A stretch of 64,000 nt of DNA, from assembly GCA_964561145.1 (NCBI GenBank), contig CAZLNZ010000006.1, positions 1 through 64,000 of the forward strand, read 5' to 3'. Of this stretch, positions 1 to 64,000 are shown one piece after another. Made by a program: the position numbers and the translations under genes. The notes beneath the pieces were generated by a model. The model was given only the letters and a program-made list of their open reading frames with translations. It was not told where the DNA came from and did no database searches. Position 1 is the first letter of the stretch. Every line of letters begins with the position of its first letter. Origin of the DNA: an uncultured Christensenellaceae bacterium. GTDB taxonomy: Bacteria > Bacillota > Clostridia > Christensenellales > CAG-1252.

Positions 1-3000
1 AAATCAATCTGCGGATATCAAAGCTCACTTTGAAGATTATAAAGGCGAACAAGTTGAGATGGATATCTCTTACTCTGCTGAATTTATTAATGCTGGCTCT
101 TACACCTTGACCGCTAGGTACGGAAATACTAACTATATTTATAACGACAATGAAAATAATGTAACAATAGCACAAAAGACATTGACAATAAGTGCGGACA
201 ACAAGAGTATTTATTATGGTGATAGCGTTACATTCTCCTATAATACTATCGGATTAATTGAGGGTGATAAGATAGGAACTATCGGCTATACTTGTAGTTA
301 TAGCGTAGGCTCTGATATAGGAAGCTATTCAGTTACTCCTTATGGTGCAGAAAACTCCAACTATATTATAGGTTACACCGATGGAATGCTTACAGTCACT
401 GCAAAGGTTGTTCGAATTGTTTGGGAAAGTGATGACTCGTATGTATATAGCGGAGCTTCTCAACTTGAGAGCGTAAAAGCTTACTATTTGGCATATACAA
501 ATGATAAAGTGTACGGTTCCTTAAGCTTATCCGGAGATTTCTCCGAGTTTAAGAATGCAGGTTCTTATACCTTTACAGTAACCTTTGCAAGCGATGCAAA
601 CTATAACGTACAAGGAGGTACAACAAAGTCTATAAATATAGCTAAAGCAACCTACAGCGGAATTACCCATGCAGGCTTCAAGGGAACCTATGATCCCCAA
701 GCAACCCTGAACGGTAACTATAGCTTTGGAGAGAATTCTCCATATAACTGGGTTAGTGGTTCAACAAAACCTGTAGTAAATACTAAGGAATATGCTGCAA
801 TCTACAATGCCGATCCTGTCAATTACGAAAACTTCCCATTGAACGTAAAGGTGGATTTGGAAAAAGCGACTTATTCTGATAGTGAGATTCCTAGCATCTA
901 CACCACGGAATTTGAGCTTGGAACATATGATCCTACGAATACACTGAAAAAATTATCAACCGATGGAAAAGTCACGTTGGCTAGCGGTTACTATTGGGTT
1001 GACGATAGTTTAGTACCTTCTGTAAGTACTGATGGTAAGAGCTATTCTGCTTACTATAATGCCGACTCTTACAACTACCATAATAAGGATGTCTCTGTCA
1101 TCATTAAAGTTTTGAGTAAGCTACAATTAAAAGAAGCCGATATACCTAATACTAGTATCACGCAAGACTTCGATCCCGAGAAGAAGGTCTCAGACTACCT
1201 TAATGATCTTCCTAATTCAGGTGCCGGTTTCAGCTTTGCAAGTACCGTAACAGATGCACAAAAGAATACTATCCTCAATGCTCGTGAGGCAGCTCATACC
1301 TTCGCTGTAATCTATAATCCTGATTCAACTAACTATGATGATTACACAACAGAAATAAGTATAACCATCAATAAGGCAAGCAGGAATGCAGAAGATCTCA
1401 AGAAAACCATTGACGGCGGCATATATGTTAAAGGAAATACCCTTGCAAATTACACTCTGCCCGAAGGATACACTTGGACTACTCCCTCAACCCCTGCTTC
1501 TCGTGATAGTACAGATGACAATGTGTACCCTGTCTTTACAGCAATTTGGAATGCGGGCTCGGAAACCTATCCTAACTATAACGAGTGTACCGGTGTCGAA
1601 ATCACCCTTAAACTTACCAAGGCGATTGTAACACTGGATGAAAAGGTATATGTTGATTGTAAGAATACGGATATTAATAAGAATGATAACAAAGATGTAA
1701 CCGTTGTACCGGAAGCATATTACAACGGATCGAAACTAGACGATTCACTATATGAACTAAGTTATCATAATACGACTAACGTATTTTCTCAAGGTGGAAC
1801 ATATTCTATGACGGTTTCCTTAAAATCTGAAAACTTCATGTTGGCAACGGAAGCGGTTACTGTATTAGCAAAAGTAAGAAGTGTTGCACTAAAATCTGAT
1901 ATAGACACTCTCTTGGAAATTGAAGATGCTTTATCCTTAACCACCAGCGATACAATAATAGTTATGTACAATACCATACTTAATAATAGTGCAACAGTAA
2001 ATAGTGGTGTAACTTTATTAGTACCTTATGGCGACCCCTCCGACGAAAATTTCGATTATACGCTAGGTGCAACAACTACAACGTCCGCAGGTATAGGCTC
2101 TTCGTATGTAACCCTTACTATTGGCGATGGAAAGAGACTTGATGTAAATGGAACAATAAATGTTTCCGGTTTACAGTACGGTGCATCAACCCAATATACC
2201 GGCTATACAACAGGAAATTATGGACAAGTTTCAATGGAAGATGGTTCTATTATCTATGTAAACAAAGGTGCTAATATATATTCATTTGGTTATGTAGTAG
2301 GAAGCGGTGATGTTGTATTACTTGATGGAGCGAATGGATATGAGCCATTAGATATTAAAGATTGGCCTGGTGGAAAAGCTTCATACCAAGCAAGAAACAC
2401 GTATTTTCCATTTAGTCAATTCCGCATAGCCAACATAGAAGTTTCTTTACGTATTTCCTATGGTGCAGCACTAAATGCACAATATCATATTTATGCTGAT
2501 GATACCAGTTTTGTAAATAGCATACAATTTGTAGGTAGCAGTGGCTTATTTGCGATTACTTCAGATGGAAGTTATATTGAAAAAAAATTGGATACGGCAA
2601 CAGGAAAAATCGATTTAACTTTATCAGGTTATGTGCAAACAAATAATATGACTGTCTCAGTGAAAGTTAAAATTGGTGTTAGCATGAACGTTGAAATGAG
2701 TACCTCAGGGAAGGAGATTCCTATTTGTGGTTATTACAATATTGTTGTTGCTAAAGGTGAAGTAACTGCAAATTCCAAGTTTAAATTGATGCCAGGTTCT
2801 TCTTTTATCATAAAAAAGGGTGCAAAGGTCACGGTTGCTGCTGATAGCAAAGCAGGAGTAATTGCCTATAACGGAAGTTCTCATCCTGATGTTTTCACGG
2901 GATTAAATAGTGATGGTAAAGGCACACGCGTTTATGGCGGTGATTTGACAAAAAAGAATATAAGGTCTGGCATTGTAAATAGTGTTGTTTATACCGCAGC

Positions 3001-3316
3001 ACAGCCTGCTATTTTTAAAGTCAATGGAGAGCTAGAAATGCTAGGTTATTCCGAGACAACCACTAACTGGCTTGGGAAACAAGAGACCACTACATATGGT
3101 GGGGTGCTTGGTGGCAATATAACCACAGAGTATGACTCGTCAAGGATTATAATAAACAAGCATGCCAGCACATCGGGTTCTTATATAATTAGTGTAAAAG
3201 CTGGTTCCTTGTTATCCTTAGATGATAAAACCACTTATGAATTCGCCGCCACCTCAGGAAGCACCACCCTTACTGCCGGTACGACCTACACCGGCAATGG
3301 TTCGACATTTGAATAA
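1..3316 (+). CDS. Large secreted/surface repeat protein, 5' partial. The frame is open from window position 2, so the first ATG at 59 is not the true start. N-terminal repeated Ig-like modules of MBG type (e.g. YSVTPYGAENSNYIIGYTDGMLTVTAK); C-terminal Gly/Thr/Ser-rich region suggestive of a beta-helix.
   Basis: 3.2-kb uninterrupted ORF with no stop upstream of 59 in the same frame. Internal repeats of the T-x-YDG/YTY type are visible in the translation. Stop codon at 3314-3316. Confidence 0.8.
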   Translation, partial: NQSADIKAHFEDYKGEQVEMDISYSAEFINAGSYTLTARYGNTNYIYNDNENNVTIAQKTLTISADNKSIYYGDSVTFSYNTIGLIEGDKIGTIGYTCSYSVGSDIGSYSVTPYGAENSNYIIGYTDGMLTVTAKVVRIVWESDDSYVYSGASQLESVKAYYLAYTNDKVYGSLSLSGDFSEFKNAGSYTFTVTFASDANYNVQGGTTKSINIAKATYSGITHAGFKGTYDPQATLNGNYSFGENSPYNWVSGSTKPVVNTKEYAAIYNADPVNYENFPLNVKVDLEKATYSDSEIPSIYTTEFELGTYDPTNTLKKLSTDGKVTLASGYYWVDDSLVPSVSTDGKSYSAYYNADSYNYHNKDVSVIIKVLSKLQLKEADIPNTSITQDFDPEKKVSDYLNDLPNSGAGFSFASTVTDAQKNTILNAREAAHTFAVIYNPDSTNYDDYTTEISITINKASRNAEDLKKTIDGGIYVKGNTLANYTLPEGYTWTTPSTPASRDSTDDNVYPVFTAIWNAGSETYPNYNECTGVEITLKLTKAIVTLDEKVYVDCKNTDINKNDNKDVTVVPEAYYNGSKLDDSLYELSYHNTTNVFSQGGTYSMTVSLKSENFMLATEAVTVLAKVRSVALKSDIDTLLEIEDALSLTTSDTIIVMYNTILNNSATVNSGVTLLVPYGDPSDENFDYTLGATTTTSAGIGSSYVTLTIGDGKRLDVNGTINVSGLQYGASTQYTGYTTGNYGQVSMEDGSIIYVNKGANIYSFGYVVGSGDVVLLDGANGYEPLDIKDWPGGKASYQARNTYFPFSQFRIANIEVSLRISYGAALNAQYHIYADDTSFVNSIQFVGSSGLFAITSDGSYIEKKLDTATGKIDLTLSGYVQTNNMTVSVKVKIGVSMNVEMSTSGKEIPICGYYNIVVAKGEVTANSKFKLMPGSSFIIKKGAKVTVAADSKAGVIAYNGSSHPDVFTGLNSDGKGTRVYGGDLTKKNIRSGIVNSVVYTAAQPAIFKVNGELEMLGYSETTTNWLGKQETTTYGGVLGGNITTEYDSSRIIINKHASTSGSYIISVKAGSLLSLDDKTTYEFAATSGSTTLTAGTTYTGNGSTFE
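886..1391. repeat. ~506-bp core identical to 12326..12831 in inverted orientation. This is the candidate homologous-recombination substrate shared by the expressed gene and the silent cassette.
   Basis: 168/168 identical amino acids (IPSIYTTEF...INKASRNA). DNA matches at both ends and at every interior position spot-checked. Identity stops abruptly on both sides. Confidence 0.85.
2580..2587 (+). repeat. Poly-A tract (A8) inside the coding sequence of the surface-protein gene, encoding E-K-K.
   Basis: gaaaaaaaattgg read directly from the sequence. Confidence 0.6.
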
Positions 3317-3357
3317 TAAACATCATAACAAAAACTTATACCGTTGCTCGCACTTAA

Positions 3358-3397
3358 GAACAACAATTAACTACTTTGTGTAAATTTACACTTTACA
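3358..3397. repeat. 3'-flank homology box shared (inverted) with 10497..10537. Contains the palindrome GTGTAAATTTACAC.
   Basis: The reverse complement of 10497-10537 matches gaacaacaattaactacttTgtgtaaatttacactttaca with one or two mismatches. Confidence 0.75.
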
Positions 3398-3422
3398 CCC
3401 CCCCTTTGCAATATACAAAAAT

Positions 3423-3455
3423 GCCGTTTGATTTCCACAACAGAAATCAAACGGC
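3423..3455. other. 12-bp stem hairpin (gccgtttgattt / aaatcaaacggc). The T-run lies on the minus-strand side only.
   Basis: Perfect inverted repeat with a 9-nt loop. No U-tract on the plus strand, so it is not a canonical terminator for the upstream gene. Confidence 0.4.
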
Positions 3456-3609
3456 TGTGAAATAAAAATATGAACTTAAACAAGGTTATTTCGCAATCTT
3501 GCCATTTATCGAAATAGCAGCGGCAGATTTTGTGCCATAATTCAACCATATTCGCTCTAAAAATGTGCAAAACGTTATTTTATTCGCTCAAAAAAAGTGT
3601 CGTTTGCTA

Positions 3610-3636
3610 TTGACTTTAGTTTGAATGTGGTATAAT
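3610..3636 (+). promoter_or_regulatory. Promoter-like element TTGACT-N15-TGgTATAAT, carrying the conserved GAATGTGGTATAATA module.
   Basis: -35 at 3610-3615 and extended -10 TGgTATAAT at 3628-3636. The same module recurs in the type-1 repeats. Confidence 0.4.
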
Positions 3637-3721
3637 ATTTTCACAAAGTTTTCAAATGACATTTAGACATGATTGCATTTTCTACTAAAAAAATGAAAAA
3701 TACTGTAAAGTTTATATGTAA

Positions 3722-3757
3722 ATGTCATACTGAGCGAAAGGAATGTGGTGTAATAGA
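3722..3757 (+). repeat. Type-1 short repeat ATGTCATACTGAGCG(A/G)AAGGAATGTGGT(A/G)TAATA, copy 1. It contains an extended -10-like TGgT(A/G)TAAT.
   Basis: Five copies in the window: 3722, 6131 and 6413 on the plus strand, 8611 on the minus strand, plus the module alone at 3623. Confidence 0.8.
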
Positions 3758-3843
3758 ATACAAAATAATTCAAATGATGAAGTGACATTCAAAAAAATTA
3801 GATAGTAAAAAAAAATCAGATTATTACTAAAGAACTGTATAAA

Positions 3844-3930
3844 ATGTCATACTGAGCGGAAGAAATTGGTAACAATTTCAGCAGTCGAACCCCATAGGGG
3901 CGAGGTGCAACCTCGGTATCTCATCCGCAT
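3844..3930 (+). repeat. Type-2 structured repeat, copy A. Layout: ATGTCATACTGAGCGGAAG, a variable hairpin, GTCGAA, hairpin CCCCAT(A/C)GGGG, hairpin CGAGGTGCAACCTCG, then GTATCTCATCCGCAT.
   Basis: Five copies with conserved flanks and a variable central segment. Copy D carries compensatory substitutions in both conserved hairpins. Confidence 0.8.
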
Positions 3931-4030
3931 TATTCCTAGACAAGGATTCAAATCACCATTGCTTTTGATTGAGGAATCACTTTCTCATACTAATAATCAT
4001 TAAAGAATACAGCATTGCATGTTTTAGTAT

Positions 4031-4085
4031 CCCCTATTATACCCCTTGACAAAAGGGTATAATAGGGGTATAATGGGTATAACGA
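4031..4085 (+). promoter_or_regulatory. Perfect consensus sigma70 promoter (TTGACA 4046-4051, 17-nt spacer, TATAAT 4069-4074) embedded in a 14-bp-arm palindrome (cccctattataccc / gggtataatagggg). It is followed by a second GGGTATAAC copy and drives the ATPase gene at 4100.
   Basis: Read directly: ccccTTGACAaaagggtataataggggTATAATgggtataacg. An AAGGAG ribosome-binding site sits at 4087-4092 and the ATG at 4100. An inverted variant lies at 10336-10392. Confidence 0.7.
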
Positions 4086-4099
4086 AAAGGAGATGTAAT

Positions 4100-5911
4100 A
4101 TGGACACTATGAATATACAAAATCGAATTACAGAACTTGAAGCACGTATTGAAACTTTACCCAAAGGTTCTATAGCTAAAAAGAGTATAAACGGTAAAAC
4201 ATATTACTATCATCGATACAACGAAAGCGGAAAGAGAGTCGAAAAGTATATTGATCATGATTCAGTGGAAACTCTTCGTAATCAAATTGATGAGCGAAAG
4301 CTTTTGGAGGCAAGATTGAAGGAGTTGAAGAAAAAAATCGATGTACCACTGAGGAAAACGCAAAAGAAAGAAGTGTTTACCTTTAATTCATCGATTCTTA
4401 TAGGTGATAAACTGAAAAGATTTGTTGCCGAAGTGAAGGCTTATAAAAAGAGGGAATGTTTCTCACAGCTTCATAATTTTATATACAACGATGTCAAGGA
4501 TAGAGTATTTATTCTATATGGTTTGCGTCGTACCGGGAAAACTACAATGATTCGTCAGGCACTTGCCGATATGACCGAAAAGGAAATAGCTAAATCTGCA
4601 TTTATTCAAGTTTCACCTAAAGATACGCTCGGGGGTGTTAACAAAGATTTGATGCTTTTGGAACAAGGTGGCTATAAGTATATTTTCATTGACGAGGTCA
4701 CCTTTATGGCTGACTTCATCGAGGGTGCGGCACTTTTCTCTGATGTATTTGCTACATGTGGTATGAAAATCGTTCTTTCAGGAACCGACTCTCTGGGCTT
4801 TATGCTATCTAAAAGCGAGCAGCTCTATGATAGGTGTATTCTCCTTCATACAACCTTTATCCCCTACAGAGAGTTTGAAAAAGTACTCGGTATAAAAGGG
4901 ATAGACGAATTTATTCGCTATGGTGGCACCATGAGCCTTGGCGGTATCAATTACAATGAAGGTTTTTCATTCAGTAATACGAATACAGTAAACGCATATG
5001 TTGACAGTGCAATTGCAAAAAACATCCAACACTCCTTAAAGTATTATCAGGATGGCAGTCATTTTCGCAATCTAGCAGATCTTTACGAAAAAAACGAGCT
5101 AACCAATGCTATCAATCGTGTGGTAGAAGACATTAACCATCGCTTTACAAAAGAAGTAATTACTCGTGAGTTTAAATCAGGTGATTTGTCACGTTCGGCA
5201 AGAAATTTACGCAGAGATCGCTTTGCACCAAATACAATCCTTGACGATATCGATATTAAAGCCGTAACCGAAGAGCTCAAGAGTCTTCTTGAAATCCTTG
5301 ACGAAGAGGATCAAATGGTTAAGGTGGACGACATCCACGCTGCAGAGATTAAAGAATATCTTATTCTTCTTGATCTGATTTACGAAATTGACGTGCGAAG
5401 TTTCCCGAATGTGAATGACATCAAAAAGAACATAGTTGTATCACAGCCCGGAATGAGATATGCACAGGCAAAGGCACTTGTTGAAAGCTTACTCCTCGAT
5501 GAAAAAATTAATGGGCTGAGCTTGCATGAACGTATGCAAGTAATCGAGAGGCTTTTAAGCGAGATTAAGGGCAGAATGATGGAGGACATCGTCCTACTTG
5601 AAACCAAGTTAGCAAAGCCTCAAAAAGATGTCTTTAAACTTCAATTTGCCATTGGAGAGTTCGATATGGTAGTGTTTGATCCGGAAAAATTATCCTGTGA
5701 AATATTCGAGATAAAATATAGTACCCAGATAGTAGATCAACAATATCGACACCTTATTGATGAGCAGAAATGTGCACAAACCGAACACCGTTTCGGTACA
5801 ATTAAGAATAAATACGTTATCTACCGTGGATTAACCGAGATTGTTAACGGTATACATTATATAAATGTTGAAGAATACCTGAACAATTTGTGTAACGATA
5901 ATTCCCTATAA
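4100..5911 (+). CDS. AAA+ ATPase of the AAA_14/DUF4143 family (COG1373-like). It has an N-terminal ~100-aa extension with a coiled coil and a possible AP2/arm-type DNA-binding motif.
   Basis: Walker A motif GLRRTGKTT; DUF4143-like C-terminus (FEIKYSTQIVDQQYRHLIDEQ). The start is placed at 4100 rather than the ORF-track 4046 because the RBS and promoter lie within 4046-4099. Confidence 0.7.
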   Translation: MDTMNIQNRITELEARIETLPKGSIAKKSINGKTYYYHRYNESGKRVEKYIDHDSVETLRNQIDERKLLEARLKELKKKIDVPLRKTQKKEVFTFNSSILIGDKLKRFVAEVKAYKKRECFSQLHNFIYNDVKDRVFILYGLRRTGKTTMIRQALADMTEKEIAKSAFIQVSPKDTLGGVNKDLMLLEQGGYKYIFIDEVTFMADFIEGAALFSDVFATCGMKIVLSGTDSLGFMLSKSEQLYDRCILLHTTFIPYREFEKVLGIKGIDEFIRYGGTMSLGGINYNEGFSFSNTNTVNAYVDSAIAKNIQHSLKYYQDGSHFRNLADLYEKNELTNAINRVVEDINHRFTKEVITREFKSGDLSRSARNLRRDRFAPNTILDDIDIKAVTEELKSLLEILDEEDQMVKVDDIHAAEIKEYLILLDLIYEIDVRSFPNVNDIKKNIVVSQPGMRYAQAKALVESLLLDEKINGLSLHERMQVIERLLSEIKGRMMEDIVLLETKLAKPQKDVFKLQFAIGEFDMVVFDPEKLSCEIFEIKYSTQIVDQQYRHLIDEQKCAQTEHRFGTIKNKYVIYRGLTEIVNGIHYINVEEYLNNLCNDNSL

Positions 5912-5940
5912 CACGCATCTATAAAATCCATACATCGTAG

Positions 5941-5971
5941 GGCGGGGACTTGACTCCCGCCGAATCTTTTT
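5941..5971 (+). terminator. Rho-independent terminator after ATPase 1: GC stem gcggggA...Tcccgc followed by a T-run.
   Basis: ggcggggacttgactcccgccgaatcttttt. Confidence 0.55.
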
Positions 5972-6130
5972 ACACTACGGTGTTCCACACGCCTGCTATC
6001 CCTCAATCTCTAGGCTACGCCTTTCGACAGCCCCTTTTTCACAAGCAATGTGTTGGCTTAAGAAAACCTGTATAAACACAAGCAAAAGTGGTATTAAAAG
6101 GATATCGATTTACAGCAAAATCACATCTCA

Positions 6131-6165
6131 ATGTCATACTAAGCGGAAGGAATGTGGTATAATAA
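6131..6165 (+). repeat. Type-1 repeat, copy 2.
   Basis: atgtcatactaagcggaaggaatgtggtataataa. Confidence 0.8.
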
Positions 6166-6248
6166 ATTAAAAAAGTAAATGCCAAAGTACACTATAGAAT
6201 GCAAAAATCCTTCTAGAAAATCGAAAAGTATCGCAAAAGTATACATTA

Positions 6249-6410
6249 ATGTCATACTGAGCGGAAGGTGAAGCCTGGAGTCGAACCCCATCGGGGCGAG
6301 GTACAATCTCGGTATCTCATCCGCATTCACTCGCATTGCTTTACACAAGGCAGCCTTTTCCTATGGTGTGTTAATACAAAATTCTAAAATAATTGCCGGC
6401 AAATTATCTA
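6249..6410 (+). repeat. Type-2 repeat, copy B (6249-6326), plus a conserved 3' extension (tcactcgcattgctttacacaaggcagccttttcctatggtgtgttaatacaaaat..). The extension is shared with copy C.
   Basis: The extension at 6327-6400 is near-identical to 6621-6690. Confidence 0.8.
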
Positions 6411-6412
6411 AA

Positions 6413-6447
6413 ATGTCATACTGAGCTAAAGGAATGTGGTACAATAA
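6413..6447 (+). repeat. Type-1 repeat, copy 3.
   Basis: atgtcatactgagctaaaggaatgtggtacaataa. Confidence 0.75.
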
Positions 6448-6542
6448 TTTCAAAAAGAACTAAAATCACAAAAAACATGCAGAGAAATTGAAACGCTATA
6501 ATATAGTGCGAATATTGGCAATAATACCAGTAATCCATATAA

Positions 6543-6700
6543 ATGTCATACTGAGCGGAAAGCGAAGCTTGTAGTCGAACCCCATCGGGACGAGGTGCAA
6601 CCTCGGTATCTCATCCGCATTCACTCGCATTGCTTTACACAAGGCAGCCTTTTCCTATGGTGTATTAATGCAAAATCTTAAAATAATTATCAGTAAATTG
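6543..6700 (+). repeat. Type-2 repeat, copy C (6543-6620), plus the shared 3' extension. Together with 8449-8527 (minus strand) it forms a perfect ~80-bp inverted repeat with an identical variable segment (AGCGAAGCTTGTA).
   Basis: The reverse complement of 8449-8527 aligns base-for-base with 6543-6620 apart from about two mismatches. Confidence 0.85.
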
Positions 6701-6706
6701 TTTAAG

Positions 6707-6790
6707 ATGTCATACTGAGCGAAGGCGTAGCCGTAGTCGAACTCCGCAGGAGCGACACTCGGTGTCGGTATCTCATCCTTGTTAATCGGC
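6707..6790 (+). repeat. Type-2 repeat, copy D, divergent. Hairpin 2 changes from cccc-atc-gggg to ctcc-gca-ggag. Hairpin 3 changes from cgagg-tgcaa-cctcg to cgaca-ctcgg-tgtcg. Both changes are compensatory.
   Basis: Base pairing is preserved while the primary sequence changes on both strands of each stem. Confidence 0.75.
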
Positions 6791-6910
6791 ATCTCAATCC
6801 TTATAAAAAGGTCGCAGTGACATAAAAATGTACTGTATCATAAATTTAAATCCAAAATTAAGCCCTCCCTATGTTACTCTTGCAAAAATGTTTTGCTGTT
6901 TTACACAACA

Positions 6911-6993
6911 ATATTGAAAAGTCAACAAAATTAACCTTAAAAACTATTGAAAAGTCAATGAATATGTGTTAAAATAATATTGAAAAGTCAATG
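6911..6993 (+). repeat. Three direct repeats of (A)TATTGAAAAGTCAA(T/C), starting near 6911, 6944 and 6975, immediately upstream of and overlapping the start region of ATPase 2.
   Basis: Spacing of ~33 bp, which is about three helical turns. Confidence 0.7.
6947..6975 (+). promoter_or_regulatory. Promoter TTGAAA-N17-TGtTAAAAT for ATPase 2, overlapping the middle direct repeat.
   Basis: -35 at 6947-6952; extended -10 at 6967-6975; GGAGG at 6994-6998; ATG at 7003. Confidence 0.5.
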
Positions 6994-7002
6994 GAGGTGT
7001 CT

Positions 7003-8319
7003 ATGCTTTACAGAAAAATTGAAAAAGTTATTACTTCTCATCTAAAATCCGGCACTAACAAAATATTAATTGTAGATGGTGCAAGACAGGTTGGTAAGTC
7101 TTATATAATTAGATATATTGGAAAAAAGCTTTTTAAAAACTATGTTGAGATAAATCTCTTAGAGGATTCTTTAGGTAGGAAAGCCTTTGAAAATGTTAGA
7201 ACTGTTAAAGACTTTTACTTTCGTGTAAGTATGTTCGCAGGCAATAATATGGGTTCTAAGGAAGATACCATCATTTTTCTCGATGAAATACAAGTATACC
7301 CCCATTTGCTCACATTACTAAAATTTTTAAGGGAAGATGACAAGTATAACTATATCGCAAGCGGGTCTTTATTGGGCGTTACTCTTGCAAAAACCTCATC
7401 TATTCCTATGGGTAGTATTTCCGTGGTTCAAATGTACCCTTTGGATTTCGAAGAGTTTTTATATGCCAATGGCTTTAATGAATTTGCAATTACCTCAATG
7501 AAAGAGCATTTTCAAAATATGCAAAGCCTTGAACCGACTGTACATGACTCTATACTTGATTTGTTTAAGAAATATCTGTTAATTGGCGGACTGCCCGATG
7601 CCGTTAACACCTATTTAACCGGTTTTAATATAGTCGCTGTAAGGGAAATTCAAAAAGAAATCCACGAGTTTTATAGTGCTGATGCCTCTAAATACGATAC
7701 GGAAAACAAATTAAAAATACGTCGTATTTATGATATGATACCATCGACTTTGGAGAACAAAAAAAAGAGAGTGGTAATTAAGGATATCGAAAATATAAAA
7801 GGAAAAACCTATTCTCACTATCAGGATGAGTTTGACTATTTGATTTACTCGGGAATTGCATTAGACGTAAAAGCAATCTCAACGCCCACTTTTCCGTTAA
7901 TAGAGTCAAGCGAAAAAAACTTGCTTAAGCTTTATCTTAACGATGTCGGAATACTTACAAGCATTCTTTATAATAATAACATTCTTGCGGTTCTGGATAA
8001 CGAAAAGAGTGTTAATCTTGGCACGGTTTATGAAAGCGTTGTTGCAAGCGAATTGAAGGCACATGGTAAGAGTTTGTTTTATTATGACAATCGCAGTAAC
8101 GGAGAGGTGGATTTTTTAATAGATGATTACGATAATCTATCGGCACTGCCAATTGAGGTAAAGTCAGGCAAGGACTATACGATTCACAGCGCCCTAAATA
8201 GATTTGTAACCAATAGTGATTATAATGTAAAAAAAGGGTATGTTTTATCAAATGAAAGGGAAGTATTTACTAACGGAAAAATAACATATCTTCCTATTTA
8301 CTATGTAATGTTCCTTTAA
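7003..8319 (+). CDS. AAA+ ATPase of the AAA_14/DUF4143 family, paralogous to the gene at 4100..5911.
   Basis: Walker A motif GARQVGKSY; C-terminal DUF4143 motif (PIEVKSGKDYTIHSALNRF). The start is placed at 7003 (GGAGG RBS) rather than the ORF-track 6991. Confidence 0.7.
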   Translation: MLYRKIEKVITSHLKSGTNKILIVDGARQVGKSYIIRYIGKKLFKNYVEINLLEDSLGRKAFENVRTVKDFYFRVSMFAGNNMGSKEDTIIFLDEIQVYPHLLTLLKFLREDDKYNYIASGSLLGVTLAKTSSIPMGSISVVQMYPLDFEEFLYANGFNEFAITSMKEHFQNMQSLEPTVHDSILDLFKKYLLIGGLPDAVNTYLTGFNIVAVREIQKEIHEFYSADASKYDTENKLKIRRIYDMIPSTLENKKKRVVIKDIENIKGKTYSHYQDEFDYLIYSGIALDVKAISTPTFPLIESSEKNLLKLYLNDVGILTSILYNNNILAVLDNEKSVNLGTVYESVVASELKAHGKSLFYYDNRSNGEVDFLIDDYDNLSALPIEVKSGKDYTIHSALNRFVTNSDYNVKKGYVLSNEREVFTNGKITYLPIYYVMFL

Positions 8320-8448
8320 CTAAAATCCAACTTTATCTTCTCATTTTCAACCGAACGAATGAAATCCTCATAAATTTAGCAGCCAATTTCTTGAAGCGAG
8401 GCAAAATCCTAAAGAATGGCTCGAGTGCCGTAAAGAAAATTGCCTTTT

Positions 8449-8527
8449 ATGCGGATGAGATACCGAGGTTGCACCTCGCCCCGATGGGGTTCGACTACAA
8501 GCTTCGCTTTCCGCTCAGTATGACTTA
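8449..8527 (-). repeat. Type-2 repeat, copy E, in inverted orientation. It is the right-hand partner of copy C flanking ATPase 2.
   Basis: See the 6543 entry. Confidence 0.85.
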
Positions 8528-8610
8528 ATGTATAACTTTGTTATATTATCGATTTTTTAGAAGTATTCCTGTATTTTAGAGTGCTATTTTATCATTTACT
8601 TTTTCAATAT

Positions 8611-8644
8611 TATTATACCACATTCTTCCGCTCAGTATGACATT
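8611..8644 (-). repeat. Type-1 repeat, copy 4, in inverted orientation.
   Basis: The reverse complement reads atgtcatactgagcggaagaatgtggtataata. Confidence 0.75.
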
Positions 8645-8821
8645 TAGACAGTATTTTGCTTTATAGTTAAAATCTTATATCACTATTATTACTCGCACCT
8701 ATACATGTTTTCTTTATCCCTTGCATTGCATCTCACGACTGATGCCCTTGTCTTCGGCTAACAGTTCCTACTGCCAGCCTGTAGCGGACTTTCACCGCCA
8801 AGTTATTACGCGTGCCGAGTA

Positions 8822-8869
8822 CACAAGAAAAACCGCCGTTGGTTTTACTCAAAAGCGGTCAAATTTTAT
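8822..8869 (-). terminator. Rho-independent terminator for the minus-strand AlbA_2 gene.
   Basis: On the minus strand: accgcttttgagtaaaaccaacggcggt followed by tttttcttg. Confidence 0.5.
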
Positions 8870-8876
8870 ATGTTTA

Positions 8877-10211
8877 TTATTCTTGTATCTTCCAATGTCC
8901 ACCTTTAGCTGGGCCGACATGAATTATCACTTGACTTTTCTTTAATGCCCTACTAATAGTTGGCACAGATTTTCCTGTTTTCTCTGACATTTTAGCCTTT
9001 GAGATGTATGGGTTTTCTTTAATAAGATTGATTAGCATTTTTTCTGTATCATTTTCTGTATCATTTTCTGTATCACTTTTCCCAAGTAAACGTTCTTGTT
9101 TGCTTCTGTTTAATATGTTATAGGGCAGAATACATTGTATAAATGACGAGCCAAAATGATAGGCATCTTTACCATATTTCGACACTATAGTAGGCACACC
9201 TTTTCCTGATTGTTCCATATAGTGTAATTGCATGAAAATTTTTGCAAATTCTTCATTGACAGGTTTACTGATTCCATTAAAGAATTCTTCTTTTGTCATC
9301 CCTTCAGTTAAAAGTCCGTATGAGATAATTTCTAATCTATCATCAAAACCATATATTGCCGGAGGTGTTTGTTCTACCCATAAATTATGACATACTGCAT
9401 TAAACCAAGCCTCACGGAAGGACTCATTATCAAAATACGGCGTATCGACTCTATTCTTTCCAATAATATTTGTTTGAATTATATTGAGCACATTTAATGC
9501 ATAATCCAATGCATCTTCCATTTGCTTAAAAATACATCCTCTTTCAAATTCTTTTCGTGATAAAAATTCTGCTTTGGTTGTGCCATTAAACCGAACTACT
9601 TTTATTGATGTATCATTCTGATCTGATACCAGAAATGCGATATAGTTATATTTGCCTTCATTATTTCTCAAATTATAGTTTTGTTCAAACGTTGCACCAT
9701 TAAAATGTATACCTTTAAATGCAAGTATCGCTTGAAATTGAGCAAACGATAAATCTTGACGAGGGCTTAATTTTTGTTTCATTGATTGCTTAGGAATGGA
9801 CAGTTGTGCAATATATCTTTGTTCGATTTCCTCTTCAGTCATACTACGGCAGGTCGTACCAATACGGACATAACAGCCACTTGCACTACGACCATATTTC
9901 TTTATATAGAAAAGGCCATCACCCTTGCGGACCTTTATTTCAACAACATTTTTGCCTTCAACAAACTTTGTGCCGAGCTCAATATATTTTTGTGAATTCG
10001 GTAAAATTTGCGTAGTAATTATATCTGCGATTTTCTTTTGCGTTTCATCAAGATTGTTAATACCAACAACACTTCCGTCATCTTCCACGCCGATGTAAAT
10101 AACACCGTCAAAGCTATTAAGAAATGCCACGATTTCTTTTGAAAGAGAGTCGTTCATTATTCTTTTTAATTCTACCTTTTCGGTTTCTTGGAATATCATA
10201 AAAGCACCCAC
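8877..10211 (-). CDS. Schlafen-like AlbA_2 (divergent AAA_4) domain protein. It has a RecG-C-terminal-like ATPase-fold region and a C-terminal HTH, and is typically annotated as a putative DNA-binding protein or transcriptional regulator.
   Basis: N-terminal motif ELKRIMNDSLSKEIVAFLNSFDGVIYIGVEDDGSVVGI; C-terminal HTH-like region VPTISRALKKSQVI. Confidence 0.65.
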   Translation of the reverse strand: MGAFMIFQETEKVELKRIMNDSLSKEIVAFLNSFDGVIYIGVEDDGSVVGINNLDETQKKIADIITTQILPNSQKYIELGTKFVEGKNVVEIKVRKGDGLFYIKKYGRSASGCYVRIGTTCRSMTEEEIEQRYIAQLSIPKQSMKQKLSPRQDLSFAQFQAILAFKGIHFNGATFEQNYNLRNNEGKYNYIAFLVSDQNDTSIKVVRFNGTTKAEFLSRKEFERGCIFKQMEDALDYALNVLNIIQTNIIGKNRVDTPYFDNESFREAWFNAVCHNLWVEQTPPAIYGFDDRLEIISYGLLTEGMTKEEFFNGISKPVNEEFAKIFMQLHYMEQSGKGVPTIVSKYGKDAYHFGSSFIQCILPYNILNRSKQERLLGKSDTENDTENDTEKMLINLIKENPYISKAKMSEKTGKSVPTISRALKKSQVIIHVGPAKGGHWKIQE

Positions 10212-10335
10212 TTCACTTTAAGTTATTTTAATTATAACAAAAAAAATGGAAAAATTCAACACTTACCCGATAACAATTGACTATTTTTCCTTGAATCTAT
10301 TCACTAATGATTGTATTAATCTTTTGCGATGTTTT

Positions 10336-10392
10336 TGCTATACCCCTATTATACCCATTATACCCCTTTGTCAAGGGGTATAATGGGTATAA
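10336..10392 (-). promoter_or_regulatory. Inverted variant of the palindrome-embedded promoter element. A 13-bp-arm palindrome (cccattatacccc / ggggtataatggg) carries TTGACA in its loop on the minus strand, followed by TATAAT at a 15-nt spacing and further GGGTATAAT copies. It points toward the AlbA_2 gene.
   Basis: Minus strand reads ccccTTGACAaaggggtataatgggTATAATagggg. Same building blocks as 4031-4085. Confidence 0.6.
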
Positions 10393-10469
10393 TCAATGAG
10401 GTAACCAACTGCGGACGTTTTTTTGCTATGGGGTTTGTTTATGGTGAGGTAAAGTTTATTACAGAAAAT

Positions 10470-10497
10470 AGCGAGACTTTTGTCGGTCTCGCTATCC
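10470..10497. other. 10-bp perfect hairpin (atagcgagac / gtctcgctat) adjacent to the flank homology box.
   Basis: Perfect inverted repeat read directly from the sequence. Confidence 0.4.
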
Positions 10498-10537
10498 TGT
10501 AAAGTGTAAATTTACACGAAGTAGTTAATTGTTGTTC
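10497..10537. repeat. Inverted copy of the 3'-flank homology box at 3358..3397.
   Basis: See the 3358 entry. Confidence 0.75.
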
Positions 10538-10548
10538 ACAGAGTCAAA

Positions 10549-12831
10549 GACAAATGTGGTTCCGTTACCTTTATAGTTACTACCTTTGGCTAAAGTTGTA
10601 CTTCCGGAAGTGGCGGTGTAGGTATGGTTGGTGTCTGTTTCTGAAAAGGATATTCCACTGCTCAACAATTTTGCCATTTACCGTGGTATTGACATGGATT
10701 TTAATATATGGACCCTTTTTAGTTGTTATAGTACCACCTAAAACTCCTTTTCTTTCGGTTTTAAGGGTATCATCAACAATAAAATTAACGGACTTTTTAG
10801 CATAACCACCATCATATGTAGCATATGTACCCGTAATTGGTGTTGGTTGAGCAAAATCATCACCCGTTTTAAGTGCTATATACTATTCCAGCATATTCGC
10901 TATTTGCAATAGTCACTGCAGCACCCTCTTCAATGGTTAGAGATGCACCAGACATAATCTTTAGTTTCGAATTAACGGTTACATTTCCTTCAGCAACAAT
11001 AATATTATAATATTCACAAATTGGGATTTCAACACCTTTAGACGTGACCGTATAAATACTTATTTTTAGTGTTATATTATTTGTTGTAATATTTCCGTGA
11101 GATTCAATTTTGATTTTCCCATTATTATCAACACTCTTAATAATGTAACCATCTTCGATTGTAAATAATCCACCAGCTCCCATAAAAGTAACAGAATCAT
11201 TCGCCTCAAACCCGGTTCCTGTAATATAGTAATGTGCATATAAGGAAGCTCCGCTATTAATGCTTAAAACTGTTTCTATATTTGCTACACGGAATTGGCT
11301 AAATGGGAATGATTTAAATGTTTTTGGACCAACTAAATTCCATACATCATTAACAAGTTTTAGGGCGGCGGTACCGCCGGGCCAGTCTTCAATATCAAGA
11401 AGTTCATATACTTCCGCACCGGCATATGCAATTACAGTACCAGTTCCTTTTATATAGCCAAATGAATATAATTCACCATGAACATATATATAAGAATTAG
11501 TTTCCATGCTTATTTGCCCATAATCCCCGGAGGTATATCCGGAATGGGGTTGTCCAGAAGATTGTATGCCGGAAACATTTAATATCCCAGATTTGGATAC
11601 TGTTAATGATTTATCGTTGGCAATTGTGAGAGTTCTATGTGCTGAACCTGTTGAAACACCATTCTTAGCAGTGTTTATAGTGCTTATATAGGAGTAATTA
11701 TTGCTATATGGCACTAACAAAGTTACACCACTCTTTACTGTTGCACTATTATTAAGTATGGTATTGTACATAACGACTATTGTACCGCTAGTTGTTGAAG
11801 ATAAGGCGTCCTCGATTTCTAAAAGGGTTTTAGTGTCGGTACTTAATGCAACACTTCTAACCTTGACAGTAACAGTAACCGCTTCCGTTGCCAACATGAA
11901 GTTGTCAGATTTTAAGGAAACCGTCATAGAATATGTTCCACCTTGAGAGAAGAGGTTCGTAGTATTGCCATAACTCAAGGTATAAGATGAGGTATCTTCA
12001 ATAACTGAACCGTTGTAATAAACATTAGGAATAGCCTTAATCTGATCGCCGGTATAATCAACGTAAACAAGAGAATCAATCGTTACAACCGCCTTGGAAA
12101 TCTTAAGAGTTATCTCAACACCGGTACACTCGTTATAGTTACTATCATATTCAGAACCCTTATTCCAAATTGCTGTAAAGACAGGGTACTCGTCGTCCTT
12201 TATACTAGTACGAGAAGCAGTAAGAGAGGAGTCTGTCCAAGTGTATCCTTCGGGCAGAGTGTAATTTGCAAGGGTATTGCCGCGAACATATTCGCCTGCG
12301 TTCTCAATGGTGTACTTAAGGTCGCCTGCATTCCTGCTTGCCTTATTGATGGTTATACTTATTTCTGTTGTGTAATCATCATAGTTAGTTGAATCAGGAT
12401 TATAGATTACAGCGAAGGTATGAGCTGCCTCACGAGCATTGAGGATAGTATTCTTTTGTGCATCTGTTACGGTACTTGCAAAGCTGAAACCGGCACCTGA
12501 ATTAGGAAGATCATTAAGGTAGTCTGAGACCTTCTTCTCGGGATCGAAGTCTTGCGTGATACTAGTATTAGGTATATCGGCTTCTTTTAATTGTAGCTTA
12601 CTCAAAACTTTAATGATGACAGAGACATCCTTATTATGGTAGTTGTAAGAGTCGGCATTATAGTAAGCAGAATAGCTCTTACCATCAGTACTTACAGAAG
12701 GTACTAAACTATCGTCAACCCAATAGTAACCGCTAGCCAACGTGACTTTTCCATCGGTTGATAATTTTTTCAGTGTATTCGTAGGATCATATGTTCCAAG
12801 CTCAAATTCCGTGGTGTAGATGCTAGGAATC
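10549..12831 (-). pseudogene. Silent, 5'-truncated and 3'-frameshifted inverted paralog (cassette) of the surface-protein gene. Homology to 886..3357 of the expressed gene.
   Basis: No ATG: the ORF track begins at an internal TTG (12740), and an in-frame TAG lies eight codons upstream of where the homology starts. It is identical to the expressed gene over 12326-12831 and divergent (~65% aa) thereafter. After the TAA at 10869-10871, homology to the last ~150 aa of the expressed gene (GVLGG-ITT.., ATSGSTTL.., YKGNGTTF) continues in other reading frames down to 10549. Confidence 0.75.
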
Positions 12832-13041
12832 TTAGCATAATCTTTCTAGAACCACCTTTATGTTCGATATTTTCGTAAGGCGGAGGCAAGGCTTACACTG
12901 CTATATTATGCAATATTTGTACGCAAAGAAGTTGTAATGTGGATATTTATTTGACGGGACGGCATCAAAGATGCCTGCAATCCTTCAGTCAATTCGCTAT
13001 GCTCCTTGATAGTGCCTTTTATATCGGGCAGCTTTGTTTTA

Positions 13042-13065
13042 GGATGAGATGCCGATATCTCATCC
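13042..13065. repeat. Perfect palindrome GGATGAGAT-gccgat-ATCTCATCC. It shares the GGATGAGATA/TCTCATCC motif with the 3' ends of the type-2 repeats.
   Basis: Read directly; also resembles the 3' tail of copy D. Confidence 0.5.
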
Positions 13066-13215
13066 TCATTGTTACATTAACATAGAACAACTATAGGTCA
13101 TACTATAACATCGGTTTCTTTTCCTTATGAAAAGCCGTTATTCTATACAATGATTACTGTAACCTGTGTAGTTTGGGTTGGCGGTTTGGTTATCATAGGT
13201 TGATTAAAAAAAGAA

Positions 13216-13250
13216 CGTGGTACTGAAAAACAAGTACCACGCCTTTTTTC
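13216..13250 (-). terminator. Bidirectional rho-independent terminator. It mainly serves rtcB on the minus strand.
   Basis: cgtggtact-gaaaaaca-agtaccacg with T-runs on both strands. Confidence 0.6.
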
Positions 13251-13319
13251 CTGTTTCCCCCTGCCAGGAATATTACCAATATTACCTAGAGACAAGATTA
13301 GGTAATAGAATGGTTTAAA

Positions 13320-14519
13320 TCAATTAGCGGCTTTTAAGTTATATACGGGGTATATTCTACGCTCTATATCAACTGTATCCGCTATGTTTGCAATGAGGGT
13401 GTTTACGCTCTTATATGCATCGGGGCTTTCATCAAGCGTCCCTTTGCAAATGGAAGTGGAGTAGATGCCCTTCATTTGCTGCTCATACGTATCCATGGAT
13501 AAGGTTTGGAACGCCTTCGAGCGGCTCATAAGTCGTCCGGCTCCATGAGGAGCACTTTGGTTCCAGTCCTTATTTCCAAGTCCGATACATATCAAAGCAC
13601 CGTCACGCATATTGATGGGTATCAATAACCTTTCACCCAAACGAGCTGAAACAGCACCTTTACGTAATATATTATAGTCGATATCGATGTAATTGTGAAC
13701 CGTTGTAAAGGTATTTTTTATATTAATTTTCATTATTTTTTCTATTTCAGCCATCATTGCTTGTCTATTTAGCTCCGCGAAATGCTGTACGATTTTCATA
13801 TCGTGAATATAGTCCTCAAAATCTTTTCCTTCAACATACGCTAGTTCTTTTGGAATGTCGCATTTTTGCTTTTCAAGATCTCGGAGTTTCTTTTCTATCT
13901 GCTTTTCGTGTCCTTTTCTTTTTAGTGAATCGATAAGTGTATTAATTTGCTCCTGTTTCTTATCGGAAAAACGTCTATATGCAAGCTTTTGATAGTAGGA
14001 GGCGACCTCTACACCTAGGTGACGGCTTCCGGAGTGAATAACAACATAAAGATTTCCTTCATCATCCTTATCTACCTCTATAAAGTGATTTCCGCTACCT
14101 AGTGTACCTATGCTAAGCATGGCTCGATTATGGTCTATACTTTTATAGCAACGGAGCTCGGTAAGATCGATTTTTTCCGAATACGGGTGTGGCATTTTTC
14201 GTATACTATTACCTGTTGGAATGTTTTGACGTATGCCTTTGTCGAGATCGGGGAAAGAAAGCTCCTTTTCTTCGATTTGAGCAACCTCCATTCCACAACC
14301 GATATCTACGCCCACCATATTGGGAATCACTTTATCCGTTATTGTCATAGTCGTTCCTATCGTACAACCCGCACCCATGTGGACGTCGGGCATAATGCGT
14401 ATTTTACTTTTTTCGAATGGCTTGAAATCGCATAATGTTTTAATTTGTTCTATTGCACCCTGTTCTATTATGTCGGTATAAATCTTCGCACTGTTATGCT
14501 TACCTTTTATCGTCATCAT
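13320..14519 (-). CDS. rtcB: RNA ligase RtcB (release-factor-H-independent short form, ~399 aa).
   Basis: Motifs MPDVHMGAGCTIG, GSGNHFIE and APHGAGR. AAGGAGG RBS 8 nt upstream. Confidence 0.85.
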   Translation of the reverse strand: MMTIKGKHNSAKIYTDIIEQGAIEQIKTLCDFKPFEKSKIRIMPDVHMGAGCTIGTTMTITDKVIPNMVGVDIGCGMEVAQIEEKELSFPDLDKGIRQNIPTGNSIRKMPHPYSEKIDLTELRCYKSIDHNRAMLSIGTLGSGNHFIEVDKDDEGNLYVVIHSGSRHLGVEVASYYQKLAYRRFSDKKQEQINTLIDSLKRKGHEKQIEKKLRDLEKQKCDIPKELAYVEGKDFEDYIHDMKIVQHFAELNRQAMMAEIEKIMKINIKNTFTTVHNYIDIDYNILRKGAVSARLGERLLIPINMRDGALICIGLGNKDWNQSAPHGAGRLMSRSKAFQTLSMDTYEQQMKGIYSTSICKGTLDESPDAYKSVNTLIANIADTVDIERRIYPVYNLKAAN

Positions 14520-14760
14520 GTCTGATACCTCCTTCGTTTTATATTAATATTATATCAGTCTTTTTCGACTTTTAGTAGTACGCAGTTATTAATAAAAAAG
14601 TGCCCCCTTGTTTTTGCACCAAATGTGGCTTTGTTATAAGAAAAAATGATATAAATCGTGTCTTTACGTTTTATTGAATGGGGAATCTGTGTTTTTTAAT
14701 AAGGATATCACTTTACTTACGCCCCCTTTTTGTGGTACATTATATTCATAGGAGGTGGTT

Positions 14761-15777
14761 ATGACCTACGATAAAATCAAGATATACGTTACACCAAGGG
14801 TGGGCGACATACTTTCAAACGATGCCGACAGCTTTGAATTCTATAAGTCGGACGGTGTTACTCCAAATAAAAATGGATTGTTAACTAGACTTATAGTTAA
14901 CTATTCTCAAGAGTTTAACGAAAGACAGGAAAGGTTATATGATAGGATTAATTGTGAATTGAGAAAAGTGTTTATCGATGAACAAACCAGGGATAATCTT
15001 TGTAATGAAATTGCCAACAAGGTTAACAAAGAGCTTTCGTCGGATTCTACGGAAAAGTTTAATCGCTTGATTTCTCTAAAACCCACAAAAGAAACAGCAC
15101 CTTTGATAGAATATGCAGAGAATTATTTGTTGAAGGGTGCATCTTTGTCAGAGTATTATCGTAATATGTTTACGGCATATGCGAGCTTTACGCAAGATAA
15201 ACGTGAGGAGATTATTTTTAAAGAAAATTATGACTTGCTATCGAAGGCTATCAACGAGGGTAAAAAGGTCTTTATTACCACACGTGCTAAGGCTCGTTTT
15301 TACGAGCTTTCACCCTATGCTTTTGCTCGTTCAAAGGAGGAAATGCATGTGTATTTATTGACAGAAAACAGAAATCGCTGTCGCACTATAAGATTATCAA
15401 GAATAGAATCCGTTGTTATTCTTAAAAAGGCGGCGACTTTTACGGAAAAAGCGGTAGCAACCTTTAAAAAGATGCAAGAATACGGACCGCAATTTTATTA
15501 TCTTGCAAATGAAGAAGAAATTGTTATTAAACTGACAAAAGAAGGGGTTAATAGATATCGTAAAATATATGTACACAGACCTATCCCTAAACGCATCGAA
15601 GGTGATCTTTATTATTTCGATTGTTCTGCCAATCAAGTTGTAGAGTACTTTAAAAGGTTTGGTGATGAGGCATATGTGGTTTCTCCGCCCGGTGTTCGTG
15701 AGTCTATATTAAGCTTTCATTATCGTGCCGTAAAAGCATATAGAGGGAAGAGCAACTCTTCTCCGAATAATAAGTAG
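14761..15777 (+). CDS. WYL-domain protein with a WCX-like C-terminus and an N-terminal region of unknown function. It is divergent from rtcB.
   Basis: WYL core MHVYLLTENRNRCRTIRLSRIESVVIL. The C-terminus (GDEAYVVSPPGVRESI) resembles the WCX extension. AGGAGG RBS 5 nt before the ATG at 14761. Confidence 0.55.
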   Translation: MTYDKIKIYVTPRVGDILSNDADSFEFYKSDGVTPNKNGLLTRLIVNYSQEFNERQERLYDRINCELRKVFIDEQTRDNLCNEIANKVNKELSSDSTEKFNRLISLKPTKETAPLIEYAENYLLKGASLSEYYRNMFTAYASFTQDKREEIIFKENYDLLSKAINEGKKVFITTRAKARFYELSPYAFARSKEEMHVYLLTENRNRCRTIRLSRIESVVILKKAATFTEKAVATFKKMQEYGPQFYYLANEEEIVIKLTKEGVNRYRKIYVHRPIPKRIEGDLYYFDCSANQVVEYFKRFGDEAYVVSPPGVRESILSFHYRAVKAYRGKSNSSPNNK

Positions 15778-15834
15778 GCTAAATTGACAATAGTTGTTGC
15801 TGTATGCTAAAATAAAGAAAAAAGGAGATAAACT

Positions 15835-16080
15835 ATGAAATATGCATTAAGAGGTGTCTGTGCAAGACAAGTAGAGGTAGAGGTCGAAAACGATATTATT
15901 AAAAAGGTTTCTTTTTATGGTGGTTGCTCCGGCAATACACAGGGCGTTGCTCGACTATGCGAAAATCGTTCCGTTCAAGAGGTTATATCCTTGCTGGAGG
16001 GTATTTCCTGTGGTGGAAAGCCTACCAGTTGTCCCGACCAATTGGCAAGGGTATTGAAAGAGAATTATTTGAACAAATAA
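15835..16080 (+). CDS. Small standalone TSCPD-domain protein (TIGR03905-like, ~80 aa).
   Basis: Motif GKPTSCPDQLARVL and additional conserved Cys residues (CSGNTQG, C at 41). Good RBS AAAGGAGA. Confidence 0.6.
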   Translation: MKYALRGVCARQVEVEVENDIIKKVSFYGGCSGNTQGVARLCENRSVQEVISLLEGISCGGKPTSCPDQLARVLKENYLNK

Positions 16081-16207
16081 GAGATTATTATAAAGCCTTC
16101 TATCGGATTAAGACTTTTGAAATATTAAAAATGCACCACATAAATAATAAGGTGGTGCATTTTTATAGTAATTAGCAACAATGAAAAGTTGTTTTTAATG
16201 AATTAAG

Positions 16208-16645
16208 TTAATCCCTTACAGCGATAGAGCCGTCCTCTCTGATTTCTATCGTCATTCCGTCTTTTACATAAGCCAAGAATTCGTCACCCAATCCGTCTAT
16301 TGTGGGCATACTGTTTTTTGTCCATGCGTGTGCGAGTATCGCCCCTGCGGCGGCAAGAGAATCTATTGTTTTAGAGAAGAGTAAAGCTCCGGGATTACAG
16401 CCGATAACTGCGGCATTATATAAAACCATTCCGCCGGTTGTTGATCCTATTGTTTGAGGTAAGCACAATGCAACGCCTACGGTATTTTTTCCATATAAGT
16501 CTTTATTGTTTTGGTCCGTACAGATATTTTTTCCTTCTTTGCAATCCTTGAAGGATGCGAGTGTATTGAATCCCTCGTGAGAAACAAGGGCTTTTAGGGT
16601 TGCTGTTCCCGGTACTACTACACGACCTACAAATATTCTTTCCAT
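16208..16645 (-). CDS. Aconitase X swivel-domain subunit (DUF126/AcnX small subunit).
   Basis: ~145 aa, translationally coupled (ATGA overlap) to the DUF521-type large subunit. Gly-rich swivel region ALCLPQTIGSTTGGMVL. Confidence 0.6.
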   Translation of the reverse strand: MERIFVGRVVVPGTATLKALVSHEGFNTLASFKDCKEGKNICTDQNNKDLYGKNTVGVALCLPQTIGSTTGGMVLYNAAVIGCNPGALLFSKTIDSLAAAGAILAHAWTKNSMPTIDGLGDEFLAYVKDGMTIEIREDGSIAVRD

Positions 16646-17916
16646 TATTTTTTACCTCCTGTAATTTGATCTAAAATCTCATCGTCGGTATAGTAACGTG
16701 CCGATGTGTAGGTGCGAAGCTTGTTTGAATTAGTGATAACAGGCATAGAAGCACAAAGCGGGTTGTTCATATACATTAATGGACAGATGTAAGATAATAC
16801 AACCCCCATTTTTTTAAGTTTTACGGCATTTTCAGACTTGTTGAATTCTTCTATTACATCGGGAGCAGAAGTGAATACCGTTTTTATTGTAACCTTTTTT
16901 CTTCCTTTTTCGGCTAAGCGGTTGGCAAGTCTTTCCGTCCAAGCATTTAGCTGAGCTAATGTCATATGCGGACACCCCATAAAGCAAAGTTTTGGTTTGG
17001 CTTCTTTATTCTTCCAGATTACAGGGTAGCTCTGTTTAACTCTTTCGATCTCTGCATCATCGATTACATAAACTCTAGCACCCTCGTTAATAAGTGCTTC
17101 TCCTTGTTCTACAGCTTCGGGAGTTAGGTTTTCTATGTGGTATAAACCGACAGAACCGTTAGAGGCGGTTGCCGCACCGAAATCTTTTAGATAAGTCGTT
17201 GCATCGTCGTTAAGTTCTGTTCCGAGCCATTTATCTAGACCTTTGACATAGGGAACGTCTTCAAGGACCTTCATTCCTATTGCACTGCCTAGCAGCTGTG
17301 CTTCGGGGCGTTTTGATGTTTTAACCTCAATAATCCAAGACGCTTTTCTTCCTTCATCTGTAAGGAGACCGAAGTAAGGAACATAGCCGATAATGCTTCC
17401 GAACATTTCTATGATACCGGAGTTACGATTACATCTTGCACCTAAAACGGAATTGGCGTAGTTAACTGCACTTGATTCAGCCCAAGAGAGTATATCTCCC
17501 TTCTTAGGTCTGTTGCCTACCTCGGGGAAATAGCATGCGCAAGTGAAGGCTTTGTCGTTCAAAAGACCTATCTCTCTAAGTTGCTTTTCGTATCTTTTTT
17601 GAGGTCCGTACATTACCTTAAAGACGATATCTTGCAAAAGGTTTTTTGGAACGTTTTTATCTACAGGTCTGGGATCGGCAGAGAAGAGCTGTTTGCTCTT
17701 AACACCTGCGGCGAGAAGTTCGTCCATAAGATCGAAAACTCCTTGTATAACTATTACTCCGAAGCTTGTTACGATGTGACCATATGTTGAGGTTACGGGA
17801 ATCATTTTTGTAGCTCCGAAAGTTTCGCCGTACATGACGAGAGTTTTCATTATTTTAGCCATTACCTCCCCTTGGCTGCCTTCTAAAATTTGTTTTTGTT
17901 CAAGCGTTAGCTCCAT
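16645..17916 (-). CDS. Aconitase X catalytic subunit (DUF521/AcnX large subunit), a two-subunit type-IIa-like dehydratase.
   Basis: ~423 aa. The architecture and pairing with the DUF126 protein are characteristic of the family; in bacteria it is known as cis-3-hydroxy-L-proline dehydratase. Confidence 0.6.
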   Translation of the reverse strand: MELTLEQKQILEGSQGEVMAKIMKTLVMYGETFGATKMIPVTSTYGHIVTSFGVIVIQGVFDLMDELLAAGVKSKQLFSADPRPVDKNVPKNLLQDIVFKVMYGPQKRYEKQLREIGLLNDKAFTCACYFPEVGNRPKKGDILSWAESSAVNYANSVLGARCNRNSGIIEMFGSIIGYVPYFGLLTDEGRKASWIIEVKTSKRPEAQLLGSAIGMKVLEDVPYVKGLDKWLGTELNDDATTYLKDFGAATASNGSVGLYHIENLTPEAVEQGEALINEGARVYVIDDAEIERVKQSYPVIWKNKEAKPKLCFMGCPHMTLAQLNAWTERLANRLAEKGRKKVTIKTVFTSAPDVIEEFNKSENAVKLKKMGVVLSYICPLMYMNNPLCASMPVITNSNKLRTYTSARYYTDDEILDQITGGKK

Positions 17917-17932
17917 AGTGTATACCTCTTTA

Positions 17933-19978
17933 TTAAATCTTCATTGCAATATCCCAAGCACGCCAAATAACGGTGCGGAGGTTTCCGACTCCGTTGCAAT
18001 CACCTACAAGTTTGCCCTTGGTTAAAGGATCGGGGATATATCCGATTGACAATATTACAGAATCGCCCTCTATCGGGAAAACGTTGCCATTCTTGTCTTT
18101 AACAATTACACCCTTATCCGTAATTTCTTGAAGGGTGGTTTCGAGATATACTTCGGCTTGTTCCTTATGAAGAGCGAAGTAATCTCTTAGATATGAGGAG
18201 TTTGCAAGGCATACACCTTTAACGGCAATTAGGTCATTTTTCATTTCAATAATTGCGACCTTATGCCCTTTTTGACAAAGGTCAAGGGCTATTTCACAAC
18301 CGGTCAAGCCGCCGCCGATTACAATGACTTTTTCTCCGACCTCTCTTCCGTTAAGATATTCGCAAGCTTCCATTGCTTTTTCGGCACCCTTGACGTTTAG
18401 TCTGCGAGGAACGCTTCCGGTTGCTATTACAACTTCATCTGCATTCAATGATGAAATGTCCTTGATTTCTGTGTTAAGCATTATGGTAATATCAAGGTCT
18501 TTCATTTGCTTCTCATACCATTTCAGAAGCTCCTTATCCTTCTCTTTAAAGGAGGGGGCTGCTGCTGCAACGAATACTCCGCCCAAGTGATTGTCTTTTT
18601 CATAGATGGTAACCTTGTGTCCTCTTAATGCCAAAACCCTAGCAGTTTCCATACCACCTATTCCGCCACCTATAACGGCAATATTCTTAGATTTCTTAGC
18701 CTTTACAATCTTATATTTCTTAGATTGCATCGTTTGAGGGTTCAATGCACATCTTGCCATTCCTGCATTATCCGACAGTGCTTGATCATTGCCTACACCT
18801 TTATAGTGTGCCATATTGAAACAAGCATTATGGCAGCAGATACAAGGCATAATATCCTCCAATCTGTCCTCCATTAGTTTGGTTACCCACTCGGGGTCTG
18901 TGAGGAATTGTCTTGCAACTCCCATGGCATCGATTTTTCCTTCTGCTATTGCTTGCGAAGCAACCTTCGGAGTCATTCTTCCTGCCGCTACAACGGGAAT
19001 ATCAACGAATTTTTTAATATGTTCAACATCCTCTAGGTTACAGTTTAAAGGCATATACGGAGCCGGGTGTGCCCAATACCAAGCATCATAGGTTCCGTTG
19101 TCGCAGTTAAGCATATCGTATCCCGCATCTTGTAGATATTTTGCAGCCTTTTCGCTTTCTAGCATATCTCTTCCCACTTCGACATATTCTTCTCCGGGCA
19201 GAGCACCTTGTCCGAATCCCTTAGTTTTAGATAAAACAGAGTATCTTAATGAAACAGGAAAGTCCTTTCCGCATCTTGCTTTGATTGCCTTGACGATTTC
19301 AACGGGGAAACGATAGCGATTTTCAAAGGAGCCACCATATTCGTCTTCACGATTGTTTGTATATTTCATCGTGAATTGGTCAAGGAGGTATCCCTCGTGA
19401 ACTGCGTGGATTTCGACACCGTCAACACCTGCGTCCATACAAAGTTTTGCTGTTTTGGCAAAGGCTTCGACCATTTCCTCGATTTCTTCTACGGTCAAGG
19501 GGCGAGAAACACATTCATCATACCAGCGATTAGGTGTAGCACTTGCACTTGCTGTCAAATAACTAACGTCAAGAAAAGGTTTTAGGACACCGCCCAATGC
19601 CTTGTTTTTGAGTGCTTTAATCATTATATCATTGATTGCCAAGGATCTTCCGAAGCCGGCAGTTAACTGCACGAATAATTTGCAGCCGGTCTTATGGAAT
19701 TCTTCCATAAACTCCTTTAGTTTTTTAAACTTTCCCTTTCCTTGGTATAGCCATTTCCCCAGAAGAATATCTTTGATAGGAGCGATACCGGGAAGAATAA
19801 GTCCTACATTGTTTTTAGCTCTTTCTAAGAGGAAGTTGGCGGCTTCCTTGTCGTAATGATTGGGCTCCATCCAGCCGAAAATAGAGGTTCCGCCCATGGA
19901 TGTCATTACTATTCTATTTTTAATTTCGACATTGCCTATTTTCCAAGGCGTAAACAGCGATTTATAACACTCTTTCAT
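17933..19978 (-). CDS. FMN/FAD/[4Fe-4S] oxidoreductase of the 2,4-dienoyl-CoA reductase / enoate reductase type. It combines an N-terminal OYE-like TIM barrel with a C-terminal pyridine nucleotide-disulfide oxidoreductase domain.
   Basis: 681 aa; Cys cluster CICCHNACFNMAHYKGVGNDQALSDNAGMARC; Rossmann motif VIGGGIGG and a second motif GGGLTG. Confidence 0.7.
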   Translation of the reverse strand: MKECYKSLFTPWKIGNVEIKNRIVMTSMGGTSIFGWMEPNHYDKEAANFLLERAKNNVGLILPGIAPIKDILLGKWLYQGKGKFKKLKEFMEEFHKTGCKLFVQLTAGFGRSLAINDIMIKALKNKALGGVLKPFLDVSYLTASASATPNRWYDECVSRPLTVEEIEEMVEAFAKTAKLCMDAGVDGVEIHAVHEGYLLDQFTMKYTNNREDEYGGSFENRYRFPVEIVKAIKARCGKDFPVSLRYSVLSKTKGFGQGALPGEEYVEVGRDMLESEKAAKYLQDAGYDMLNCDNGTYDAWYWAHPAPYMPLNCNLEDVEHIKKFVDIPVVAAGRMTPKVASQAIAEGKIDAMGVARQFLTDPEWVTKLMEDRLEDIMPCICCHNACFNMAHYKGVGNDQALSDNAGMARCALNPQTMQSKKYKIVKAKKSKNIAVIGGGIGGMETARVLALRGHKVTIYEKDNHLGGVFVAAAAPSFKEKDKELLKWYEKQMKDLDITIMLNTEIKDISSLNADEVVIATGSVPRRLNVKGAEKAMEACEYLNGREVGEKVIVIGGGLTGCEIALDLCQKGHKVAIIEMKNDLIAVKGVCLANSSYLRDYFALHKEQAEVYLETTLQEITDKGVIVKDKNGNVFPIEGDSVILSIGYIPDPLTKGKLVGDCNGVGNLRTVIWRAWDIAMKI

Positions 19979-20091
19979 ATAATACCTCTTTATATAGTTT
20001 GTATTTTTATTAAATTATATACCAAAAAATATCCTTTTTTCAAGAGTTATTCTGCGAAAAAACTTTAAATATTATACTTTTATTTTATACG

Positions 20092-20112
20092 GGTATAACT
20101 ATAAGTTATACC
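20092..20112. promoter_or_regulatory. Perfect 9-3-9 palindrome GGTATAACT-ata-AGTTATACC in the divergent intergenic region upstream of the reductase/AcnX operon. Candidate operator.
   Basis: Read directly from the sequence. Confidence 0.45.
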
Positions 20113-20275
20113 TCGTCAACAAGGAATTTTCTGCTCGGGAACTACATTTGTAACTTTGGATTAATGTTTTTTTAATGGTCTGTTTCCATAATAGTGAAGA
20201 TTTATGTTGAATATTTACGCAGAACTAGCAGATATTCCTCTAAAATGTCGATATTTATAAAGTTTGTGTCGACAG

Positions 20276-20304
20276 TTGACTTCTGTGTTAATAAGATATA
20301 TAAT
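20276..20304 (+). promoter_or_regulatory. Consensus-like promoter TTGACT-N17-TATAAT for the membrane protein gene at 20360.
   Basis: -35 at 20276-20281 and -10 at 20299-20304. Confidence 0.55.
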
Positions 20305-20359
20305 GGTGAATCTTTAGAGCCAAAGGGTATACTAAAGAAAGAGAAAGAGAAGAGATAAA

Positions 20360-21859
20360 ATGAAGAAGAATGTGTTCCTTGAGTTTTTCACTCAGAATAA
20401 GCTCGAAAATTTTTTGTCGGGCAACTTGTTTCTTGCGATAATTTGGTTTATTGTCGTTTTCTTTTGGACTATAAAGCAAAGTGTAGCGGGGCTTGTAATA
20501 CTTCTTTCTTTATTCGCTTTAACTTTGGTGTTATCAAGAAGTACCCTATACTCGATGCCACTGTTCATCAGTATGTTTTTGGTGTTCAATCCGAATTTTT
20601 CCTCTTTGTCTGGCAACGAGTGGATTATCTCTTTTGCAACAATCCCTGTAATAGGACTTATTTTACACTGTGTTATTTATAAGCCTAAGCTCAAGATTAG
20701 GGGCTTTGGCTTAGCAATGCTTGCAACAACCGTTCCATGGGTTTTGCAGGGTCTAGGTAGGAGAATCAAGTATACTGTTACCGACTATTTCAATCCAACA
20801 TTTGTATGGGTCGCCTATCTTATCGTTGCTCTATTGGGACTTTTCTTCCTGTTTATTTACGTGCTTTACGATTCCACGATTCCCGATAAAGGCTTCAATA
20901 TGGCAGAATATATGACGAAGCAATTGGTTCTTATAGCCGGTATTGTTTTTGCACAATGTCTTATTGTTGTAATTAGACTCGTAAGGGCTAATAGTTTTGT
21001 ATATCTGATAGATTTATTGGCAACAGGAAATAAAGAGATATTTAAGCTTGGCTGGGGTGGTCCCAATAATATCAGTGCCTATTTATCGTTAACGGTACCT
21101 GCTACCGCTTATCTTGCTCTCAAGGGAAAGAGAAGTGCTACACCCTTGTATTTGTTTACCTATTTTCAATACTATTTGATTATGATTACCTTCTCCAGAG
21201 GACCGATGATATTCGTAACTATAGGTTTACCGTTTATAATGGTTTATTGTTTTATAAAGGGTGATAAGGCAAATAGATTAAGACATGTCATCGCATTGAT
21301 GGCGGCAGTAATATTCTTATTAATATTGATTTTCGGTTATACGGATAAATTTAAGCAAATAGTCGACATAATGATTAATCAAAGAGGCTTAGACGATAAC
21401 GGTAGATTTGATATTTATGGCGAGGCATTAAAGGTCTTCAAGGAATATCCGATTTTCGGTGGCGGAATGGATGTTTATTTTTCTCTTGTCGACAATGCAC
21501 CCTGGAAGAATATTCCCTATTTTAGAGTGGGTATTCCCTACTGGTTCCATTCTACAATAGCACAGATAGTCGGTTCCTTCGGTGTTATCGGAATTGTCAC
21601 CTATTTGTATCAATATTATGCGCGTTATTCCCTTGTTTTTAAGGGAAAAAACAAAACCGTTATAATGGCATTGGGCTTCTCGATGATTTTATTCGATTTA
21701 TACGGATTCATAGATACTAATTTTTTCTCGCCGCTAATGTATTTAACGGTAATGTTTATGACACTTGCCATAGAAAAGGAGGAACGTTACCTATATGTTC
21801 CTTTTAAAAAGAGCACTTATAACGGTGTGAAGGTTATAATCGATACACCAAAAAAATAA
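20360..21859 (+). CDS. Polytopic membrane protein of the O-antigen ligase/polymerase (Wzy_C) family.
   Basis: About 12 predicted TM segments, a central FSRGP motif, and a large loop. Confidence 0.5.
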   Translation: MKKNVFLEFFTQNKLENFLSGNLFLAIIWFIVVFFWTIKQSVAGLVILLSLFALTLVLSRSTLYSMPLFISMFLVFNPNFSSLSGNEWIISFATIPVIGLILHCVIYKPKLKIRGFGLAMLATTVPWVLQGLGRRIKYTVTDYFNPTFVWVAYLIVALLGLFFLFIYVLYDSTIPDKGFNMAEYMTKQLVLIAGIVFAQCLIVVIRLVRANSFVYLIDLLATGNKEIFKLGWGGPNNISAYLSLTVPATAYLALKGKRSATPLYLFTYFQYYLIMITFSRGPMIFVTIGLPFIMVYCFIKGDKANRLRHVIALMAAVIFLLILIFGYTDKFKQIVDIMINQRGLDDNGRFDIYGEALKVFKEYPIFGGGMDVYFSLVDNAPWKNIPYFRVGIPYWFHSTIAQIVGSFGVIGIVTYLYQYYARYSLVFKGKNKTVIMALGFSMILFDLYGFIDTNFFSPLMYLTVMFMTLAIEKEERYLYVPFKKSTYNGVKVIIDTPKK

Positions 21860-22165
21860 GGAGTACTTTTTAAATCACCTCGGTACATTGATTTACTTTA
21901 CTTAGGTTTTGGGTTGGAGTAATGCTTTCTGTTTATTGACGGTCGGTATTACTTTTTTTTATGTGCAGCAAAACAAAAAAGCACGGCAGACGCCATGCTT
22001 AATTGTCGTGACCGATTTCAATATAGTCACAATTTTCCCTCTTTCCATAAAGATTTGTCCGCAAATGTCTTTTATTCTCAAAGGCGAAAGGAGGAAGTGC
22101 CTATCTACAATGGTTATGAGTCAAAAAGACAATTTGCCGAAATGTGTCGACATATGACTGAGTTT

Positions 22166-22201
22166 GTATCATATGTCGCTAATATTGTATCATATATCGA
22201 C
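22166..22201 (+). promoter_or_regulatory. Two direct repeats GTATCATAT(G/A)TCG(C/A)C spaced 21 bp apart, plus a GTCGACATATGAC half-palindrome, upstream of the XRE regulator gene. Candidate operator.
   Basis: Read directly; about 55 bp upstream of the start at 22256. Confidence 0.4.
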
Positions 22202-22255
22202 CATCTAGTCAATACTAAAAACGATATAATTTTAAAAAATTGAGACGAGGTTAGT

Positions 22256-22498
22256 ATGGATACTTGTGCTGCAATTAGCCAAAGAATACTATCCCTTTGT
22301 TGCGAGGCTCATTGGTCTTTACATAAATTGGCAATGGAATCGGGAATATCACCGTCTACTATTAAGAGCATTGTTTATGGAAAAAGCCAGAACCCCGGGA
22401 TAGTAACGATTAAAATTATATGTGATGGCTTTGGTATTTCTCTGGTTGATTTTTTTAACTCAAAGGAATTCTATGATTTGGAACAAGAAATACGTTAA
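22256..22498 (+). CDS. XRE-family helix-turn-helix transcriptional regulator (80 aa).
   Basis: HTH region ISQRILSLCCEAHWSLHKLAMESGISPSTIKSIVYGKSQNP. Confidence 0.7.
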   Translation: MDTCAAISQRILSLCCEAHWSLHKLAMESGISPSTIKSIVYGKSQNPGIVTIKIICDGFGISLVDFFNSKEFYDLEQEIR

Positions 22499-22709
22499 AG
22501 ATTTATTTCAAAGCTACTATGGTATTTCTCGCATGCTTGATAAGGAAGTATGTGATTTTTTTCGTTCACCAATTTTCTTTTATTTTTTGTAACATTTGCG
22601 GATTATTGTTTGGAAAAACATATGTTTGCATTTTGACGTTTGCTAATTAATTAAAGAAATACCTAACTTTTATTTTTAAAAATCATTTTTACGTGTTATA
22701 ATAAGATTG

Positions 22710-23456
22710 ATGAAATTCTATGGTGACTATCATACACATACAACTTGGAGTGACGGCAAGGGTACTATTAAGCAAAACTTGCGTTTTGCGGAAATCGCCG
22801 GACTTGAGCAAATAGCTATTACGGAACACGGATTTAGAAATCCCTCCTATAGCAAGAAAAAGCTTTACATCGAGAAGGAAGAGATCGATTCTCTTCGTGA
22901 TTCTTCGAAAGTCAAGCTTCTCTTTGGTATCGAAGCGGACATAATTGATGAAAACGGAGAGATTGACATTGATGAAGAATCATTGAAAATGCTCGATCTA
23001 TTGATAGTTGGATTTCATATGTTTTCCCTTCCCGCTAGCTTTAGGGATTATCGTAGGTTTTACATTCCGTCAATCTTAAAGGCTGTGACAAAATCTAACG
23101 TGGTTTTCAAGGAGAGAAACACAGATGCCTTAATATCCTGTATCACCAATCATCCGGTTGATATGTTATCTCATCCGAATCATCGGCTTTTTGCCGACAT
23201 GAGGGCTGTAGCAAAGGCATGTTATGCTTGTGGAACTCTTATTGAACTAAACATAAAGCACTTGAATTCCGTTATCGATGTTCTTGATGATTTTGCACAA
23301 GAAAACGTGGAATTTATAGTAAATAGCGACGCACACTGTCCACAAGATATTGGTTGCTTTGAAAAGGCAGAGGCGATTATAAAAAAGTACGGTTTGGAGG
23401 ATAGAGTTGTAAATTTGAACAATCCCAATCCTATATTCCGTTCACAAAAGAAATAA
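22710..23456 (+). CDS. PHP-domain metal-dependent phosphoesterase.
   Basis: N-terminal motif YGDYHTHTTWSDG and distal His/Asp motifs (ITEHG, HPNH, NSDAH). The start at ATG 22710 lacks a strong SD. Confidence 0.65.
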   Translation: MKFYGDYHTHTTWSDGKGTIKQNLRFAEIAGLEQIAITEHGFRNPSYSKKKLYIEKEEIDSLRDSSKVKLLFGIEADIIDENGEIDIDEESLKMLDLLIVGFHMFSLPASFRDYRRFYIPSILKAVTKSNVVFKERNTDALISCITNHPVDMLSHPNHRLFADMRAVAKACYACGTLIELNIKHLNSVIDVLDDFAQENVEFIVNSDAHCPQDIGCFEKAEAIIKKYGLEDRVVNLNNPNPIFRSQKK

Positions 23457-23468
23457 AGGAGTAAATAA

Positions 23469-24263
23469 ATGGCAGGATATTTTATGCACGTCTATTTTGC
23501 AGATAGAATAGCACAGAAGCTACCTATTGGTAGTAGTTCTGTTATTGAGTTGTATCCGGATGCATATCGTTTGGGTGTATTAGGCTCTGACCTATTATTT
23601 CCTATTCAGCGTACCGAGGCAGAAATGGATATAGCAGATGCGTTTACTCTATTTGAAAACACCGCGGATTACATATTTGGAAGCGGAAGCAAGTGTCAAT
23701 TGTCCTATATGTTGGGAATGCTTGTTCATTATCTCTTGGATAGCAGAATCAATCCTTATCTTCATTATCTAGCAGAAAACGGAGTTCCTCACTATTATGA
23801 TTCAACAAGAACCTCGCTTGACTGTGAACAAATAGAAGATGGGCTCGATTATTATTATCTAAATGCATATTTGAGAGAAAGAAAAGCGGAGATATTGAGC
23901 TTTAAGCCTCGTAAAGAAGTAGCCCTTGATATTGCCAGCTTGTATTCTCATGTTATTTCAACGGTAATAGGTCATACTATTGACGAGGATAAGCTTATAG
24001 CATGTTTATCAAAGCCTTCCTTGAAAAACCTTGACTCTATCGATATGCTTACACTGGATATCGCAAATACGAAAAACAGAAGCTGGAAAACCGTTCGTAA
24101 CGGTGAATGGACTACAAATATGAGCGTGGCGGAACTTTTGGAAAAGATCGAACCCATCGCTATAAAGATGATTTCCGATTATATGGATAGGGCTAGAAGC
24201 GGAATAGAACTTAACAAAAAGGCATTTAGAATTAATACCTTAGGCGTACTTACAGACAAATAA
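23469..24263 (+). CDS. Hypothetical protein. It may belong to the zinc-dependent phospholipase-C-like family.
   Basis: N-terminal H-x-Y-F-A and G-S-D-L-L-F-P patterns. Good RBS AAAGGAG. Confidence 0.3.
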   Translation: MAGYFMHVYFADRIAQKLPIGSSSVIELYPDAYRLGVLGSDLLFPIQRTEAEMDIADAFTLFENTADYIFGSGSKCQLSYMLGMLVHYLLDSRINPYLHYLAENGVPHYYDSTRTSLDCEQIEDGLDYYYLNAYLRERKAEILSFKPRKEVALDIASLYSHVISTVIGHTIDEDKLIACLSKPSLKNLDSIDMLTLDIANTKNRSWKTVRNGEWTTNMSVAELLEKIEPIAIKMISDYMDRARSGIELNKKAFRINTLGVLTDK

Positions 24264-24268
24264 TATTT

Positions 24269-25036
24269 ATGTTAACCGATGCACATGCACATTTGAATGA
24301 CAAGGCTTACGAGGATTATGCCCTCTTTTCCGAGTTTTCTCAAAACGGAGTAGGAATTATAGTAAACGGTTCTTGGGATGTCGATTCATCCATTAGGGCT
24401 ATGAATTTAGCCGATCGTTATCCCGATTTTTATTTTACAGCAGGCATACACCCTCATAACGCAAAGGACGCAAAGGATGGTGATTTTGATACAATAATCA
24501 AGATCGCCTCACATGAGAAGTGCGTTGCCATAGGGGAAATAGGCTTAGATTATCACTACGATCTTTCTCCTCGTGATACGCAAAAGGATTTTTTTCAAAA
24601 GCAAATTGATTTGGCTTATGATCTAAAGCTCCCTGTAGTTTTTCATTTAAGAGAATGCTATCAAGATGCTAATGAAATAATTTTTGCAAACAAGGACAAG
24701 TTGATAAACGGAGTGCTGCTTCATTGCTATTCGGGCTCTATGGAGCTTGCTAGGGATTTTTACAACAAGCTTGGTTTCTATTATTCTTTTGGCGGTGCTA
24801 TAACCTTTAAAAATGCAAAAAAAGGAGATACCTTACGGGTGATTCCAAGGGATAGAATTATGCTCGAAACAGATTGTCCGTATATGACACCTGTACCCAA
24901 AAGAGGGCAGACCAATTCACCATTGAATTTGAATTTGATTTGTGACAAAATGGCGGAAGAATTGGGCATGACCTCTAAAGAGGTCGAGATATTGACAGAG
25001 AATAACTTGAAACAATTTTACAACATAAGGCGGTAG
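24269..25036 (+). CDS. tatD: TatD-family metal-dependent deoxyribonuclease/hydrolase.
   Basis: Motifs LTDAHAHL, FHLRE, EIGLDYHY and ETDCPYM. Confidence 0.85.
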   Translation: MLTDAHAHLNDKAYEDYALFSEFSQNGVGIIVNGSWDVDSSIRAMNLADRYPDFYFTAGIHPHNAKDAKDGDFDTIIKIASHEKCVAIGEIGLDYHYDLSPRDTQKDFFQKQIDLAYDLKLPVVFHLRECYQDANEIIFANKDKLINGVLLHCYSGSMELARDFYNKLGFYYSFGGAITFKNAKKGDTLRVIPRDRIMLETDCPYMTPVPKRGQTNSPLNLNLICDKMAEELGMTSKEVEILTENNLKQFYNIRR

Positions 25037-25038
25037 AG

Positions 25039-25860
25039 ATGAGCGTTAAGGATTTGTTGATAAAACACGGATTTCACTTTAATAAGGCTTATGGACAAAA
25101 CTTTATAAGCGATTTGAACCTTTTATCTGCTATAGTTGAGGACAGCGGAGTGGAAAGCGATGATATTGCTTTAGAGATCGGTTGCGGGGCAGGAACCTTG
25201 ACCTCTGTCTTAGCCGAAAAAGCTAAAAGGGTTGTTGGATATGAAATAGATGAGAGCCTACGTCCTATTTTATTCGAGGCACTTTTAGGCTATGATAATG
25301 CCGAGATCCGCTATAAAGATTTTCTAAGAGAGGATGTCAAGGTTCTTGACGAGCTGAAGGATGCTGTTGTTGTTGCCAATTTGCCTTATTATATTACCAC
25401 TCCCATTTTGATGAGATTATTGGAAAACGGCATTGGTAAGAGCGTAACCGTGATGGTTCAAAAGGAAGTTGCAGACAGACTTGTTGCCAGAGAGGGCACA
25501 AAGGACTATGGGGCTATAACCGTAAAGGTAGGACTCCTTGGCGGAGCTAAAATTACACGGATAGTATCAAGAAACATGTTTTATCCGGCACCAAACGTAG
25601 ACTCGGCGGTTGTTAGAATCGATAGGTTAAATAGGTACAGAGGAAAGGATCCTTATCTTACCGATGAATTGATAAAAAGTGCTTTTCTGATGAGGAGAAA
25701 AACCCTTCAAAACAATCTTTCAAAAGTATTGCCCAAAGTCGAACTTGTTAGAATACTTGAGGAAATGGGCTTAAGAGGAGATATAAGAGGAGAAACCTTA
25801 TCGGCAGAGCAATTTGTTCAACTATCCGATTTGATTTATGAATATAAAAGTAACAATTGA
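25039..25860 (+). CDS. rsmA: 16S rRNA (adenine1518/1519-N6)-dimethyltransferase.
   Basis: Motifs KAYGQNF, EIGCGAGTLT and NLPYYITTPIL. Confidence 0.9.
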   Translation: MSVKDLLIKHGFHFNKAYGQNFISDLNLLSAIVEDSGVESDDIALEIGCGAGTLTSVLAEKAKRVVGYEIDESLRPILFEALLGYDNAEIRYKDFLREDVKVLDELKDAVVVANLPYYITTPILMRLLENGIGKSVTVMVQKEVADRLVAREGTKDYGAITVKVGLLGGAKITRIVSRNMFYPAPNVDSAVVRIDRLNRYRGKDPYLTDELIKSAFLMRRKTLQNNLSKVLPKVELVRILEEMGLRGDIRGETLSAEQFVQLSDLIYEYKSNN

Positions 25861-25916
25861 TTGTTTTGCTGTTTGCTAACTATCGACAAGAGTTACAGAA
25901 ACCTGTTTATGCTGAA

Positions 25917-25940
25917 AGGGGCAAAAAATGCCCCTTTTTG
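25917..25940 (+). terminator. Rho-independent terminator after rsmA. The hairpin also lies just past the 3' end of the minus-strand collagen-like gene.
   Basis: aggggcaaaaaatgccccttttt. Confidence 0.65.
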
Positions 25941-25942
25941 TC

Positions 25943-26563
25943 TTAAGTGTTTAGAAGAGCAACCGTTATGCTTCCGTTTGTCAAGGAGCTTACAGTTGAT
26001 CCCAGATTTACCAGTCTAAGGGTTGCATTTTGTGTCGCATTGACCAGTATTGTTTTGCTTACATTCATAATGCTGGCATCGGTCGAGGTTTCGGTTATTG
26101 TGGAATTCGCAACCGGAGTGCCGTTTAGATATATGCCTACACTTAGTTCTGTCATTGTGTCGGTTGAGGTCGCAGAATAGGAAATAAGATAAGTGCCTGC
26201 AGTGGGAAGGGTTATTGTTCCACCCGAGTATGTTATATTTGTCTCGGAGGTACCTACAGAGCTTGTAAAGGTATAATAACCGCCTACAGCGACACCCTCT
26301 ATTGCTCCTGTTTCAACATACAATCCGTTTGCGATGCCTTGTGCACCCGTAGCCCCGGTAGCACCCGTAGCACCTGTTGCACCTGTTGCGCCTGTGGCTC
26401 CTTGAGGTCCCATTATTCCCCTTTCTCCTTGCGGACCTTGTGGTCCTTGAGGTCCCTGCGGACCCGGAATCACCACGATTCTTTCATCTCTCCTGTTTGG
26501 ACAACATATATCCTCTCTTCTGTTTGGACAACAGTTATTATTTCCGTTAAAAAAGTTACACAT
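25943..26563 (-). CDS. Collagen-like triple-helix repeat protein of the BclA/exosporium-glycoprotein type. It has a Cys-rich N-terminus with a duplicated CCPNRR(E)D motif, G-X-X repeats (GPQ x4, GAT x6), and a C-terminal globular domain.
   Basis: Sequence [51 protein letters not shown] upstream on the minus strand. Confidence 0.75.
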
Positions 26564-26686
26564 ATTTTTCCTCCGTAAAATTTGCGGCTATGCCTACTAT
26601 ATATTATGCAGTGTGTTTTTTGTAGGTGAACCGACGAATTGCTATCATAGTCATGAGAAACTCATTAATTATTTAAAAAAGTAAGG

Positions 26687-26718
26687 TTGACTTTTGTATG
26701 CTAACAAACTATTATAAT
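26687..26718 (+). promoter_or_regulatory. Promoter TTGACT-N17-TATTAT (or TATAAT at +3) for the nfeD-floT operon.
   Basis: -35 at 26687-26692 and -10 at 26710-26718. Confidence 0.5.
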
Positions 26719-26812
26719 ATTGAAGGGTAGAAACGAATACTTGCAATTCTCGGTTTAACTTGGTTTTAAGGAAAATATCGTATTCTATCTCATAATACAA
26801 AGGAGTTAATAT

Positions 26813-27409
26813 ATGGCTGCATTTTGGGAAGGCTTATCATTGTTCGGAAAAATACTGTTTTGTACCGCACTTGCCGGCACAACGGTTTTAGTGATTCAAA
26901 TCATAATGCTAATAATCGGCTTTGCAGCAGGATCACTCGGTGACGTAGACGGCTTTGACGGTGATATTGATGCCGACGGTGACGGAATACCTGACGGCGG
27001 AGAAGGAATAGGAATGTTTACCGTAAAAGGTATAGTTGCTTTTTTCTCAATCGGTGGTTGGGTAGGTTTGGCAATGGATATGGCAGACTGTCATCCTGCC
27101 GTTACAGCCGTTGTCGCCGTTGTTTCAGGTATAGTCGCACTAATCGGAGTCGGATTTTTGTATAAGGGCTTGTACAAGTTACAATCGAGCGGTAATGTCA
27201 ATATTAATAATGCTGTTGGGAAAACAGCAGAGGTTTATCTGACCATTCCTGCAAACGGAGAGAATACCGGAAAGGTCAGCGTTACCGTACAAGAAAGGTT
27301 GATTGAGGCTGAAGCTCGTACAATGGGCGATTCTATAGCGACAGGAACATTGGTAAAAGTGGTTGACGTTATCAATGATGTATTGATTGTCGAACCATTG
27401 AATAAGTGA
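26813..27409 (+). CDS. nfeD: NfeD-family membrane protein, the flotillin partner (YuaF-like), with a C-terminal OB-fold.
   Basis: N-terminal TM segments, an acidic GD-rich linker, and a C-terminal beta-barrel motif. It lies immediately upstream of the flotillin gene. Confidence 0.7.
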   Translation: MAAFWEGLSLFGKILFCTALAGTTVLVIQIIMLIIGFAAGSLGDVDGFDGDIDADGDGIPDGGEGIGMFTVKGIVAFFSIGGWVGLAMDMADCHPAVTAVVAVVSGIVALIGVGFLYKGLYKLQSSGNVNINNAVGKTAEVYLTIPANGENTGKVSVTVQERLIEAEARTMGDSIATGTLVKVVDVINDVLIVEPLNK

Positions 27410-27498
27410 AATTATAAAATACATAATCAACGCAGTATAAAACATAAACGTTTATTGCGTACTAATAATTGAACAAAAACATGGAGGTTTTTAATAAT

Positions 27499-28920
27499 AT
27501 GGCAACTTTAATGTCAATTTCAGGTGGAGCAATTGCCGGTATTGTAATTGCAATCGTACTGGTTTTAACATCGATTTTGTTGATGTTCTTAACCAGATAC
27601 AAGAAGTGTCCGTCGGATAAAATTATGGTTATTTACGGTAAAATCGGTAAGAATAGCGACGGAAGCTCTCGCTCTGCTAAATGTATTCACGGTGGTGCTG
27701 CATTTGTTATCCCCGTAATACAAGCTCACGCTTTTTTGGACTTAACTCCCATTTCCATTAGCGTTGACTTAAGAAACGCACTTTCAAAGCAGAACATAAG
27801 GGTAGACGTGCCCTCCAGATTTACAGTAGGTATTTCAACCGAGGGCGGCGTAATGCAAAACGCTGCCGAGAGATTGTTGGGATTAACTCTTAGTGAAATA
27901 CAAGAGCTTGCTAAGGATATTATCCTTGGTCAATTGCGTCTGGTTATCGCAACAATGGAAATCGAAGAAATCAATAACGACAGAGATAAATTCTTGGAGG
28001 CAGTATCCCGTAACGTTGAGACCGAGTTGAAAAAGATCGGTTTACGTTTGATCAACGTTAACGTAACCGATATTTCCGATGAATCGGGTTACATCAGTGC
28101 TTTAGGTAAGGAAGCAGCCGCTAAGGCAATCAACGCTGCTAAGATTTCTGTAGCTGAGGCTGATAAGGAAGGTTCGATCGGTGCTGCAAATGCTGTAAGA
28201 GAGCAAAGAATTATGGTAGCGGCTGCCGAAGCCGAGGCGATTAAGGGTGAAAATACCGCAAAAGCGGAAATCGCTGTTGCTCAAGCTGAGTTGAGAGAAA
28301 AGGAAGCCGAGGCAACCAAGGTCGCAACGGTTGCAGAAAAAACCAAGTCTGCCGAGGCGTTGGAGGAATCCTATTCTGCAGAAAAGGCAGCCGAATTGGC
28401 AAGAGCGCAACGCGAGCAAGCTACCTTGGAAGCGGACGTTATTGTTAAGAGTGATATCGAAAAGAGACGTAAGGAAATCGAAGCAGAAGCAGAGGCTGAG
28501 CAAATTCGTAGAAAGGCTCGTGGTGAAGCGGATGCAATCTATGCAAAGATGGAGGCACAGGCTCGTGGTATCAAGGCTATGCTCGATAACCAAGCTGCAG
28601 GTTATGCTGAAATCGTAAATGCTGCAGGCGGTAATCCCGATGCTGCTATGAGATTGATGATAACCGATAAGATTGAGAATATTGTTAGTACTCAAGTTGA
28701 AGCAATCAAGGGTGTTAAAATCGATAAAGTTACCGTATGGGACAGTGGTGCCAATCAAGATGGTAAAACTTCAACCGCAGGCTTTCTCTCCGGTTTACTA
28801 AAGAGTTTACCTCCTCTAAGTGATATTTTCGATATGGCTGGCTTAAAGCTCCCCGAAATTCTTGATGTCAACAAGACTGCGGAAAACAAAGTGGAGTCTA
28901 AGGAAGAGGAAACTGAATAG
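27499..28920 (+). CDS. floT: Flotillin-like SPFH/band-7 protein (FloT/YuaG-like) with a long E/A-rich coiled coil.
   Basis: N-terminal TM segment, SPFH domain, and the EA repeat region. GGAGG RBS; start placed at ATG 27499 rather than the TTG at 27469. Confidence 0.8.
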   Translation: MATLMSISGGAIAGIVIAIVLVLTSILLMFLTRYKKCPSDKIMVIYGKIGKNSDGSSRSAKCIHGGAAFVIPVIQAHAFLDLTPISISVDLRNALSKQNIRVDVPSRFTVGISTEGGVMQNAAERLLGLTLSEIQELAKDIILGQLRLVIATMEIEEINNDRDKFLEAVSRNVETELKKIGLRLINVNVTDISDESGYISALGKEAAAKAINAAKISVAEADKEGSIGAANAVREQRIMVAAAEAEAIKGENTAKAEIAVAQAELREKEAEATKVATVAEKTKSAEALEESYSAEKAAELARAQREQATLEADVIVKSDIEKRRKEIEAEAEAEQIRRKARGEADAIYAKMEAQARGIKAMLDNQAAGYAEIVNAAGGNPDAAMRLMITDKIENIVSTQVEAIKGVKIDKVTVWDSGANQDGKTSTAGFLSGLLKSLPPLSDIFDMAGLKLPEILDVNKTAENKVESKEEETE

Positions 28921-28946
28921 TTTTCTCATATTATGAATAAAAAACG

Positions 28947-28977
28947 AGAGCAGGGCATAGTCTTGCTCTTTTTTTTC
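28947..28977 (+). terminator. Rho-independent terminator after floT.
   Basis: agagca-gggcatagtct-tgctct followed by T8. Confidence 0.55.
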
Positions 28978-28984
28978 GATACAT

Positions 28985-29080
28985 TGCTTCGCAGTTATAT
29001 TCAGCTAACGCTGAGTTATATTCGACTACGTCGAGTTATATTGCTTCGCAGTTATATATTTGATCCGCAACTATATTTGC
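28985..29080. repeat. Five iteron-like direct repeats (C/T)G(C/A)AGTTATAT(T) at ~16-20-bp spacing with small hairpins interspersed. They are followed by two palindromes (TTTGACC-aga-GGTCAAA at 29103-29119 and TTCAG-cttga-CTGAA) and a long AT-rich tract (29180-29280).
   Basis: Read directly from the intergenic region between floT and the protease gene. Confidence 0.6.
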
Positions 29081-29407
29081 CTTGTGCAAATATAATATCA
29101 CTTTGACCAGAGGTCAAAATAACACTTTCAGCTTGACTGAAAATAACGCTGTTTCCAACGCAAACAATACAACTCATACATTTTTTAATGTAAGTCGAAC
29201 AAGTATAAAGAGTGTAACTTTTTACAATAAGTGTAAAAAAATTATTTTTTTAATTATTTTTTAAAGGGGTGCCATTATAATAAACTCATAATAGATAAAA
29301 GTTGGGTTCTGGTTTGGTTTAAATAACATTTGACAATGCTGTTAAAATCGAACAAAATGTATTATAATAGATAATAGGAAGTGAAAACACTTTTTGTCGG
29401 AGGATGT

Positions 29408-30877
29408 ATGAAAAAAATAAATTCGATAATATGTATTGTGCTTTTAGTAATATTGTCGGTTAGCCTATGTGCATGCGATACCGGTGAAATCGGGCTTAGT
29501 GCCTATGATATTGCGGTAAAGAATGGGTTCGTTGGAAGCGAGTCGGAGTGGCTGGCATCACTTCAAGGTAGCGATACCGGTAAATCCGCATACGAGATTG
29601 CCGTTAAGAACGGTTATGACGGCAGTGAGACCGAGTGGCTTGAATCTTTGAAGGGCAAGGACGGCTTGGATGGCGAGAACGGTAAGGACGCACCGGAGAT
29701 AACCATTACGGATATATACAATGCTATGGTGGAAAACGGTTACGAGGGTAGCTTTGTCGATTTCGTTTCAGAGTATATTGATAGTACCGTTCTTAATAAT
29801 ACTGCGGAAGCGTACGTTTCCAGAGCAGTTTTAAGTGCAGTAAGCATTTTTTCCGAGTTTAAACGTGACGTAATTACCGGCGGATGGGGTTGGAGCTATT
29901 CAAAAACCGAAGAAACCTATTACTCCGCAGGCTCGGGCGTTATTTATAAGCTTGACAAGGATGACGGTAGTGCGTATATCATTACAAATTATCACGTAGT
30001 GTACGATTCGGAAAGTAAGACAAAGAGCGGTGTCAGCGATAATATTCTCGTATACTTATACGGAAAGGAAATCGAATCGGGAGCAATGAAAGCAACCTAT
30101 GTCGGCGGTTCTCTAAATTATGACATTGCGGTACTAAGAATAGATAACAATGATATTTTGAAAAACAGTGATGCAGAAGCAGTTACTGTAGCCGACAGTA
30201 ATCATGTTGTAATCGGACAAACGGCTATAGCGATAGGAAACGCTGAAGGAGATGGCATCTCTGTAACTTCCGGTATCGTTAGCGTTGATAGTGAGAATTT
30301 ATCAATGACCGGTGCTGATGACGTGACACAAGTTACTTTTAGAGTAATGAGGGTAGACACTGCAGTAAATAGCGGTAACTCCGGAGGCGGATTATTCGAT
30401 GAGTACGGACAACTTATCGGAATAGTAAATGCAAAGATAATATCAAGTGATGTAGAGAATATCGGTTATGCAATTCCATCAAATGTTGCTATAAACGTAG
30501 CACAGAATATAATAGATAATTGTGACGGTGCAACCAATACTTGCGTAAAGAAGTGCTTGTTAGGAATTACTGTATCGATAATCGATAAGCGAGCGGAATA
30601 CGATAAAGAGGATCAACTGACCCATATCTACGACACCGTTCAGGTTCAAGAGGTTACAGCGGGATCGCTTGCTTCAGATTTGTTGAAATCAGGTGATATT
30701 TTAAAGAGCATTAGCATAAACGGTGTTAAGCATGATATCAATAGACAGTTTATAGTGGTCGATTTGATGTTAACGGCAAGAGAAGGTGATACCCTAACTC
30801 TGGTATTTGAAAGAGACGGTGTCGAGCTCAGCGGTAACTTAAAGATAACGTACTCATGCATAAGTGATGTACGCTAA
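29408..30877 (+). CDS. Trypsin-like serine protease (S1C/HtrA-like) lipoprotein. A tandem 24-aa repeat (SAY(D/E)IAVKNG..SE(S/T)EWL(A/E)SL(Q/K)G) follows the lipobox.
   Basis: Signal peptide with lipobox SLCAC. Catalytic-region motifs TNYHVV, D-I-A-V-L and GNSGGGLFD. Confidence 0.75.
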   Translation: MKKINSIICIVLLVILSVSLCACDTGEIGLSAYDIAVKNGFVGSESEWLASLQGSDTGKSAYEIAVKNGYDGSETEWLESLKGKDGLDGENGKDAPEITITDIYNAMVENGYEGSFVDFVSEYIDSTVLNNTAEAYVSRAVLSAVSIFSEFKRDVITGGWGWSYSKTEETYYSAGSGVIYKLDKDDGSAYIITNYHVVYDSESKTKSGVSDNILVYLYGKEIESGAMKATYVGGSLNYDIAVLRIDNNDILKNSDAEAVTVADSNHVVIGQTAIAIGNAEGDGISVTSGIVSVDSENLSMTGADDVTQVTFRVMRVDTAVNSGNSGGGLFDEYGQLIGIVNAKIISSDVENIGYAIPSNVAINVAQNIIDNCDGATNTCVKKCLLGITVSIIDKRAEYDKEDQLTHIYDTVQVQEVTAGSLASDLLKSGDILKSISINGVKHDINRQFIVVDLMLTAREGDTLTLVFERDGVELSGNLKITYSCISDVR

Positions 30878-30974
30878 AAGATACCCCCGTTTGTGTTTTT
30901 TTGGGAAAAACGATAGGCGTGTACTTTAAATCGATATGCGTTTATGGTCGAAATAAGAAAAAAAGAATGTCGGT

Positions 30975-31008
30975 TGAAGAAGTCTGAAAAATCAGGCTTC
31001 TTCTTTTT
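30975..31008 (+). terminator. Rho-independent terminator (12-bp stem with one G-U pair, followed by a T-run).
   Basis: gaagaagtctga-aaaa-tcaggcttcttc tttttg. Confidence 0.6.
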
Positions 31009-31251
31009 GCTCAATGTCAAATGTCGGGGCGGAGATATTTTACACTTGATCACACAGTTTAATCTTTTTAGCTAATAATACAAGCCGAAGATTTTATCGT
31101 TCGGACGAAATACTTTTTCAGTTAGGGATGCATATTGTGAATAATAATACACGAGCACCTCTTTTTTGCATAAAAAATGAATAAAAACCGATTCGTTTCG
31201 GAAAATAGCTCTAATTTTACTGTAAATTTTTACGCAAGCCCTTTTTGTTAG

Positions 31252-31281
31252 TTGACACGACTTTTAAGTATTATATATAAT
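31252..31281 (+). promoter_or_regulatory. Promoter TTGACA-N18-TATAAT for the lipoprotein gene at 31352.
   Basis: -35 at 31252-31257 and -10 at 31276-31281. Confidence 0.5.
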
Positions 31282-31351
31282 GTATTTTAGATATTTTTAT
31301 TTACGTATTATTTGTTCGTAGCTCAAACATATTCGAGCTATAGAGGAGCTT

Positions 31352-32527
31352 ATGAGAAAAAGTATTATTATTCTTTTTGTCCTAGCACTGCTTCTAACCC
31401 TTTCCGTTTTCTTTGTTGCTTGTAACGAGGATGTATCGGTCGAAGACCAAACCAAGGTTGTTTTTGAAATGGAAGGCGGGAGCTATAAGAATTGCGAAGG
31501 AAGCATTGTTTATTATTACCCTCTCAAGGAAGGAGAGGAACATCTTATTGTTGCTCCTAAAACCTTGACTGCAGGAAAGGATGATGTTACTAGAGAAGGC
31601 TTTGTGTTAAAGGGCTGGTTTAAGACGAAAGAAGAGGTTGACGGCAACGTTATTTATTCCGATGAATGGGATTTCGATAAGGATAAAATTGTTGCAGGTG
31701 AAGGGGTAACCTTGTATGCAAAATGGAAAAGCGTTGTTAGCTATACCTACAAGCTGTGTTATCGTGACGGAGATCAGGATATAGATTTGTGGTCGTATGA
31801 GGTAGAGGAGGGCGAGAGTTTCTCCGATTATTTAGATCATCGTAACGACAGAAGCGGCTATACATTTTTAAAATTTGTCGATCAAAACGGAACCGATTGG
31901 GACGAATCCTTTAAGCATCCAGGTGGAGATGAGGATGTGGAGATTAAGGTTTACGCAAGCTACATCGATGGTGAGTACGAGTTGGTTAAAACAGCTAAAG
32001 AGCTTAAGTCTGCCGCCACAAAGGGAAGAAATATCTATCTGTTGAATGATATTGATCTTGACGGTGCTTCTTTGAGTTTTAAGAAAGGATACAGTGGTAT
32101 ATTTGCAGGAAACGGATTTACCGTAAGTAACTTTGAACTAAGCTATAGTGACGGAAAATATGACCTAATAGAAGACTATGAAGATGATAGCAAGAATTCT
32201 CTTATGATTAGCCTATTTGGTGAAACTGAGAATGCAGTTATTTCTGATGTTAGCTTTGTCGATGTAAAACTTAACATTAGCACAACTAATAGCTTGATAT
32301 ACAAGATTTATGTTGCTCCTATTTCCGTAAAGGGAGGTGTATCATTGAATAATGTCAGCTTTGACGGTACTTACTCTATTAGCAAACTTCCCAAAGGATT
32401 TATTCAAGATGACGTGATAGATAGCGATAAGATAATTATTGCCGAAAATACCCCCTGGATTATAAAGGGTGATTCAAAATGTGAAAACGGCTCGTTCTCC
32501 TTTGTTTTGGAGAATGAGGAAGAATAA
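31352..32527 (+). CDS. Hypothetical lipoprotein (391 aa).
   Basis: Signal peptide plus lipobox FVAC. No recognised domain. Confidence 0.6.
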   Translation: MRKSIIILFVLALLLTLSVFFVACNEDVSVEDQTKVVFEMEGGSYKNCEGSIVYYYPLKEGEEHLIVAPKTLTAGKDDVTREGFVLKGWFKTKEEVDGNVIYSDEWDFDKDKIVAGEGVTLYAKWKSVVSYTYKLCYRDGDQDIDLWSYEVEEGESFSDYLDHRNDRSGYTFLKFVDQNGTDWDESFKHPGGDEDVEIKVYASYIDGEYELVKTAKELKSAATKGRNIYLLNDIDLDGASLSFKKGYSGIFAGNGFTVSNFELSYSDGKYDLIEDYEDDSKNSLMISLFGETENAVISDVSFVDVKLNISTTNSLIYKIYVAPISVKGGVSLNNVSFDGTYSISKLPKGFIQDDVIDSDKIIIAENTPWIIKGDSKCENGSFSFVLENEEE

Positions 32528-32560
32528 TTGATTTAAACAGAATTGTAAAGGAGATATAGT

Positions 32561-35173
32561 ATGAAAGGAAAAAGATTACACGTTGTTTTAGTAGCAATAG
32601 TAGCATTGGTAATCTTTGCTTCGGTTATTGTTTTAACCGCATGTAAGGATGTTAATACCGATAAAACCTATTTTGATAACGAAAACGATCCGTTGGTATT
32701 TTCAACTCAAGAGGTTGATAAGGTATTTAACCCATTCTTCTCAACTTCTGCTACCGATAGCAATGTGGTCGGAATGACCCAGATATCGATGCTTTCGAAT
32801 GATAAAGAGGGTGTTGTGGCATACGGTGATGACGAAGCTGTTGTTGTTAAAGATTTAGAAAAGGTGACCGAAGGAGAGGGCGAAGAACAAACCACGACCT
32901 ACAAATTTGTATTGAAAAACAATATCAAATTCTCTAACAATTCCCCTTTGACAATTAAGGACGTATTATTCAACCTATATGTCTATCTTGATCCCGCTTA
33001 TACCGGAAGCAGTACTATTTATTCAACAGATATCGTTGGATTGAAAGAGTACCGCACCCAAGAGTCCTCCGATGATGAGCAAGATAACTTTAAAAATCAA
33101 TTCAAAATCGAGGCAGAAGCACAGATAGATGCTCTTGTTTCTGCTTGTTCCGAGATACTCGATGAGGATAGCACAATAAGTGAAGAGGGTTTCCTTGAGG
33201 CACTTCAAGAGTATGTTTCCTTGAGCGATGTATATAAGGATGTCGTTGTAAACTATAATAAGGCAATCGAACTCTTTAAGGAGGAATTGAACAGCGATTA
33301 TTCTAATAGCATCGACTCTTATGAGGATATGACCTTTAAGGATAAAGAGGGCAATATTTATAAGAACCTACTAACTACCGATGTCGAAGTTTTCTTGTAC
33401 AACGAAGGCTATATTACTTGGAATAAAAAGGATGCTAAAATCGAATCGTCATTAACCACTCCCGGACAAGAGGCTTCCTTGAAAAACTGGACAAAGGAGC
33501 AAGCAATCGATATCGTGCTTAAGGATATGATTCCCGGCAAAATGGACCAAGTCATTTCATATTGGATGACAGGAACTTCTTTGAGCGAGTATCTTGAAAA
33601 CAAGGCAATGGAGGAGTACTTTAAGAACGCAGATAGAGCTTATCCGAACATTTCCGGTATTAAGTTTGCAAACAGAACCGAAGCTGTTACCGTAAACGAT
33701 GTTGTTTATGATGTTCCCACCTATGCAGAGGACGGCAGTGTTTCCCAAGGCAATGAGGTTTTGACAATTCAAATTCACAAGGTTGACCCTAAAGCAATTT
33801 GGAACTTTGCTTTTGCAGTAGCTCCTATGTATTACTATTCCGATGAAGCACATATCGCCGCCTTCGATTATGAAAGCAATTTCGGCGTAGAATATGCTTC
33901 TCAGAGCTTCATGAACAATGTTGTTAAAAATTCCGATAAGATAGGTGTCCCCGTTGGTGCAGGTCCCTATGCTGCCTCAAAGAGTTCCGGTGGAATAACC
34001 AATGTTGCGGCAGGTGACTTCTATGATAAGGGTGTTATTTATTTCGAGCGTAATCCTTATTATGTAATGGGTGCTGCAAAGATTAAAAAGGTACGTTTCC
34101 AAGTAGTATCTTCTACATCTATACTTAACTCTTTATATGTCGGCGAAATCGATTATGCAGAGCCTAATGCTAAACCTGAGACCATTGCCGAACTCAACGG
34201 AAAGCGTGATCAAGGAATCGGAAATAAGAGCATACGTACCTCCGGTTACGGATATATCGGAATCAATGCAGGTAAGGTTCCCAGTCTTGCTGTCAGAAAG
34301 GTTATTATGTACTGTATCAACACCCAAGAGTGTGTTGATTACTATAAGACAACCGCAAAGGCTATTTATCGTTCAATGAGTATGTCCAACTGGGCATATC
34401 CCGAGGGCTGTACCTCTTACTATCCTTATATCGCAGGAAAGATACCTACAAATCTTAATGTCGTTGATCCCGAATATAAGGCGTATGTAAATAAGCTCGG
34501 CAAGAAAGCAGGTGATTATTTGACAGAGGCTGAGCAAAAAGCGTTCCTTGTAGGAATGATTGAAGACGCAGGTTATACCCTTAATGCAAACGATATTTAT
34601 CAAAAGGGTAACAGCAAATTGGAGTACACCTTTACTATTGCGGGCGAGGAAACAGACCACCCTGCATACAATGCAATGGTTCATGCAGGCGAACTCCTCA
34701 ATAAGATTGGCTTTAACATTACAGTTAGCACCGATGCACAAGCATTAAAGAAGCTTTCAACGGGTAGCTTAACCGTATGGGCTGCGGCTTGGGGTTCAAC
34801 TATCGATCCCGATATGTATCAAGTATATCATAAGGATTCCAATGCGACCTCGGTACTTAACTGGGGATATAAGCAGATCTTAAGAGATGAAAATACATAT
34901 TCCGAAGAGATTGAGATTATCAATGAATTGTCCGAATTGATTGAAAAGGCACGTGAAACGGATGATCAAAAAACGAGAAAGAATTTGTATTCAAAGGCAC
35001 TGGATCTTGTAATGCAGCTTGCCGTGGAACTTCCCACCTATCAAAGAGATGACTTGTTTGCGTTCAATACAAACAAGATAGACGTATCTACCCTTACCCC
35101 GGACAGCGAAACCTCTCCTTATAAGGGCTTAACCAGCGATATGCACTTAATCTCTTTGAACGAAGAAAAATAA
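32561..35173 (+). CDS. oppA: Family-5 (Opp/Dpp-type) ABC transporter substrate-binding lipoprotein. At 870 aa it is unusually large.
   Basis: Lipobox LTAC and SBP_bac_5-like core (GVPVGAGPY, FERNPYY). RBS AAAGGAG. Confidence 0.7.
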   Translation: MKGKRLHVVLVAIVALVIFASVIVLTACKDVNTDKTYFDNENDPLVFSTQEVDKVFNPFFSTSATDSNVVGMTQISMLSNDKEGVVAYGDDEAVVVKDLEKVTEGEGEEQTTTYKFVLKNNIKFSNNSPLTIKDVLFNLYVYLDPAYTGSSTIYSTDIVGLKEYRTQESSDDEQDNFKNQFKIEAEAQIDALVSACSEILDEDSTISEEGFLEALQEYVSLSDVYKDVVVNYNKAIELFKEELNSDYSNSIDSYEDMTFKDKEGNIYKNLLTTDVEVFLYNEGYITWNKKDAKIESSLTTPGQEASLKNWTKEQAIDIVLKDMIPGKMDQVISYWMTGTSLSEYLENKAMEEYFKNADRAYPNISGIKFANRTEAVTVNDVVYDVPTYAEDGSVSQGNEVLTIQIHKVDPKAIWNFAFAVAPMYYYSDEAHIAAFDYESNFGVEYASQSFMNNVVKNSDKIGVPVGAGPYAASKSSGGITNVAAGDFYDKGVIYFERNPYYVMGAAKIKKVRFQVVSSTSILNSLYVGEIDYAEPNAKPETIAELNGKRDQGIGNKSIRTSGYGYIGINAGKVPSLAVRKVIMYCINTQECVDYYKTTAKAIYRSMSMSNWAYPEGCTSYYPYIAGKIPTNLNVVDPEYKAYVNKLGKKAGDYLTEAEQKAFLVGMIEDAGYTLNANDIYQKGNSKLEYTFTIAGEETDHPAYNAMVHAGELLNKIGFNITVSTDAQALKKLSTGSLTVWAAAWGSTIDPDMYQVYHKDSNATSVLNWGYKQILRDENTYSEEIEIINELSELIEKARETDDQKTRKNLYSKALDLVMQLAVELPTYQRDDLFAFNTNKIDVSTLTPDSETSPYKGLTSDMHLISLNEEK

Positions 35174-35246
35174 AGCTTTCAATTTTAATCTACAGATAAT
35201 TTACGCCCTTTCTCTGTTTTGAGAAGGGGCGAAAGGGTTTACAGCA

Positions 35247-36254
35247 ATGTTTAAATATATAGTTAAAAGAATACTGATATCCGTTATAGTATTGATAGGT
35301 GTATCTCTTATAATTTACACAATGGTAAGACTTATGCCTACAGACTATGTGGATACCAAATATGCAAGTCAGCTTCAAAACGGTTCCATGTCACAAGAGG
35401 ATGTTGATCATTTCAAGGAGCTATACGGAATAGGAGATAATTCCTTTAAAGGAATTGTCGGGGGCTACTTTAAGTGGTTCGGCAATATGTGCAAGGGTGA
35501 TCTAGGTTTGTCTTTTAAGTATGAGAAGCCGGTTGGTCAGGTTATAACGGAGAATATGTGGATATCCTTTGCGATAGCTTTTATTGCCACCATTCTTCAA
35601 TTTTTAATTGCGATTCCTTTGGGTATATCCTCTGCAACCCACCAATATTCGGCAAGAGATTATACTGTTACCGTATTTACAATGATCGGATTATCCCTTC
35701 CTACATATTTCTTTGCGGCAATAGTAATAAAGATATTTGCAGTCGATTTGGGAATACTTCCGTCAAACGGCTTAATTTCATCTACTGCGAACTATACGAA
35801 GGATTTCTTGGGTACTCTAACAAAGCTCGGAGATATGGCGGAGCACTTGGTTTTACCCATCTTCGTAAGTGTTATTTTGTCAATTGGCGGCTTGATGCGT
35901 TATACGAGAACTAATACCTTAGAGGTATTAAGTGCAGATTACATACGAACCGCAAGAGCAAAGGGTTTGTCTGAAAAAACAGTAATCTACAAGCATGCCT
36001 TTAGAAACACCTTGATTCCCTTGGCAACCCTTTTAGCGGGAACCCTACCTTCACTTTTCGGAGGAATGATGATAACTGAGGAGGTTTTTGCGATAGACGG
36101 TATAGGAAGACTTGCATATAAGGCACTAATGGAGGGAGATATTCCCTTTGTTATGGGTTATAATATGTTCCTTGCAATACTGACGGTAATAGGAACTTTG
36201 CTTTCGGATATAATGTATTCCATTGTAGATCCGAGGGTTAAGATAACGAAGTAG
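35247..36254 (+). CDS. oppB: Oligopeptide ABC transporter permease (OppB/DppB type).
   Basis: Classic N-terminus MFKYIVKRILISVIVLIGVSLIIY and an EAA-like motif region. Confidence 0.85.
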   Translation: MFKYIVKRILISVIVLIGVSLIIYTMVRLMPTDYVDTKYASQLQNGSMSQEDVDHFKELYGIGDNSFKGIVGGYFKWFGNMCKGDLGLSFKYEKPVGQVITENMWISFAIAFIATILQFLIAIPLGISSATHQYSARDYTVTVFTMIGLSLPTYFFAAIVIKIFAVDLGILPSNGLISSTANYTKDFLGTLTKLGDMAEHLVLPIFVSVILSIGGLMRYTRTNTLEVLSADYIRTARAKGLSEKTVIYKHAFRNTLIPLATLLAGTLPSLFGGMMITEEVFAIDGIGRLAYKALMEGDIPFVMGYNMFLAILTVIGTLLSDIMYSIVDPRVKITK

Positions 36255-36261
36255 GTGGATT

Positions 36262-37380
36262 ATGGAAGATAACAATAAAAATGTACAAATAAATGAGAAC
36301 ATCCTTCCCGACGAAGAAACCATTATCGAAAACAGCGTTTTAAAGGAAGAGGAACTTTCCACGCAAGTACCGATTGCAGGGCAAGAAGATGAAGAGGAAA
36401 AGGAAACATATCAGCAAATGAGTCCTGTAAGACTTGTTGCAAGAAGATTCTTTCGTTCAAAGCTTTCCATTGTAGGTATATGTATGGTAGTTTTTTTGTT
36501 CGCTTTTGCAATTTTAGGTCCTGTCATTTATACTCGATGGACAGAGGAGGAGGTTGACAGAACCACCGTTACCTCTGTAGTAAAGAACGTATACGAGTAT
36601 GAATTCGACGGGAAAACAATAACCATCAATGAAGAGGTTGTTCATCAGTCTGATATTAACGCTTATGCCGATCCTTCTTTGGATCACCTCTTAGGAACGG
36701 ACAACTTCGGACGAGATGTTTTCGTTCGCTTAATGTATGGTGGCAGAATTTCCTTGATGATAGGTTTCATTGTAGTAATTCTGGAAACCGTCATAGGCAT
36801 TATCCTAGGCGGACTGGCGGGATATTTTGGAAAATGGGTTGATCAGCTTATAATGCGTATAGTTGATATTTTTAACTGTATTCCTACATTGCCGATTTTA
36901 TTAATAGCATCCGCATTGATCGATTCTTGGAACATTACTGCAGATCAACGTATTTATCTATTAATGGCGATAATCACTCTCTTTAGTTGGAGCGGAGTTG
37001 CAAGAATGGTACGTGGTCAGATTTTGATGTTAAGAGAACAGGATTATATAACCGCAACCGAGGTAATGGGAATTCCTACTTGGAGAAAGATTTTTATGCA
37101 TCTTATTCCAAATGTAATGCCCCAATTGATAGTTAGCATGACCTTAGGTTTGGGTAGCGTAATACTCTACGAGTCTACCTTGAGTTATTTAGGTTTAGGC
37201 GTACAACTTCCCAAGGCGGCTTGGGGTACAATGATAGCAACCGCCAAGGATCCGCAGGTCTTGACCTACCATTTAAATATGTGGCTACCGGCAGGTATAT
37301 TGATTGTAATTGCGGTTTTGGGATTTAACTTCATAGGTGACGGACTGCGTGATGCTATGGACCCCAAGGCAAAGAAATAG
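36262..37380 (+). CDS. oppC: Oligopeptide ABC transporter permease (OppC/DppC type) with an acidic N-terminal extension.
   Basis: Six TM segments, permease signature, and conserved C-terminus DGLRDAMDPK. Confidence 0.85.
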   Translation: MEDNNKNVQINENILPDEETIIENSVLKEEELSTQVPIAGQEDEEEKETYQQMSPVRLVARRFFRSKLSIVGICMVVFLFAFAILGPVIYTRWTEEEVDRTTVTSVVKNVYEYEFDGKTITINEEVVHQSDINAYADPSLDHLLGTDNFGRDVFVRLMYGGRISLMIGFIVVILETVIGIILGGLAGYFGKWVDQLIMRIVDIFNCIPTLPILLIASALIDSWNITADQRIYLLMAIITLFSWSGVARMVRGQILMLREQDYITATEVMGIPTWRKIFMHLIPNVMPQLIVSMTLGLGSVILYESTLSYLGLGVQLPKAAWGTMIATAKDPQVLTYHLNMWLPAGILIVIAVLGFNFIGDGLRDAMDPKAKK

Positions 37381-37387
37381 GTGGCTT

Positions 37388-38590
37388 ATGAGTAAGATTA
37401 AAAAGGATAACAATTACATATCTATTAGAGATAGTAGAAAAATAATAAAAGCCAACATAAAGCAGATGAAGTATTACGAGGGCTTGAAAAGAAAAAAACT
37501 GGCACCCTCTGAATATACGAGTTGCATGAAAAACGAAGACAACATCGTTGAGATTGAAAACTTGAAAACTTGCTTTTTTACCGACAACGGAACCGTTATG
37601 TCCGTAAACGGTGTTTCCTTTAATATACCCAAGAGAAAGATAATAGGTGTCGTTGGAGAGTCGGGCTGTGGAAAAAGCGTAACATCGCTCTCGATTATGC
37701 AGCTGGTTCAAGCACCTCAAGGTCAAGTGGTTGAGGGAGAAATTCGCTTTAACTCCGATTCTTTGGGCTATGACGAAGATGGACATAAACTTGCTTACAA
37801 TATAGCAAAAATGCCTACAAAGGAAATGTACAAAGTTCGTGGTAAAGATATTACAATGATTTTCCAAGAGCCTATGACAAGCTTAAATCCCGTGTTTACA
37901 ATCGGATTTCAGCTTGATGAGGTTTCCTTTACTCATAATCCCGGAATAAGTGACGAAAAGGCAAAGGAGTGTAGCATCGAGATGCTAAAGAAGGTAGGAA
38001 TAGCTATGCCAGAGCATGTTTACAAGTCCTATCCTCACGAGCTATCCGGCGGAATGCGTCAGCGTGTTATGATTGCCATGGCACTTGTCGGCGATCCGAA
38101 ATTGATCATTGCCGATGAACCGACAACCGCATTAGACGTAACCATTCAAGCACAGATACTCGATTTACTTAAAAAGCTTCAACAAGAGCAGAACTGCTCG
38201 ATAATGCTTATTACTCACGATTTAGGAGTTATTGCGGAAATGGCAGATGAGGTTGTTGTTATGTACGCAGGACGTGTCATTGAGAAGGGTACGGCTAAGG
38301 AAATATTCCATAATCCTTTGCACCCTTATACGATTGGCTTGCAAAAGAGCAAACCCTTGATCACATCTTCTTCGACAGAACCCTTGTATTCAATACCCGG
38401 TCAGGTTCCCAATCCTATAAATTTACCTGATCATTGTTATTTTAAGAATCGTTGCTCGAAATGCATTGAAGGCTGTAACGGAAGCTATCCTCAGGAAATA
38501 AGGGTAAGTGAAACTCACTATGTTTCCTGTCATCTCTATGCAGAGCAAGCGATACAAGAGAATGTTGCTCAAGAGGGAGGACAAGAATGA
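37388..38590 (+). CDS. oppD: Oligopeptide ABC transporter ATP-binding protein (OppD type).
   Basis: Walker A motif GESGCGKS, signature LSGGMRQR, Walker B motif IIADEPTTALD, and an Opp C-terminal Cys-rich region. The start is placed at ATG 37388 (RBS AGGTGG) rather than the ORF-track 37337. Confidence 0.85.
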   Translation: MSKIKKDNNYISIRDSRKIIKANIKQMKYYEGLKRKKLAPSEYTSCMKNEDNIVEIENLKTCFFTDNGTVMSVNGVSFNIPKRKIIGVVGESGCGKSVTSLSIMQLVQAPQGQVVEGEIRFNSDSLGYDEDGHKLAYNIAKMPTKEMYKVRGKDITMIFQEPMTSLNPVFTIGFQLDEVSFTHNPGISDEKAKECSIEMLKKVGIAMPEHVYKSYPHELSGGMRQRVMIAMALVGDPKLIIADEPTTALDVTIQAQILDLLKKLQQEQNCSIMLITHDLGVIAEMADEVVVMYAGRVIEKGTAKEIFHNPLHPYTIGLQKSKPLITSSSTEPLYSIPGQVPNPINLPDHCYFKNRCSKCIEGCNGSYPQEIRVSETHYVSCHLYAEQAIQENVAQEGGQE

Positions 38591-39897
38591 AAAAGGATTT
38601 AAGCATTATTTTCAAACGCTTCGATGAAGAATGTCCGCAAATGCCGATTGAAATTGTCGACCCCGGAACAGAGTCGATTCTTCAAAAGGGACAAGCTCAA
38701 GCGGCGGAAAAGGGCAATGTTATTCTCGAGGTTAGGCACTTGAAAAAGCACTTTCCGATAAAGACCAACTTTTTCGGAAAACCGATAAAGTTTTTGAAAG
38801 CTGTCGACGATGTAAGTTTTTCCGTTCCCGAGGGAAGTACTTTGGGTATTGTCGGTGAATCGGGTTGCGGTAAAACCACGTTAGGTAGAACCATCTTAAA
38901 GCTTCACGATATAACGGGTGGCGAGATAATCTACGACGGTAACGATATTACAAATCTTTCAAGAGCGGAGATGACAAAATATCGCACACAGATACAGCTT
39001 GTTTTTCAGGATCCATATTCCAGTTTACCTCCTCGTATGACCATTGGAAGTATAATTAGTGAAGCGGTTAAGGTTCATAAGATTGTACCTAAGGATCAGG
39101 TCAATGATTATGTGTTGAATATAATGAAGCGTTGTGGCTTACAAACGCAGTATTATGACAGATACCCTCACGAGTTTTCGGGTGGTCAAAGGCAGCGTAT
39201 TTGTATTGCCAGAGCTTTAGCGGTTAATCCCAGACTTGTTATTTGTGACGAACCTGTTTCTGCACTCGACGTAAGTATTCAAGCACAAATAATAAACTTA
39301 TTGAAGGACCTTCAAAACAATCTTAAGCTCACGTATTTGTTTATTTCTCACGATCTTTCTGTAGTAAAGTATATCACCGATAGAATATTGGTAATGTACC
39401 TTGGAAATATGATGGAGATAGGCGATACGGATGATATTTTTGAAAATCCCCTTCACCCCTATACAAAGGCGCTGTTTTCCGCAGTACCGGTACCCGATCC
39501 CGATGTGAAGTCGAATAGGATTATTTTACAAGGAGATATTCCCTCTCCCGCAAATCCTCCAAAGGGTTGTAAATTCCATACACGTTGCGATTCTTGTATG
39601 AGCGTTTGTAAGCTTCGCAATCCAAAGTATATTGAGGCTTCACCCAATCATTTTGTTGCTTGTCACCTTTACGATAAGGAAGTAATGGAAAGAGTCGGAG
39701 AGTATGACGAAATTTATGATAAATATAAATTCGAGGTCGAGGAGTACGAGGAAAGAAAGCGAAACTTTGACAACGAAAGGAAAGAGGCTCTTGACGAAAT
39801 CAATATTTTCAAAAAACTTAAAAGATTTATAAAGAAGGAAAATCAAGAGGCATACTCCGGGGATAACTCTGATTCCGAAAAGAGCAATGAAGAATAA
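38587..39897 (+). CDS. oppF: Oligopeptide ABC transporter ATP-binding protein (OppF type) with an acidic/KE-rich C-terminal tail.
   Basis: Walker A motif GESGCGKTT, signature FSGGQRQR and Walker B motif ICDEPVSALD. Its start overlaps the oppD stop (ATGA). Confidence 0.85.
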   Translation: MKKDLSIIFKRFDEECPQMPIEIVDPGTESILQKGQAQAAEKGNVILEVRHLKKHFPIKTNFFGKPIKFLKAVDDVSFSVPEGSTLGIVGESGCGKTTLGRTILKLHDITGGEIIYDGNDITNLSRAEMTKYRTQIQLVFQDPYSSLPPRMTIGSIISEAVKVHKIVPKDQVNDYVLNIMKRCGLQTQYYDRYPHEFSGGQRQRICIARALAVNPRLVICDEPVSALDVSIQAQIINLLKDLQNNLKLTYLFISHDLSVVKYITDRILVMYLGNMMEIGDTDDIFENPLHPYTKALFSAVPVPDPDVKSNRIILQGDIPSPANPPKGCKFHTRCDSCMSVCKLRNPKYIEASPNHFVACHLYDKEVMERVGEYDEIYDKYKFEVEEYEERKRNFDNERKEALDEINIFKKLKRFIKKENQEAYSGDNSDSEKSNEE

Positions 39898-40150
39898 AAA
39901 GGATAAAAAAAGAAAAGCCGCATATCACGATGACGGACACACCGTATACAATATGGATAATGTCGTAAGACAAAATCCCTTCGGACCCGATGATATAGGC
40001 AATGATAGCAAAAAAGAAAATGTTGGCTTGAGCAGAAAAGAACGCTTCGCCGCAATTAGAGCGGCATTTCAGGTCTATTTCCCGGTATTACTCGGCGTAC
40101 TTATCTGCTTTGGCTTGACGGCTTTATTACTAGTTTTTTGGTTAAAATAA
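39887..40150 (+). CDS. Small hypothetical protein with a C-terminal TM helix. It overlaps the oppF stop and directly precedes the S8 protease gene.
   Basis: 87-aa ORF with a basic N-terminus and the C-terminal helix VYFPVLLGVLICFGLTALLLVFWLK. No strong RBS. Confidence 0.35.
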   Translation: MKNKKDKKRKAAYHDDGHTVYNMDNVVRQNPFGPDDIGNDSKKENVGLSRKERFAAIRAAFQVYFPVLLGVLICFGLTALLLVFWLK

Positions 40151-40160
40151 AGGAGACTGA

Positions 40161-43100
40161 ATGAAATCTACTAGAAGAACAAACAAACTTACCTTAATCG
40201 TTTGTGCCATTGTATTGGCAACGATGTGTATAACGTTGTTTGCTTGTAGCTCTCAGATTGTTACCCCCTCCGACTCTAATGGTGGGATAAAGAATGAAAA
40301 TCTGCAAGAGTTACAGATACTCAAAAGCGAGTTAAAGCTTACGCAAGAGCAAACAATGTCTCAAATAAAAGCAGATTATCTACTTGAGAACAACGGATAC
40401 AAGGACGATGATGAAATAGTAGTAATGGTATCCCTTCAGGAGGAAGCTTTACTAGATGCTTTTAACGATAGATATTATAGGGAATACAAGACGGTTGCGG
40501 AATTCGCTGAAAGTCAAGTGGGCATAGATATGCTTGCTAAGATTAAATCGGAGCAAAATTCTTTTGTCGACTCCTTAAAAAGAGCGGGCTATACTCTTGA
40601 GCTTGTGAATTCCTACAATACCATTATCAACGCCGTTGCGATAGAAATTCCCTATGGCAGTATGAAGTCTATAGAAGGACTTGGCGGTGTAAAGAACGTG
40701 ATAATGTCAGAAACCTATAATCGTCCGCAAGAAGCTAAAGGTGAGAGCTACAGTGCCGTTGAGAATATCGTTGATATCTACGAGACGGGTATTTATAAAT
40801 CCGACTGTGTTGATTTTAAGGGCAGAGGAACTTCTGTTGCTATCTTAGACTCCGGTTTCGATCTTGCGCACAGCGTATTCAGTGTAGATAATATTGACGA
40901 TATCTCCGAAGATCAATTAATGATAAAGGCTCAAGACATAAAGGACGTTTTAGCCTATACAAAGGCGGCTACATTTACTCAAGATTTAGATTTTTCCGAT
41001 GTTTATTATAGCACCAAAATCCCATTCTCCTATGACTATGCGGATAAGGATCCCGATGTTAACCCCTATGATTCAGAGCATGGGACTCACGTTGCGGGCA
41101 TAATTGCAGGAAAAGATGATGTTATCACGGGCATCGCTATAGAAACGCAGCTCGTATTACTGAAGGTATTCCCGGACCTCGATGATGGTGGAAAAACAGA
41201 GGATATAACAGCAGCACTGGAGGATGCAGTATTACTCGGTGTCGATGCTATTAATATGAGCTTAGGCTCCTCCTGCGGTTTTGCGAGAGAGGAAGACGGA
41301 AACGCTATCAATGATATTTATGATAAGATTAAGAAAGCAGGTATCAGTTTAATAACCGCTGCAAGCAATAGCTATAGCTCCGGTTACGGTGGAGACCAAG
41401 GCAACACTAACTTGGTAACCAATCCCGATTCTGCAACTGTAGGCTCTCCTTCGACCTATGAGGCAGCATTGTCGGTTGCATCCATTTCCGGAACGAAGAG
41501 CAAGTATCTCGTTGCAAACGGCTCTGAAGTTGTTTTCTTTAACGAGTCTAATGCTGTAACGGGTGATCCTAACGACTTTTTCCAAGAGCTGTTCGAGGAC
41601 TTGAACGTAACCAATCAAAAGGTTACTTTAAATTATGTTACGGTTCCCGGTGTAGGTAAGGCAATAAACTATAACGGAATCGACGTTAAGGGTAAGATTG
41701 CACTCGTTCGTCGTGGCGATAATACCTTTGAAGAAAAGGCGTTGAACGCAAAAGCGGCAGGAGCCATTGCTTGTATTATATACAATAACATAGATGGTGA
41801 CATTTTAATGAGTATGGGTAAAACCGACCATATTCCTACCATTTCAATCTCTAAGGATGACGGAAGTAAACTTGCAGAAAAGTCGGAAGGGACAATCGTT
41901 ATCGATATAGCCAATCAAGCGGGTCCCTTTATGTCCGATTTCTCTAGCTGGGGACCCTTGCCCTCATTGGAGCTTAAACCGGAGATTACCGCCCACGGCG
42001 GAAATATTAAATCCTCTGTGCCCAGCGGTGGCTATGACGAATTGTCGGGAACCTCTATGGCAACCCCAAACCTTTGCGGTATAGTTGTGTTAATAAGACA
42101 ATATCTAAAGGAGAAATATCCCGAAATATCTGCTCCTGAGCTATCAAAGCTAACGAATCAGATGCTAATGAGTACTGCAACTATTATTTTGAACGAAGAG
42201 GGTAATCCCTATTCTCCTCGTAAACAGGGTGCAGGACTTGCAAGTATTGCAAACGTTGTAAATACGAAGGCATATCTATCTGTAGACGGTATTGACAGAC
42301 CTAAGCTTGATCTTCTTGACGATCCTACTCGTACTGGTGTATATACAATGAAGTTTAACGTTCATAACATGGGCGATACTTCCGTTGTATATGATATTGA
42401 CCTAATTGGCATGACGGAAAGCGTGTCGGCATATGAAAAGACTCACGTTGCCGAAAAAGCTACAATTCTATCCAACAATTTCACTCTTAGCGTAGAAAAC
42501 GGCGAACTCAAAGGTAATACCTTGACCGTAAAAGGCGGAGAGACTGCAAAAATAACTTTGGTTTACACACTTACCGATGCGGATAAGAATATGATGGATG
42601 AGTTATTCCCATATGGGATGTATGTAGAAGGCTTTGTCAAGTTGATTGATAATAGCGAGGAGAGTGCGGTTAATCTCAATATCCCCTTCCTTGCATTCTA
42701 TGGTGATTGGACGCAAGCTCCCATGTTTGATAAGACATATTATGAGGTTGAAAGTGAAGCACACGATCAAGCAATCGATGATGATGACAAGATTAAAGCC
42801 GATTACTATGCAACGACCCCCTATGGTTCGTACTATTATAACTACATAATTCCTCTAGGAACATATTTATATGATGTAGATACTACCAAGTATGATGAAA
42901 TTCCCGCAACTGAAGAGCACATTGCTATTTCGAACGTACTTGGTACCATTGACGGAATATCTGCAGTATACGCAGGTCTTTTGCGTAATGCAAAGACAAT
43001 GACCTATTCTATAGTCGACACTGTTACGGGAGAGGTTGCATATGAAGAGGTGTTTTATAATGCAAGAAAAGCCTATTCTTACGGCGGCACTCCTATTCCC

Positions 43101-46100
43101 AATTACGAGTACCTAAAACTTAAATCAACAGAGCTTGGATTAATCAACAACAGAACCTACACCTTTAGCATGGTAGGAAGACTTGATTATGGTGATGGTG
43201 GCGAAGCTAACAATGTCAGAAGTGAATTCACCTTTGACTTCTATTTCGATGACGAGGCTCCTGTAATAAAGTCGGCGACCTATGAAAAGGTATATGATAA
43301 AACCCTGAAAAAGGATCGTTATTATATTAACTTGGTGGTTTATGATAATCATTATGTACAATCTATCACGCCTATAATATTTACTTCAAGCTCAAGCTAT
43401 ACCTTCTTGACGGAGAATCCTATTCCCGTATACAGCGAAAAGGGTGCCAATAACAAGGTTCGCTTCGAGATAACGGATTATTTGAACGATATTTATGCAG
43501 ATGCAATTATTACCAGCGGTCTAGCATTTTCTATTGACGATTATGCTTTGAACTCTAATATATATATTTGTCAGCTTCCCGGAACAAGGGGTGATTTTAA
43601 ATTTACAAGTGACGGAACCATGGATGGAGCCGATCTCATAATTCTCAGTGTAGAAGAGGGTGAGCTTGTAGACTTGACAAGATATCTTGCAACAAGCGAT
43701 AGTACCGTTGACGAGAATAAGGATTATCTTAAATATTTGGTTTGGACCTCCTCGAATGAAAAGGTTATTGAGGTTAAGGAGGGTATTCTTAAAGCTAATA
43801 AGGCTGGAAGAGCTACCGTTACCGTTCAAGAACAGATGGAGCTTAAGCAAGCCATATTGATTATCAACGTCAAGAGCAAGCAGGATGAAGTAGCAGAAGC
43901 CTCGGATGCTGTAATAGGTAATGTTGACGAGGGTAAAATAAAGGAAATTCGCTTTGCATATTTTGATACGCTCTTTGCCTATTCGAGGGCAGCACAAACC
44001 AGTGAAATCGGTCAAACAGGGGATAGGAAATTCATCTCTGCAATGAATGGAATCTCCTTCTACCCCGGTGAGAAGATACAGCTCTTCTATGATATAGAGC
44101 CGTGGTATGTTGCCGACAACTATAAAGTAAGTTTCGAGTCAACAAACCCGTTGGTTGCTACGGTAAATGAAGAGGGCGAAGTAACAGGGCTTAAAGAGGG
44201 CACAACCTCTATTGTCTTAAGAGTAGAGGGTTCTTCGTTGATGGCAAGGGTTAGAATTACCATCAAGAATGAGTTTGTAATTGAAAATCGTAGCCTTATT
44301 GCCTACAAGGGATTGGGTGGCGATGTTGTAATACCCGACGATGAAGGTATACTTTATATCGGTGCCTATGCCTTCTGTTTGTATACGACTGATAATACTA
44401 TAGAGCTTACAGAGGAGGACTATGATGCAAATAAAATACCTGCAACAAATACCTCTGTTACCTCAGTGGTCATTCCCAACGGTGTTGAGGATATTCAAAA
44501 ATACGCATTCTATAATTGCTCGGGTTTACGTTCTGTAGTTATTCCCGATACGGTTAAGTATATAAGGGAATGTGCATTCTATAATGATGTAAAACTTGAA
44601 GAAATAGATATTAAGAATGTTCAAGTCATAGGAAGGGAAGCCTTCAAGGGTTGTGTTAAGCTTGATAATGTAGATTTATCTAAGGTTTATGCAATAGGTT
44701 CAAAAGCCTTTGACGGTTGTTCCTCATTGTCTAAAGCAGACTTGTCATCATTGCGCAACACGGGCGATACCGCATTCCGCCATTGTACAAACTTGAAGGA
44801 ATTAATAATCAACGAGCATACAAAACTTGCACAAGCAATGTTTGTTGATATCGGAGTTGAAGAGGTTACAATTTATAATAAAGGAACCTATATTCCCGCT
44901 TTCTTATTTGCGAACTGTGTCAATTTGAAAAAAGTCATCCTAAAAAATGATCTCGAAGGTATTCAAAACGGTGCATTCTCGGGTTGCGAGGCATTGACAG
45001 ATTTTGCAATAGAGGGCGAGCTTAAGTCGATAGGTGAGCAAGCTTTTTATAATGATGTTGCCCTTAAAACTTTTATCCTTCCCGATTGTGATGTGAGTAT
45101 CGATGTTTATGCTTTTTATAAATGTGAAAGCCTAAGCGAGCTTGTATTTAAGGCAAATACCCACCTGTCCTCGACAAACGGCGCAATGTTCCAAGACACC
45201 GCATTGAGCAGCTTTACAGTAAGTGAAGACAATATGTGGTATTCCTCTTCCGACAACGGATTATTAATTTCCAAGGACGGCAAATCGATAATTCTTGCAT
45301 CCATTGGCATCGACTTCGGAGATCTTGTAATCGACGAGGGAGTAGAATATATTGAGGACGGAGCTTTCTCCGGTGCTACAATAAACAGTTTAACCATAAC
45401 TAATAATAAAACGATAATAGGCGATTATGCTTTTGCCAATTGTTTGACGTTAAGTAAAATAGTATTCCCCGACAAAAAGGGCGTAGAACTTGGTAAACAC
45501 TCCTTCAACGGTGCCGAAAAGCTTGTTGAGGTGGAGAATTCCGACAAGGTTCTTAAAATGGATGATTACGCTTTCGCAAACACTTCTCTTAAGGAAATAG
45601 TTCTGGGAGCAAACGGCGAATTCGGTGAAGGTGCTTTCTTCCAATCCTCCTTGGAACAAGTTACAATCGGAGCTAATTCCAAATTCGGAATGGGTGCCTT
45701 CCAAAAGTGCTTATCCTTAATAACTGTAAATATGCCGGAGCAAGGCGGAGTTAGGTTCGGTCAATCCTGTTTTGCAAACGATGCGAATCTTAAGAACATC
45801 GATCTGACAAAAATAAGCACTGTTATTTCCAATGAAGCTTTCTATGGTTGTTCTTCGTTGTATGAGGCAAATATTCCGCATGTAACAAAAATAGGCTCCT
45901 ATGCTTTTGCCGATTGCAGTTCTTTGACAAAAGTAACCCTTGAAAACGTACAAGTAATAGGTGAGGGTGCTTTCGGTCGTTATGAGCAGTATAGCCAAGC
46001 ACCGAGAATTGAGAAGATCGATCTTCCTGAAACCTTAACTTCTTTAGGTGACGGTGCCTTTATCGGCTGTTCTGCATTGCAAAGCGTTGTTGTTCCCGAT

Positions 46101-47624
46101 TCGGTTGTTGATTTCGGTGATTTCATGTTTACATACTGTGAAAGCCTTACCTCGGCAAAGCTGGGTTCGGGAATCAAAAATATAGGACAATATACTTTCT
46201 ATGGCTGTTCCCTGCTTTCGAAGGTTGAGTTTAGCGGAAAGGAAATCGGAGAGCTTGCCTTCTCTCAAACGAGCTCATTAACCTATGTTGATTTATCCAA
46301 TGTCGAAAAAATCGGGTGGGGTGCTTTTGAGTCGAGTGGATTAAGCGGTGATGTGATCGCCGATAAACTGACAGTGCTCGATGATTATGCCTTCCAAAAT
46401 GCTAATATTAAATCCTTTAGCGGAGCGAGCTTGGCATCTATCGGTGTATCTGCTTTCCAGAACAATGCGGAACTTTCGGATTTCACTTTCTCAAAGAATT
46501 TGGAAAGTATCGGAACAGAGGCATTTTTAGGATGCAAGTCCCTAAAGACTTTCTATACACCGGAGCATTCTGCAACCGGTACAATAAATGATTTTGCATA
46601 TCTGAACAACGGAGTACTGTATACAAAAATGAAGTCGGGATATATGCAATTGACCTCGGTTCCTGCAGGACGTGAAGCACAGACCTTGATTGTCGACGAA
46701 GGAACTTATCGTATAGATAGATATGCCGGTAACGAGAATGAATATATAAAGGTAATAACTCTTCCCGATAGCTTAAGACTTATCGGAAACTATGCTTTTT
46801 ATGGATACAGTAAACTGAGCACCGTCGAGTTTAAATCTGTTACAGCACCTGCCCTTGAGGATTACTATAATAGTAGCTCCGAACTTGCCGAAACCGATCC
46901 CGGTTATGATTTACTACATAATAGCTTCGACCTCTTCGGATTTGAATTATACTACTATAACTTTATTGATCTAGCAGGCAAGAAGGAACCAATTTCGATG
47001 GTATTGCCGTCTAATGCCGACATTACAGGCTACGATAGTATTGTGTACGAAGCTTATTTTGGTAGTGTTGATAAGGCAATGAGAAGCAATTATGTTGCAA
47101 TGGAGAAGAACATGATTAACTTTATTTCCTATGCAAAGAAGGTTCAAGCTCTAAATGTAATTGGTCTTACAAGTGAAAATCTTATCAATAATGCAGTGGC
47201 TTGCTATAAGGCATTAACTCAAGATCCGACGTCATATGGAATCGATCCCGAGCTTTGGGAAGGATATGTCGAGAGCGTAACAAACGCAAAAGCAACTCTT
47301 ACAAAGCTTAAGATTGAGGATGCCGGACAAAAGGTAATCGCTGTTCAAGAAAGAATCGATTCCCTTCCCACCGAGTTTAAGGTTGAGGATTTGGAGTTAT
47401 TGAGATCTGTTGCAGCGGACATCAATGCTTTACTTCCTAAGGATAAGGCACTGTTAGATACCTCGAGATACGATCTATTGATAGCTTCTTATGATAGTTA
47501 CAGAGAGAGCGTAGTGCAAGAGGTAAGACCGATAATCAATTCCTTCGATAACATCGTGGCGGGTATTGCCGTTATGGTTTCCGTACTGGCAATAGGACTT
47601 GCTTTTGCCATTAAGGCGATATAA
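40161..47624 (+). CDS. Giant (2487 aa) cell-envelope subtilisin-like S8 serine peptidase lipoprotein. Domain order: N-terminal inhibitor_I9-like region, S8 catalytic domain with an inserted PA domain, Fn/Ig-like and Big_2 domains, a ~800-aa BspA-type leucine-rich-repeat region, a coiled-coil segment, and a C-terminal TM anchor.
   Basis: Lipobox LFAC. Catalytic Asp (VAILDSGFD), His (HGTHVAGIIAG) and Ser (GTSMATPNLCG). PA-domain motif GKIALVRRGDNTFEEKALNAKAAGA. LRR units such as IPDTVKYIRECAFYNDVKLEEIDI. Terminal TM helix IVAGIAVMVSVLAIGLAFAIKAI. RBS AAAGGAGA. Confidence 0.85.
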   Translation: MKSTRRTNKLTLIVCAIVLATMCITLFACSSQIVTPSDSNGGIKNENLQELQILKSELKLTQEQTMSQIKADYLLENNGYKDDDEIVVMVSLQEEALLDAFNDRYYREYKTVAEFAESQVGIDMLAKIKSEQNSFVDSLKRAGYTLELVNSYNTIINAVAIEIPYGSMKSIEGLGGVKNVIMSETYNRPQEAKGESYSAVENIVDIYETGIYKSDCVDFKGRGTSVAILDSGFDLAHSVFSVDNIDDISEDQLMIKAQDIKDVLAYTKAATFTQDLDFSDVYYSTKIPFSYDYADKDPDVNPYDSEHGTHVAGIIAGKDDVITGIAIETQLVLLKVFPDLDDGGKTEDITAALEDAVLLGVDAINMSLGSSCGFAREEDGNAINDIYDKIKKAGISLITAASNSYSSGYGGDQGNTNLVTNPDSATVGSPSTYEAALSVASISGTKSKYLVANGSEVVFFNESNAVTGDPNDFFQELFEDLNVTNQKVTLNYVTVPGVGKAINYNGIDVKGKIALVRRGDNTFEEKALNAKAAGAIACIIYNNIDGDILMSMGKTDHIPTISISKDDGSKLAEKSEGTIVIDIANQAGPFMSDFSSWGPLPSLELKPEITAHGGNIKSSVPSGGYDELSGTSMATPNLCGIVVLIRQYLKEKYPEISAPELSKLTNQMLMSTATIILNEEGNPYSPRKQGAGLASIANVVNTKAYLSVDGIDRPKLDLLDDPTRTGVYTMKFNVHNMGDTSVVYDIDLIGMTESVSAYEKTHVAEKATILSNNFTLSVENGELKGNTLTVKGGETAKITLVYTLTDADKNMMDELFPYGMYVEGFVKLIDNSEESAVNLNIPFLAFYGDWTQAPMFDKTYYEVESEAHDQAIDDDDKIKADYYATTPYGSYYYNYIIPLGTYLYDVDTTKYDEIPATEEHIAISNVLGTIDGISAVYAGLLRNAKTMTYSIVDTVTGEVAYEEVFYNARKAYSYGGTPIPNYEYLKLKSTELGLINNRTYTFSMVGRLDYGDGGEANNVRSEFTFDFYFDDEAPVIKSATYEKVYDKTLKKDRYYINLVVYDNHYVQSITPIIFTSSSSYTFLTENPIPVYSEKGANNKVRFEITDYLNDIYADAIITSGLAFSIDDYALNSNIYICQLPGTRGDFKFTSDGTMDGADLIILSVEEGELVDLTRYLATSDSTVDENKDYLKYLVWTSSNEKVIEVKEGILKANKAGRATVTVQEQMELKQAILIINVKSKQDEVAEASDAVIGNVDEGKIKEIRFAYFDTLFAYSRAAQTSEIGQTGDRKFISAMNGISFYPGEKIQLFYDIEPWYVADNYKVSFESTNPLVATVNEEGEVTGLKEGTTSIVLRVEGSSLMARVRITIKNEFVIENRSLIAYKGLGGDVVIPDDEGILYIGAYAFCLYTTDNTIELTEEDYDANKIPATNTSVTSVVIPNGVEDIQKYAFYNCSGLRSVVIPDTVKYIRECAFYNDVKLEEIDIKNVQVIGREAFKGCVKLDNVDLSKVYAIGSKAFDGCSSLSKADLSSLRNTGDTAFRHCTNLKELIINEHTKLAQAMFVDIGVEEVTIYNKGTYIPAFLFANCVNLKKVILKNDLEGIQNGAFSGCEALTDFAIEGELKSIGEQAFYNDVALKTFILPDCDVSIDVYAFYKCESLSELVFKANTHLSSTNGAMFQDTALSSFTVSEDNMWYSSSDNGLLISKDGKSIILASIGIDFGDLVIDEGVEYIEDGAFSGATINSLTITNNKTIIGDYAFANCLTLSKIVFPDKKGVELGKHSFNGAEKLVEVENSDKVLKMDDYAFANTSLKEIVLGANGEFGEGAFFQSSLEQVTIGANSKFGMGAFQKCLSLITVNMPEQGGVRFGQSCFANDANLKNIDLTKISTVISNEAFYGCSSLYEANIPHVTKIGSYAFADCSSLTKVTLENVQVIGEGAFGRYEQYSQAPRIEKIDLPETLTSLGDGAFIGCSALQSVVVPDSVVDFGDFMFTYCESLTSAKLGSGIKNIGQYTFYGCSLLSKVEFSGKEIGELAFSQTSSLTYVDLSNVEKIGWGAFESSGLSGDVIADKLTVLDDYAFQNANIKSFSGASLASIGVSAFQNNAELSDFTFSKNLESIGTEAFLGCKSLKTFYTPEHSATGTINDFAYLNNGVLYTKMKSGYMQLTSVPAGREAQTLIVDEGTYRIDRYAGNENEYIKVITLPDSLRLIGNYAFYGYSKLSTVEFKSVTAPALEDYYNSSSELAETDPGYDLLHNSFDLFGFELYYYNFIDLAGKKEPISMVLPSNADITGYDSIVYEAYFGSVDKAMRSNYVAMEKNMINFISYAKKVQALNVIGLTSENLINNAVACYKALTQDPTSYGIDPELWEGYVESVTNAKATLTKLKIEDAGQKVIAVQERIDSLPTEFKVEDLELLRSVAADINALLPKDKALLDTSRYDLLIASYDSYRESVVQEVRPIINSFDNIVAGIAVMVSVLAIGLAFAIKAI

Positions 47625-47634
47625 GGAGTAGCGT

Positions 47635-48186
47635 ATGAAGAATAACATAAAGAATGCATGCGTAATAATATCATTAATATTGATACTCACCTTCCTTGTG
47701 GTTGTTTTTGGGGCCTGCAAGGAAAGCGAGAAGGATATTCTCGGAAACTCTATGAGCGACGTCAAAGCAGCGTCCTTTGATATTAGCGTTTTCGATAACG
47801 GAGTAAAGGTTTACGGCTATAAAAAGAGTGTTACCCTTCAAGAAACAAAAGCTGAAATCGCAACCGAAGAATCCAAGCTCAATTCCGGCTTTGTACTAGA
47901 GAGTAATACCACTTACGATAGTGTGGAAAATCCCGATTTATCCAAGCTTATTGTGCTCGACTTAAACGACGAGCTTATAGATAGCAAGGAACGGAAAAAC
48001 GACGTTTTAACCTTAAAAGTAAAAAAAGAAAATGCACCTAAGGTTTTAGGTATATACGATTACGGCTTTGCCGAGGATATCGTTGTACGGTGCGTGTTTA
48101 ATTCAAAGAGATTGGAAAGCGTTACGTCTGAATTCACCGCAGATAGCGGTAGAACGTTGGTTGTAACCTACACCTATTCTTATTAA
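47635..48186 (+). CDS. Hypothetical small lipoprotein (183 aa).
   Basis: Lipobox FGAC. Starts 11 nt after the protease stop. Confidence 0.6.
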   Translation: MKNNIKNACVIISLILILTFLVVVFGACKESEKDILGNSMSDVKAASFDISVFDNGVKVYGYKKSVTLQETKAEIATEESKLNSGFVLESNTTYDSVENPDLSKLIVLDLNDELIDSKERKNDVLTLKVKKENAPKVLGIYDYGFAEDIVVRCVFNSKRLESVTSEFTADSGRTLVVTYTYSY

Positions 48187-48196
48187 GGAGGGTGAA

Positions 48197-50548
48197 GTGA
48201 TGGAAAAAAGATCATTTATATTACTTATCTGTTTGGTATTGGCTTTGTCGCTTACAATGACTTTTGTTGCGTGCGATAATTCTACCGAAAAAGAAACACT
48301 TGCTGCACCAAAAGGATTAAAAGTTAGTGATACCGGCTTGATAACATGGAATGCCGTTGAAAATGCAAGCGGTTACATTGTTACCGTTAACGGTGTAAAG
48401 AATATCGTTTGCGAAACACAATATCAGGGAAATAGCGACGAGAGTTTTACCTTCTTCGTTATAGCAACGGCAGAGGGATATAATAATTCTCCCTCTACGA
48501 TGAGTTTGACCTATACGCCCTCTACAAAACCCGTAGAACCGGATGTGCCTGTCGTTCCGACACCTGATCTTAGCGGTGTCACTGTTGCAATTAAGGGCAC
48601 CTCTGAAGTTAGAAGCGGAAAGAGCGTTACGCTTACCGCGAATGTTAGTGGAGCAGAGGATACCTCTGTTGTGTGGGCTGTTACCGAGGGTGGTGAGTTT
48701 GCCGGTATCGATGAAAACGGTATAGTCACCGCTAAAGAGGTAAGCGGCGATAAGACTATAGTAATCACTGCGACAAGCGTTGCAAACAATGAAAAAAGTG
48801 CTACAAAGATTATGACAGTTGTAGCTCGCCCCGAGCTTACTCAAGCTATGCTCGATTATGTTGCGAATCAAGATAAGATAGGCTTTGAGGGATATATAAA
48901 CATTAGCGTGTATTCTATCGGACTTTTTGAAAAGCTAGAAACAAACTATTCAACCGTTATCAAGACTTCCTTAGACGGCACAAACTGGTATGCAGAATAT
49001 GAAAATGCTTCCGCAGGAGTGAAGAGTGCTCTTTACTATAAAAAGTACAATGATTTAGCTTGTCAAGTAAGTGTTAGCTTTATGAATGAGGAGAGTTACA
49101 CTCCAATGGTCGAGAATGACAATGAGGTTAAGTGGAAGGATTCCGGCTTATATAATAACTTTGTCGGATTGACTGTCGAGGATTTTATATTTGACGAGGA
49201 AATCTGGAGATACAAGTATGTTGGAAAAGACGAAACTCTTGTTCAAAGAATGGTGGCAAGTGCTAACCCTTATGATTTCAAGGCAAAGGAATTTTCTTTG
49301 ATTATTGATGACGGAGAAGTAGTAGGTATTTATGCTTTAAGCGGAGATCATTATGAAATACTTGAGGGTTACAGAGCTGTTCAGGAATTGTTTGTAGCGG
49401 TAGGAATAGGAGAAACTGTAGAGGTTCCCACGATAACAAAGTACTCTCACGAGGATATTCATGACGAGCTTAAGACCGCAATCGATAATATGCATGCATT
49501 AGATTCATATAAATTAACCTTTAAGGAGATAACAAAGTCCTATTTATCGACAACTTATACCGAAAAGGGCTTTACCGAATACATAACCAATGATCTGTAT
49601 TACTTCGTTCCGTTCAGTGTTAGCTATGATACCTATGGTAAAGAGGTTCATAACGATGACTTAACTAATACCTACGGATACAAAAGGATGTCGGATGGTC
49701 TGTACAACTCCTTCTATTCGATTGATGATGACAGATATTCGGCAAATCGTGCTTTCGATGGAGATCTAAGTGAAGCTAAACCAAGCTTTGCTTTCGCTGC
49801 CGAGCTTTTCCGCAAGTATTACAAGGATGAAGAGGATGGAAGCATTACATATTATGTTGACTCCGTTATGAGTTCTGTTGCATCAACTTTCTATTATAGT
49901 GTAGGAAACAGTGATGTTAATATGTATGGTATTTTCGCAACCGAGGGCTACACCTCAAGCACGGACAGCTTTACCCCATACGTTGTTGTAAAGGATGGTT
50001 ATATTCAAAGTGCCTGTTTCTATTATTATATGGGTTCCCTTTATGGAGTAGTTGAATTAACGTATAGCGATTTCAACGAAACCGAAATACCCGAAGGGGT
50101 TGAGGTTGAGTTCGATACGCGTAATGTACCTACTTCTTGGGAAGAGCTTACCATAGAGGTTTCAATAGATTCTTCCTCCACAAGTGAAGATGAAACTGTA
50201 AATGCCTTGGCTTATTTGAAAAAGTTCTTTGACGATGAAGATATTGCCGAGAATCTCCCCTTCTTTGGTAACGTTTTGGGAGATACGTATGGTTTTGGTA
50301 TGACATCTTATCGTATCCCGTATGGAACGACTAACGCCGAGCCCTCTATAATAATGTACTATGACGTTCCATTGGATTTAGACTATACCATAGACTCTTC
50401 ACTTAACGCAATCGGCAATTATTTGGAGTCCTTGGGCTTTGAAAAGAACGGTGGCGGCGAGTACATTTTAGGCGATGTATGCGTTCTTCCCATGGATAAT
50501 AGTCTGGATTTGATAATCTATGTTTGGAAAAATCCCAAGAGTGCATAA
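48197..50548 (+). CDS. Hypothetical lipoprotein (783 aa) with an N-terminal Fn3/Big_2-like Ig domain.
   Basis: Lipobox FVAC. Big_2-like segment VTLTANVSGAEDTSVVWAVTEGGEFAGIDENGIVTAKEV. Its C-terminal module is paralogous to the next gene. Confidence 0.65.
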   Translation: MMEKRSFILLICLVLALSLTMTFVACDNSTEKETLAAPKGLKVSDTGLITWNAVENASGYIVTVNGVKNIVCETQYQGNSDESFTFFVIATAEGYNNSPSTMSLTYTPSTKPVEPDVPVVPTPDLSGVTVAIKGTSEVRSGKSVTLTANVSGAEDTSVVWAVTEGGEFAGIDENGIVTAKEVSGDKTIVITATSVANNEKSATKIMTVVARPELTQAMLDYVANQDKIGFEGYINISVYSIGLFEKLETNYSTVIKTSLDGTNWYAEYENASAGVKSALYYKKYNDLACQVSVSFMNEESYTPMVENDNEVKWKDSGLYNNFVGLTVEDFIFDEEIWRYKYVGKDETLVQRMVASANPYDFKAKEFSLIIDDGEVVGIYALSGDHYEILEGYRAVQELFVAVGIGETVEVPTITKYSHEDIHDELKTAIDNMHALDSYKLTFKEITKSYLSTTYTEKGFTEYITNDLYYFVPFSVSYDTYGKEVHNDDLTNTYGYKRMSDGLYNSFYSIDDDRYSANRAFDGDLSEAKPSFAFAAELFRKYYKDEEDGSITYYVDSVMSSVASTFYYSVGNSDVNMYGIFATEGYTSSTDSFTPYVVVKDGYIQSACFYYYMGSLYGVVELTYSDFNETEIPEGVEVEFDTRNVPTSWEELTIEVSIDSSSTSEDETVNALAYLKKFFDDEDIAENLPFFGNVLGDTYGFGMTSYRIPYGTTNAEPSIIMYYDVPLDLDYTIDSSLNAIGNYLESLGFEKNGGGEYILGDVCVLPMDNSLDLIIYVWKNPKSA

Positions 50549-50771
50549 ACGTATAAAAAATACATATTGGTATTCTAAGGGTGTGATGTACCATTTTGTA
50601 AAAAAATCTTATAAAACAATACATTTTTTTCACAAAAGGGGTTAAAATCTTTTGGAAAACGGGTGTGCAATGTTTTATAATTAATTATCGCATAAATCGA
50701 ATGTATTTTTTATGCGATTAAAAATGAATAAATGTATATTTATTCGATAGATAATATTTTAGGAGAATAAT

Positions 50772-53444
50772 ATGAAAAAGAAAGGTCTATTAACAATTGC
50801 TATTTCCGTTATCGTAATCATGGCTGTTGCATTAACACTTGTTGCTTGCGATGATGTTAAGGATGTAGCCGAAACGATTTCAATAAGCGTTAGTTCTGCT
50901 GAAATCAGCGAAGGTGATTCAGTTAGCTTGAGCGTATCAACATCGAAGGGTAGCTCTTACCAAATAAGTGTATCTGAACCCGGCTTGATTTCCATTGATG
51001 CAGATGGCGGAATTAGCGTGATAGGCAAAACAGATCAAGATAAAAATGTTACAATAACAGCTTCTCTAGTGGAGAATCCTTCTATTTTTAATAGTGTAAG
51101 CATTTTGGTTAAAGCTAATTCAACTCCCAGCTTTACAATTACCGCTACCTCCAATGTTTCGATATTAACATCTGACGGAAGTGCTGTAATAACCGTAAAC
51201 GTATCTGACGGAAGCGGGTATGTACTATCTGTTAAGAACGATGATGAGACCGTTGAAATCAATGGTAGCACGGTTACAGTTAAGAATGTACCTAGCATTG
51301 ATAAGTATGTAACTATCGTTGCCACCTCTACGGTTGATTCTAATGTTACAGGAAGCGTTAATCTTTTGATAAAGGCAGACGTTATTCAAGGTCAAGTTGG
51401 AGAATTAACCTCTGATATGATTTCTGCATTGGGTAATGCTAGCATAACCATTTCGGGAACCGTAACAGATTATTACCAAGACTGTAATGACGGCTCGAAT
51501 AACACTAAACACGAGTATAAGACCTATATCGAGATGGAAGACGGAAAATGGAATGGTTCTTGGTATGCTCAAGAAAAGAATCAGAACGTTATCGAGTATT
51601 ACTATCGTAAGGGTAGCTCGATTGTAACCAATTCTGACGGTGTAAGCGGATCCTCCTTCGATAAGGTATATATCAACAAGGACAATGTTGCTACACAAAA
51701 GACTATAACCGACTATAACAGCATTTCTTCGGTATGGGATACCCAACATTTATGGAACCATCTCGGAAATCTTAATGTAAACAAGTTTAGCTATGATCCT
51801 AGCGAACCCGATACATATATTTACAACTTCGATGCAAATAGCATGGATGATCAATATTTGATGACCTATCTTGCGATTTGTATGACTCCTATGCTTGGAA
51901 ATTCTGATACTTTCTATACCTTTGCATTGATTGTTGAAGACGGTGTTATTACGAAGATTAAGGCACAAACCGAAGTTATCTATTATGAAGGAGGATATGA
52001 GATCGAGGATGCAAGCGAGCAGGATAATGCGGATACCATCACCTATACCGATGCTATATTTGAGATTTCAAATGTAGGTTGTACAAAGGTTGCCGATCCC
52101 GCTCCCTACGAGGAGACCAGATATGGCGATAAGCTTGCCGAGGCATTGGCAAAGATGAACAATGCAAAAAATTATACCTTTGATGTAACTGAAACATATA
52201 CCTATAAGCCTACAACCGATTCCGATGATTATAGCTATGCAGATGCAACTGACGTATCTAAGCCCGTTGACTATATTTCTGCAACAGGAAAGGAAGGTGT
52301 CAAGGGTTGGGTAACCGCGGAAGGTGCTTTATTCGCTACTACGGGTATGTACACATATACCTCTGACGGAAAACCTTACCATACTTCTCACAGCGGTTAT
52401 AAGCAATTTGATGGCTATTACGAGGAGTTTGTATTCAATGCTACTGCTTACGAGGTAGGCACACAGATAGACAATGACGGAAATGAGGTTAAGGTATACA
52501 GAACCGCAATGCAAGGTAAAAAGCATGTAGCAGGTTCTATGTTTGACAAACTTCCTACCTTCGATCTTTCTCCCAATATATTTAGATTTGCAGGTTCCAC
52601 TGAGGACGAGTACGGCAATATCTCTTATAAGTTTGTTTTAAGAGATTCTACAATTTCCCGTGAGGTTGCTTGTGAAATCGCACGTTATGACGAAGCAAAG
52701 AACGCAGAGGAGAGCATCAGCCAAAGCTTAACGATTGTCATCGACGGAAACGGAAACATTGTATCGACGTTAATTCCCTTCTCGATTACCTACGGAACCT
52801 ATACAGGTTATTATCAAACTTCATTCTCCGATGTAGGAAGCACAGAGCTTCCCGCAGGTACCTTTGAGGACTATGTTGAGCGTGAAATTCCCGATAGCTG
52901 GAACGAATTTACGCTTACCGACTACTACTATTTGCACACTAACGACCATACCAATAATTACGGATGCTATGACGGAACCGATTGGGATTGCTCCAAGGGT
53001 ACCCACGTTGCCGCTGCAGACTATGTATTCACTCAAATCTTCGGTGAGGATGCTGTTAAAAACGATTTAATCAGCCCTGCAGCCTTTGTTGAAATCTTCG
53101 GAGATAACACTCATGGTCCTTGGTATCACGATAGAGAGACTTCCGCTGAAAATGTATGGTTAGAGTATTTATCCATAACAACTCAAACCGACATCTATGA
53201 CGAGAATATGAAGGTTAATGACGAACTATTTGCAGACCTCTATAACAAGATGAAGGAAGTTATGGCAAAATACGGTTATACATTGTCTGAAGGCAATACC
53301 GATATTTCCGGTGGAAAATCAGGACAATCCGATCGTTATGTAACCTTTATTAAAGGTGATGTTCAAATCGTTATTCAAAACAATCACACCAAGAATTTCT
53401 GGATTTACTTCTATAAGACAGGTGATTGGACTTTAAGCAAATAA
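50772..53444 (+). CDS. Hypothetical lipoprotein (890 aa) with Ig-like N-terminal domains. Paralog of 48197..50548 in its C-terminal part.
   Basis: Lipobox LVAC. Shared motifs FSDVGSTELPAGTFEDYVEREIPDSWNEFTL and YSDFNETEIPEGVEVEFDTRNVPTSWEELTI. Confidence 0.65.
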   Translation: MKKKGLLTIAISVIVIMAVALTLVACDDVKDVAETISISVSSAEISEGDSVSLSVSTSKGSSYQISVSEPGLISIDADGGISVIGKTDQDKNVTITASLVENPSIFNSVSILVKANSTPSFTITATSNVSILTSDGSAVITVNVSDGSGYVLSVKNDDETVEINGSTVTVKNVPSIDKYVTIVATSTVDSNVTGSVNLLIKADVIQGQVGELTSDMISALGNASITISGTVTDYYQDCNDGSNNTKHEYKTYIEMEDGKWNGSWYAQEKNQNVIEYYYRKGSSIVTNSDGVSGSSFDKVYINKDNVATQKTITDYNSISSVWDTQHLWNHLGNLNVNKFSYDPSEPDTYIYNFDANSMDDQYLMTYLAICMTPMLGNSDTFYTFALIVEDGVITKIKAQTEVIYYEGGYEIEDASEQDNADTITYTDAIFEISNVGCTKVADPAPYEETRYGDKLAEALAKMNNAKNYTFDVTETYTYKPTTDSDDYSYADATDVSKPVDYISATGKEGVKGWVTAEGALFATTGMYTYTSDGKPYHTSHSGYKQFDGYYEEFVFNATAYEVGTQIDNDGNEVKVYRTAMQGKKHVAGSMFDKLPTFDLSPNIFRFAGSTEDEYGNISYKFVLRDSTISREVACEIARYDEAKNAEESISQSLTIVIDGNGNIVSTLIPFSITYGTYTGYYQTSFSDVGSTELPAGTFEDYVEREIPDSWNEFTLTDYYYLHTNDHTNNYGCYDGTDWDCSKGTHVAAADYVFTQIFGEDAVKNDLISPAAFVEIFGDNTHGPWYHDRETSAENVWLEYLSITTQTDIYDENMKVNDELFADLYNKMKEVMAKYGYTLSEGNTDISGGKSGQSDRYVTFIKGDVQIVIQNNHTKNFWIYFYKTGDWTLSK

Positions 53445-53532
53445 GATTTAACAATAAAAAACACCCTTCTAATAAGCATATTCCCCGAAAAGAAAGGGGA
53501 GTATGCTTATTGCAAATTATAAGGACCTATAT

Positions 53533-56500
53533 ATGAGAAAGTTTGCAAAAATCATTTTAATATTGACAATTACCATGATACTTGTTTTGGCAGTTGGCTG
53601 TAATAACGAGGGTAATAATCCCGAACCGATTAATCCCACCCCCGATATTCCTACTCCATCCGAAACGGTATACACACTTTCTCCTCTCCAAGACTCTGTG
53701 GAACTTATGGAGAAGGAAATCTTTTCTTATGATTTCACAAAGCTTTTTGAAATAAGAAGCGGTTCTCTTGTAAAGACCGTTTTACCTTCATATATAGACA
53801 TATCCAAGCTTCCCACAAAGGAAGGAGTGGGGACTGTTTCTTGTACCTATGAAGATCAAGTTGCAAGTGTCAAGGTTACGATTCTTCCCCCGGTATATGA
53901 TGTTGAACTGTTAGTTGACGAGGTTTCCCTTTTTGACGAAGAGGTAAAGGGATATGATTTTAACTCTCTTTTTAAGGTTACAAAAGACGGTGATTCAATA
54001 TCTGTTACCGAGAGTATGGTATCGACAAACCTATCCACGGTAAAGGGAGAGTATTTTTATACAGTGACAAAGGGAGGAAAGAGCAAGACCTTAAAGATAT
54101 TTGTAGATAGAAAGGCAACTTGTGTTATTTATAAAGCTTATCAAGAGCTTTCGATTCCTTTTGAAGTTGTAGATAATTATGACTATTTGTCTCTCTTTAA
54201 TTTATATGTTGACGGTGTAATAACTTCAAAGGAAAAGGGCATTCTGGATTCCTCGGAAAAGTCGGGAAAAACAATAGGCGATTCTTTTTATGTTACCTAT
54301 AAGTATACAATTTCCGAAGATGACTATACCGAATCTATAAAGATTAACGTTGTAGCCGAGCCCGATTATGAGGTTAACGCAAAGAGTGTTGTCGTATATC
54401 CTAATAGCGGTTATCTTGATTTGACAAGTCTATTTGAGATAACCAAGGCAGGAGAAATAATACCTGTCACAATCGATATGATATCGGGAGAGGTCGATTA
54501 TCAATCACTTGGCATAAATACAATTACCCTTTTGTTTAACGGAGTCGAATATAAAGCTACTGTCGAAGTTAAGCGTGGGGTATTGATAGAAACGCCGAAA
54601 AGTGTCGTTACGATAAGAAAAGGTACCGATAAGCAAACTTATGCTTTTGCCGATGACTTTCTTTTACAGATAAACGGAGTACGCTTTGAGGCAATAGATA
54701 AGTATGTCGATTGCGAGTCTGTAAACTTTGACGAGGTTGGAGAGTATATCGCAACCTTGACGGTAAAATATAACGAAAACACCTTTTCACTTACAAAGCC
54801 TGTTGCCTTTGAAGAGTATTCAAAGAGTATCACATATATCGTGGTCGAGAATGAATATGAGGCAAGCGTTAAAGAGGAAAGCGTGGTTTTGGTAGAGGGA
54901 ACCGAAAGCTATAATATTTATAGCAATCTTAGTGTTACTATAAACGGGAAGAAACAAGCTTTCGTCGAGAATCCGAATTCTGTTGACGTTATTTCCTGTT
55001 ATGTTAAATGTATCTCCGAGCCCGTCGATTTTACGAATCCTGCGGAGCAAGAAGTAATCATTGAAGTTTATGTAAACGGTGTAAATGCAGCACCTATAGA
55101 GCTTAAGTATAACATAAGGATACAATCGACAATAGATATAGAAACACAGGATATAGTGGCGTTTACAGGAGACAACGTATATCCTTATGATATGTTTAAA
55201 GTTTTTTCAAACGGAATTGCCGTAGACTATGATAAGTCCTGTGTAAGCGGAGTATATTCTCTGGATGTAGCGGGAGTATATACCCTCGAGATTGAATACG
55301 AGCGTATAAAGAAGAGTGCAACTTTAACTGTTTTAGATCGTGATGTTTTAGGAATATACGAAACAGCATTGAGAACTATAGCCGTTGAAGAGGAAATAGA
55401 CGATGAAGGATATGTATCTACAGATGCAGTCAGCTCTAAAAAGATAGGTAATATGGAATTCCTGTCCTTTGATTCCTTGAAAATTGCGGGAGTTAACGTT
55501 ACCGAGCTAAAAGCACTTGAAAACGGCAATTTATATCTTAAGTTATCGAATTGGGAATATGAGGCTACATTCTCTGACGGAATAGCCTTTATTAATCCGA
55601 TAAATAAAAACAACTTCAATTTCAGTGATAGCTATCGCCCCTTCTTGTATATCAATAAGTCGGTTTGGTCTATAGATCAAAGATTGATTATCAATGAAAA
55701 GAAATCTTATGTTTTAGAATATGATTATGCACCCTGTTATTCTATTGATGCCTTTAAGCTTACCAGAGTAGACGGAAGTGAAACCAAGTGGATTGCGATG
55801 AAGACAGACTTTTTGTCGCACATGAATAATGACTATATTTACTCTGCAACCTATGGCGAATGTGAACTTGCCGATGGTACATCGTTTATCGCAGGAAGCG
55901 AAAGCTATCTTGTTTATGAGGATAAGACCTATTTCTTTGAGCTTTCAAGGAAAACCGAAGGGCAGGTAACCGACTCGGAGAATGTAAACAAAAACAGTGA
56001 GATATTCGGAAAGACCTTTGAGGGAGTCGTTGATGGTAAATCCGCAACCCTTAGAGTGTCCTCGATCGGTCGCATTTCATATATTGTCGGTAGCTCCGTT
56101 TGGGTATCCGAGGTGGATATAGGGGCGATGAAAAACGGTGGTTTCAATTCTTCTGAAAGCACTCTGTTGATTTATGATTATAGTGGAAATGAGGGTAATT
56201 TTTATTCCTATAAATATTTGCTTGACTTGACGAATTCCACTTTTGTACCATTAAATAAAGATGTGGTTTTCGGAAAATTCGTTTTAGATAGTGTATACTA
56301 TTTCTTCGATGGTTATGGAACGGGTGTTGTGTGCTTCGATTCTAGTAGTTATACTACGTATTCCTTTGAATATACTGTTTTCGGAAGTCAAATTGACCTT
56401 TCTTATAAGACAGCAATTGCAAAGGAGGTCGAGGACGGGATATCTTCATTCTTCCTTGACGATTTCGGGAATGTAATAACGGAAAAAAACGATAATAATT

Positions 56501-57300
56501 CGGGACAAGTGTTTGAAAATGCATTTATTACAGATGGAGCCATTGTAATTATTGGTGATAACATGGTAGGTGCAGGTAGTTCCGCAACTGCCAAAAATGA
56601 ACTTCTTAACTCGATTAAGATAGTAACAAAAGATGGCGAATTGACCATTGAACAAAAGAAAAGTGTTGTTAAAACTAATACCATAAAGTTTAGCGAGGAA
56701 GGCTTTTATCAATATTCCATAACTTTGCCTGTCGGTGATAAAGAAGTGACTTCATATTACGCAGTGAGGATAATACCTAAGTACGAGGGCATCGAAGATA
56801 TTATCGGACGTTATTCTCCAACCTCCACAGCGGGTGCATACCTTATTATCGATGAGTACGGAAGGGTAAAGCTAACAGCCGATGGTGTGGAATATATCGG
56901 ATTTGTTACAAGAACACAAAACGGTTTTATTTCCGTTGCTACAAATAACGGTAAGAAGGCGATCATACAAGGTACGTTGATATCCGATGGCTTATTCAGA
57001 ATAAGTGTTCAAGGAGATGCAAGACTTACGGATTTCTTTACAAGAGGAACAATAAAAGCAATAGGTTGCGAAGAGCTGTTGTTAAGAGAGTATATCAACG
57101 GTGATTTGAAGACTTATGCTATCTTTAATATGGGAAGCTTTGGTGAGCTTTGTGAAGTGGTTGTCTTGAACGACATGGAGATTAGCGAGAAGGGTGCAAT
57201 ACTCAAAATACTCTTTAGCGGAAAATCGGTATTTGTAAAGGTCAACGCTTGGGGCGATCTTGAAGAAGGACTTACTGTTTTGTGGGACTATATAGAGTAG
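53533..57300 (+). CDS. Hypothetical large lipoprotein (~1255 aa).
   Basis: Lipobox AVGC. The start is placed at ATG 53533 (MRKFAKIILIL..) rather than the ORF-track 53503. No recognised catalytic motif. Confidence 0.6.
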   Translation: MRKFAKIILILTITMILVLAVGCNNEGNNPEPINPTPDIPTPSETVYTLSPLQDSVELMEKEIFSYDFTKLFEIRSGSLVKTVLPSYIDISKLPTKEGVGTVSCTYEDQVASVKVTILPPVYDVELLVDEVSLFDEEVKGYDFNSLFKVTKDGDSISVTESMVSTNLSTVKGEYFYTVTKGGKSKTLKIFVDRKATCVIYKAYQELSIPFEVVDNYDYLSLFNLYVDGVITSKEKGILDSSEKSGKTIGDSFYVTYKYTISEDDYTESIKINVVAEPDYEVNAKSVVVYPNSGYLDLTSLFEITKAGEIIPVTIDMISGEVDYQSLGINTITLLFNGVEYKATVEVKRGVLIETPKSVVTIRKGTDKQTYAFADDFLLQINGVRFEAIDKYVDCESVNFDEVGEYIATLTVKYNENTFSLTKPVAFEEYSKSITYIVVENEYEASVKEESVVLVEGTESYNIYSNLSVTINGKKQAFVENPNSVDVISCYVKCISEPVDFTNPAEQEVIIEVYVNGVNAAPIELKYNIRIQSTIDIETQDIVAFTGDNVYPYDMFKVFSNGIAVDYDKSCVSGVYSLDVAGVYTLEIEYERIKKSATLTVLDRDVLGIYETALRTIAVEEEIDDEGYVSTDAVSSKKIGNMEFLSFDSLKIAGVNVTELKALENGNLYLKLSNWEYEATFSDGIAFINPINKNNFNFSDSYRPFLYINKSVWSIDQRLIINEKKSYVLEYDYAPCYSIDAFKLTRVDGSETKWIAMKTDFLSHMNNDYIYSATYGECELADGTSFIAGSESYLVYEDKTYFFELSRKTEGQVTDSENVNKNSEIFGKTFEGVVDGKSATLRVSSIGRISYIVGSSVWVSEVDIGAMKNGGFNSSESTLLIYDYSGNEGNFYSYKYLLDLTNSTFVPLNKDVVFGKFVLDSVYYFFDGYGTGVVCFDSSSYTTYSFEYTVFGSQIDLSYKTAIAKEVEDGISSFFLDDFGNVITEKNDNNSGQVFENAFITDGAIVIIGDNMVGAGSSATAKNELLNSIKIVTKDGELTIEQKKSVVKTNTIKFSEEGFYQYSITLPVGDKEVTSYYAVRIIPKYEGIEDIIGRYSPTSTAGAYLIIDEYGRVKLTADGVEYIGFVTRTQNGFISVATNNGKKAIIQGTLISDGLFRISVQGDARLTDFFTRGTIKAIGCEELLLREYINGDLKTYAIFNMGSFGELCEVVVLNDMEISEKGAILKILFSGKSVFVKVNAWGDLEEGLTVLWDYIE

Positions 57301-57444
57301 TTTAGGTCAATGTACCTATTCATTGTAATAAAAAAAGATGAATTATATTGGATAATATAATCAACTGATAACGGTTTTAAGTAAGGCTTGAGCCGTATTT
57401 GAGTTTAATATGCTCAATAAAAAATAATAAAAGGAGATGTAACT

Positions 57445-60400
57445 ATGAGAAAGAAAGTGACACTGATATTGGTATCTCTCATATTGGTATTATGCTCATT
57501 GTCATTGTTAGTTGCTTGTAACCATACTCATACATTTGGTGATTGGACAATAACAGTGACTCCGGAAGCAAATAAACAGGGAGTTGCCGAGAGGGTATGT
57601 ACTGACTGTGGCGAAAAAGAAAGTGTTAGTATTCCTAGTCTCACTGATGACAAAGTATGGACCGTGAACATCGTGGATGCTACAGAGTCTGCCGATGGAA
57701 AAGAGATCTATACTTCGGAATATGGTACAGTGGAGATAAAAATTCCTGCAACCGGACATATCTGGAGAGAATTGGTTTCAGACGAATATCTTGCAAGTGC
57801 TGCAACCTGTACGGAGTCTGCTACATATTACAAAAGCTGTGCTTGCGGTGAAAAGAGCAGTGAGGTATTCTCTCACGGAGATCCGTTAGATCACGACTTT
57901 AGCGAACTTCATGCAAAGGTTGATGCTAACTGTATTGCTGACGGACATGTTGAGTATAAGACCTGCTCAAGATGTGAAAAGAATTTTTCTGCAGATGGAA
58001 AGGAATTGGATAGTATAGTTATTGCAACGGATTCTTCCGCACATAGCTTTGGCACTTGGGTTGACGAAGTGTCTGCAACCTGTTCGGCAGAAGGTGTTAA
58101 GGCACATAAGGATTGTACATTGTGCGGAAAGTATTTCGATAACGACGGAATAGAAATAGTAGACCTAGTTATTGCAAAAAATGCCTCTGCACACAGTTTC
58201 GGTGCTTGGGTTGATGAGGTTTCCTCTAGCTGTAGCAAAGAGGGTGTTAAAGGGCATAAGGACTGTTCTCTTTGCGGAAAACATTTTGATGCAGATAACG
58301 TTGAAATTGCCGATTTATCAATTGCAAAGCTTAACCATACATTTGCTGAAATCGTGAGTGATGATACCCTATCAAGCGGTGCAAATTGTCAAAGCCCTGC
58401 AGTTTATTATAAATCCTGTTCCGTATGTCACGTTAAGAGTGAAGAAACCTTCACTTGTGGCGAAATTGGCACGCACACTGATGAGAACGGAGTATGTACA
58501 ATTTGTAATAAGATCAAGGTTGCTATTGACAAAAACGACGGAAGTGATGCAACCATTTTCCATGTTGAGGCTAACTCTTTATTGGATGAAGCATTACTTT
58601 CTGCTCCTACTCTAGAAAATAATAGATTTTTGGGTTGGTTAGTAGAGGGCAATGCATTTGCTGCTAACACTCCTATTACCTCTTCTATAACGATAAAGGC
58701 AGGTTGGGCAGATTATTCAGGCTTCGCTAACAAAAATTATCGTTATGCTTATACAACCAATGGCGGTGTAGCACTCAATTATTCTACCGTTGATTATAAC
58801 ATCGCAACCAATGATGAGGGTATAGCAATTGTTGTTGGCGGAAATACATCTGCACCCGTTTATCCCGGTAGTACACTTTCTTTTGCTTGGTTGGATAAGG
58901 CAAAAGGCTTAGCGTACATTGTAGAAAGCTATAGCTATACTTCTGACAGTAGTTCTGACGATGACGACGAAGGTTGGGGTTCATCATCTTCTTCGACAAC
59001 TTCGGGTGTAAGATACTATTTAGCTCTTGTTGATAGCGAAAGCGGAATTATCTTAAGAGCACAGTATTCCTTAACAGAAATGCCTGACGCAACTGCTAGC
59101 TTCAAGGTTGGAGCAAGTGCCTTTATGCTAGTACCTACAGAGGCAAATGTTGAGGCAGTAAGCTCCGATGATTATAAAGGCAGTAAGCTTGATTCCCAAG
59201 CAGGATGGATATTTGTAATTTCCTATAAGGGTACAACCATTTATATATCGGATAATAATGTTTACTTTGGTGTTAGCGTTTGTGACTTAAGCGGCAACGC
59301 TCTCAGTGCAGATTCTGTAAATAATTCTGATTCAGTCATTATTTCAAAGGGTGACGAGGTTATCGCACGTTTTGGAAAGGTTGAAAAGAAGTTCGCTTCT
59401 CTTGACCAATACGCAGGATATTATACACAAGGAGATAATACTCTTGTTGTTTCAGGTTTAGGAACCTTTGTATTAGGCGACAAGATAGGTAACTACACCG
59501 TGGCACTCGGTGATTACACCTTAGATGCTTATGTCGTTGTAGATGGGGTAAATGTAGAATATGCACAAATCACACTCAACGGAGCAAGCTATACTATTGT
59601 ATATCCTACTGCACGTATTATCTTTGTATCAAACGAGGATGGTACAACGGCACCTGATGCGGGCGACTATAATATCAATATCGTTCCCAGCCTTCCTGTA
59701 ATGGATAATACAATGACAAAGACATTTAAGGGTTGGGCATTAGCAGACGGAACCATTGTTTCTTCTTCATATGTTGTTACAGAGGATATCACGGTTACTG
59801 CTGTTTGGGCAGATAAGGTTGTTGTAAACATTATCAATAGTTATGGTAACGTATCCGTTATTTACCTCGGAGAGGGGGATGCAATCGGTGATTATCTTGA
59901 AGCTTGTATCGGTGAAAGCGATGAATATTATTTCATTGGCTGGTATATCGATATGAATGCTAACGGTATGATTGACGAAGGCGACATTATTGTTGATGAT
60001 GAAGCAATTATTAGTGCCGAAGATACCGGACTTACGGTTATTGCAAAGTGGGAACGCATTCCTGCGTATGTAGGTAGTTATACAGGAAGTTTCTTAAGGA
60101 ATGCAGGATATTGCTACGGCTCCTCTAAGAGTTTAACCATTTCTGTTAATGGTGAGATTAGCGGCACTTACAGCGGAAACGTTGTTTCCTATGCTGACGG
60201 AAAACTACTATGGATTGATAGTAGCTCTAAACAACATACCTTCCTCTTTGACGAAGGCGGGGAAATAATCGTTTACCTTATAAGCGAAAGCGGATACGAC
60301 TATGCTGTATTTGGCAAGGATCTGGCTAAAGACGGAAAGGTTACCCTACAAAAGGGCGTAAATGCTCCTTTGCAGGGAAATGAAAGTACTGTAAAAAACT

Positions 60401-63400
60401 GTGCTCAATTTATAACAATGACTACAGCCTATGGCGAGAATACTACCATATTCTATTATGGCGATATACTTTTAGTAAATGCTGTATTTAAGAATGCAAA
60501 GGGAGAAGAGTTAAGTGTTTCCGATGTTCCTGATTCCGATAGCGTTGTGGTTTACAACGGTAGTGGAGATAAGGTGTTTGCGTTAGTTGCACCCAAGACA
60601 GTTGCTTCGTTAGCAAAAACAGATACTTACGGTGCAAAAGCACCTATGATTCCCGATGAGTTTTTCGGAATATATTCTCTTGACGGAGAATCTGCCCTTG
60701 TTATCAAGGGTAACGGCGTCTTTGTATGGGGAGATAAGAGTGGTAACTATACTGCAATCGACGATTCTTCTGTTGAAGCATACGTTGTCGTAGACGATGT
60801 TAACACAGAGTATTACATTTTCACATTATCGGATGGCGGATTTACCTATAATAAAGTTTCGGTAAATGTAAGTTTCTCTTCAAGCGTAGTTCCCGATGAC
60901 GGGGTTCCTTCCGATATTCAAGCAAATAAAAATGTTAATACCGTATTACCTGTTCTTACAGCTGATAACCATGTATTCCGTGGTTGGAAACTAGAAGGCG
61001 ATGATACTATTTATACAGAGTATACCTTTACCGAAGACGTATCTCTTATCGCTTACTGGGATGTTGAGGTTACTTTAACAGTAGTATACGGCAATGGTTT
61101 AGATACAGTTGTTCTTTACTATGGTGCAGGGGATACAACAGCACCTGTTGAGCCGGAGCTTGAGAACGGAAAAGTGTTTGATTACTGGTACTTGTCAAAT
61201 GACGATGGTGCAACCGTAAGCGAGGAATACACTCCTTCTGTTATCACAGAAAATACGGTTATTTATGTAGCTTGGACAAATCCTCCCATTTACATGGGTT
61301 CATATTATGGTGCAAGATTCTATGGATATTCAACATCTCCGAACACACTTTCCGGCAGTGCTTTGACCTTTGACAGAAAGGGGATCGCGACACCTGACGG
61401 AACTGTATTTGCCTCTTATTCAAGCTATAAAAATGCTACTGTAAAATTGAATGTATTGGATTCTGATAGTGGCAAGATTTCTTTAGTATATTCCTATGAA
61501 AGCTCTTCTGAATTGACGACCAAGACGCATTACGGATATATTGATTTTGAATCGGGTATTATTGTAATCAATACTTCCTCGGATAGCGAAAGCTATACAA
61601 GCGTTTGGTTCTTAATTCCTTCCGAGTCACGGTTTACGAACTCTAACTTTAAGACATTAGCGGCTTGGAATAGCAATAAGACTAAGCCTATCTTATATGT
61701 AAACGGTGATGAGGAATACGGTATATTCTACAACAATGATGTAGTGTATATGAACGTATCTTTCTATAACCAAAGCAATGAAAAGTTTGACTTCTCAACA
61801 ACCGGTTTGACAAGACTTACCGTTAAAGATGCAGATGGTGATATTATTGCAGAATATGGTTATGACGGAAGTAAATTTGTCGATCTTGACGGCTATCATG
61901 GAACATATACAGGTACTATTGACGGTGCTAATCACAGCATAGAGTTTAACGGTGTTGGCAGTTTTACCTGTGACGATTGTTCATTGCACGGAACATATGC
62001 TAAAGCCGGTGATACCTTTGATGTATATACCTTAGATGACAATTCTAACAAGGTTAACTACTATGTATTTACGTTGGACGGAAGTTCATTCACCGCTGAA
62101 AAGCCTATGGTTAACGTTAGCTTCGAAACAGATTATGATAATGCTGTTGGCGGAAGCTTCAATAAGAACATTAAAATTGAATTACCTAGTGGTTTAGTCG
62201 ATGATACCCATTATTTCATGGGATGGTTTGTTCAAGGTGACGAGTCTGAAACTTTTGTTTCCGAGTATACGCCTATAAGCGATATAACATTTGTTGCAAA
62301 GTGGCTTGATAAAGTATCCTTAACCATTGTATACGGAAATGAGATTTCCAGTGAAACTCATGTATTCTATGCAGGTGCACATGTATCATTAGATGACTAC
62401 AAGATAATGTATGCAAACGGAAAACTTTTCCAAGGATGGTTTGCCGATGAAGCTTTAGAAACCTCGGTAGATATGACCACTATTGATAGTGACACAACTA
62501 TTTATGCTAAGTACGTTGAGCATGAGCCTTACACAATTACCGATTCATCCACATATCCTTGGGATAGAACCGGCGATGTATGGACAAGCGGAAATTACAA
62601 CAAATCAAGCAGTGAATCCACGATTACAATTGAGGTTTACACCGAAATGGTGATTTCCTTCCAATACGCTTGTGAGTCCGAAAAAGCAACACAATGGGAC
62701 TACTTCAGCATTTCTATCAACGGCTCTACCAAAGCTACAGCTGGTGGTAGCGATAACGGTATTGATTACTTCTTCTCCTATAGTGAAACCTTAAATGCAG
62801 GTGATGTAATCGTATTGAAGTATCAAAAGGACTCCTCTACCAATACGGGTGCCGATATGGCTATTATTAAAAACTTCCTAATTTATGAAGCAAATCATAC
62901 TCATAATTATGAAGCTGTAGTTGCAGACGGATTTATTGCAACCGCTGCAACTTGTAGCGCATACGCAACCTACTATAAGTCTTGTTCGATTTGTCACAAG
63001 GCAGGAACAGACACATTTAGCGGTACCGAATACGGTCCTCACAGTTATGTAGATCACGTTTGTACCGTTTGTAATGGAGATCAACCCTACTATGTAGTAA
63101 CCGTAATGACAAATAACGGAGATGCTCAGTCTTATAACGCTTACGAGGGAATTATCAATATTGACGACTTGAACGCTTTTATTACAGACAAGGATGGTTA
63201 TTACTTCGACGGTTGGTATCTTGACTCAGCATTCACATCTGTACTCGGAGATACAGTTGACAGCAATACAACGGTATATGCAAAGTGGTCTGTAAATTTA
63301 TCCTTATCAGGGCTTGTATTTACCGGTAAGTATTACAATTCTTACGATGAAGCAGATCATAATTTAACCTTAACTTTCGGTGATGATGACACAGCTGTTC

Positions 63401-64000
63401 TTTGGGAAGGTGGCTCGTCTTGGTATTTTAATACCACTTGTGTTGTAAATGGTACCGATATGGTATTTACAATTACAAGTGCAATTTCTGGTAGATCCGA
63501 TATAGGAAAAACATTCCTTGGAAGTATATCCGGAAATACAATAACCTTTGCTAAGGGAACATTCTTTAGCTCTAATGTATATACATTCTACAATGGTGCG
63601 ACAGTATCTTGTGAAAACTTTGTTGCTCCTCACAGCTGTGTATTCAGCGAAGAAGTTGTAGCTGATAAATATCTTGCTAACTCTGCAACCTGTATTTCAA
63701 AGGCAACATATTACAAATCTTGCCCCGATTGCGGTGCCATGGGAAGTGAAACCTTTGAGGTTGGCGAGTATGGCAGTCATAATTATGTAGAAGGATTCTG
63801 TTCCGTTTGTAACGAACCCAAGCCAAAAGATATTTATCAAATAACATTTGTTTTAGGAAACGGTGAAGATGACATAATTGTAAATGCTATAGAAGCAGAG
63901 GCAATAGGCGACCTATTGCCCGCTTCTCCTACAAGAGGTGGCCATTCCTTTATCGGTTGGTTTATCGGTGACGTAGAGGTTACAGCCGATTATATAGTAA
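57445..64000 (+). CDS. Giant surface lipoprotein, 3' partial (more than 2185 aa, open to the window end). It contains repeated Cys-rich ~40-aa modules (H-x-F/W..W..ATC....Y(Y)K.C..CG......G) and many InlB-B / Listeria-Bacteroides-type repeats (F.GW....-10 to 20 aa-...V.AKW).
   Basis: Not in the ORF track because no stop occurs before position 64000. Manual translation from ATG 57445 (RBS AAAGGAGA) gives MRKKVTLILVSLILVLCSLSLLVACNH.. with no stop. At least 7 Cys modules and at least 8 F-x-GW...AKW repeats are visible. Confidence 0.75.
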   Translation, partial: MRKKVTLILVSLILVLCSLSLLVACNHTHTFGDWTITVTPEANKQGVAERVCTDCGEKESVSIPSLTDDKVWTVNIVDATESADGKEIYTSEYGTVEIKIPATGHIWRELVSDEYLASAATCTESATYYKSCACGEKSSEVFSHGDPLDHDFSELHAKVDANCIADGHVEYKTCSRCEKNFSADGKELDSIVIATDSSAHSFGTWVDEVSATCSAEGVKAHKDCTLCGKYFDNDGIEIVDLVIAKNASAHSFGAWVDEVSSSCSKEGVKGHKDCSLCGKHFDADNVEIADLSIAKLNHTFAEIVSDDTLSSGANCQSPAVYYKSCSVCHVKSEETFTCGEIGTHTDENGVCTICNKIKVAIDKNDGSDATIFHVEANSLLDEALLSAPTLENNRFLGWLVEGNAFAANTPITSSITIKAGWADYSGFANKNYRYAYTTNGGVALNYSTVDYNIATNDEGIAIVVGGNTSAPVYPGSTLSFAWLDKAKGLAYIVESYSYTSDSSSDDDDEGWGSSSSSTTSGVRYYLALVDSESGIILRAQYSLTEMPDATASFKVGASAFMLVPTEANVEAVSSDDYKGSKLDSQAGWIFVISYKGTTIYISDNNVYFGVSVCDLSGNALSADSVNNSDSVIISKGDEVIARFGKVEKKFASLDQYAGYYTQGDNTLVVSGLGTFVLGDKIGNYTVALGDYTLDAYVVVDGVNVEYAQITLNGASYTIVYPTARIIFVSNEDGTTAPDAGDYNINIVPSLPVMDNTMTKTFKGWALADGTIVSSSYVVTEDITVTAVWADKVVVNIINSYGNVSVIYLGEGDAIGDYLEACIGESDEYYFIGWYIDMNANGMIDEGDIIVDDEAIISAEDTGLTVIAKWERIPAYVGSYTGSFLRNAGYCYGSSKSLTISVNGEISGTYSGNVVSYADGKLLWIDSSSKQHTFLFDEGGEIIVYLISESGYDYAVFGKDLAKDGKVTLQKGVNAPLQGNESTVKNCAQFITMTTAYGENTTIFYYGDILLVNAVFKNAKGEELSVSDVPDSDSVVVYNGSGDKVFALVAPKTVASLAKTDTYGAKAPMIPDEFFGIYSLDGESALVIKGNGVFVWGDKSGNYTAIDDSSVEAYVVVDDVNTEYYIFTLSDGGFTYNKVSVNVSFSSSVVPDDGVPSDIQANKNVNTVLPVLTADNHVFRGWKLEGDDTIYTEYTFTEDVSLIAYWDVEVTLTVVYGNGLDTVVLYYGAGDTTAPVEPELENGKVFDYWYLSNDDGATVSEEYTPSVITENTVIYVAWTNPPIYMGSYYGARFYGYSTSPNTLSGSALTFDRKGIATPDGTVFASYSSYKNATVKLNVLDSDSGKISLVYSYESSSELTTKTHYGYIDFESGIIVINTSSDSESYTSVWFLIPSESRFTNSNFKTLAAWNSNKTKPILYVNGDEEYGIFYNNDVVYMNVSFYNQSNEKFDFSTTGLTRLTVKDADGDIIAEYGYDGSKFVDLDGYHGTYTGTIDGANHSIEFNGVGSFTCDDCSLHGTYAKAGDTFDVYTLDDNSNKVNYYVFTLDGSSFTAEKPMVNVSFETDYDNAVGGSFNKNIKIELPSGLVDDTHYFMGWFVQGDESETFVSEYTPISDITFVAKWLDKVSLTIVYGNEISSETHVFYAGAHVSLDDYKIMYANGKLFQGWFADEALETSVDMTTIDSDTTIYAKYVEHEPYTITDSSTYPWDRTGDVWTSGNYNKSSSESTITIEVYTEMVISFQYACESEKATQWDYFSISINGSTKATAGGSDNGIDYFFSYSETLNAGDVIVLKYQKDSSTNTGADMAIIKNFLIYEANHTHNYEAVVADGFIATAATCSAYATYYKSCSICHKAGTDTFSGTEYGPHSYVDHVCTVCNGDQPYYVVTVMTNNGDAQSYNAYEGIINIDDLNAFITDKDGYYFDGWYLDSAFTSVLGDTVDSNTTVYAKWSVNLSLSGLVFTGKYYNSYDEADHNLTLTFGDDDTAVLWEGGSSWYFNTTCVVNGTDMVFTITSAISGRSDIGKTFLGSISGNTITFAKGTFFSSNVYTFYNGATVSCENFVAPHSCVFSEEVVADKYLANSATCISKATYYKSCPDCGAMGSETFEVGEYGSHNYVEGFCSVCNEPKPKDIYQITFVLGNGEDDIIVNAIEAEAIGDLLPASPTRGGHSFIGWFIGDVEVTADYIV

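Follow-up and report, generated by a model that had tools for sequence, protein, structure and literature searches.

In lactococci, prtP/prtM and opp constitute separate transcription units that are often carried on plasmids, and in Bacteroidota the PULs bring together surface capture, extracellular depolymerisation and product import in one locus. A few cultured taxa usually receive the credit for protein fermentation in the gut, and little has been described of the genes behind it in the abundant, uncultured lineages of Christensenellales and Oscillospirales. Plasmid-encoded lactocepin and plasmid lac/opp operons have been treated separately (PMC6458302), and full-text literature searches, in which not all journals were covered, retrieved no earlier description of a protease-importer operon of the type described here. 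We analysed a stretch of 64,000 nucleotides from an uncultured Christensenellaceae bacterium (contig CAZLNZ010000006.1, positions 1 to 64,000; hereafter the window) that carries genes for a giant S8 protease and an Opp-type importer (Table 1). With moderate confidence, we favour the view that a single polycistronic unit of ~19 kb, extending from 31252 to at least 50548, would couple extracellular protein breakdown to peptide import.

Table 1. Coordinates of the protease-importer gene string and its boundaries in the window, with the evidence for each feature.
Feature	Coordinates	Strand	Evidence
HtrA/DegP-like serine protease lipoprotein	29408..30877 (ORF from 29381)	+	Trypsin_2 1.1e-21, weak PDZ (Pfam)
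Intrinsic terminator closing the HtrA unit	30976..31003	+	12-bp stem + T-run
Sigma-70-type promoter TTGACA-18-TATAAT	31252..31281	+	12/12 match, 70 nt 5' of lp391
lp391, 391-aa lipoprotein	31352..32527	+	InlB-B-repeat/Flg_new-like x2 + right-handed beta-helix
870-aa family-5 solute-binding lipoprotein ("long OppA")	32561..35173	+	SBP_bac_5 3e-28 (Pfam)
OppB-type permease	35247..36254	+	BPD_transp_1 8e-34 + BPD_transp_1_N (Pfam)
OppC-type permease	36262..37380	+	BPD_transp_1 1.2e-32 + OppC_N 4.3e-9 (Pfam)
OppD-type ATPase	37388..38590 (ORF from GTG 37337)	+	ABC_tran + oligo_HPY (Pfam)
OppF-type ATPase	38587..39897	+	ABC_tran 2.4e-33 + oligo_HPY 3.1e-20 (Pfam)
sm87, 87-aa single-pass membrane protein	39887..40150	+	Translation, conserved homologues
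2487-aa cell-envelope-type S8 protease	40161..47624	+	Peptidase_S8 3.4e-40, PA, fn3_5, Big_2, LRR_5 (Pfam)
BspA-type LRR region of S8 protease (aa ~1395-2225)	44343..46835	+	LRR_5 1.3e-147, 9 stretches
C-terminal TM helix of S8 protease (aa 2465-2484)	47553..47612	+	Hydrophobicity
lp183, 183-aa lipoprotein	47635..48186	+	10-nt gap after S8, RBS
lp783, 783-aa lipoprotein, final gene of the tight string	48197..50548	+	10-nt gap after lp183

A sequence-only reading of the window had proposed a locus running from the HtrA-like gene to the S8 gene with only short gaps. The genes that it named are real, but lp391 and sm87 were missing from its list, and the tight string does not end at 47624 but runs on, with 10-nt gaps, into lp183 and lp783. 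Gaps are indeed short from lp391 to S8, but not at the HtrA end, where 474 nt intervene, and the apparent 263-nt gap between OppF and S8 is filled by sm87. From lp391 through lp783, no gap exceeds 73 nt and two junctions overlap, by 4 nt (OppD/OppF) and 11 nt (OppF/sm87), and an RBS is present at 10 of the 11 starts, that of sm87 being the exception. For OppD, the ATG at 37388, which is preceded by the RBS "aggtgg", is a more likely start than the GTG at 37337. The terminator upstream of the string has an MFE of -17.3 kcal/mol (z -4.44), a stability equalled by 0 of 200 shuffles, and the promoter is the sole 12/12 sigma-70 match in the region; promoter-like sites with 1-2 mismatches lie at comparable distances in three related loci (L001, L006 and L086). 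A scan of the + strand from 31004 to 58000 revealed no terminator-like site of comparable quality, and the stems listed there are short and weak (5-9 pairs, 3 G-C), with none located within the tight gene junctions. On the basis of the gap sizes, the terminator scan and an adjacency that is conserved in two gene orders, we infer that the string from lp391 to lp783 forms one operon. Searches for a CodY box (AATTTTCWGAAAATT, up to 3 mismatches) yielded 11 matches in the window versus 9.3 expected, and a match in two of seven orthologous upstream regions versus an 11% background, lending no support to CodY-box regulation. The absence of a CodY-type nitrogen-control site above chance was counted against the protein-nutrition model. 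No riboswitch, T-box or tRNA was found in the window with Rfam and ARAGORN.

The HtrA-like protein carries the motifs NYHVV, DIAVL and GNSGGG and matches the NCBIfam model degP_htrA_DO below threshold. HtrA was not found adjoining the cluster in L006, L085, L086, L087 or L089, and the upstream flanks in L085-L087 and L089 are unlike that of the window; the only other case of HtrA beside the cluster is a contig of identical sequence from the same organism. Because a terminator and a promoter intervene and because the adjacency is missing in relatives, the HtrA-like gene, formerly taken to be a member of the locus, is best assigned to a separate unit outside the conserved protease-importer cluster.

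The pairing of S8 protease and Opp importer recurs in ~20 uncultured gut Clostridia, the carriers being labelled in sequence records as Christensenellaceae, Oscillospiraceae and Pumilibacteraceae. Of the 17 species-level genomes in which an S8 orthologue (≥40% identity) has enough flanking sequence to be judged, 15 carry the long OppA operon beside it, in either of two gene orders: lp391-OppABCDF-S8, adjacent and co-directional (L005, L006 and L020), or S8 followed by an lp391-like gene and OppA (L002, L007, L008, L010-L013, L015-L017, L019 and L022). The long OppA operon was missing near the orthologous S8 gene only in L003 and L021 of these 17, and its absence there was counted against the protease-importer model. 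At more distant S8 loci (≤35% identity), OppA, OppB and OppC were nearby in 0 of ~55 cases. Conversely, a look-up starting from OppA showed that all five long-contig homologues (64-68% identity) carry an S8 protease of 2464-2599 aa in the cluster, four of them in the lp391-OppABCDF-S8 order and one with S8 first, within outer flanks that are unrelated. Thus, the proposed integration of the S8 protease with the Opp importer is upheld by a linkage that is kept in many species despite the rearranged order.

The prediction of a 2487-aa S8 subtilase with a PA domain is borne out by a single ORF with Pfam matches to Peptidase_S8 and PA. Its layout comprises a signal/lipobox segment (aa 1-29), a weak I9-like propeptide (~84-190), the catalytic domain (221-692) with its PA insert (500-571), fn3_5 (728-844), Big_2 domains, the LRR_5 region (~1395-2225) and the C-terminal TM segment. 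The catalytic motifs are DSGFD (D230), HGTHVAG (H307), AASN (N403) and GTSMATP (630-636, S632), and the four residues, on whose function the earlier claim of a protease had been made to depend, are intact in sequence and align to those of C5a peptidase (7edd); across 35 homologues they are either invariant or show at least 90% conservation. The PA domain (6.2e-18) sits between N403 and S632, and fn3_5 (9e-10) lies behind the catalytic domain. Among solved structures, the protease comes nearest to streptococcal cell-envelope proteases, namely C5a peptidase (7edd, 5e-70, aa 218-884, so that the alignment reaches aa 884) and SpyCEP (5xyr, 1e-64); NCBIfam SGO_0316_fam also matches at 7e-80, below the family cut-off. 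The match to Inhibitor_I9 is sub-threshold (E 0.053, aa ~128-186), and one homologue (P0034) has a precomputed PF05922 match. The anticipated ~800-aa BspA-type region is likewise present, measuring ~830 aa with LRR_5 at 1.3e-147; its LRR motifs extend over aa ~1400-2213, and 14 "IGxxAF" motifs lie between aa 1400 and 2208. A HupY/LrrG adhesin model was matched below threshold. We also considered that the gene might be a fusion of two genes, since it looks split in L001 and L002. This idea was dropped because the split in L001 is a frameshift, that in L002 is an in-frame stop inside an LRR motif without a downstream signal peptide, and 11 relatives besides these two have a single ORF, a full-length ORF of ~2400-2950 aa being the usual form. 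Fast evolution of the LRR region was rejected as well: the figure of 38% identity to L001 that had suggested it arose from the choice of HSP, and the proteins are 74% identical in the C-terminal and 86% in the N-terminal part.

As regards anchoring, the sequence-only reading had proposed a lipobox plus a TM helix in place of LPXTG. Both elements are present, the lipobox as LFAC with Cys29 and the helix with a mean Kyte-Doolittle value of 2.63 over 19 aa and only K-A-I after it, and LPXTG is absent from the protease. A hidden sortase signal was rejected: the relatives share no LPXTG before the TM helix, an IPNTG-like string occurring in L006 only. Nine of 11 relatives end in a similar TM segment plus a basic tail, none being apparent in the final 60 aa of the other two (L016 and L017), but the lipobox is clear in the window, plausible in L006 and represented by one marginal regex match in L019, the N-terminus of most relatives being an ordinary signal peptide. 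Among these relatives, the conserved anchor is the predicted C-terminal TM helix and not the N-terminal lipobox. Having two anchors is probably not part of the protein's design, since the lipobox is limited to near relatives and precedes a weak I9-like propeptide that is expected to be removed.

The 870-aa OppA-like lipoprotein and OppBCDF, all on the + strand, were correctly recognised at the outset, with ORFs and Pfam families that match. The Opp-type set (TC 3.A.1.5) is complete, with a binding protein (PF00496), two permeases and two oligo_HPY ATPases, all above curated cut-offs; both ATPases have the Walker A sequence GESGCGKS/T and the signature SGG(M/Q)RQR. An AF2 model of OppA is of moderate quality overall (pLDDT 67) and has a helical insertion at ~aa 171-356, where the pLDDT is 85-90. 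Foldseek assigns the model to the cluster-C SBP fold and matches many family-5 proteins at a probability of 1.0, but the neighbours are mixed and only 10-19% identical (nickel, peptide, EDTA, glutathione, sialic-acid and pectin binders), NikZ and NikA being at the top and AppA (1xoc) and OppA (3drj/3drg) also matched. A single-sequence search of the PDB with OppA found nothing, profile matches were weak (2e-8 to 1e-2) and mostly to peptide binders (9p48 OppA, 3drf L. lactis OppA, 8upi and DppA), and NCBIfam Opp4A scored 74.5 bits against a cut-off of 650. An assignment of the ligand from these searches was given up because the binding protein is too divergent for its ligand class to be assigned; oligopeptide is the putative ligand.

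Four further genes complete the string. lp391 (or its counterpart) always lies directly 5' of OppA and resembles adhesins and polysaccharide lyases, with nothing peptide-related among its matches. sm87 begins with a basic stretch, contains the motif DDGHT-YNMD, ends in a TM segment and lacks a signal peptide, and no Pfam or NCBIfam family matches it; homologues with 40-79% identity stand behind OppF in L001, L085, L086, L089 and L090, a position kept even in L090, where S8 comes first. lp183, with a 55% identical orthologue in L001, reads as a lineage-restricted accessory gene. A comparison of lp183 with a 217-aa lipoprotein located after S8 in L090 was marginal (E 0.034), and we do not claim homology. 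lp783 has orthologues in L001 (75%) and L006 (48%) and is a distant paralogue of an 890-aa gene at 50772..53444. No gene of the unit contains a PPIase/rotamase domain of a PrtM/PrsA-type maturase in Pfam or NCBIfam, and no intracellular peptidase is encoded in the unit. The missing peptidase, the missing maturase and the resemblances of lp391 were counted against the protease-importer model.

In the mechanism that we propose, the S8 pre-pro-enzyme would be exported and its I9-like propeptide presumably removed along with the lineage-specific N-terminal lipid anchor, leaving the mature enzyme held by the conserved C-terminal TM helix. The Fn3/Big_2/LRR region would act as a long stalk and substrate-binding surface, lp391 would probably help to retain substrate at the surface, and the released oligopeptides would be caught by the 870-aa OppA and pumped in by OppBCDF, with sm87 as a putative accessory subunit. 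As to the PrtP-Opp-like role originally suggested, the physical integration of protease and importer stands, and we infer protease activity and peptide specificity. More tentatively, and with somewhat less than even confidence, the operon might be a "protein utilisation locus" that uncultured gut Clostridia devote to this purpose, in which an LRR stalk and lp391 (capture), a TM-anchored giant subtilase, a long OppA of novel structure, whose helical insertion resembles a lid, and the new small membrane subunit sm87 form a monoderm, protein-directed counterpart of a PUL, possibly aimed at host glycoproteins.

The same genes could be read in other ways. S8 might be directed chiefly at particular proteins made by the host or by competitors, such as immunoglobulins, chemokines, complement or the backbones of mucins; in that case the LRR region and lp391 would serve as adhesins that bring it to its targets, and Opp would be present for product salvage or for an unrelated reason. 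The immune-evasion proteases C5a peptidase and SpyCEP being the closest solved relatives, the sub-threshold HupY/LrrG match, the animal-gut origin given in the record titles of all carriers and a serpin gene near S8 in L008 would fit such a role. On the other hand, a purely defensive protease has no obvious need for a five-component importer that is kept through rearrangement and across families, and the streptococcal CEP genes are not known to be Opp-linked; we regard this alternative as unlikely. A little less probable still is that the family-5 transporter takes metal chelates or glycan fragments, the cluster being a co-inherited island of surface proteins without a substrate-product relation. 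Family 5 includes many non-peptide binders, the top structural neighbours of OppA are nickel-type proteins, the beta-helix of lp391 is polysaccharide-lyase-like and surface proteins of the LRR_5, Flg_new or GLUG kind are frequent neighbours in relatives; yet the pairing of S8 with long OppA persists while all other neighbours change, the profile matches of OppA favour peptide binders, and the ATPases and a permease carry oligo_HPY and OppC_N, respectively.

S8 proteases and Opp are also the extracellular and uptake components of RRNPP-type signalling, and in Bacillus subtilisin, Epr and Vpr act with Opp on Phr peptides. It is conceivable on these grounds that S8 matures secreted pro-peptide pheromones that are re-imported by Opp, but we consider this highly improbable: the unit showed neither a receptor/regulator gene nor a short gene for a pro-peptide, sm87 has a C-terminal TM segment and lacks a signal peptide, and a 2487-aa enzyme with an 830-aa LRR region is out of scale for pheromone trimming. 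If the favoured coupling of protein breakdown to peptide import is true, the operon would serve as a genomic marker by which proteolytic capacity could be recognised in metagenomes. It would also be a compact experimental handle, with a single promoter governing a single phenotype, and would offer new components in the long OppA with its helical insertion, lp391 and sm87.

Compared with known systems, Bacteroidota PULs are a conceptual analogue only, as the proteins are unrelated, the proposed substrate here is protein, the organism is a monoderm and an ABC importer takes the place of SusC/D. The Opp/Dpp/App importers (L. lactis OppA, B. subtilis AppA) share the SBP_bac_5 lipoprotein, the two BPD_transp_1 permeases and the oligo_HPY ATPases, but the binding protein here is ~330 aa longer and sm87 is appended to the operon. 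With the streptococcal CEPs (ScpA/ScpB, SpyCEP/ScpC and the SGO_0316 family) the protease has in common the order of catalytic domain, PA and Fn3 at ~30% identity, whereas those enzymes are LPXTG-anchored, lack LRRs, measure ~1100-1650 aa, act on particular host factors and are not known to be encoded together with Opp. A likeness in logic, proposed here from the genes, is to lactococcal PrtP plus Opp, which also pair a surface-tethered S8 enzyme with an inserted PA and Fn3-like domains and a five-component Opp importer. Unlike in the lactococcal system, the protease and opp genes here lie in one co-directional string without a PrtM-like PPIase, a TM helix takes the place of the LPXTG anchor and a ~830-aa BspA-type LRR stalk that of the B/H/W domains, and the importer includes an 870-aa binding protein with a helical insertion alongside the extra conserved genes lp391 and sm87.

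The proposal of the sequence-only reading that protease and importer are integrated gained support from gene arrangement in related genomes. A single genome was taken for each species and screened for relatives of the catalytic region of S8, the 2487-aa cell-envelope-type protease. Each locus with its 10-kb flanks was searched with all window proteins, the ORFs were then mapped, and linkage was counted for S8 orthologues that reach 40% identity and have usable flanks (loci L009, L014, L018, L024 and L025 were left out because their flanks are too short). In these orthologous loci a long OppA (the family-5 binding lipoprotein; 36-87% identity, about 870-940 aa) and OppB/C(/D/F) adjoin S8 on the same strand, either in the window order lp391-OppABCDF-S8 (L005, L006 and L020), lp391 being a 391-aa beta-helix lipoprotein, or in the order S8-lp391like-OppABC... 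(L002, L007, L008, L010-L013, L015-L017, L019 and L022), and only L003 and L021 lack the OppA operon. No OppA, OppB or OppC was detected near distant S8 genes (at most 35% identity; ~55 loci from Bacillus, Actinomycetes, Chloroflexi and others). Starting from OppA instead, 5/5 long-contig homologues (64-68% identity) were found to have within the cluster an S8-PA-fn3_5-LRR_5 gene of 2464-2599 aa; four show the order lp391-OppABCDF-S8 and one (L090) the S8-first order, and their outer neighbours are unrelated (an M28 peptidase; a SASA esterase; gyrB-parC-cmk-der-gpsA; pheST; rpsD/feoAB). A gene pair kept through rearrangement and across unrelated flanks is a classic signature of functional coupling, and on this basis S8 and Opp are probably coupled. 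All carriers are MAGs from the gut, assigned (in part by NCBI taxonomy) to Christensenellaceae, Oscillospiraceae (Faecousia) and Pumilibacteraceae; at species level the window is closest to an uncultured MAG of Christensenellaceae with 85-87% amino-acid identity, and an identical copy of lp391 occurs in a Logan assembly of SRR10277277. The Oscillospiraceae MAG locus L008 (SVRD01000004.1) also has a 693-aa Big_14 + Serpin gene (819..2900) ~7 kb upstream of its S8-Opp cluster, which could encode a protease inhibitor controlling, or protecting against, S8.

From 29.4 kb onwards the + strand carries an uninterrupted series of genes for secreted proteins or lipoproteins that reaches the end of the window, and the widest gap among the 11 genes from lp391 to the 783-aa lipoprotein lp783 (31352..50548) is 73 nt. 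The gene for sm87, an 87-aa single-pass membrane protein, starts 11 nt inside the OppF end, overlapping its stop, and ends 10 nt before S8, whose start has an AGGAG RBS; genes for a 183-aa and then the 783-aa lipoprotein follow S8, each after a 10-nt gap. Scanning the + strand as far as 58 kb gave short weak stems only and no site comparable to the terminator behind the HtrA-like gene. Because that terminator is followed by a promoter, the HtrA-like gene forms a separate unit, and HtrA is not conserved alongside the cluster in related loci. Thus, the genes originally named are all real, including the HtrA-like one, but the latter is not a member, the short gaps hold from lp391 to lp783, and lp391, sm87 and the two downstream lipoproteins had been missed. 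Orthologues of lp391 in L001, L006 and L086 are also preceded by promoter-like sites; no regulatory signal was found, CodY-box matches being at chance level and Rfam returning nothing.

Features of the window
Feature	Position	Strand	Evidence or content
Two AAA_14 ATPases (one with DUF4143), Schlafen AlbA_2/HATPase_c_4/HTH protein	4046..10211		
Collagen-like protein, 206 aa	25943..26563	-	GPQ/GAT triplet repeats, Cys-rich N-terminus (CCPNRR x2), globular C-terminal domain
NfeD-like membrane protein, 483-aa flotillin/band-7-like protein	26813..28920	+	gene pair
Terminator after this pair	28946-28970		
HtrA-like protein	29408..30877	+	Trypsin_2, weak PDZ
HtrA-like N-terminal repeats	29408..29800		two to three tandem SAY(D/E)IAVKNG(F/Y)xGSExEWLxSL(Q/K)G, ahead of trypsin-like domain
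Intrinsic terminator after HtrA-like gene	30976-31003	+	12-bp stem, -17.3 kcal/mol, z -4.4
Promoter	31252-31281	+	TTGACA-18-TATAAT, sole perfect match in region
lp391, first gene past promoter	31352..32527	+	391-aa lipoprotein
OppA	32561..35173	+	870-aa SBP_bac_5 lipoprotein
OppB, OppC, OppD, OppF	35247..39897	+	domain matches, with OppC_N and oligo_HPY
OppD Cys cluster	38330..38560		C-terminal part
OppF Cys cluster	39500..39640		C-terminal part
sm87	39887..40150	+	conserved 87-aa ORF in the 263-nt OppF-S8 'gap'
S8	40161..47624	+	2487 aa; Peptidase_S8, inserted PA, fn3_5, Big_2, nine LRR_5 stretches
Promoter-like site	50652-50681		in 223-nt gap upstream of next two genes
890-aa and 1265-aa lipoproteins	50772..57300	+	
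Lipoprotein ORF, >2185 aa	57445..64000	+	runs past window end

S8 has the canonical motifs DSGFD (D230), HGTHVAG (H307), AASN (N403) and GTSMATP (S632), which match streptococcal C5a peptidase 7edd residue for residue (alignment E 5e-70) and which, across an alignment of 35 sequences, either do not vary or are conserved to at least 90%. The PA domain and long LRR region ascribed to it earlier were also recovered, with LRR motifs from about aa 1400 to 2213. A single ORF is its normal form: the two-gene look of S8 is due to a frameshift (~13805-13811) in L001 and, in L002, to a stop codon that interrupts an LRR motif in frame (14612-14614), with no signal peptide on the part downstream of it. 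Both breaks lie at a nearly identical place, the start of the LRR region, and they may stem from assembly errors, mark pseudogenes or represent a recurrent route to an unanchored protease.

Both parts of the double anchor suggested for S8 are present in the window, namely an N-terminal lipobox, LFAC (Cys29), and a C-terminal hydrophobic helix (aa 2465-2484) followed by K-A-I only, but they differ in conservation. The lipobox is restricted to the window, plausibly the near relative L006 and one marginal regex match in L019, with an ordinary signal peptide in most of 11 full-length relatives, whereas 9/11 have a TM helix at the C-terminus together with a basic stop-transfer tail (none can be made out in the final 60 aa of S8 from L016 and L017); an acidic tail sometimes follows the helix in relatives, and LPXTG is not conserved. 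Between Cys29 and the catalytic Asp lie about 190 residues, among them a segment that matches Inhibitor_I9 weakly (E 0.053), and one homologue has a precomputed I9 match. Should the propeptide be cleaved off, as it is in other subtilases, the lipid anchor would be lost with it, and the helix would be a functional stand-in for LPXTG.

The best-supported reading, which we consider likely, is that one operon serves both proteolysis outside the cell and the uptake of peptides. In it, S8 would act as a giant TM-tethered subtilase on an Fn3/Big_2/LRR stalk, assisted by an adhesin-like lipoprotein, and its products would feed an Opp-type importer with a new small membrane partner. The weakest link of this protease-importer reading is the ligand of OppA, a clear family-5 member by Pfam and by fold. 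A single-sequence search gave no PDB match, and a profile of 36 homologues gave only weak ones, mostly peptide binders (9p48 OppA, L. lactis OppA 3drf, 8upi and DppA) but also EppA. Foldseek neighbours of the moderate model (pLDDT 67) are mixed (NikZ, AppA, EppA, NikA, DppA, GbpA, sialic-acid and pectin binders; 10-19% identity), and the extra length is a confidently predicted helical domain inserted at ~aa 171-356. Peptide specificity thus rests on family tendency and linkage to the protease. A non-peptide importer within a co-inherited island of surface proteins would accommodate such mixed neighbours, yet we regard it as improbable. Slightly less improbable, though still unlikely, is that S8 cleaves host factors in the manner of C5a peptidase, whose catalytic motifs it shares, or SpyCEP, with Opp secondary; pheromone processing and import seems very remote. 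None of the three explains the persistent S8-Opp pairing as simply as combined proteolysis and uptake.

OppF is extended at both termini (436 aa total), and in the oligo_HPY region of OppD and OppF lie Cys clusters (C-x5-6-C-x2-C-x3-C ... C-H-L-Y), possibly an Fe-S site.

Beyond S8 and OppABCDF, two more genes, lp391 and sm87, accompany the cluster. The sm87 protein, without a family match in Pfam or NCBIfam, has a basic N-terminus and a C-terminal TM helix and also contains a DDGHT(I/V)YNMD motif and an amphipathic (R/K)KER-A-I(R/K)AA stretch. Its homologues lie directly past OppF in L001, L085, L086, L089 and L090, in the last although S8 is at the operon's opposite end. Another (L003, 5720..5983) lies 4 kb from an S8 orthologue without a nearby Opp operon, so that sm87 may belong with the protease and not with the transporter. 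The downstream lipoproteins (183, 783, 890 and 1265 aa), none with a significant family match, are conserved in the closest relatives only (L001 and L006); among them, the 783-aa protein is distantly paralogous to the 890-aa one (22% identity, E 9e-8). Past the operon, the surface-protein island continues into the ORF at the window end, in which Cys-rich modules (HxFGxW...CxxCGKxF) are repeated many times and Flg_new-like 'FxGW' repeats also occur.

Elsewhere, the collagen-like protein resembles the BclA/exosporium type, which hints at a spore-former. The repeat on the HtrA-like protein is of a type that occurs in phage tail-fibre proteins and is unusual on HtrA. AAA_14 and Schlafen-type gene sets are frequent in mobile or defence islands.

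In the full-text literature searched we found no earlier description of the one-operon integration, TM anchor or LRR stalk, nor of the long form of OppA, the two additional conserved partners or the distribution in uncultured gut Clostridia. The digest-and-import logic itself is unsurprising, but the conserved architecture is new, testable and a useful marker of proteolytic potential. Lactococci keep the protease gene apart from opp, often on plasmids. Plasmid lactocepin and plasmid lac/opp operons are treated separately in PMC6458302. By sequence the window S8 groups with cell-envelope S8 proteases, sharing the catalytic domain, inserted PA and Fn3-like domain, but lacks their LPXTG, and the unit lacks the PrtM of the lactococcal system, while its genes point to the same functional scheme as lactococcal PrtP-Opp.
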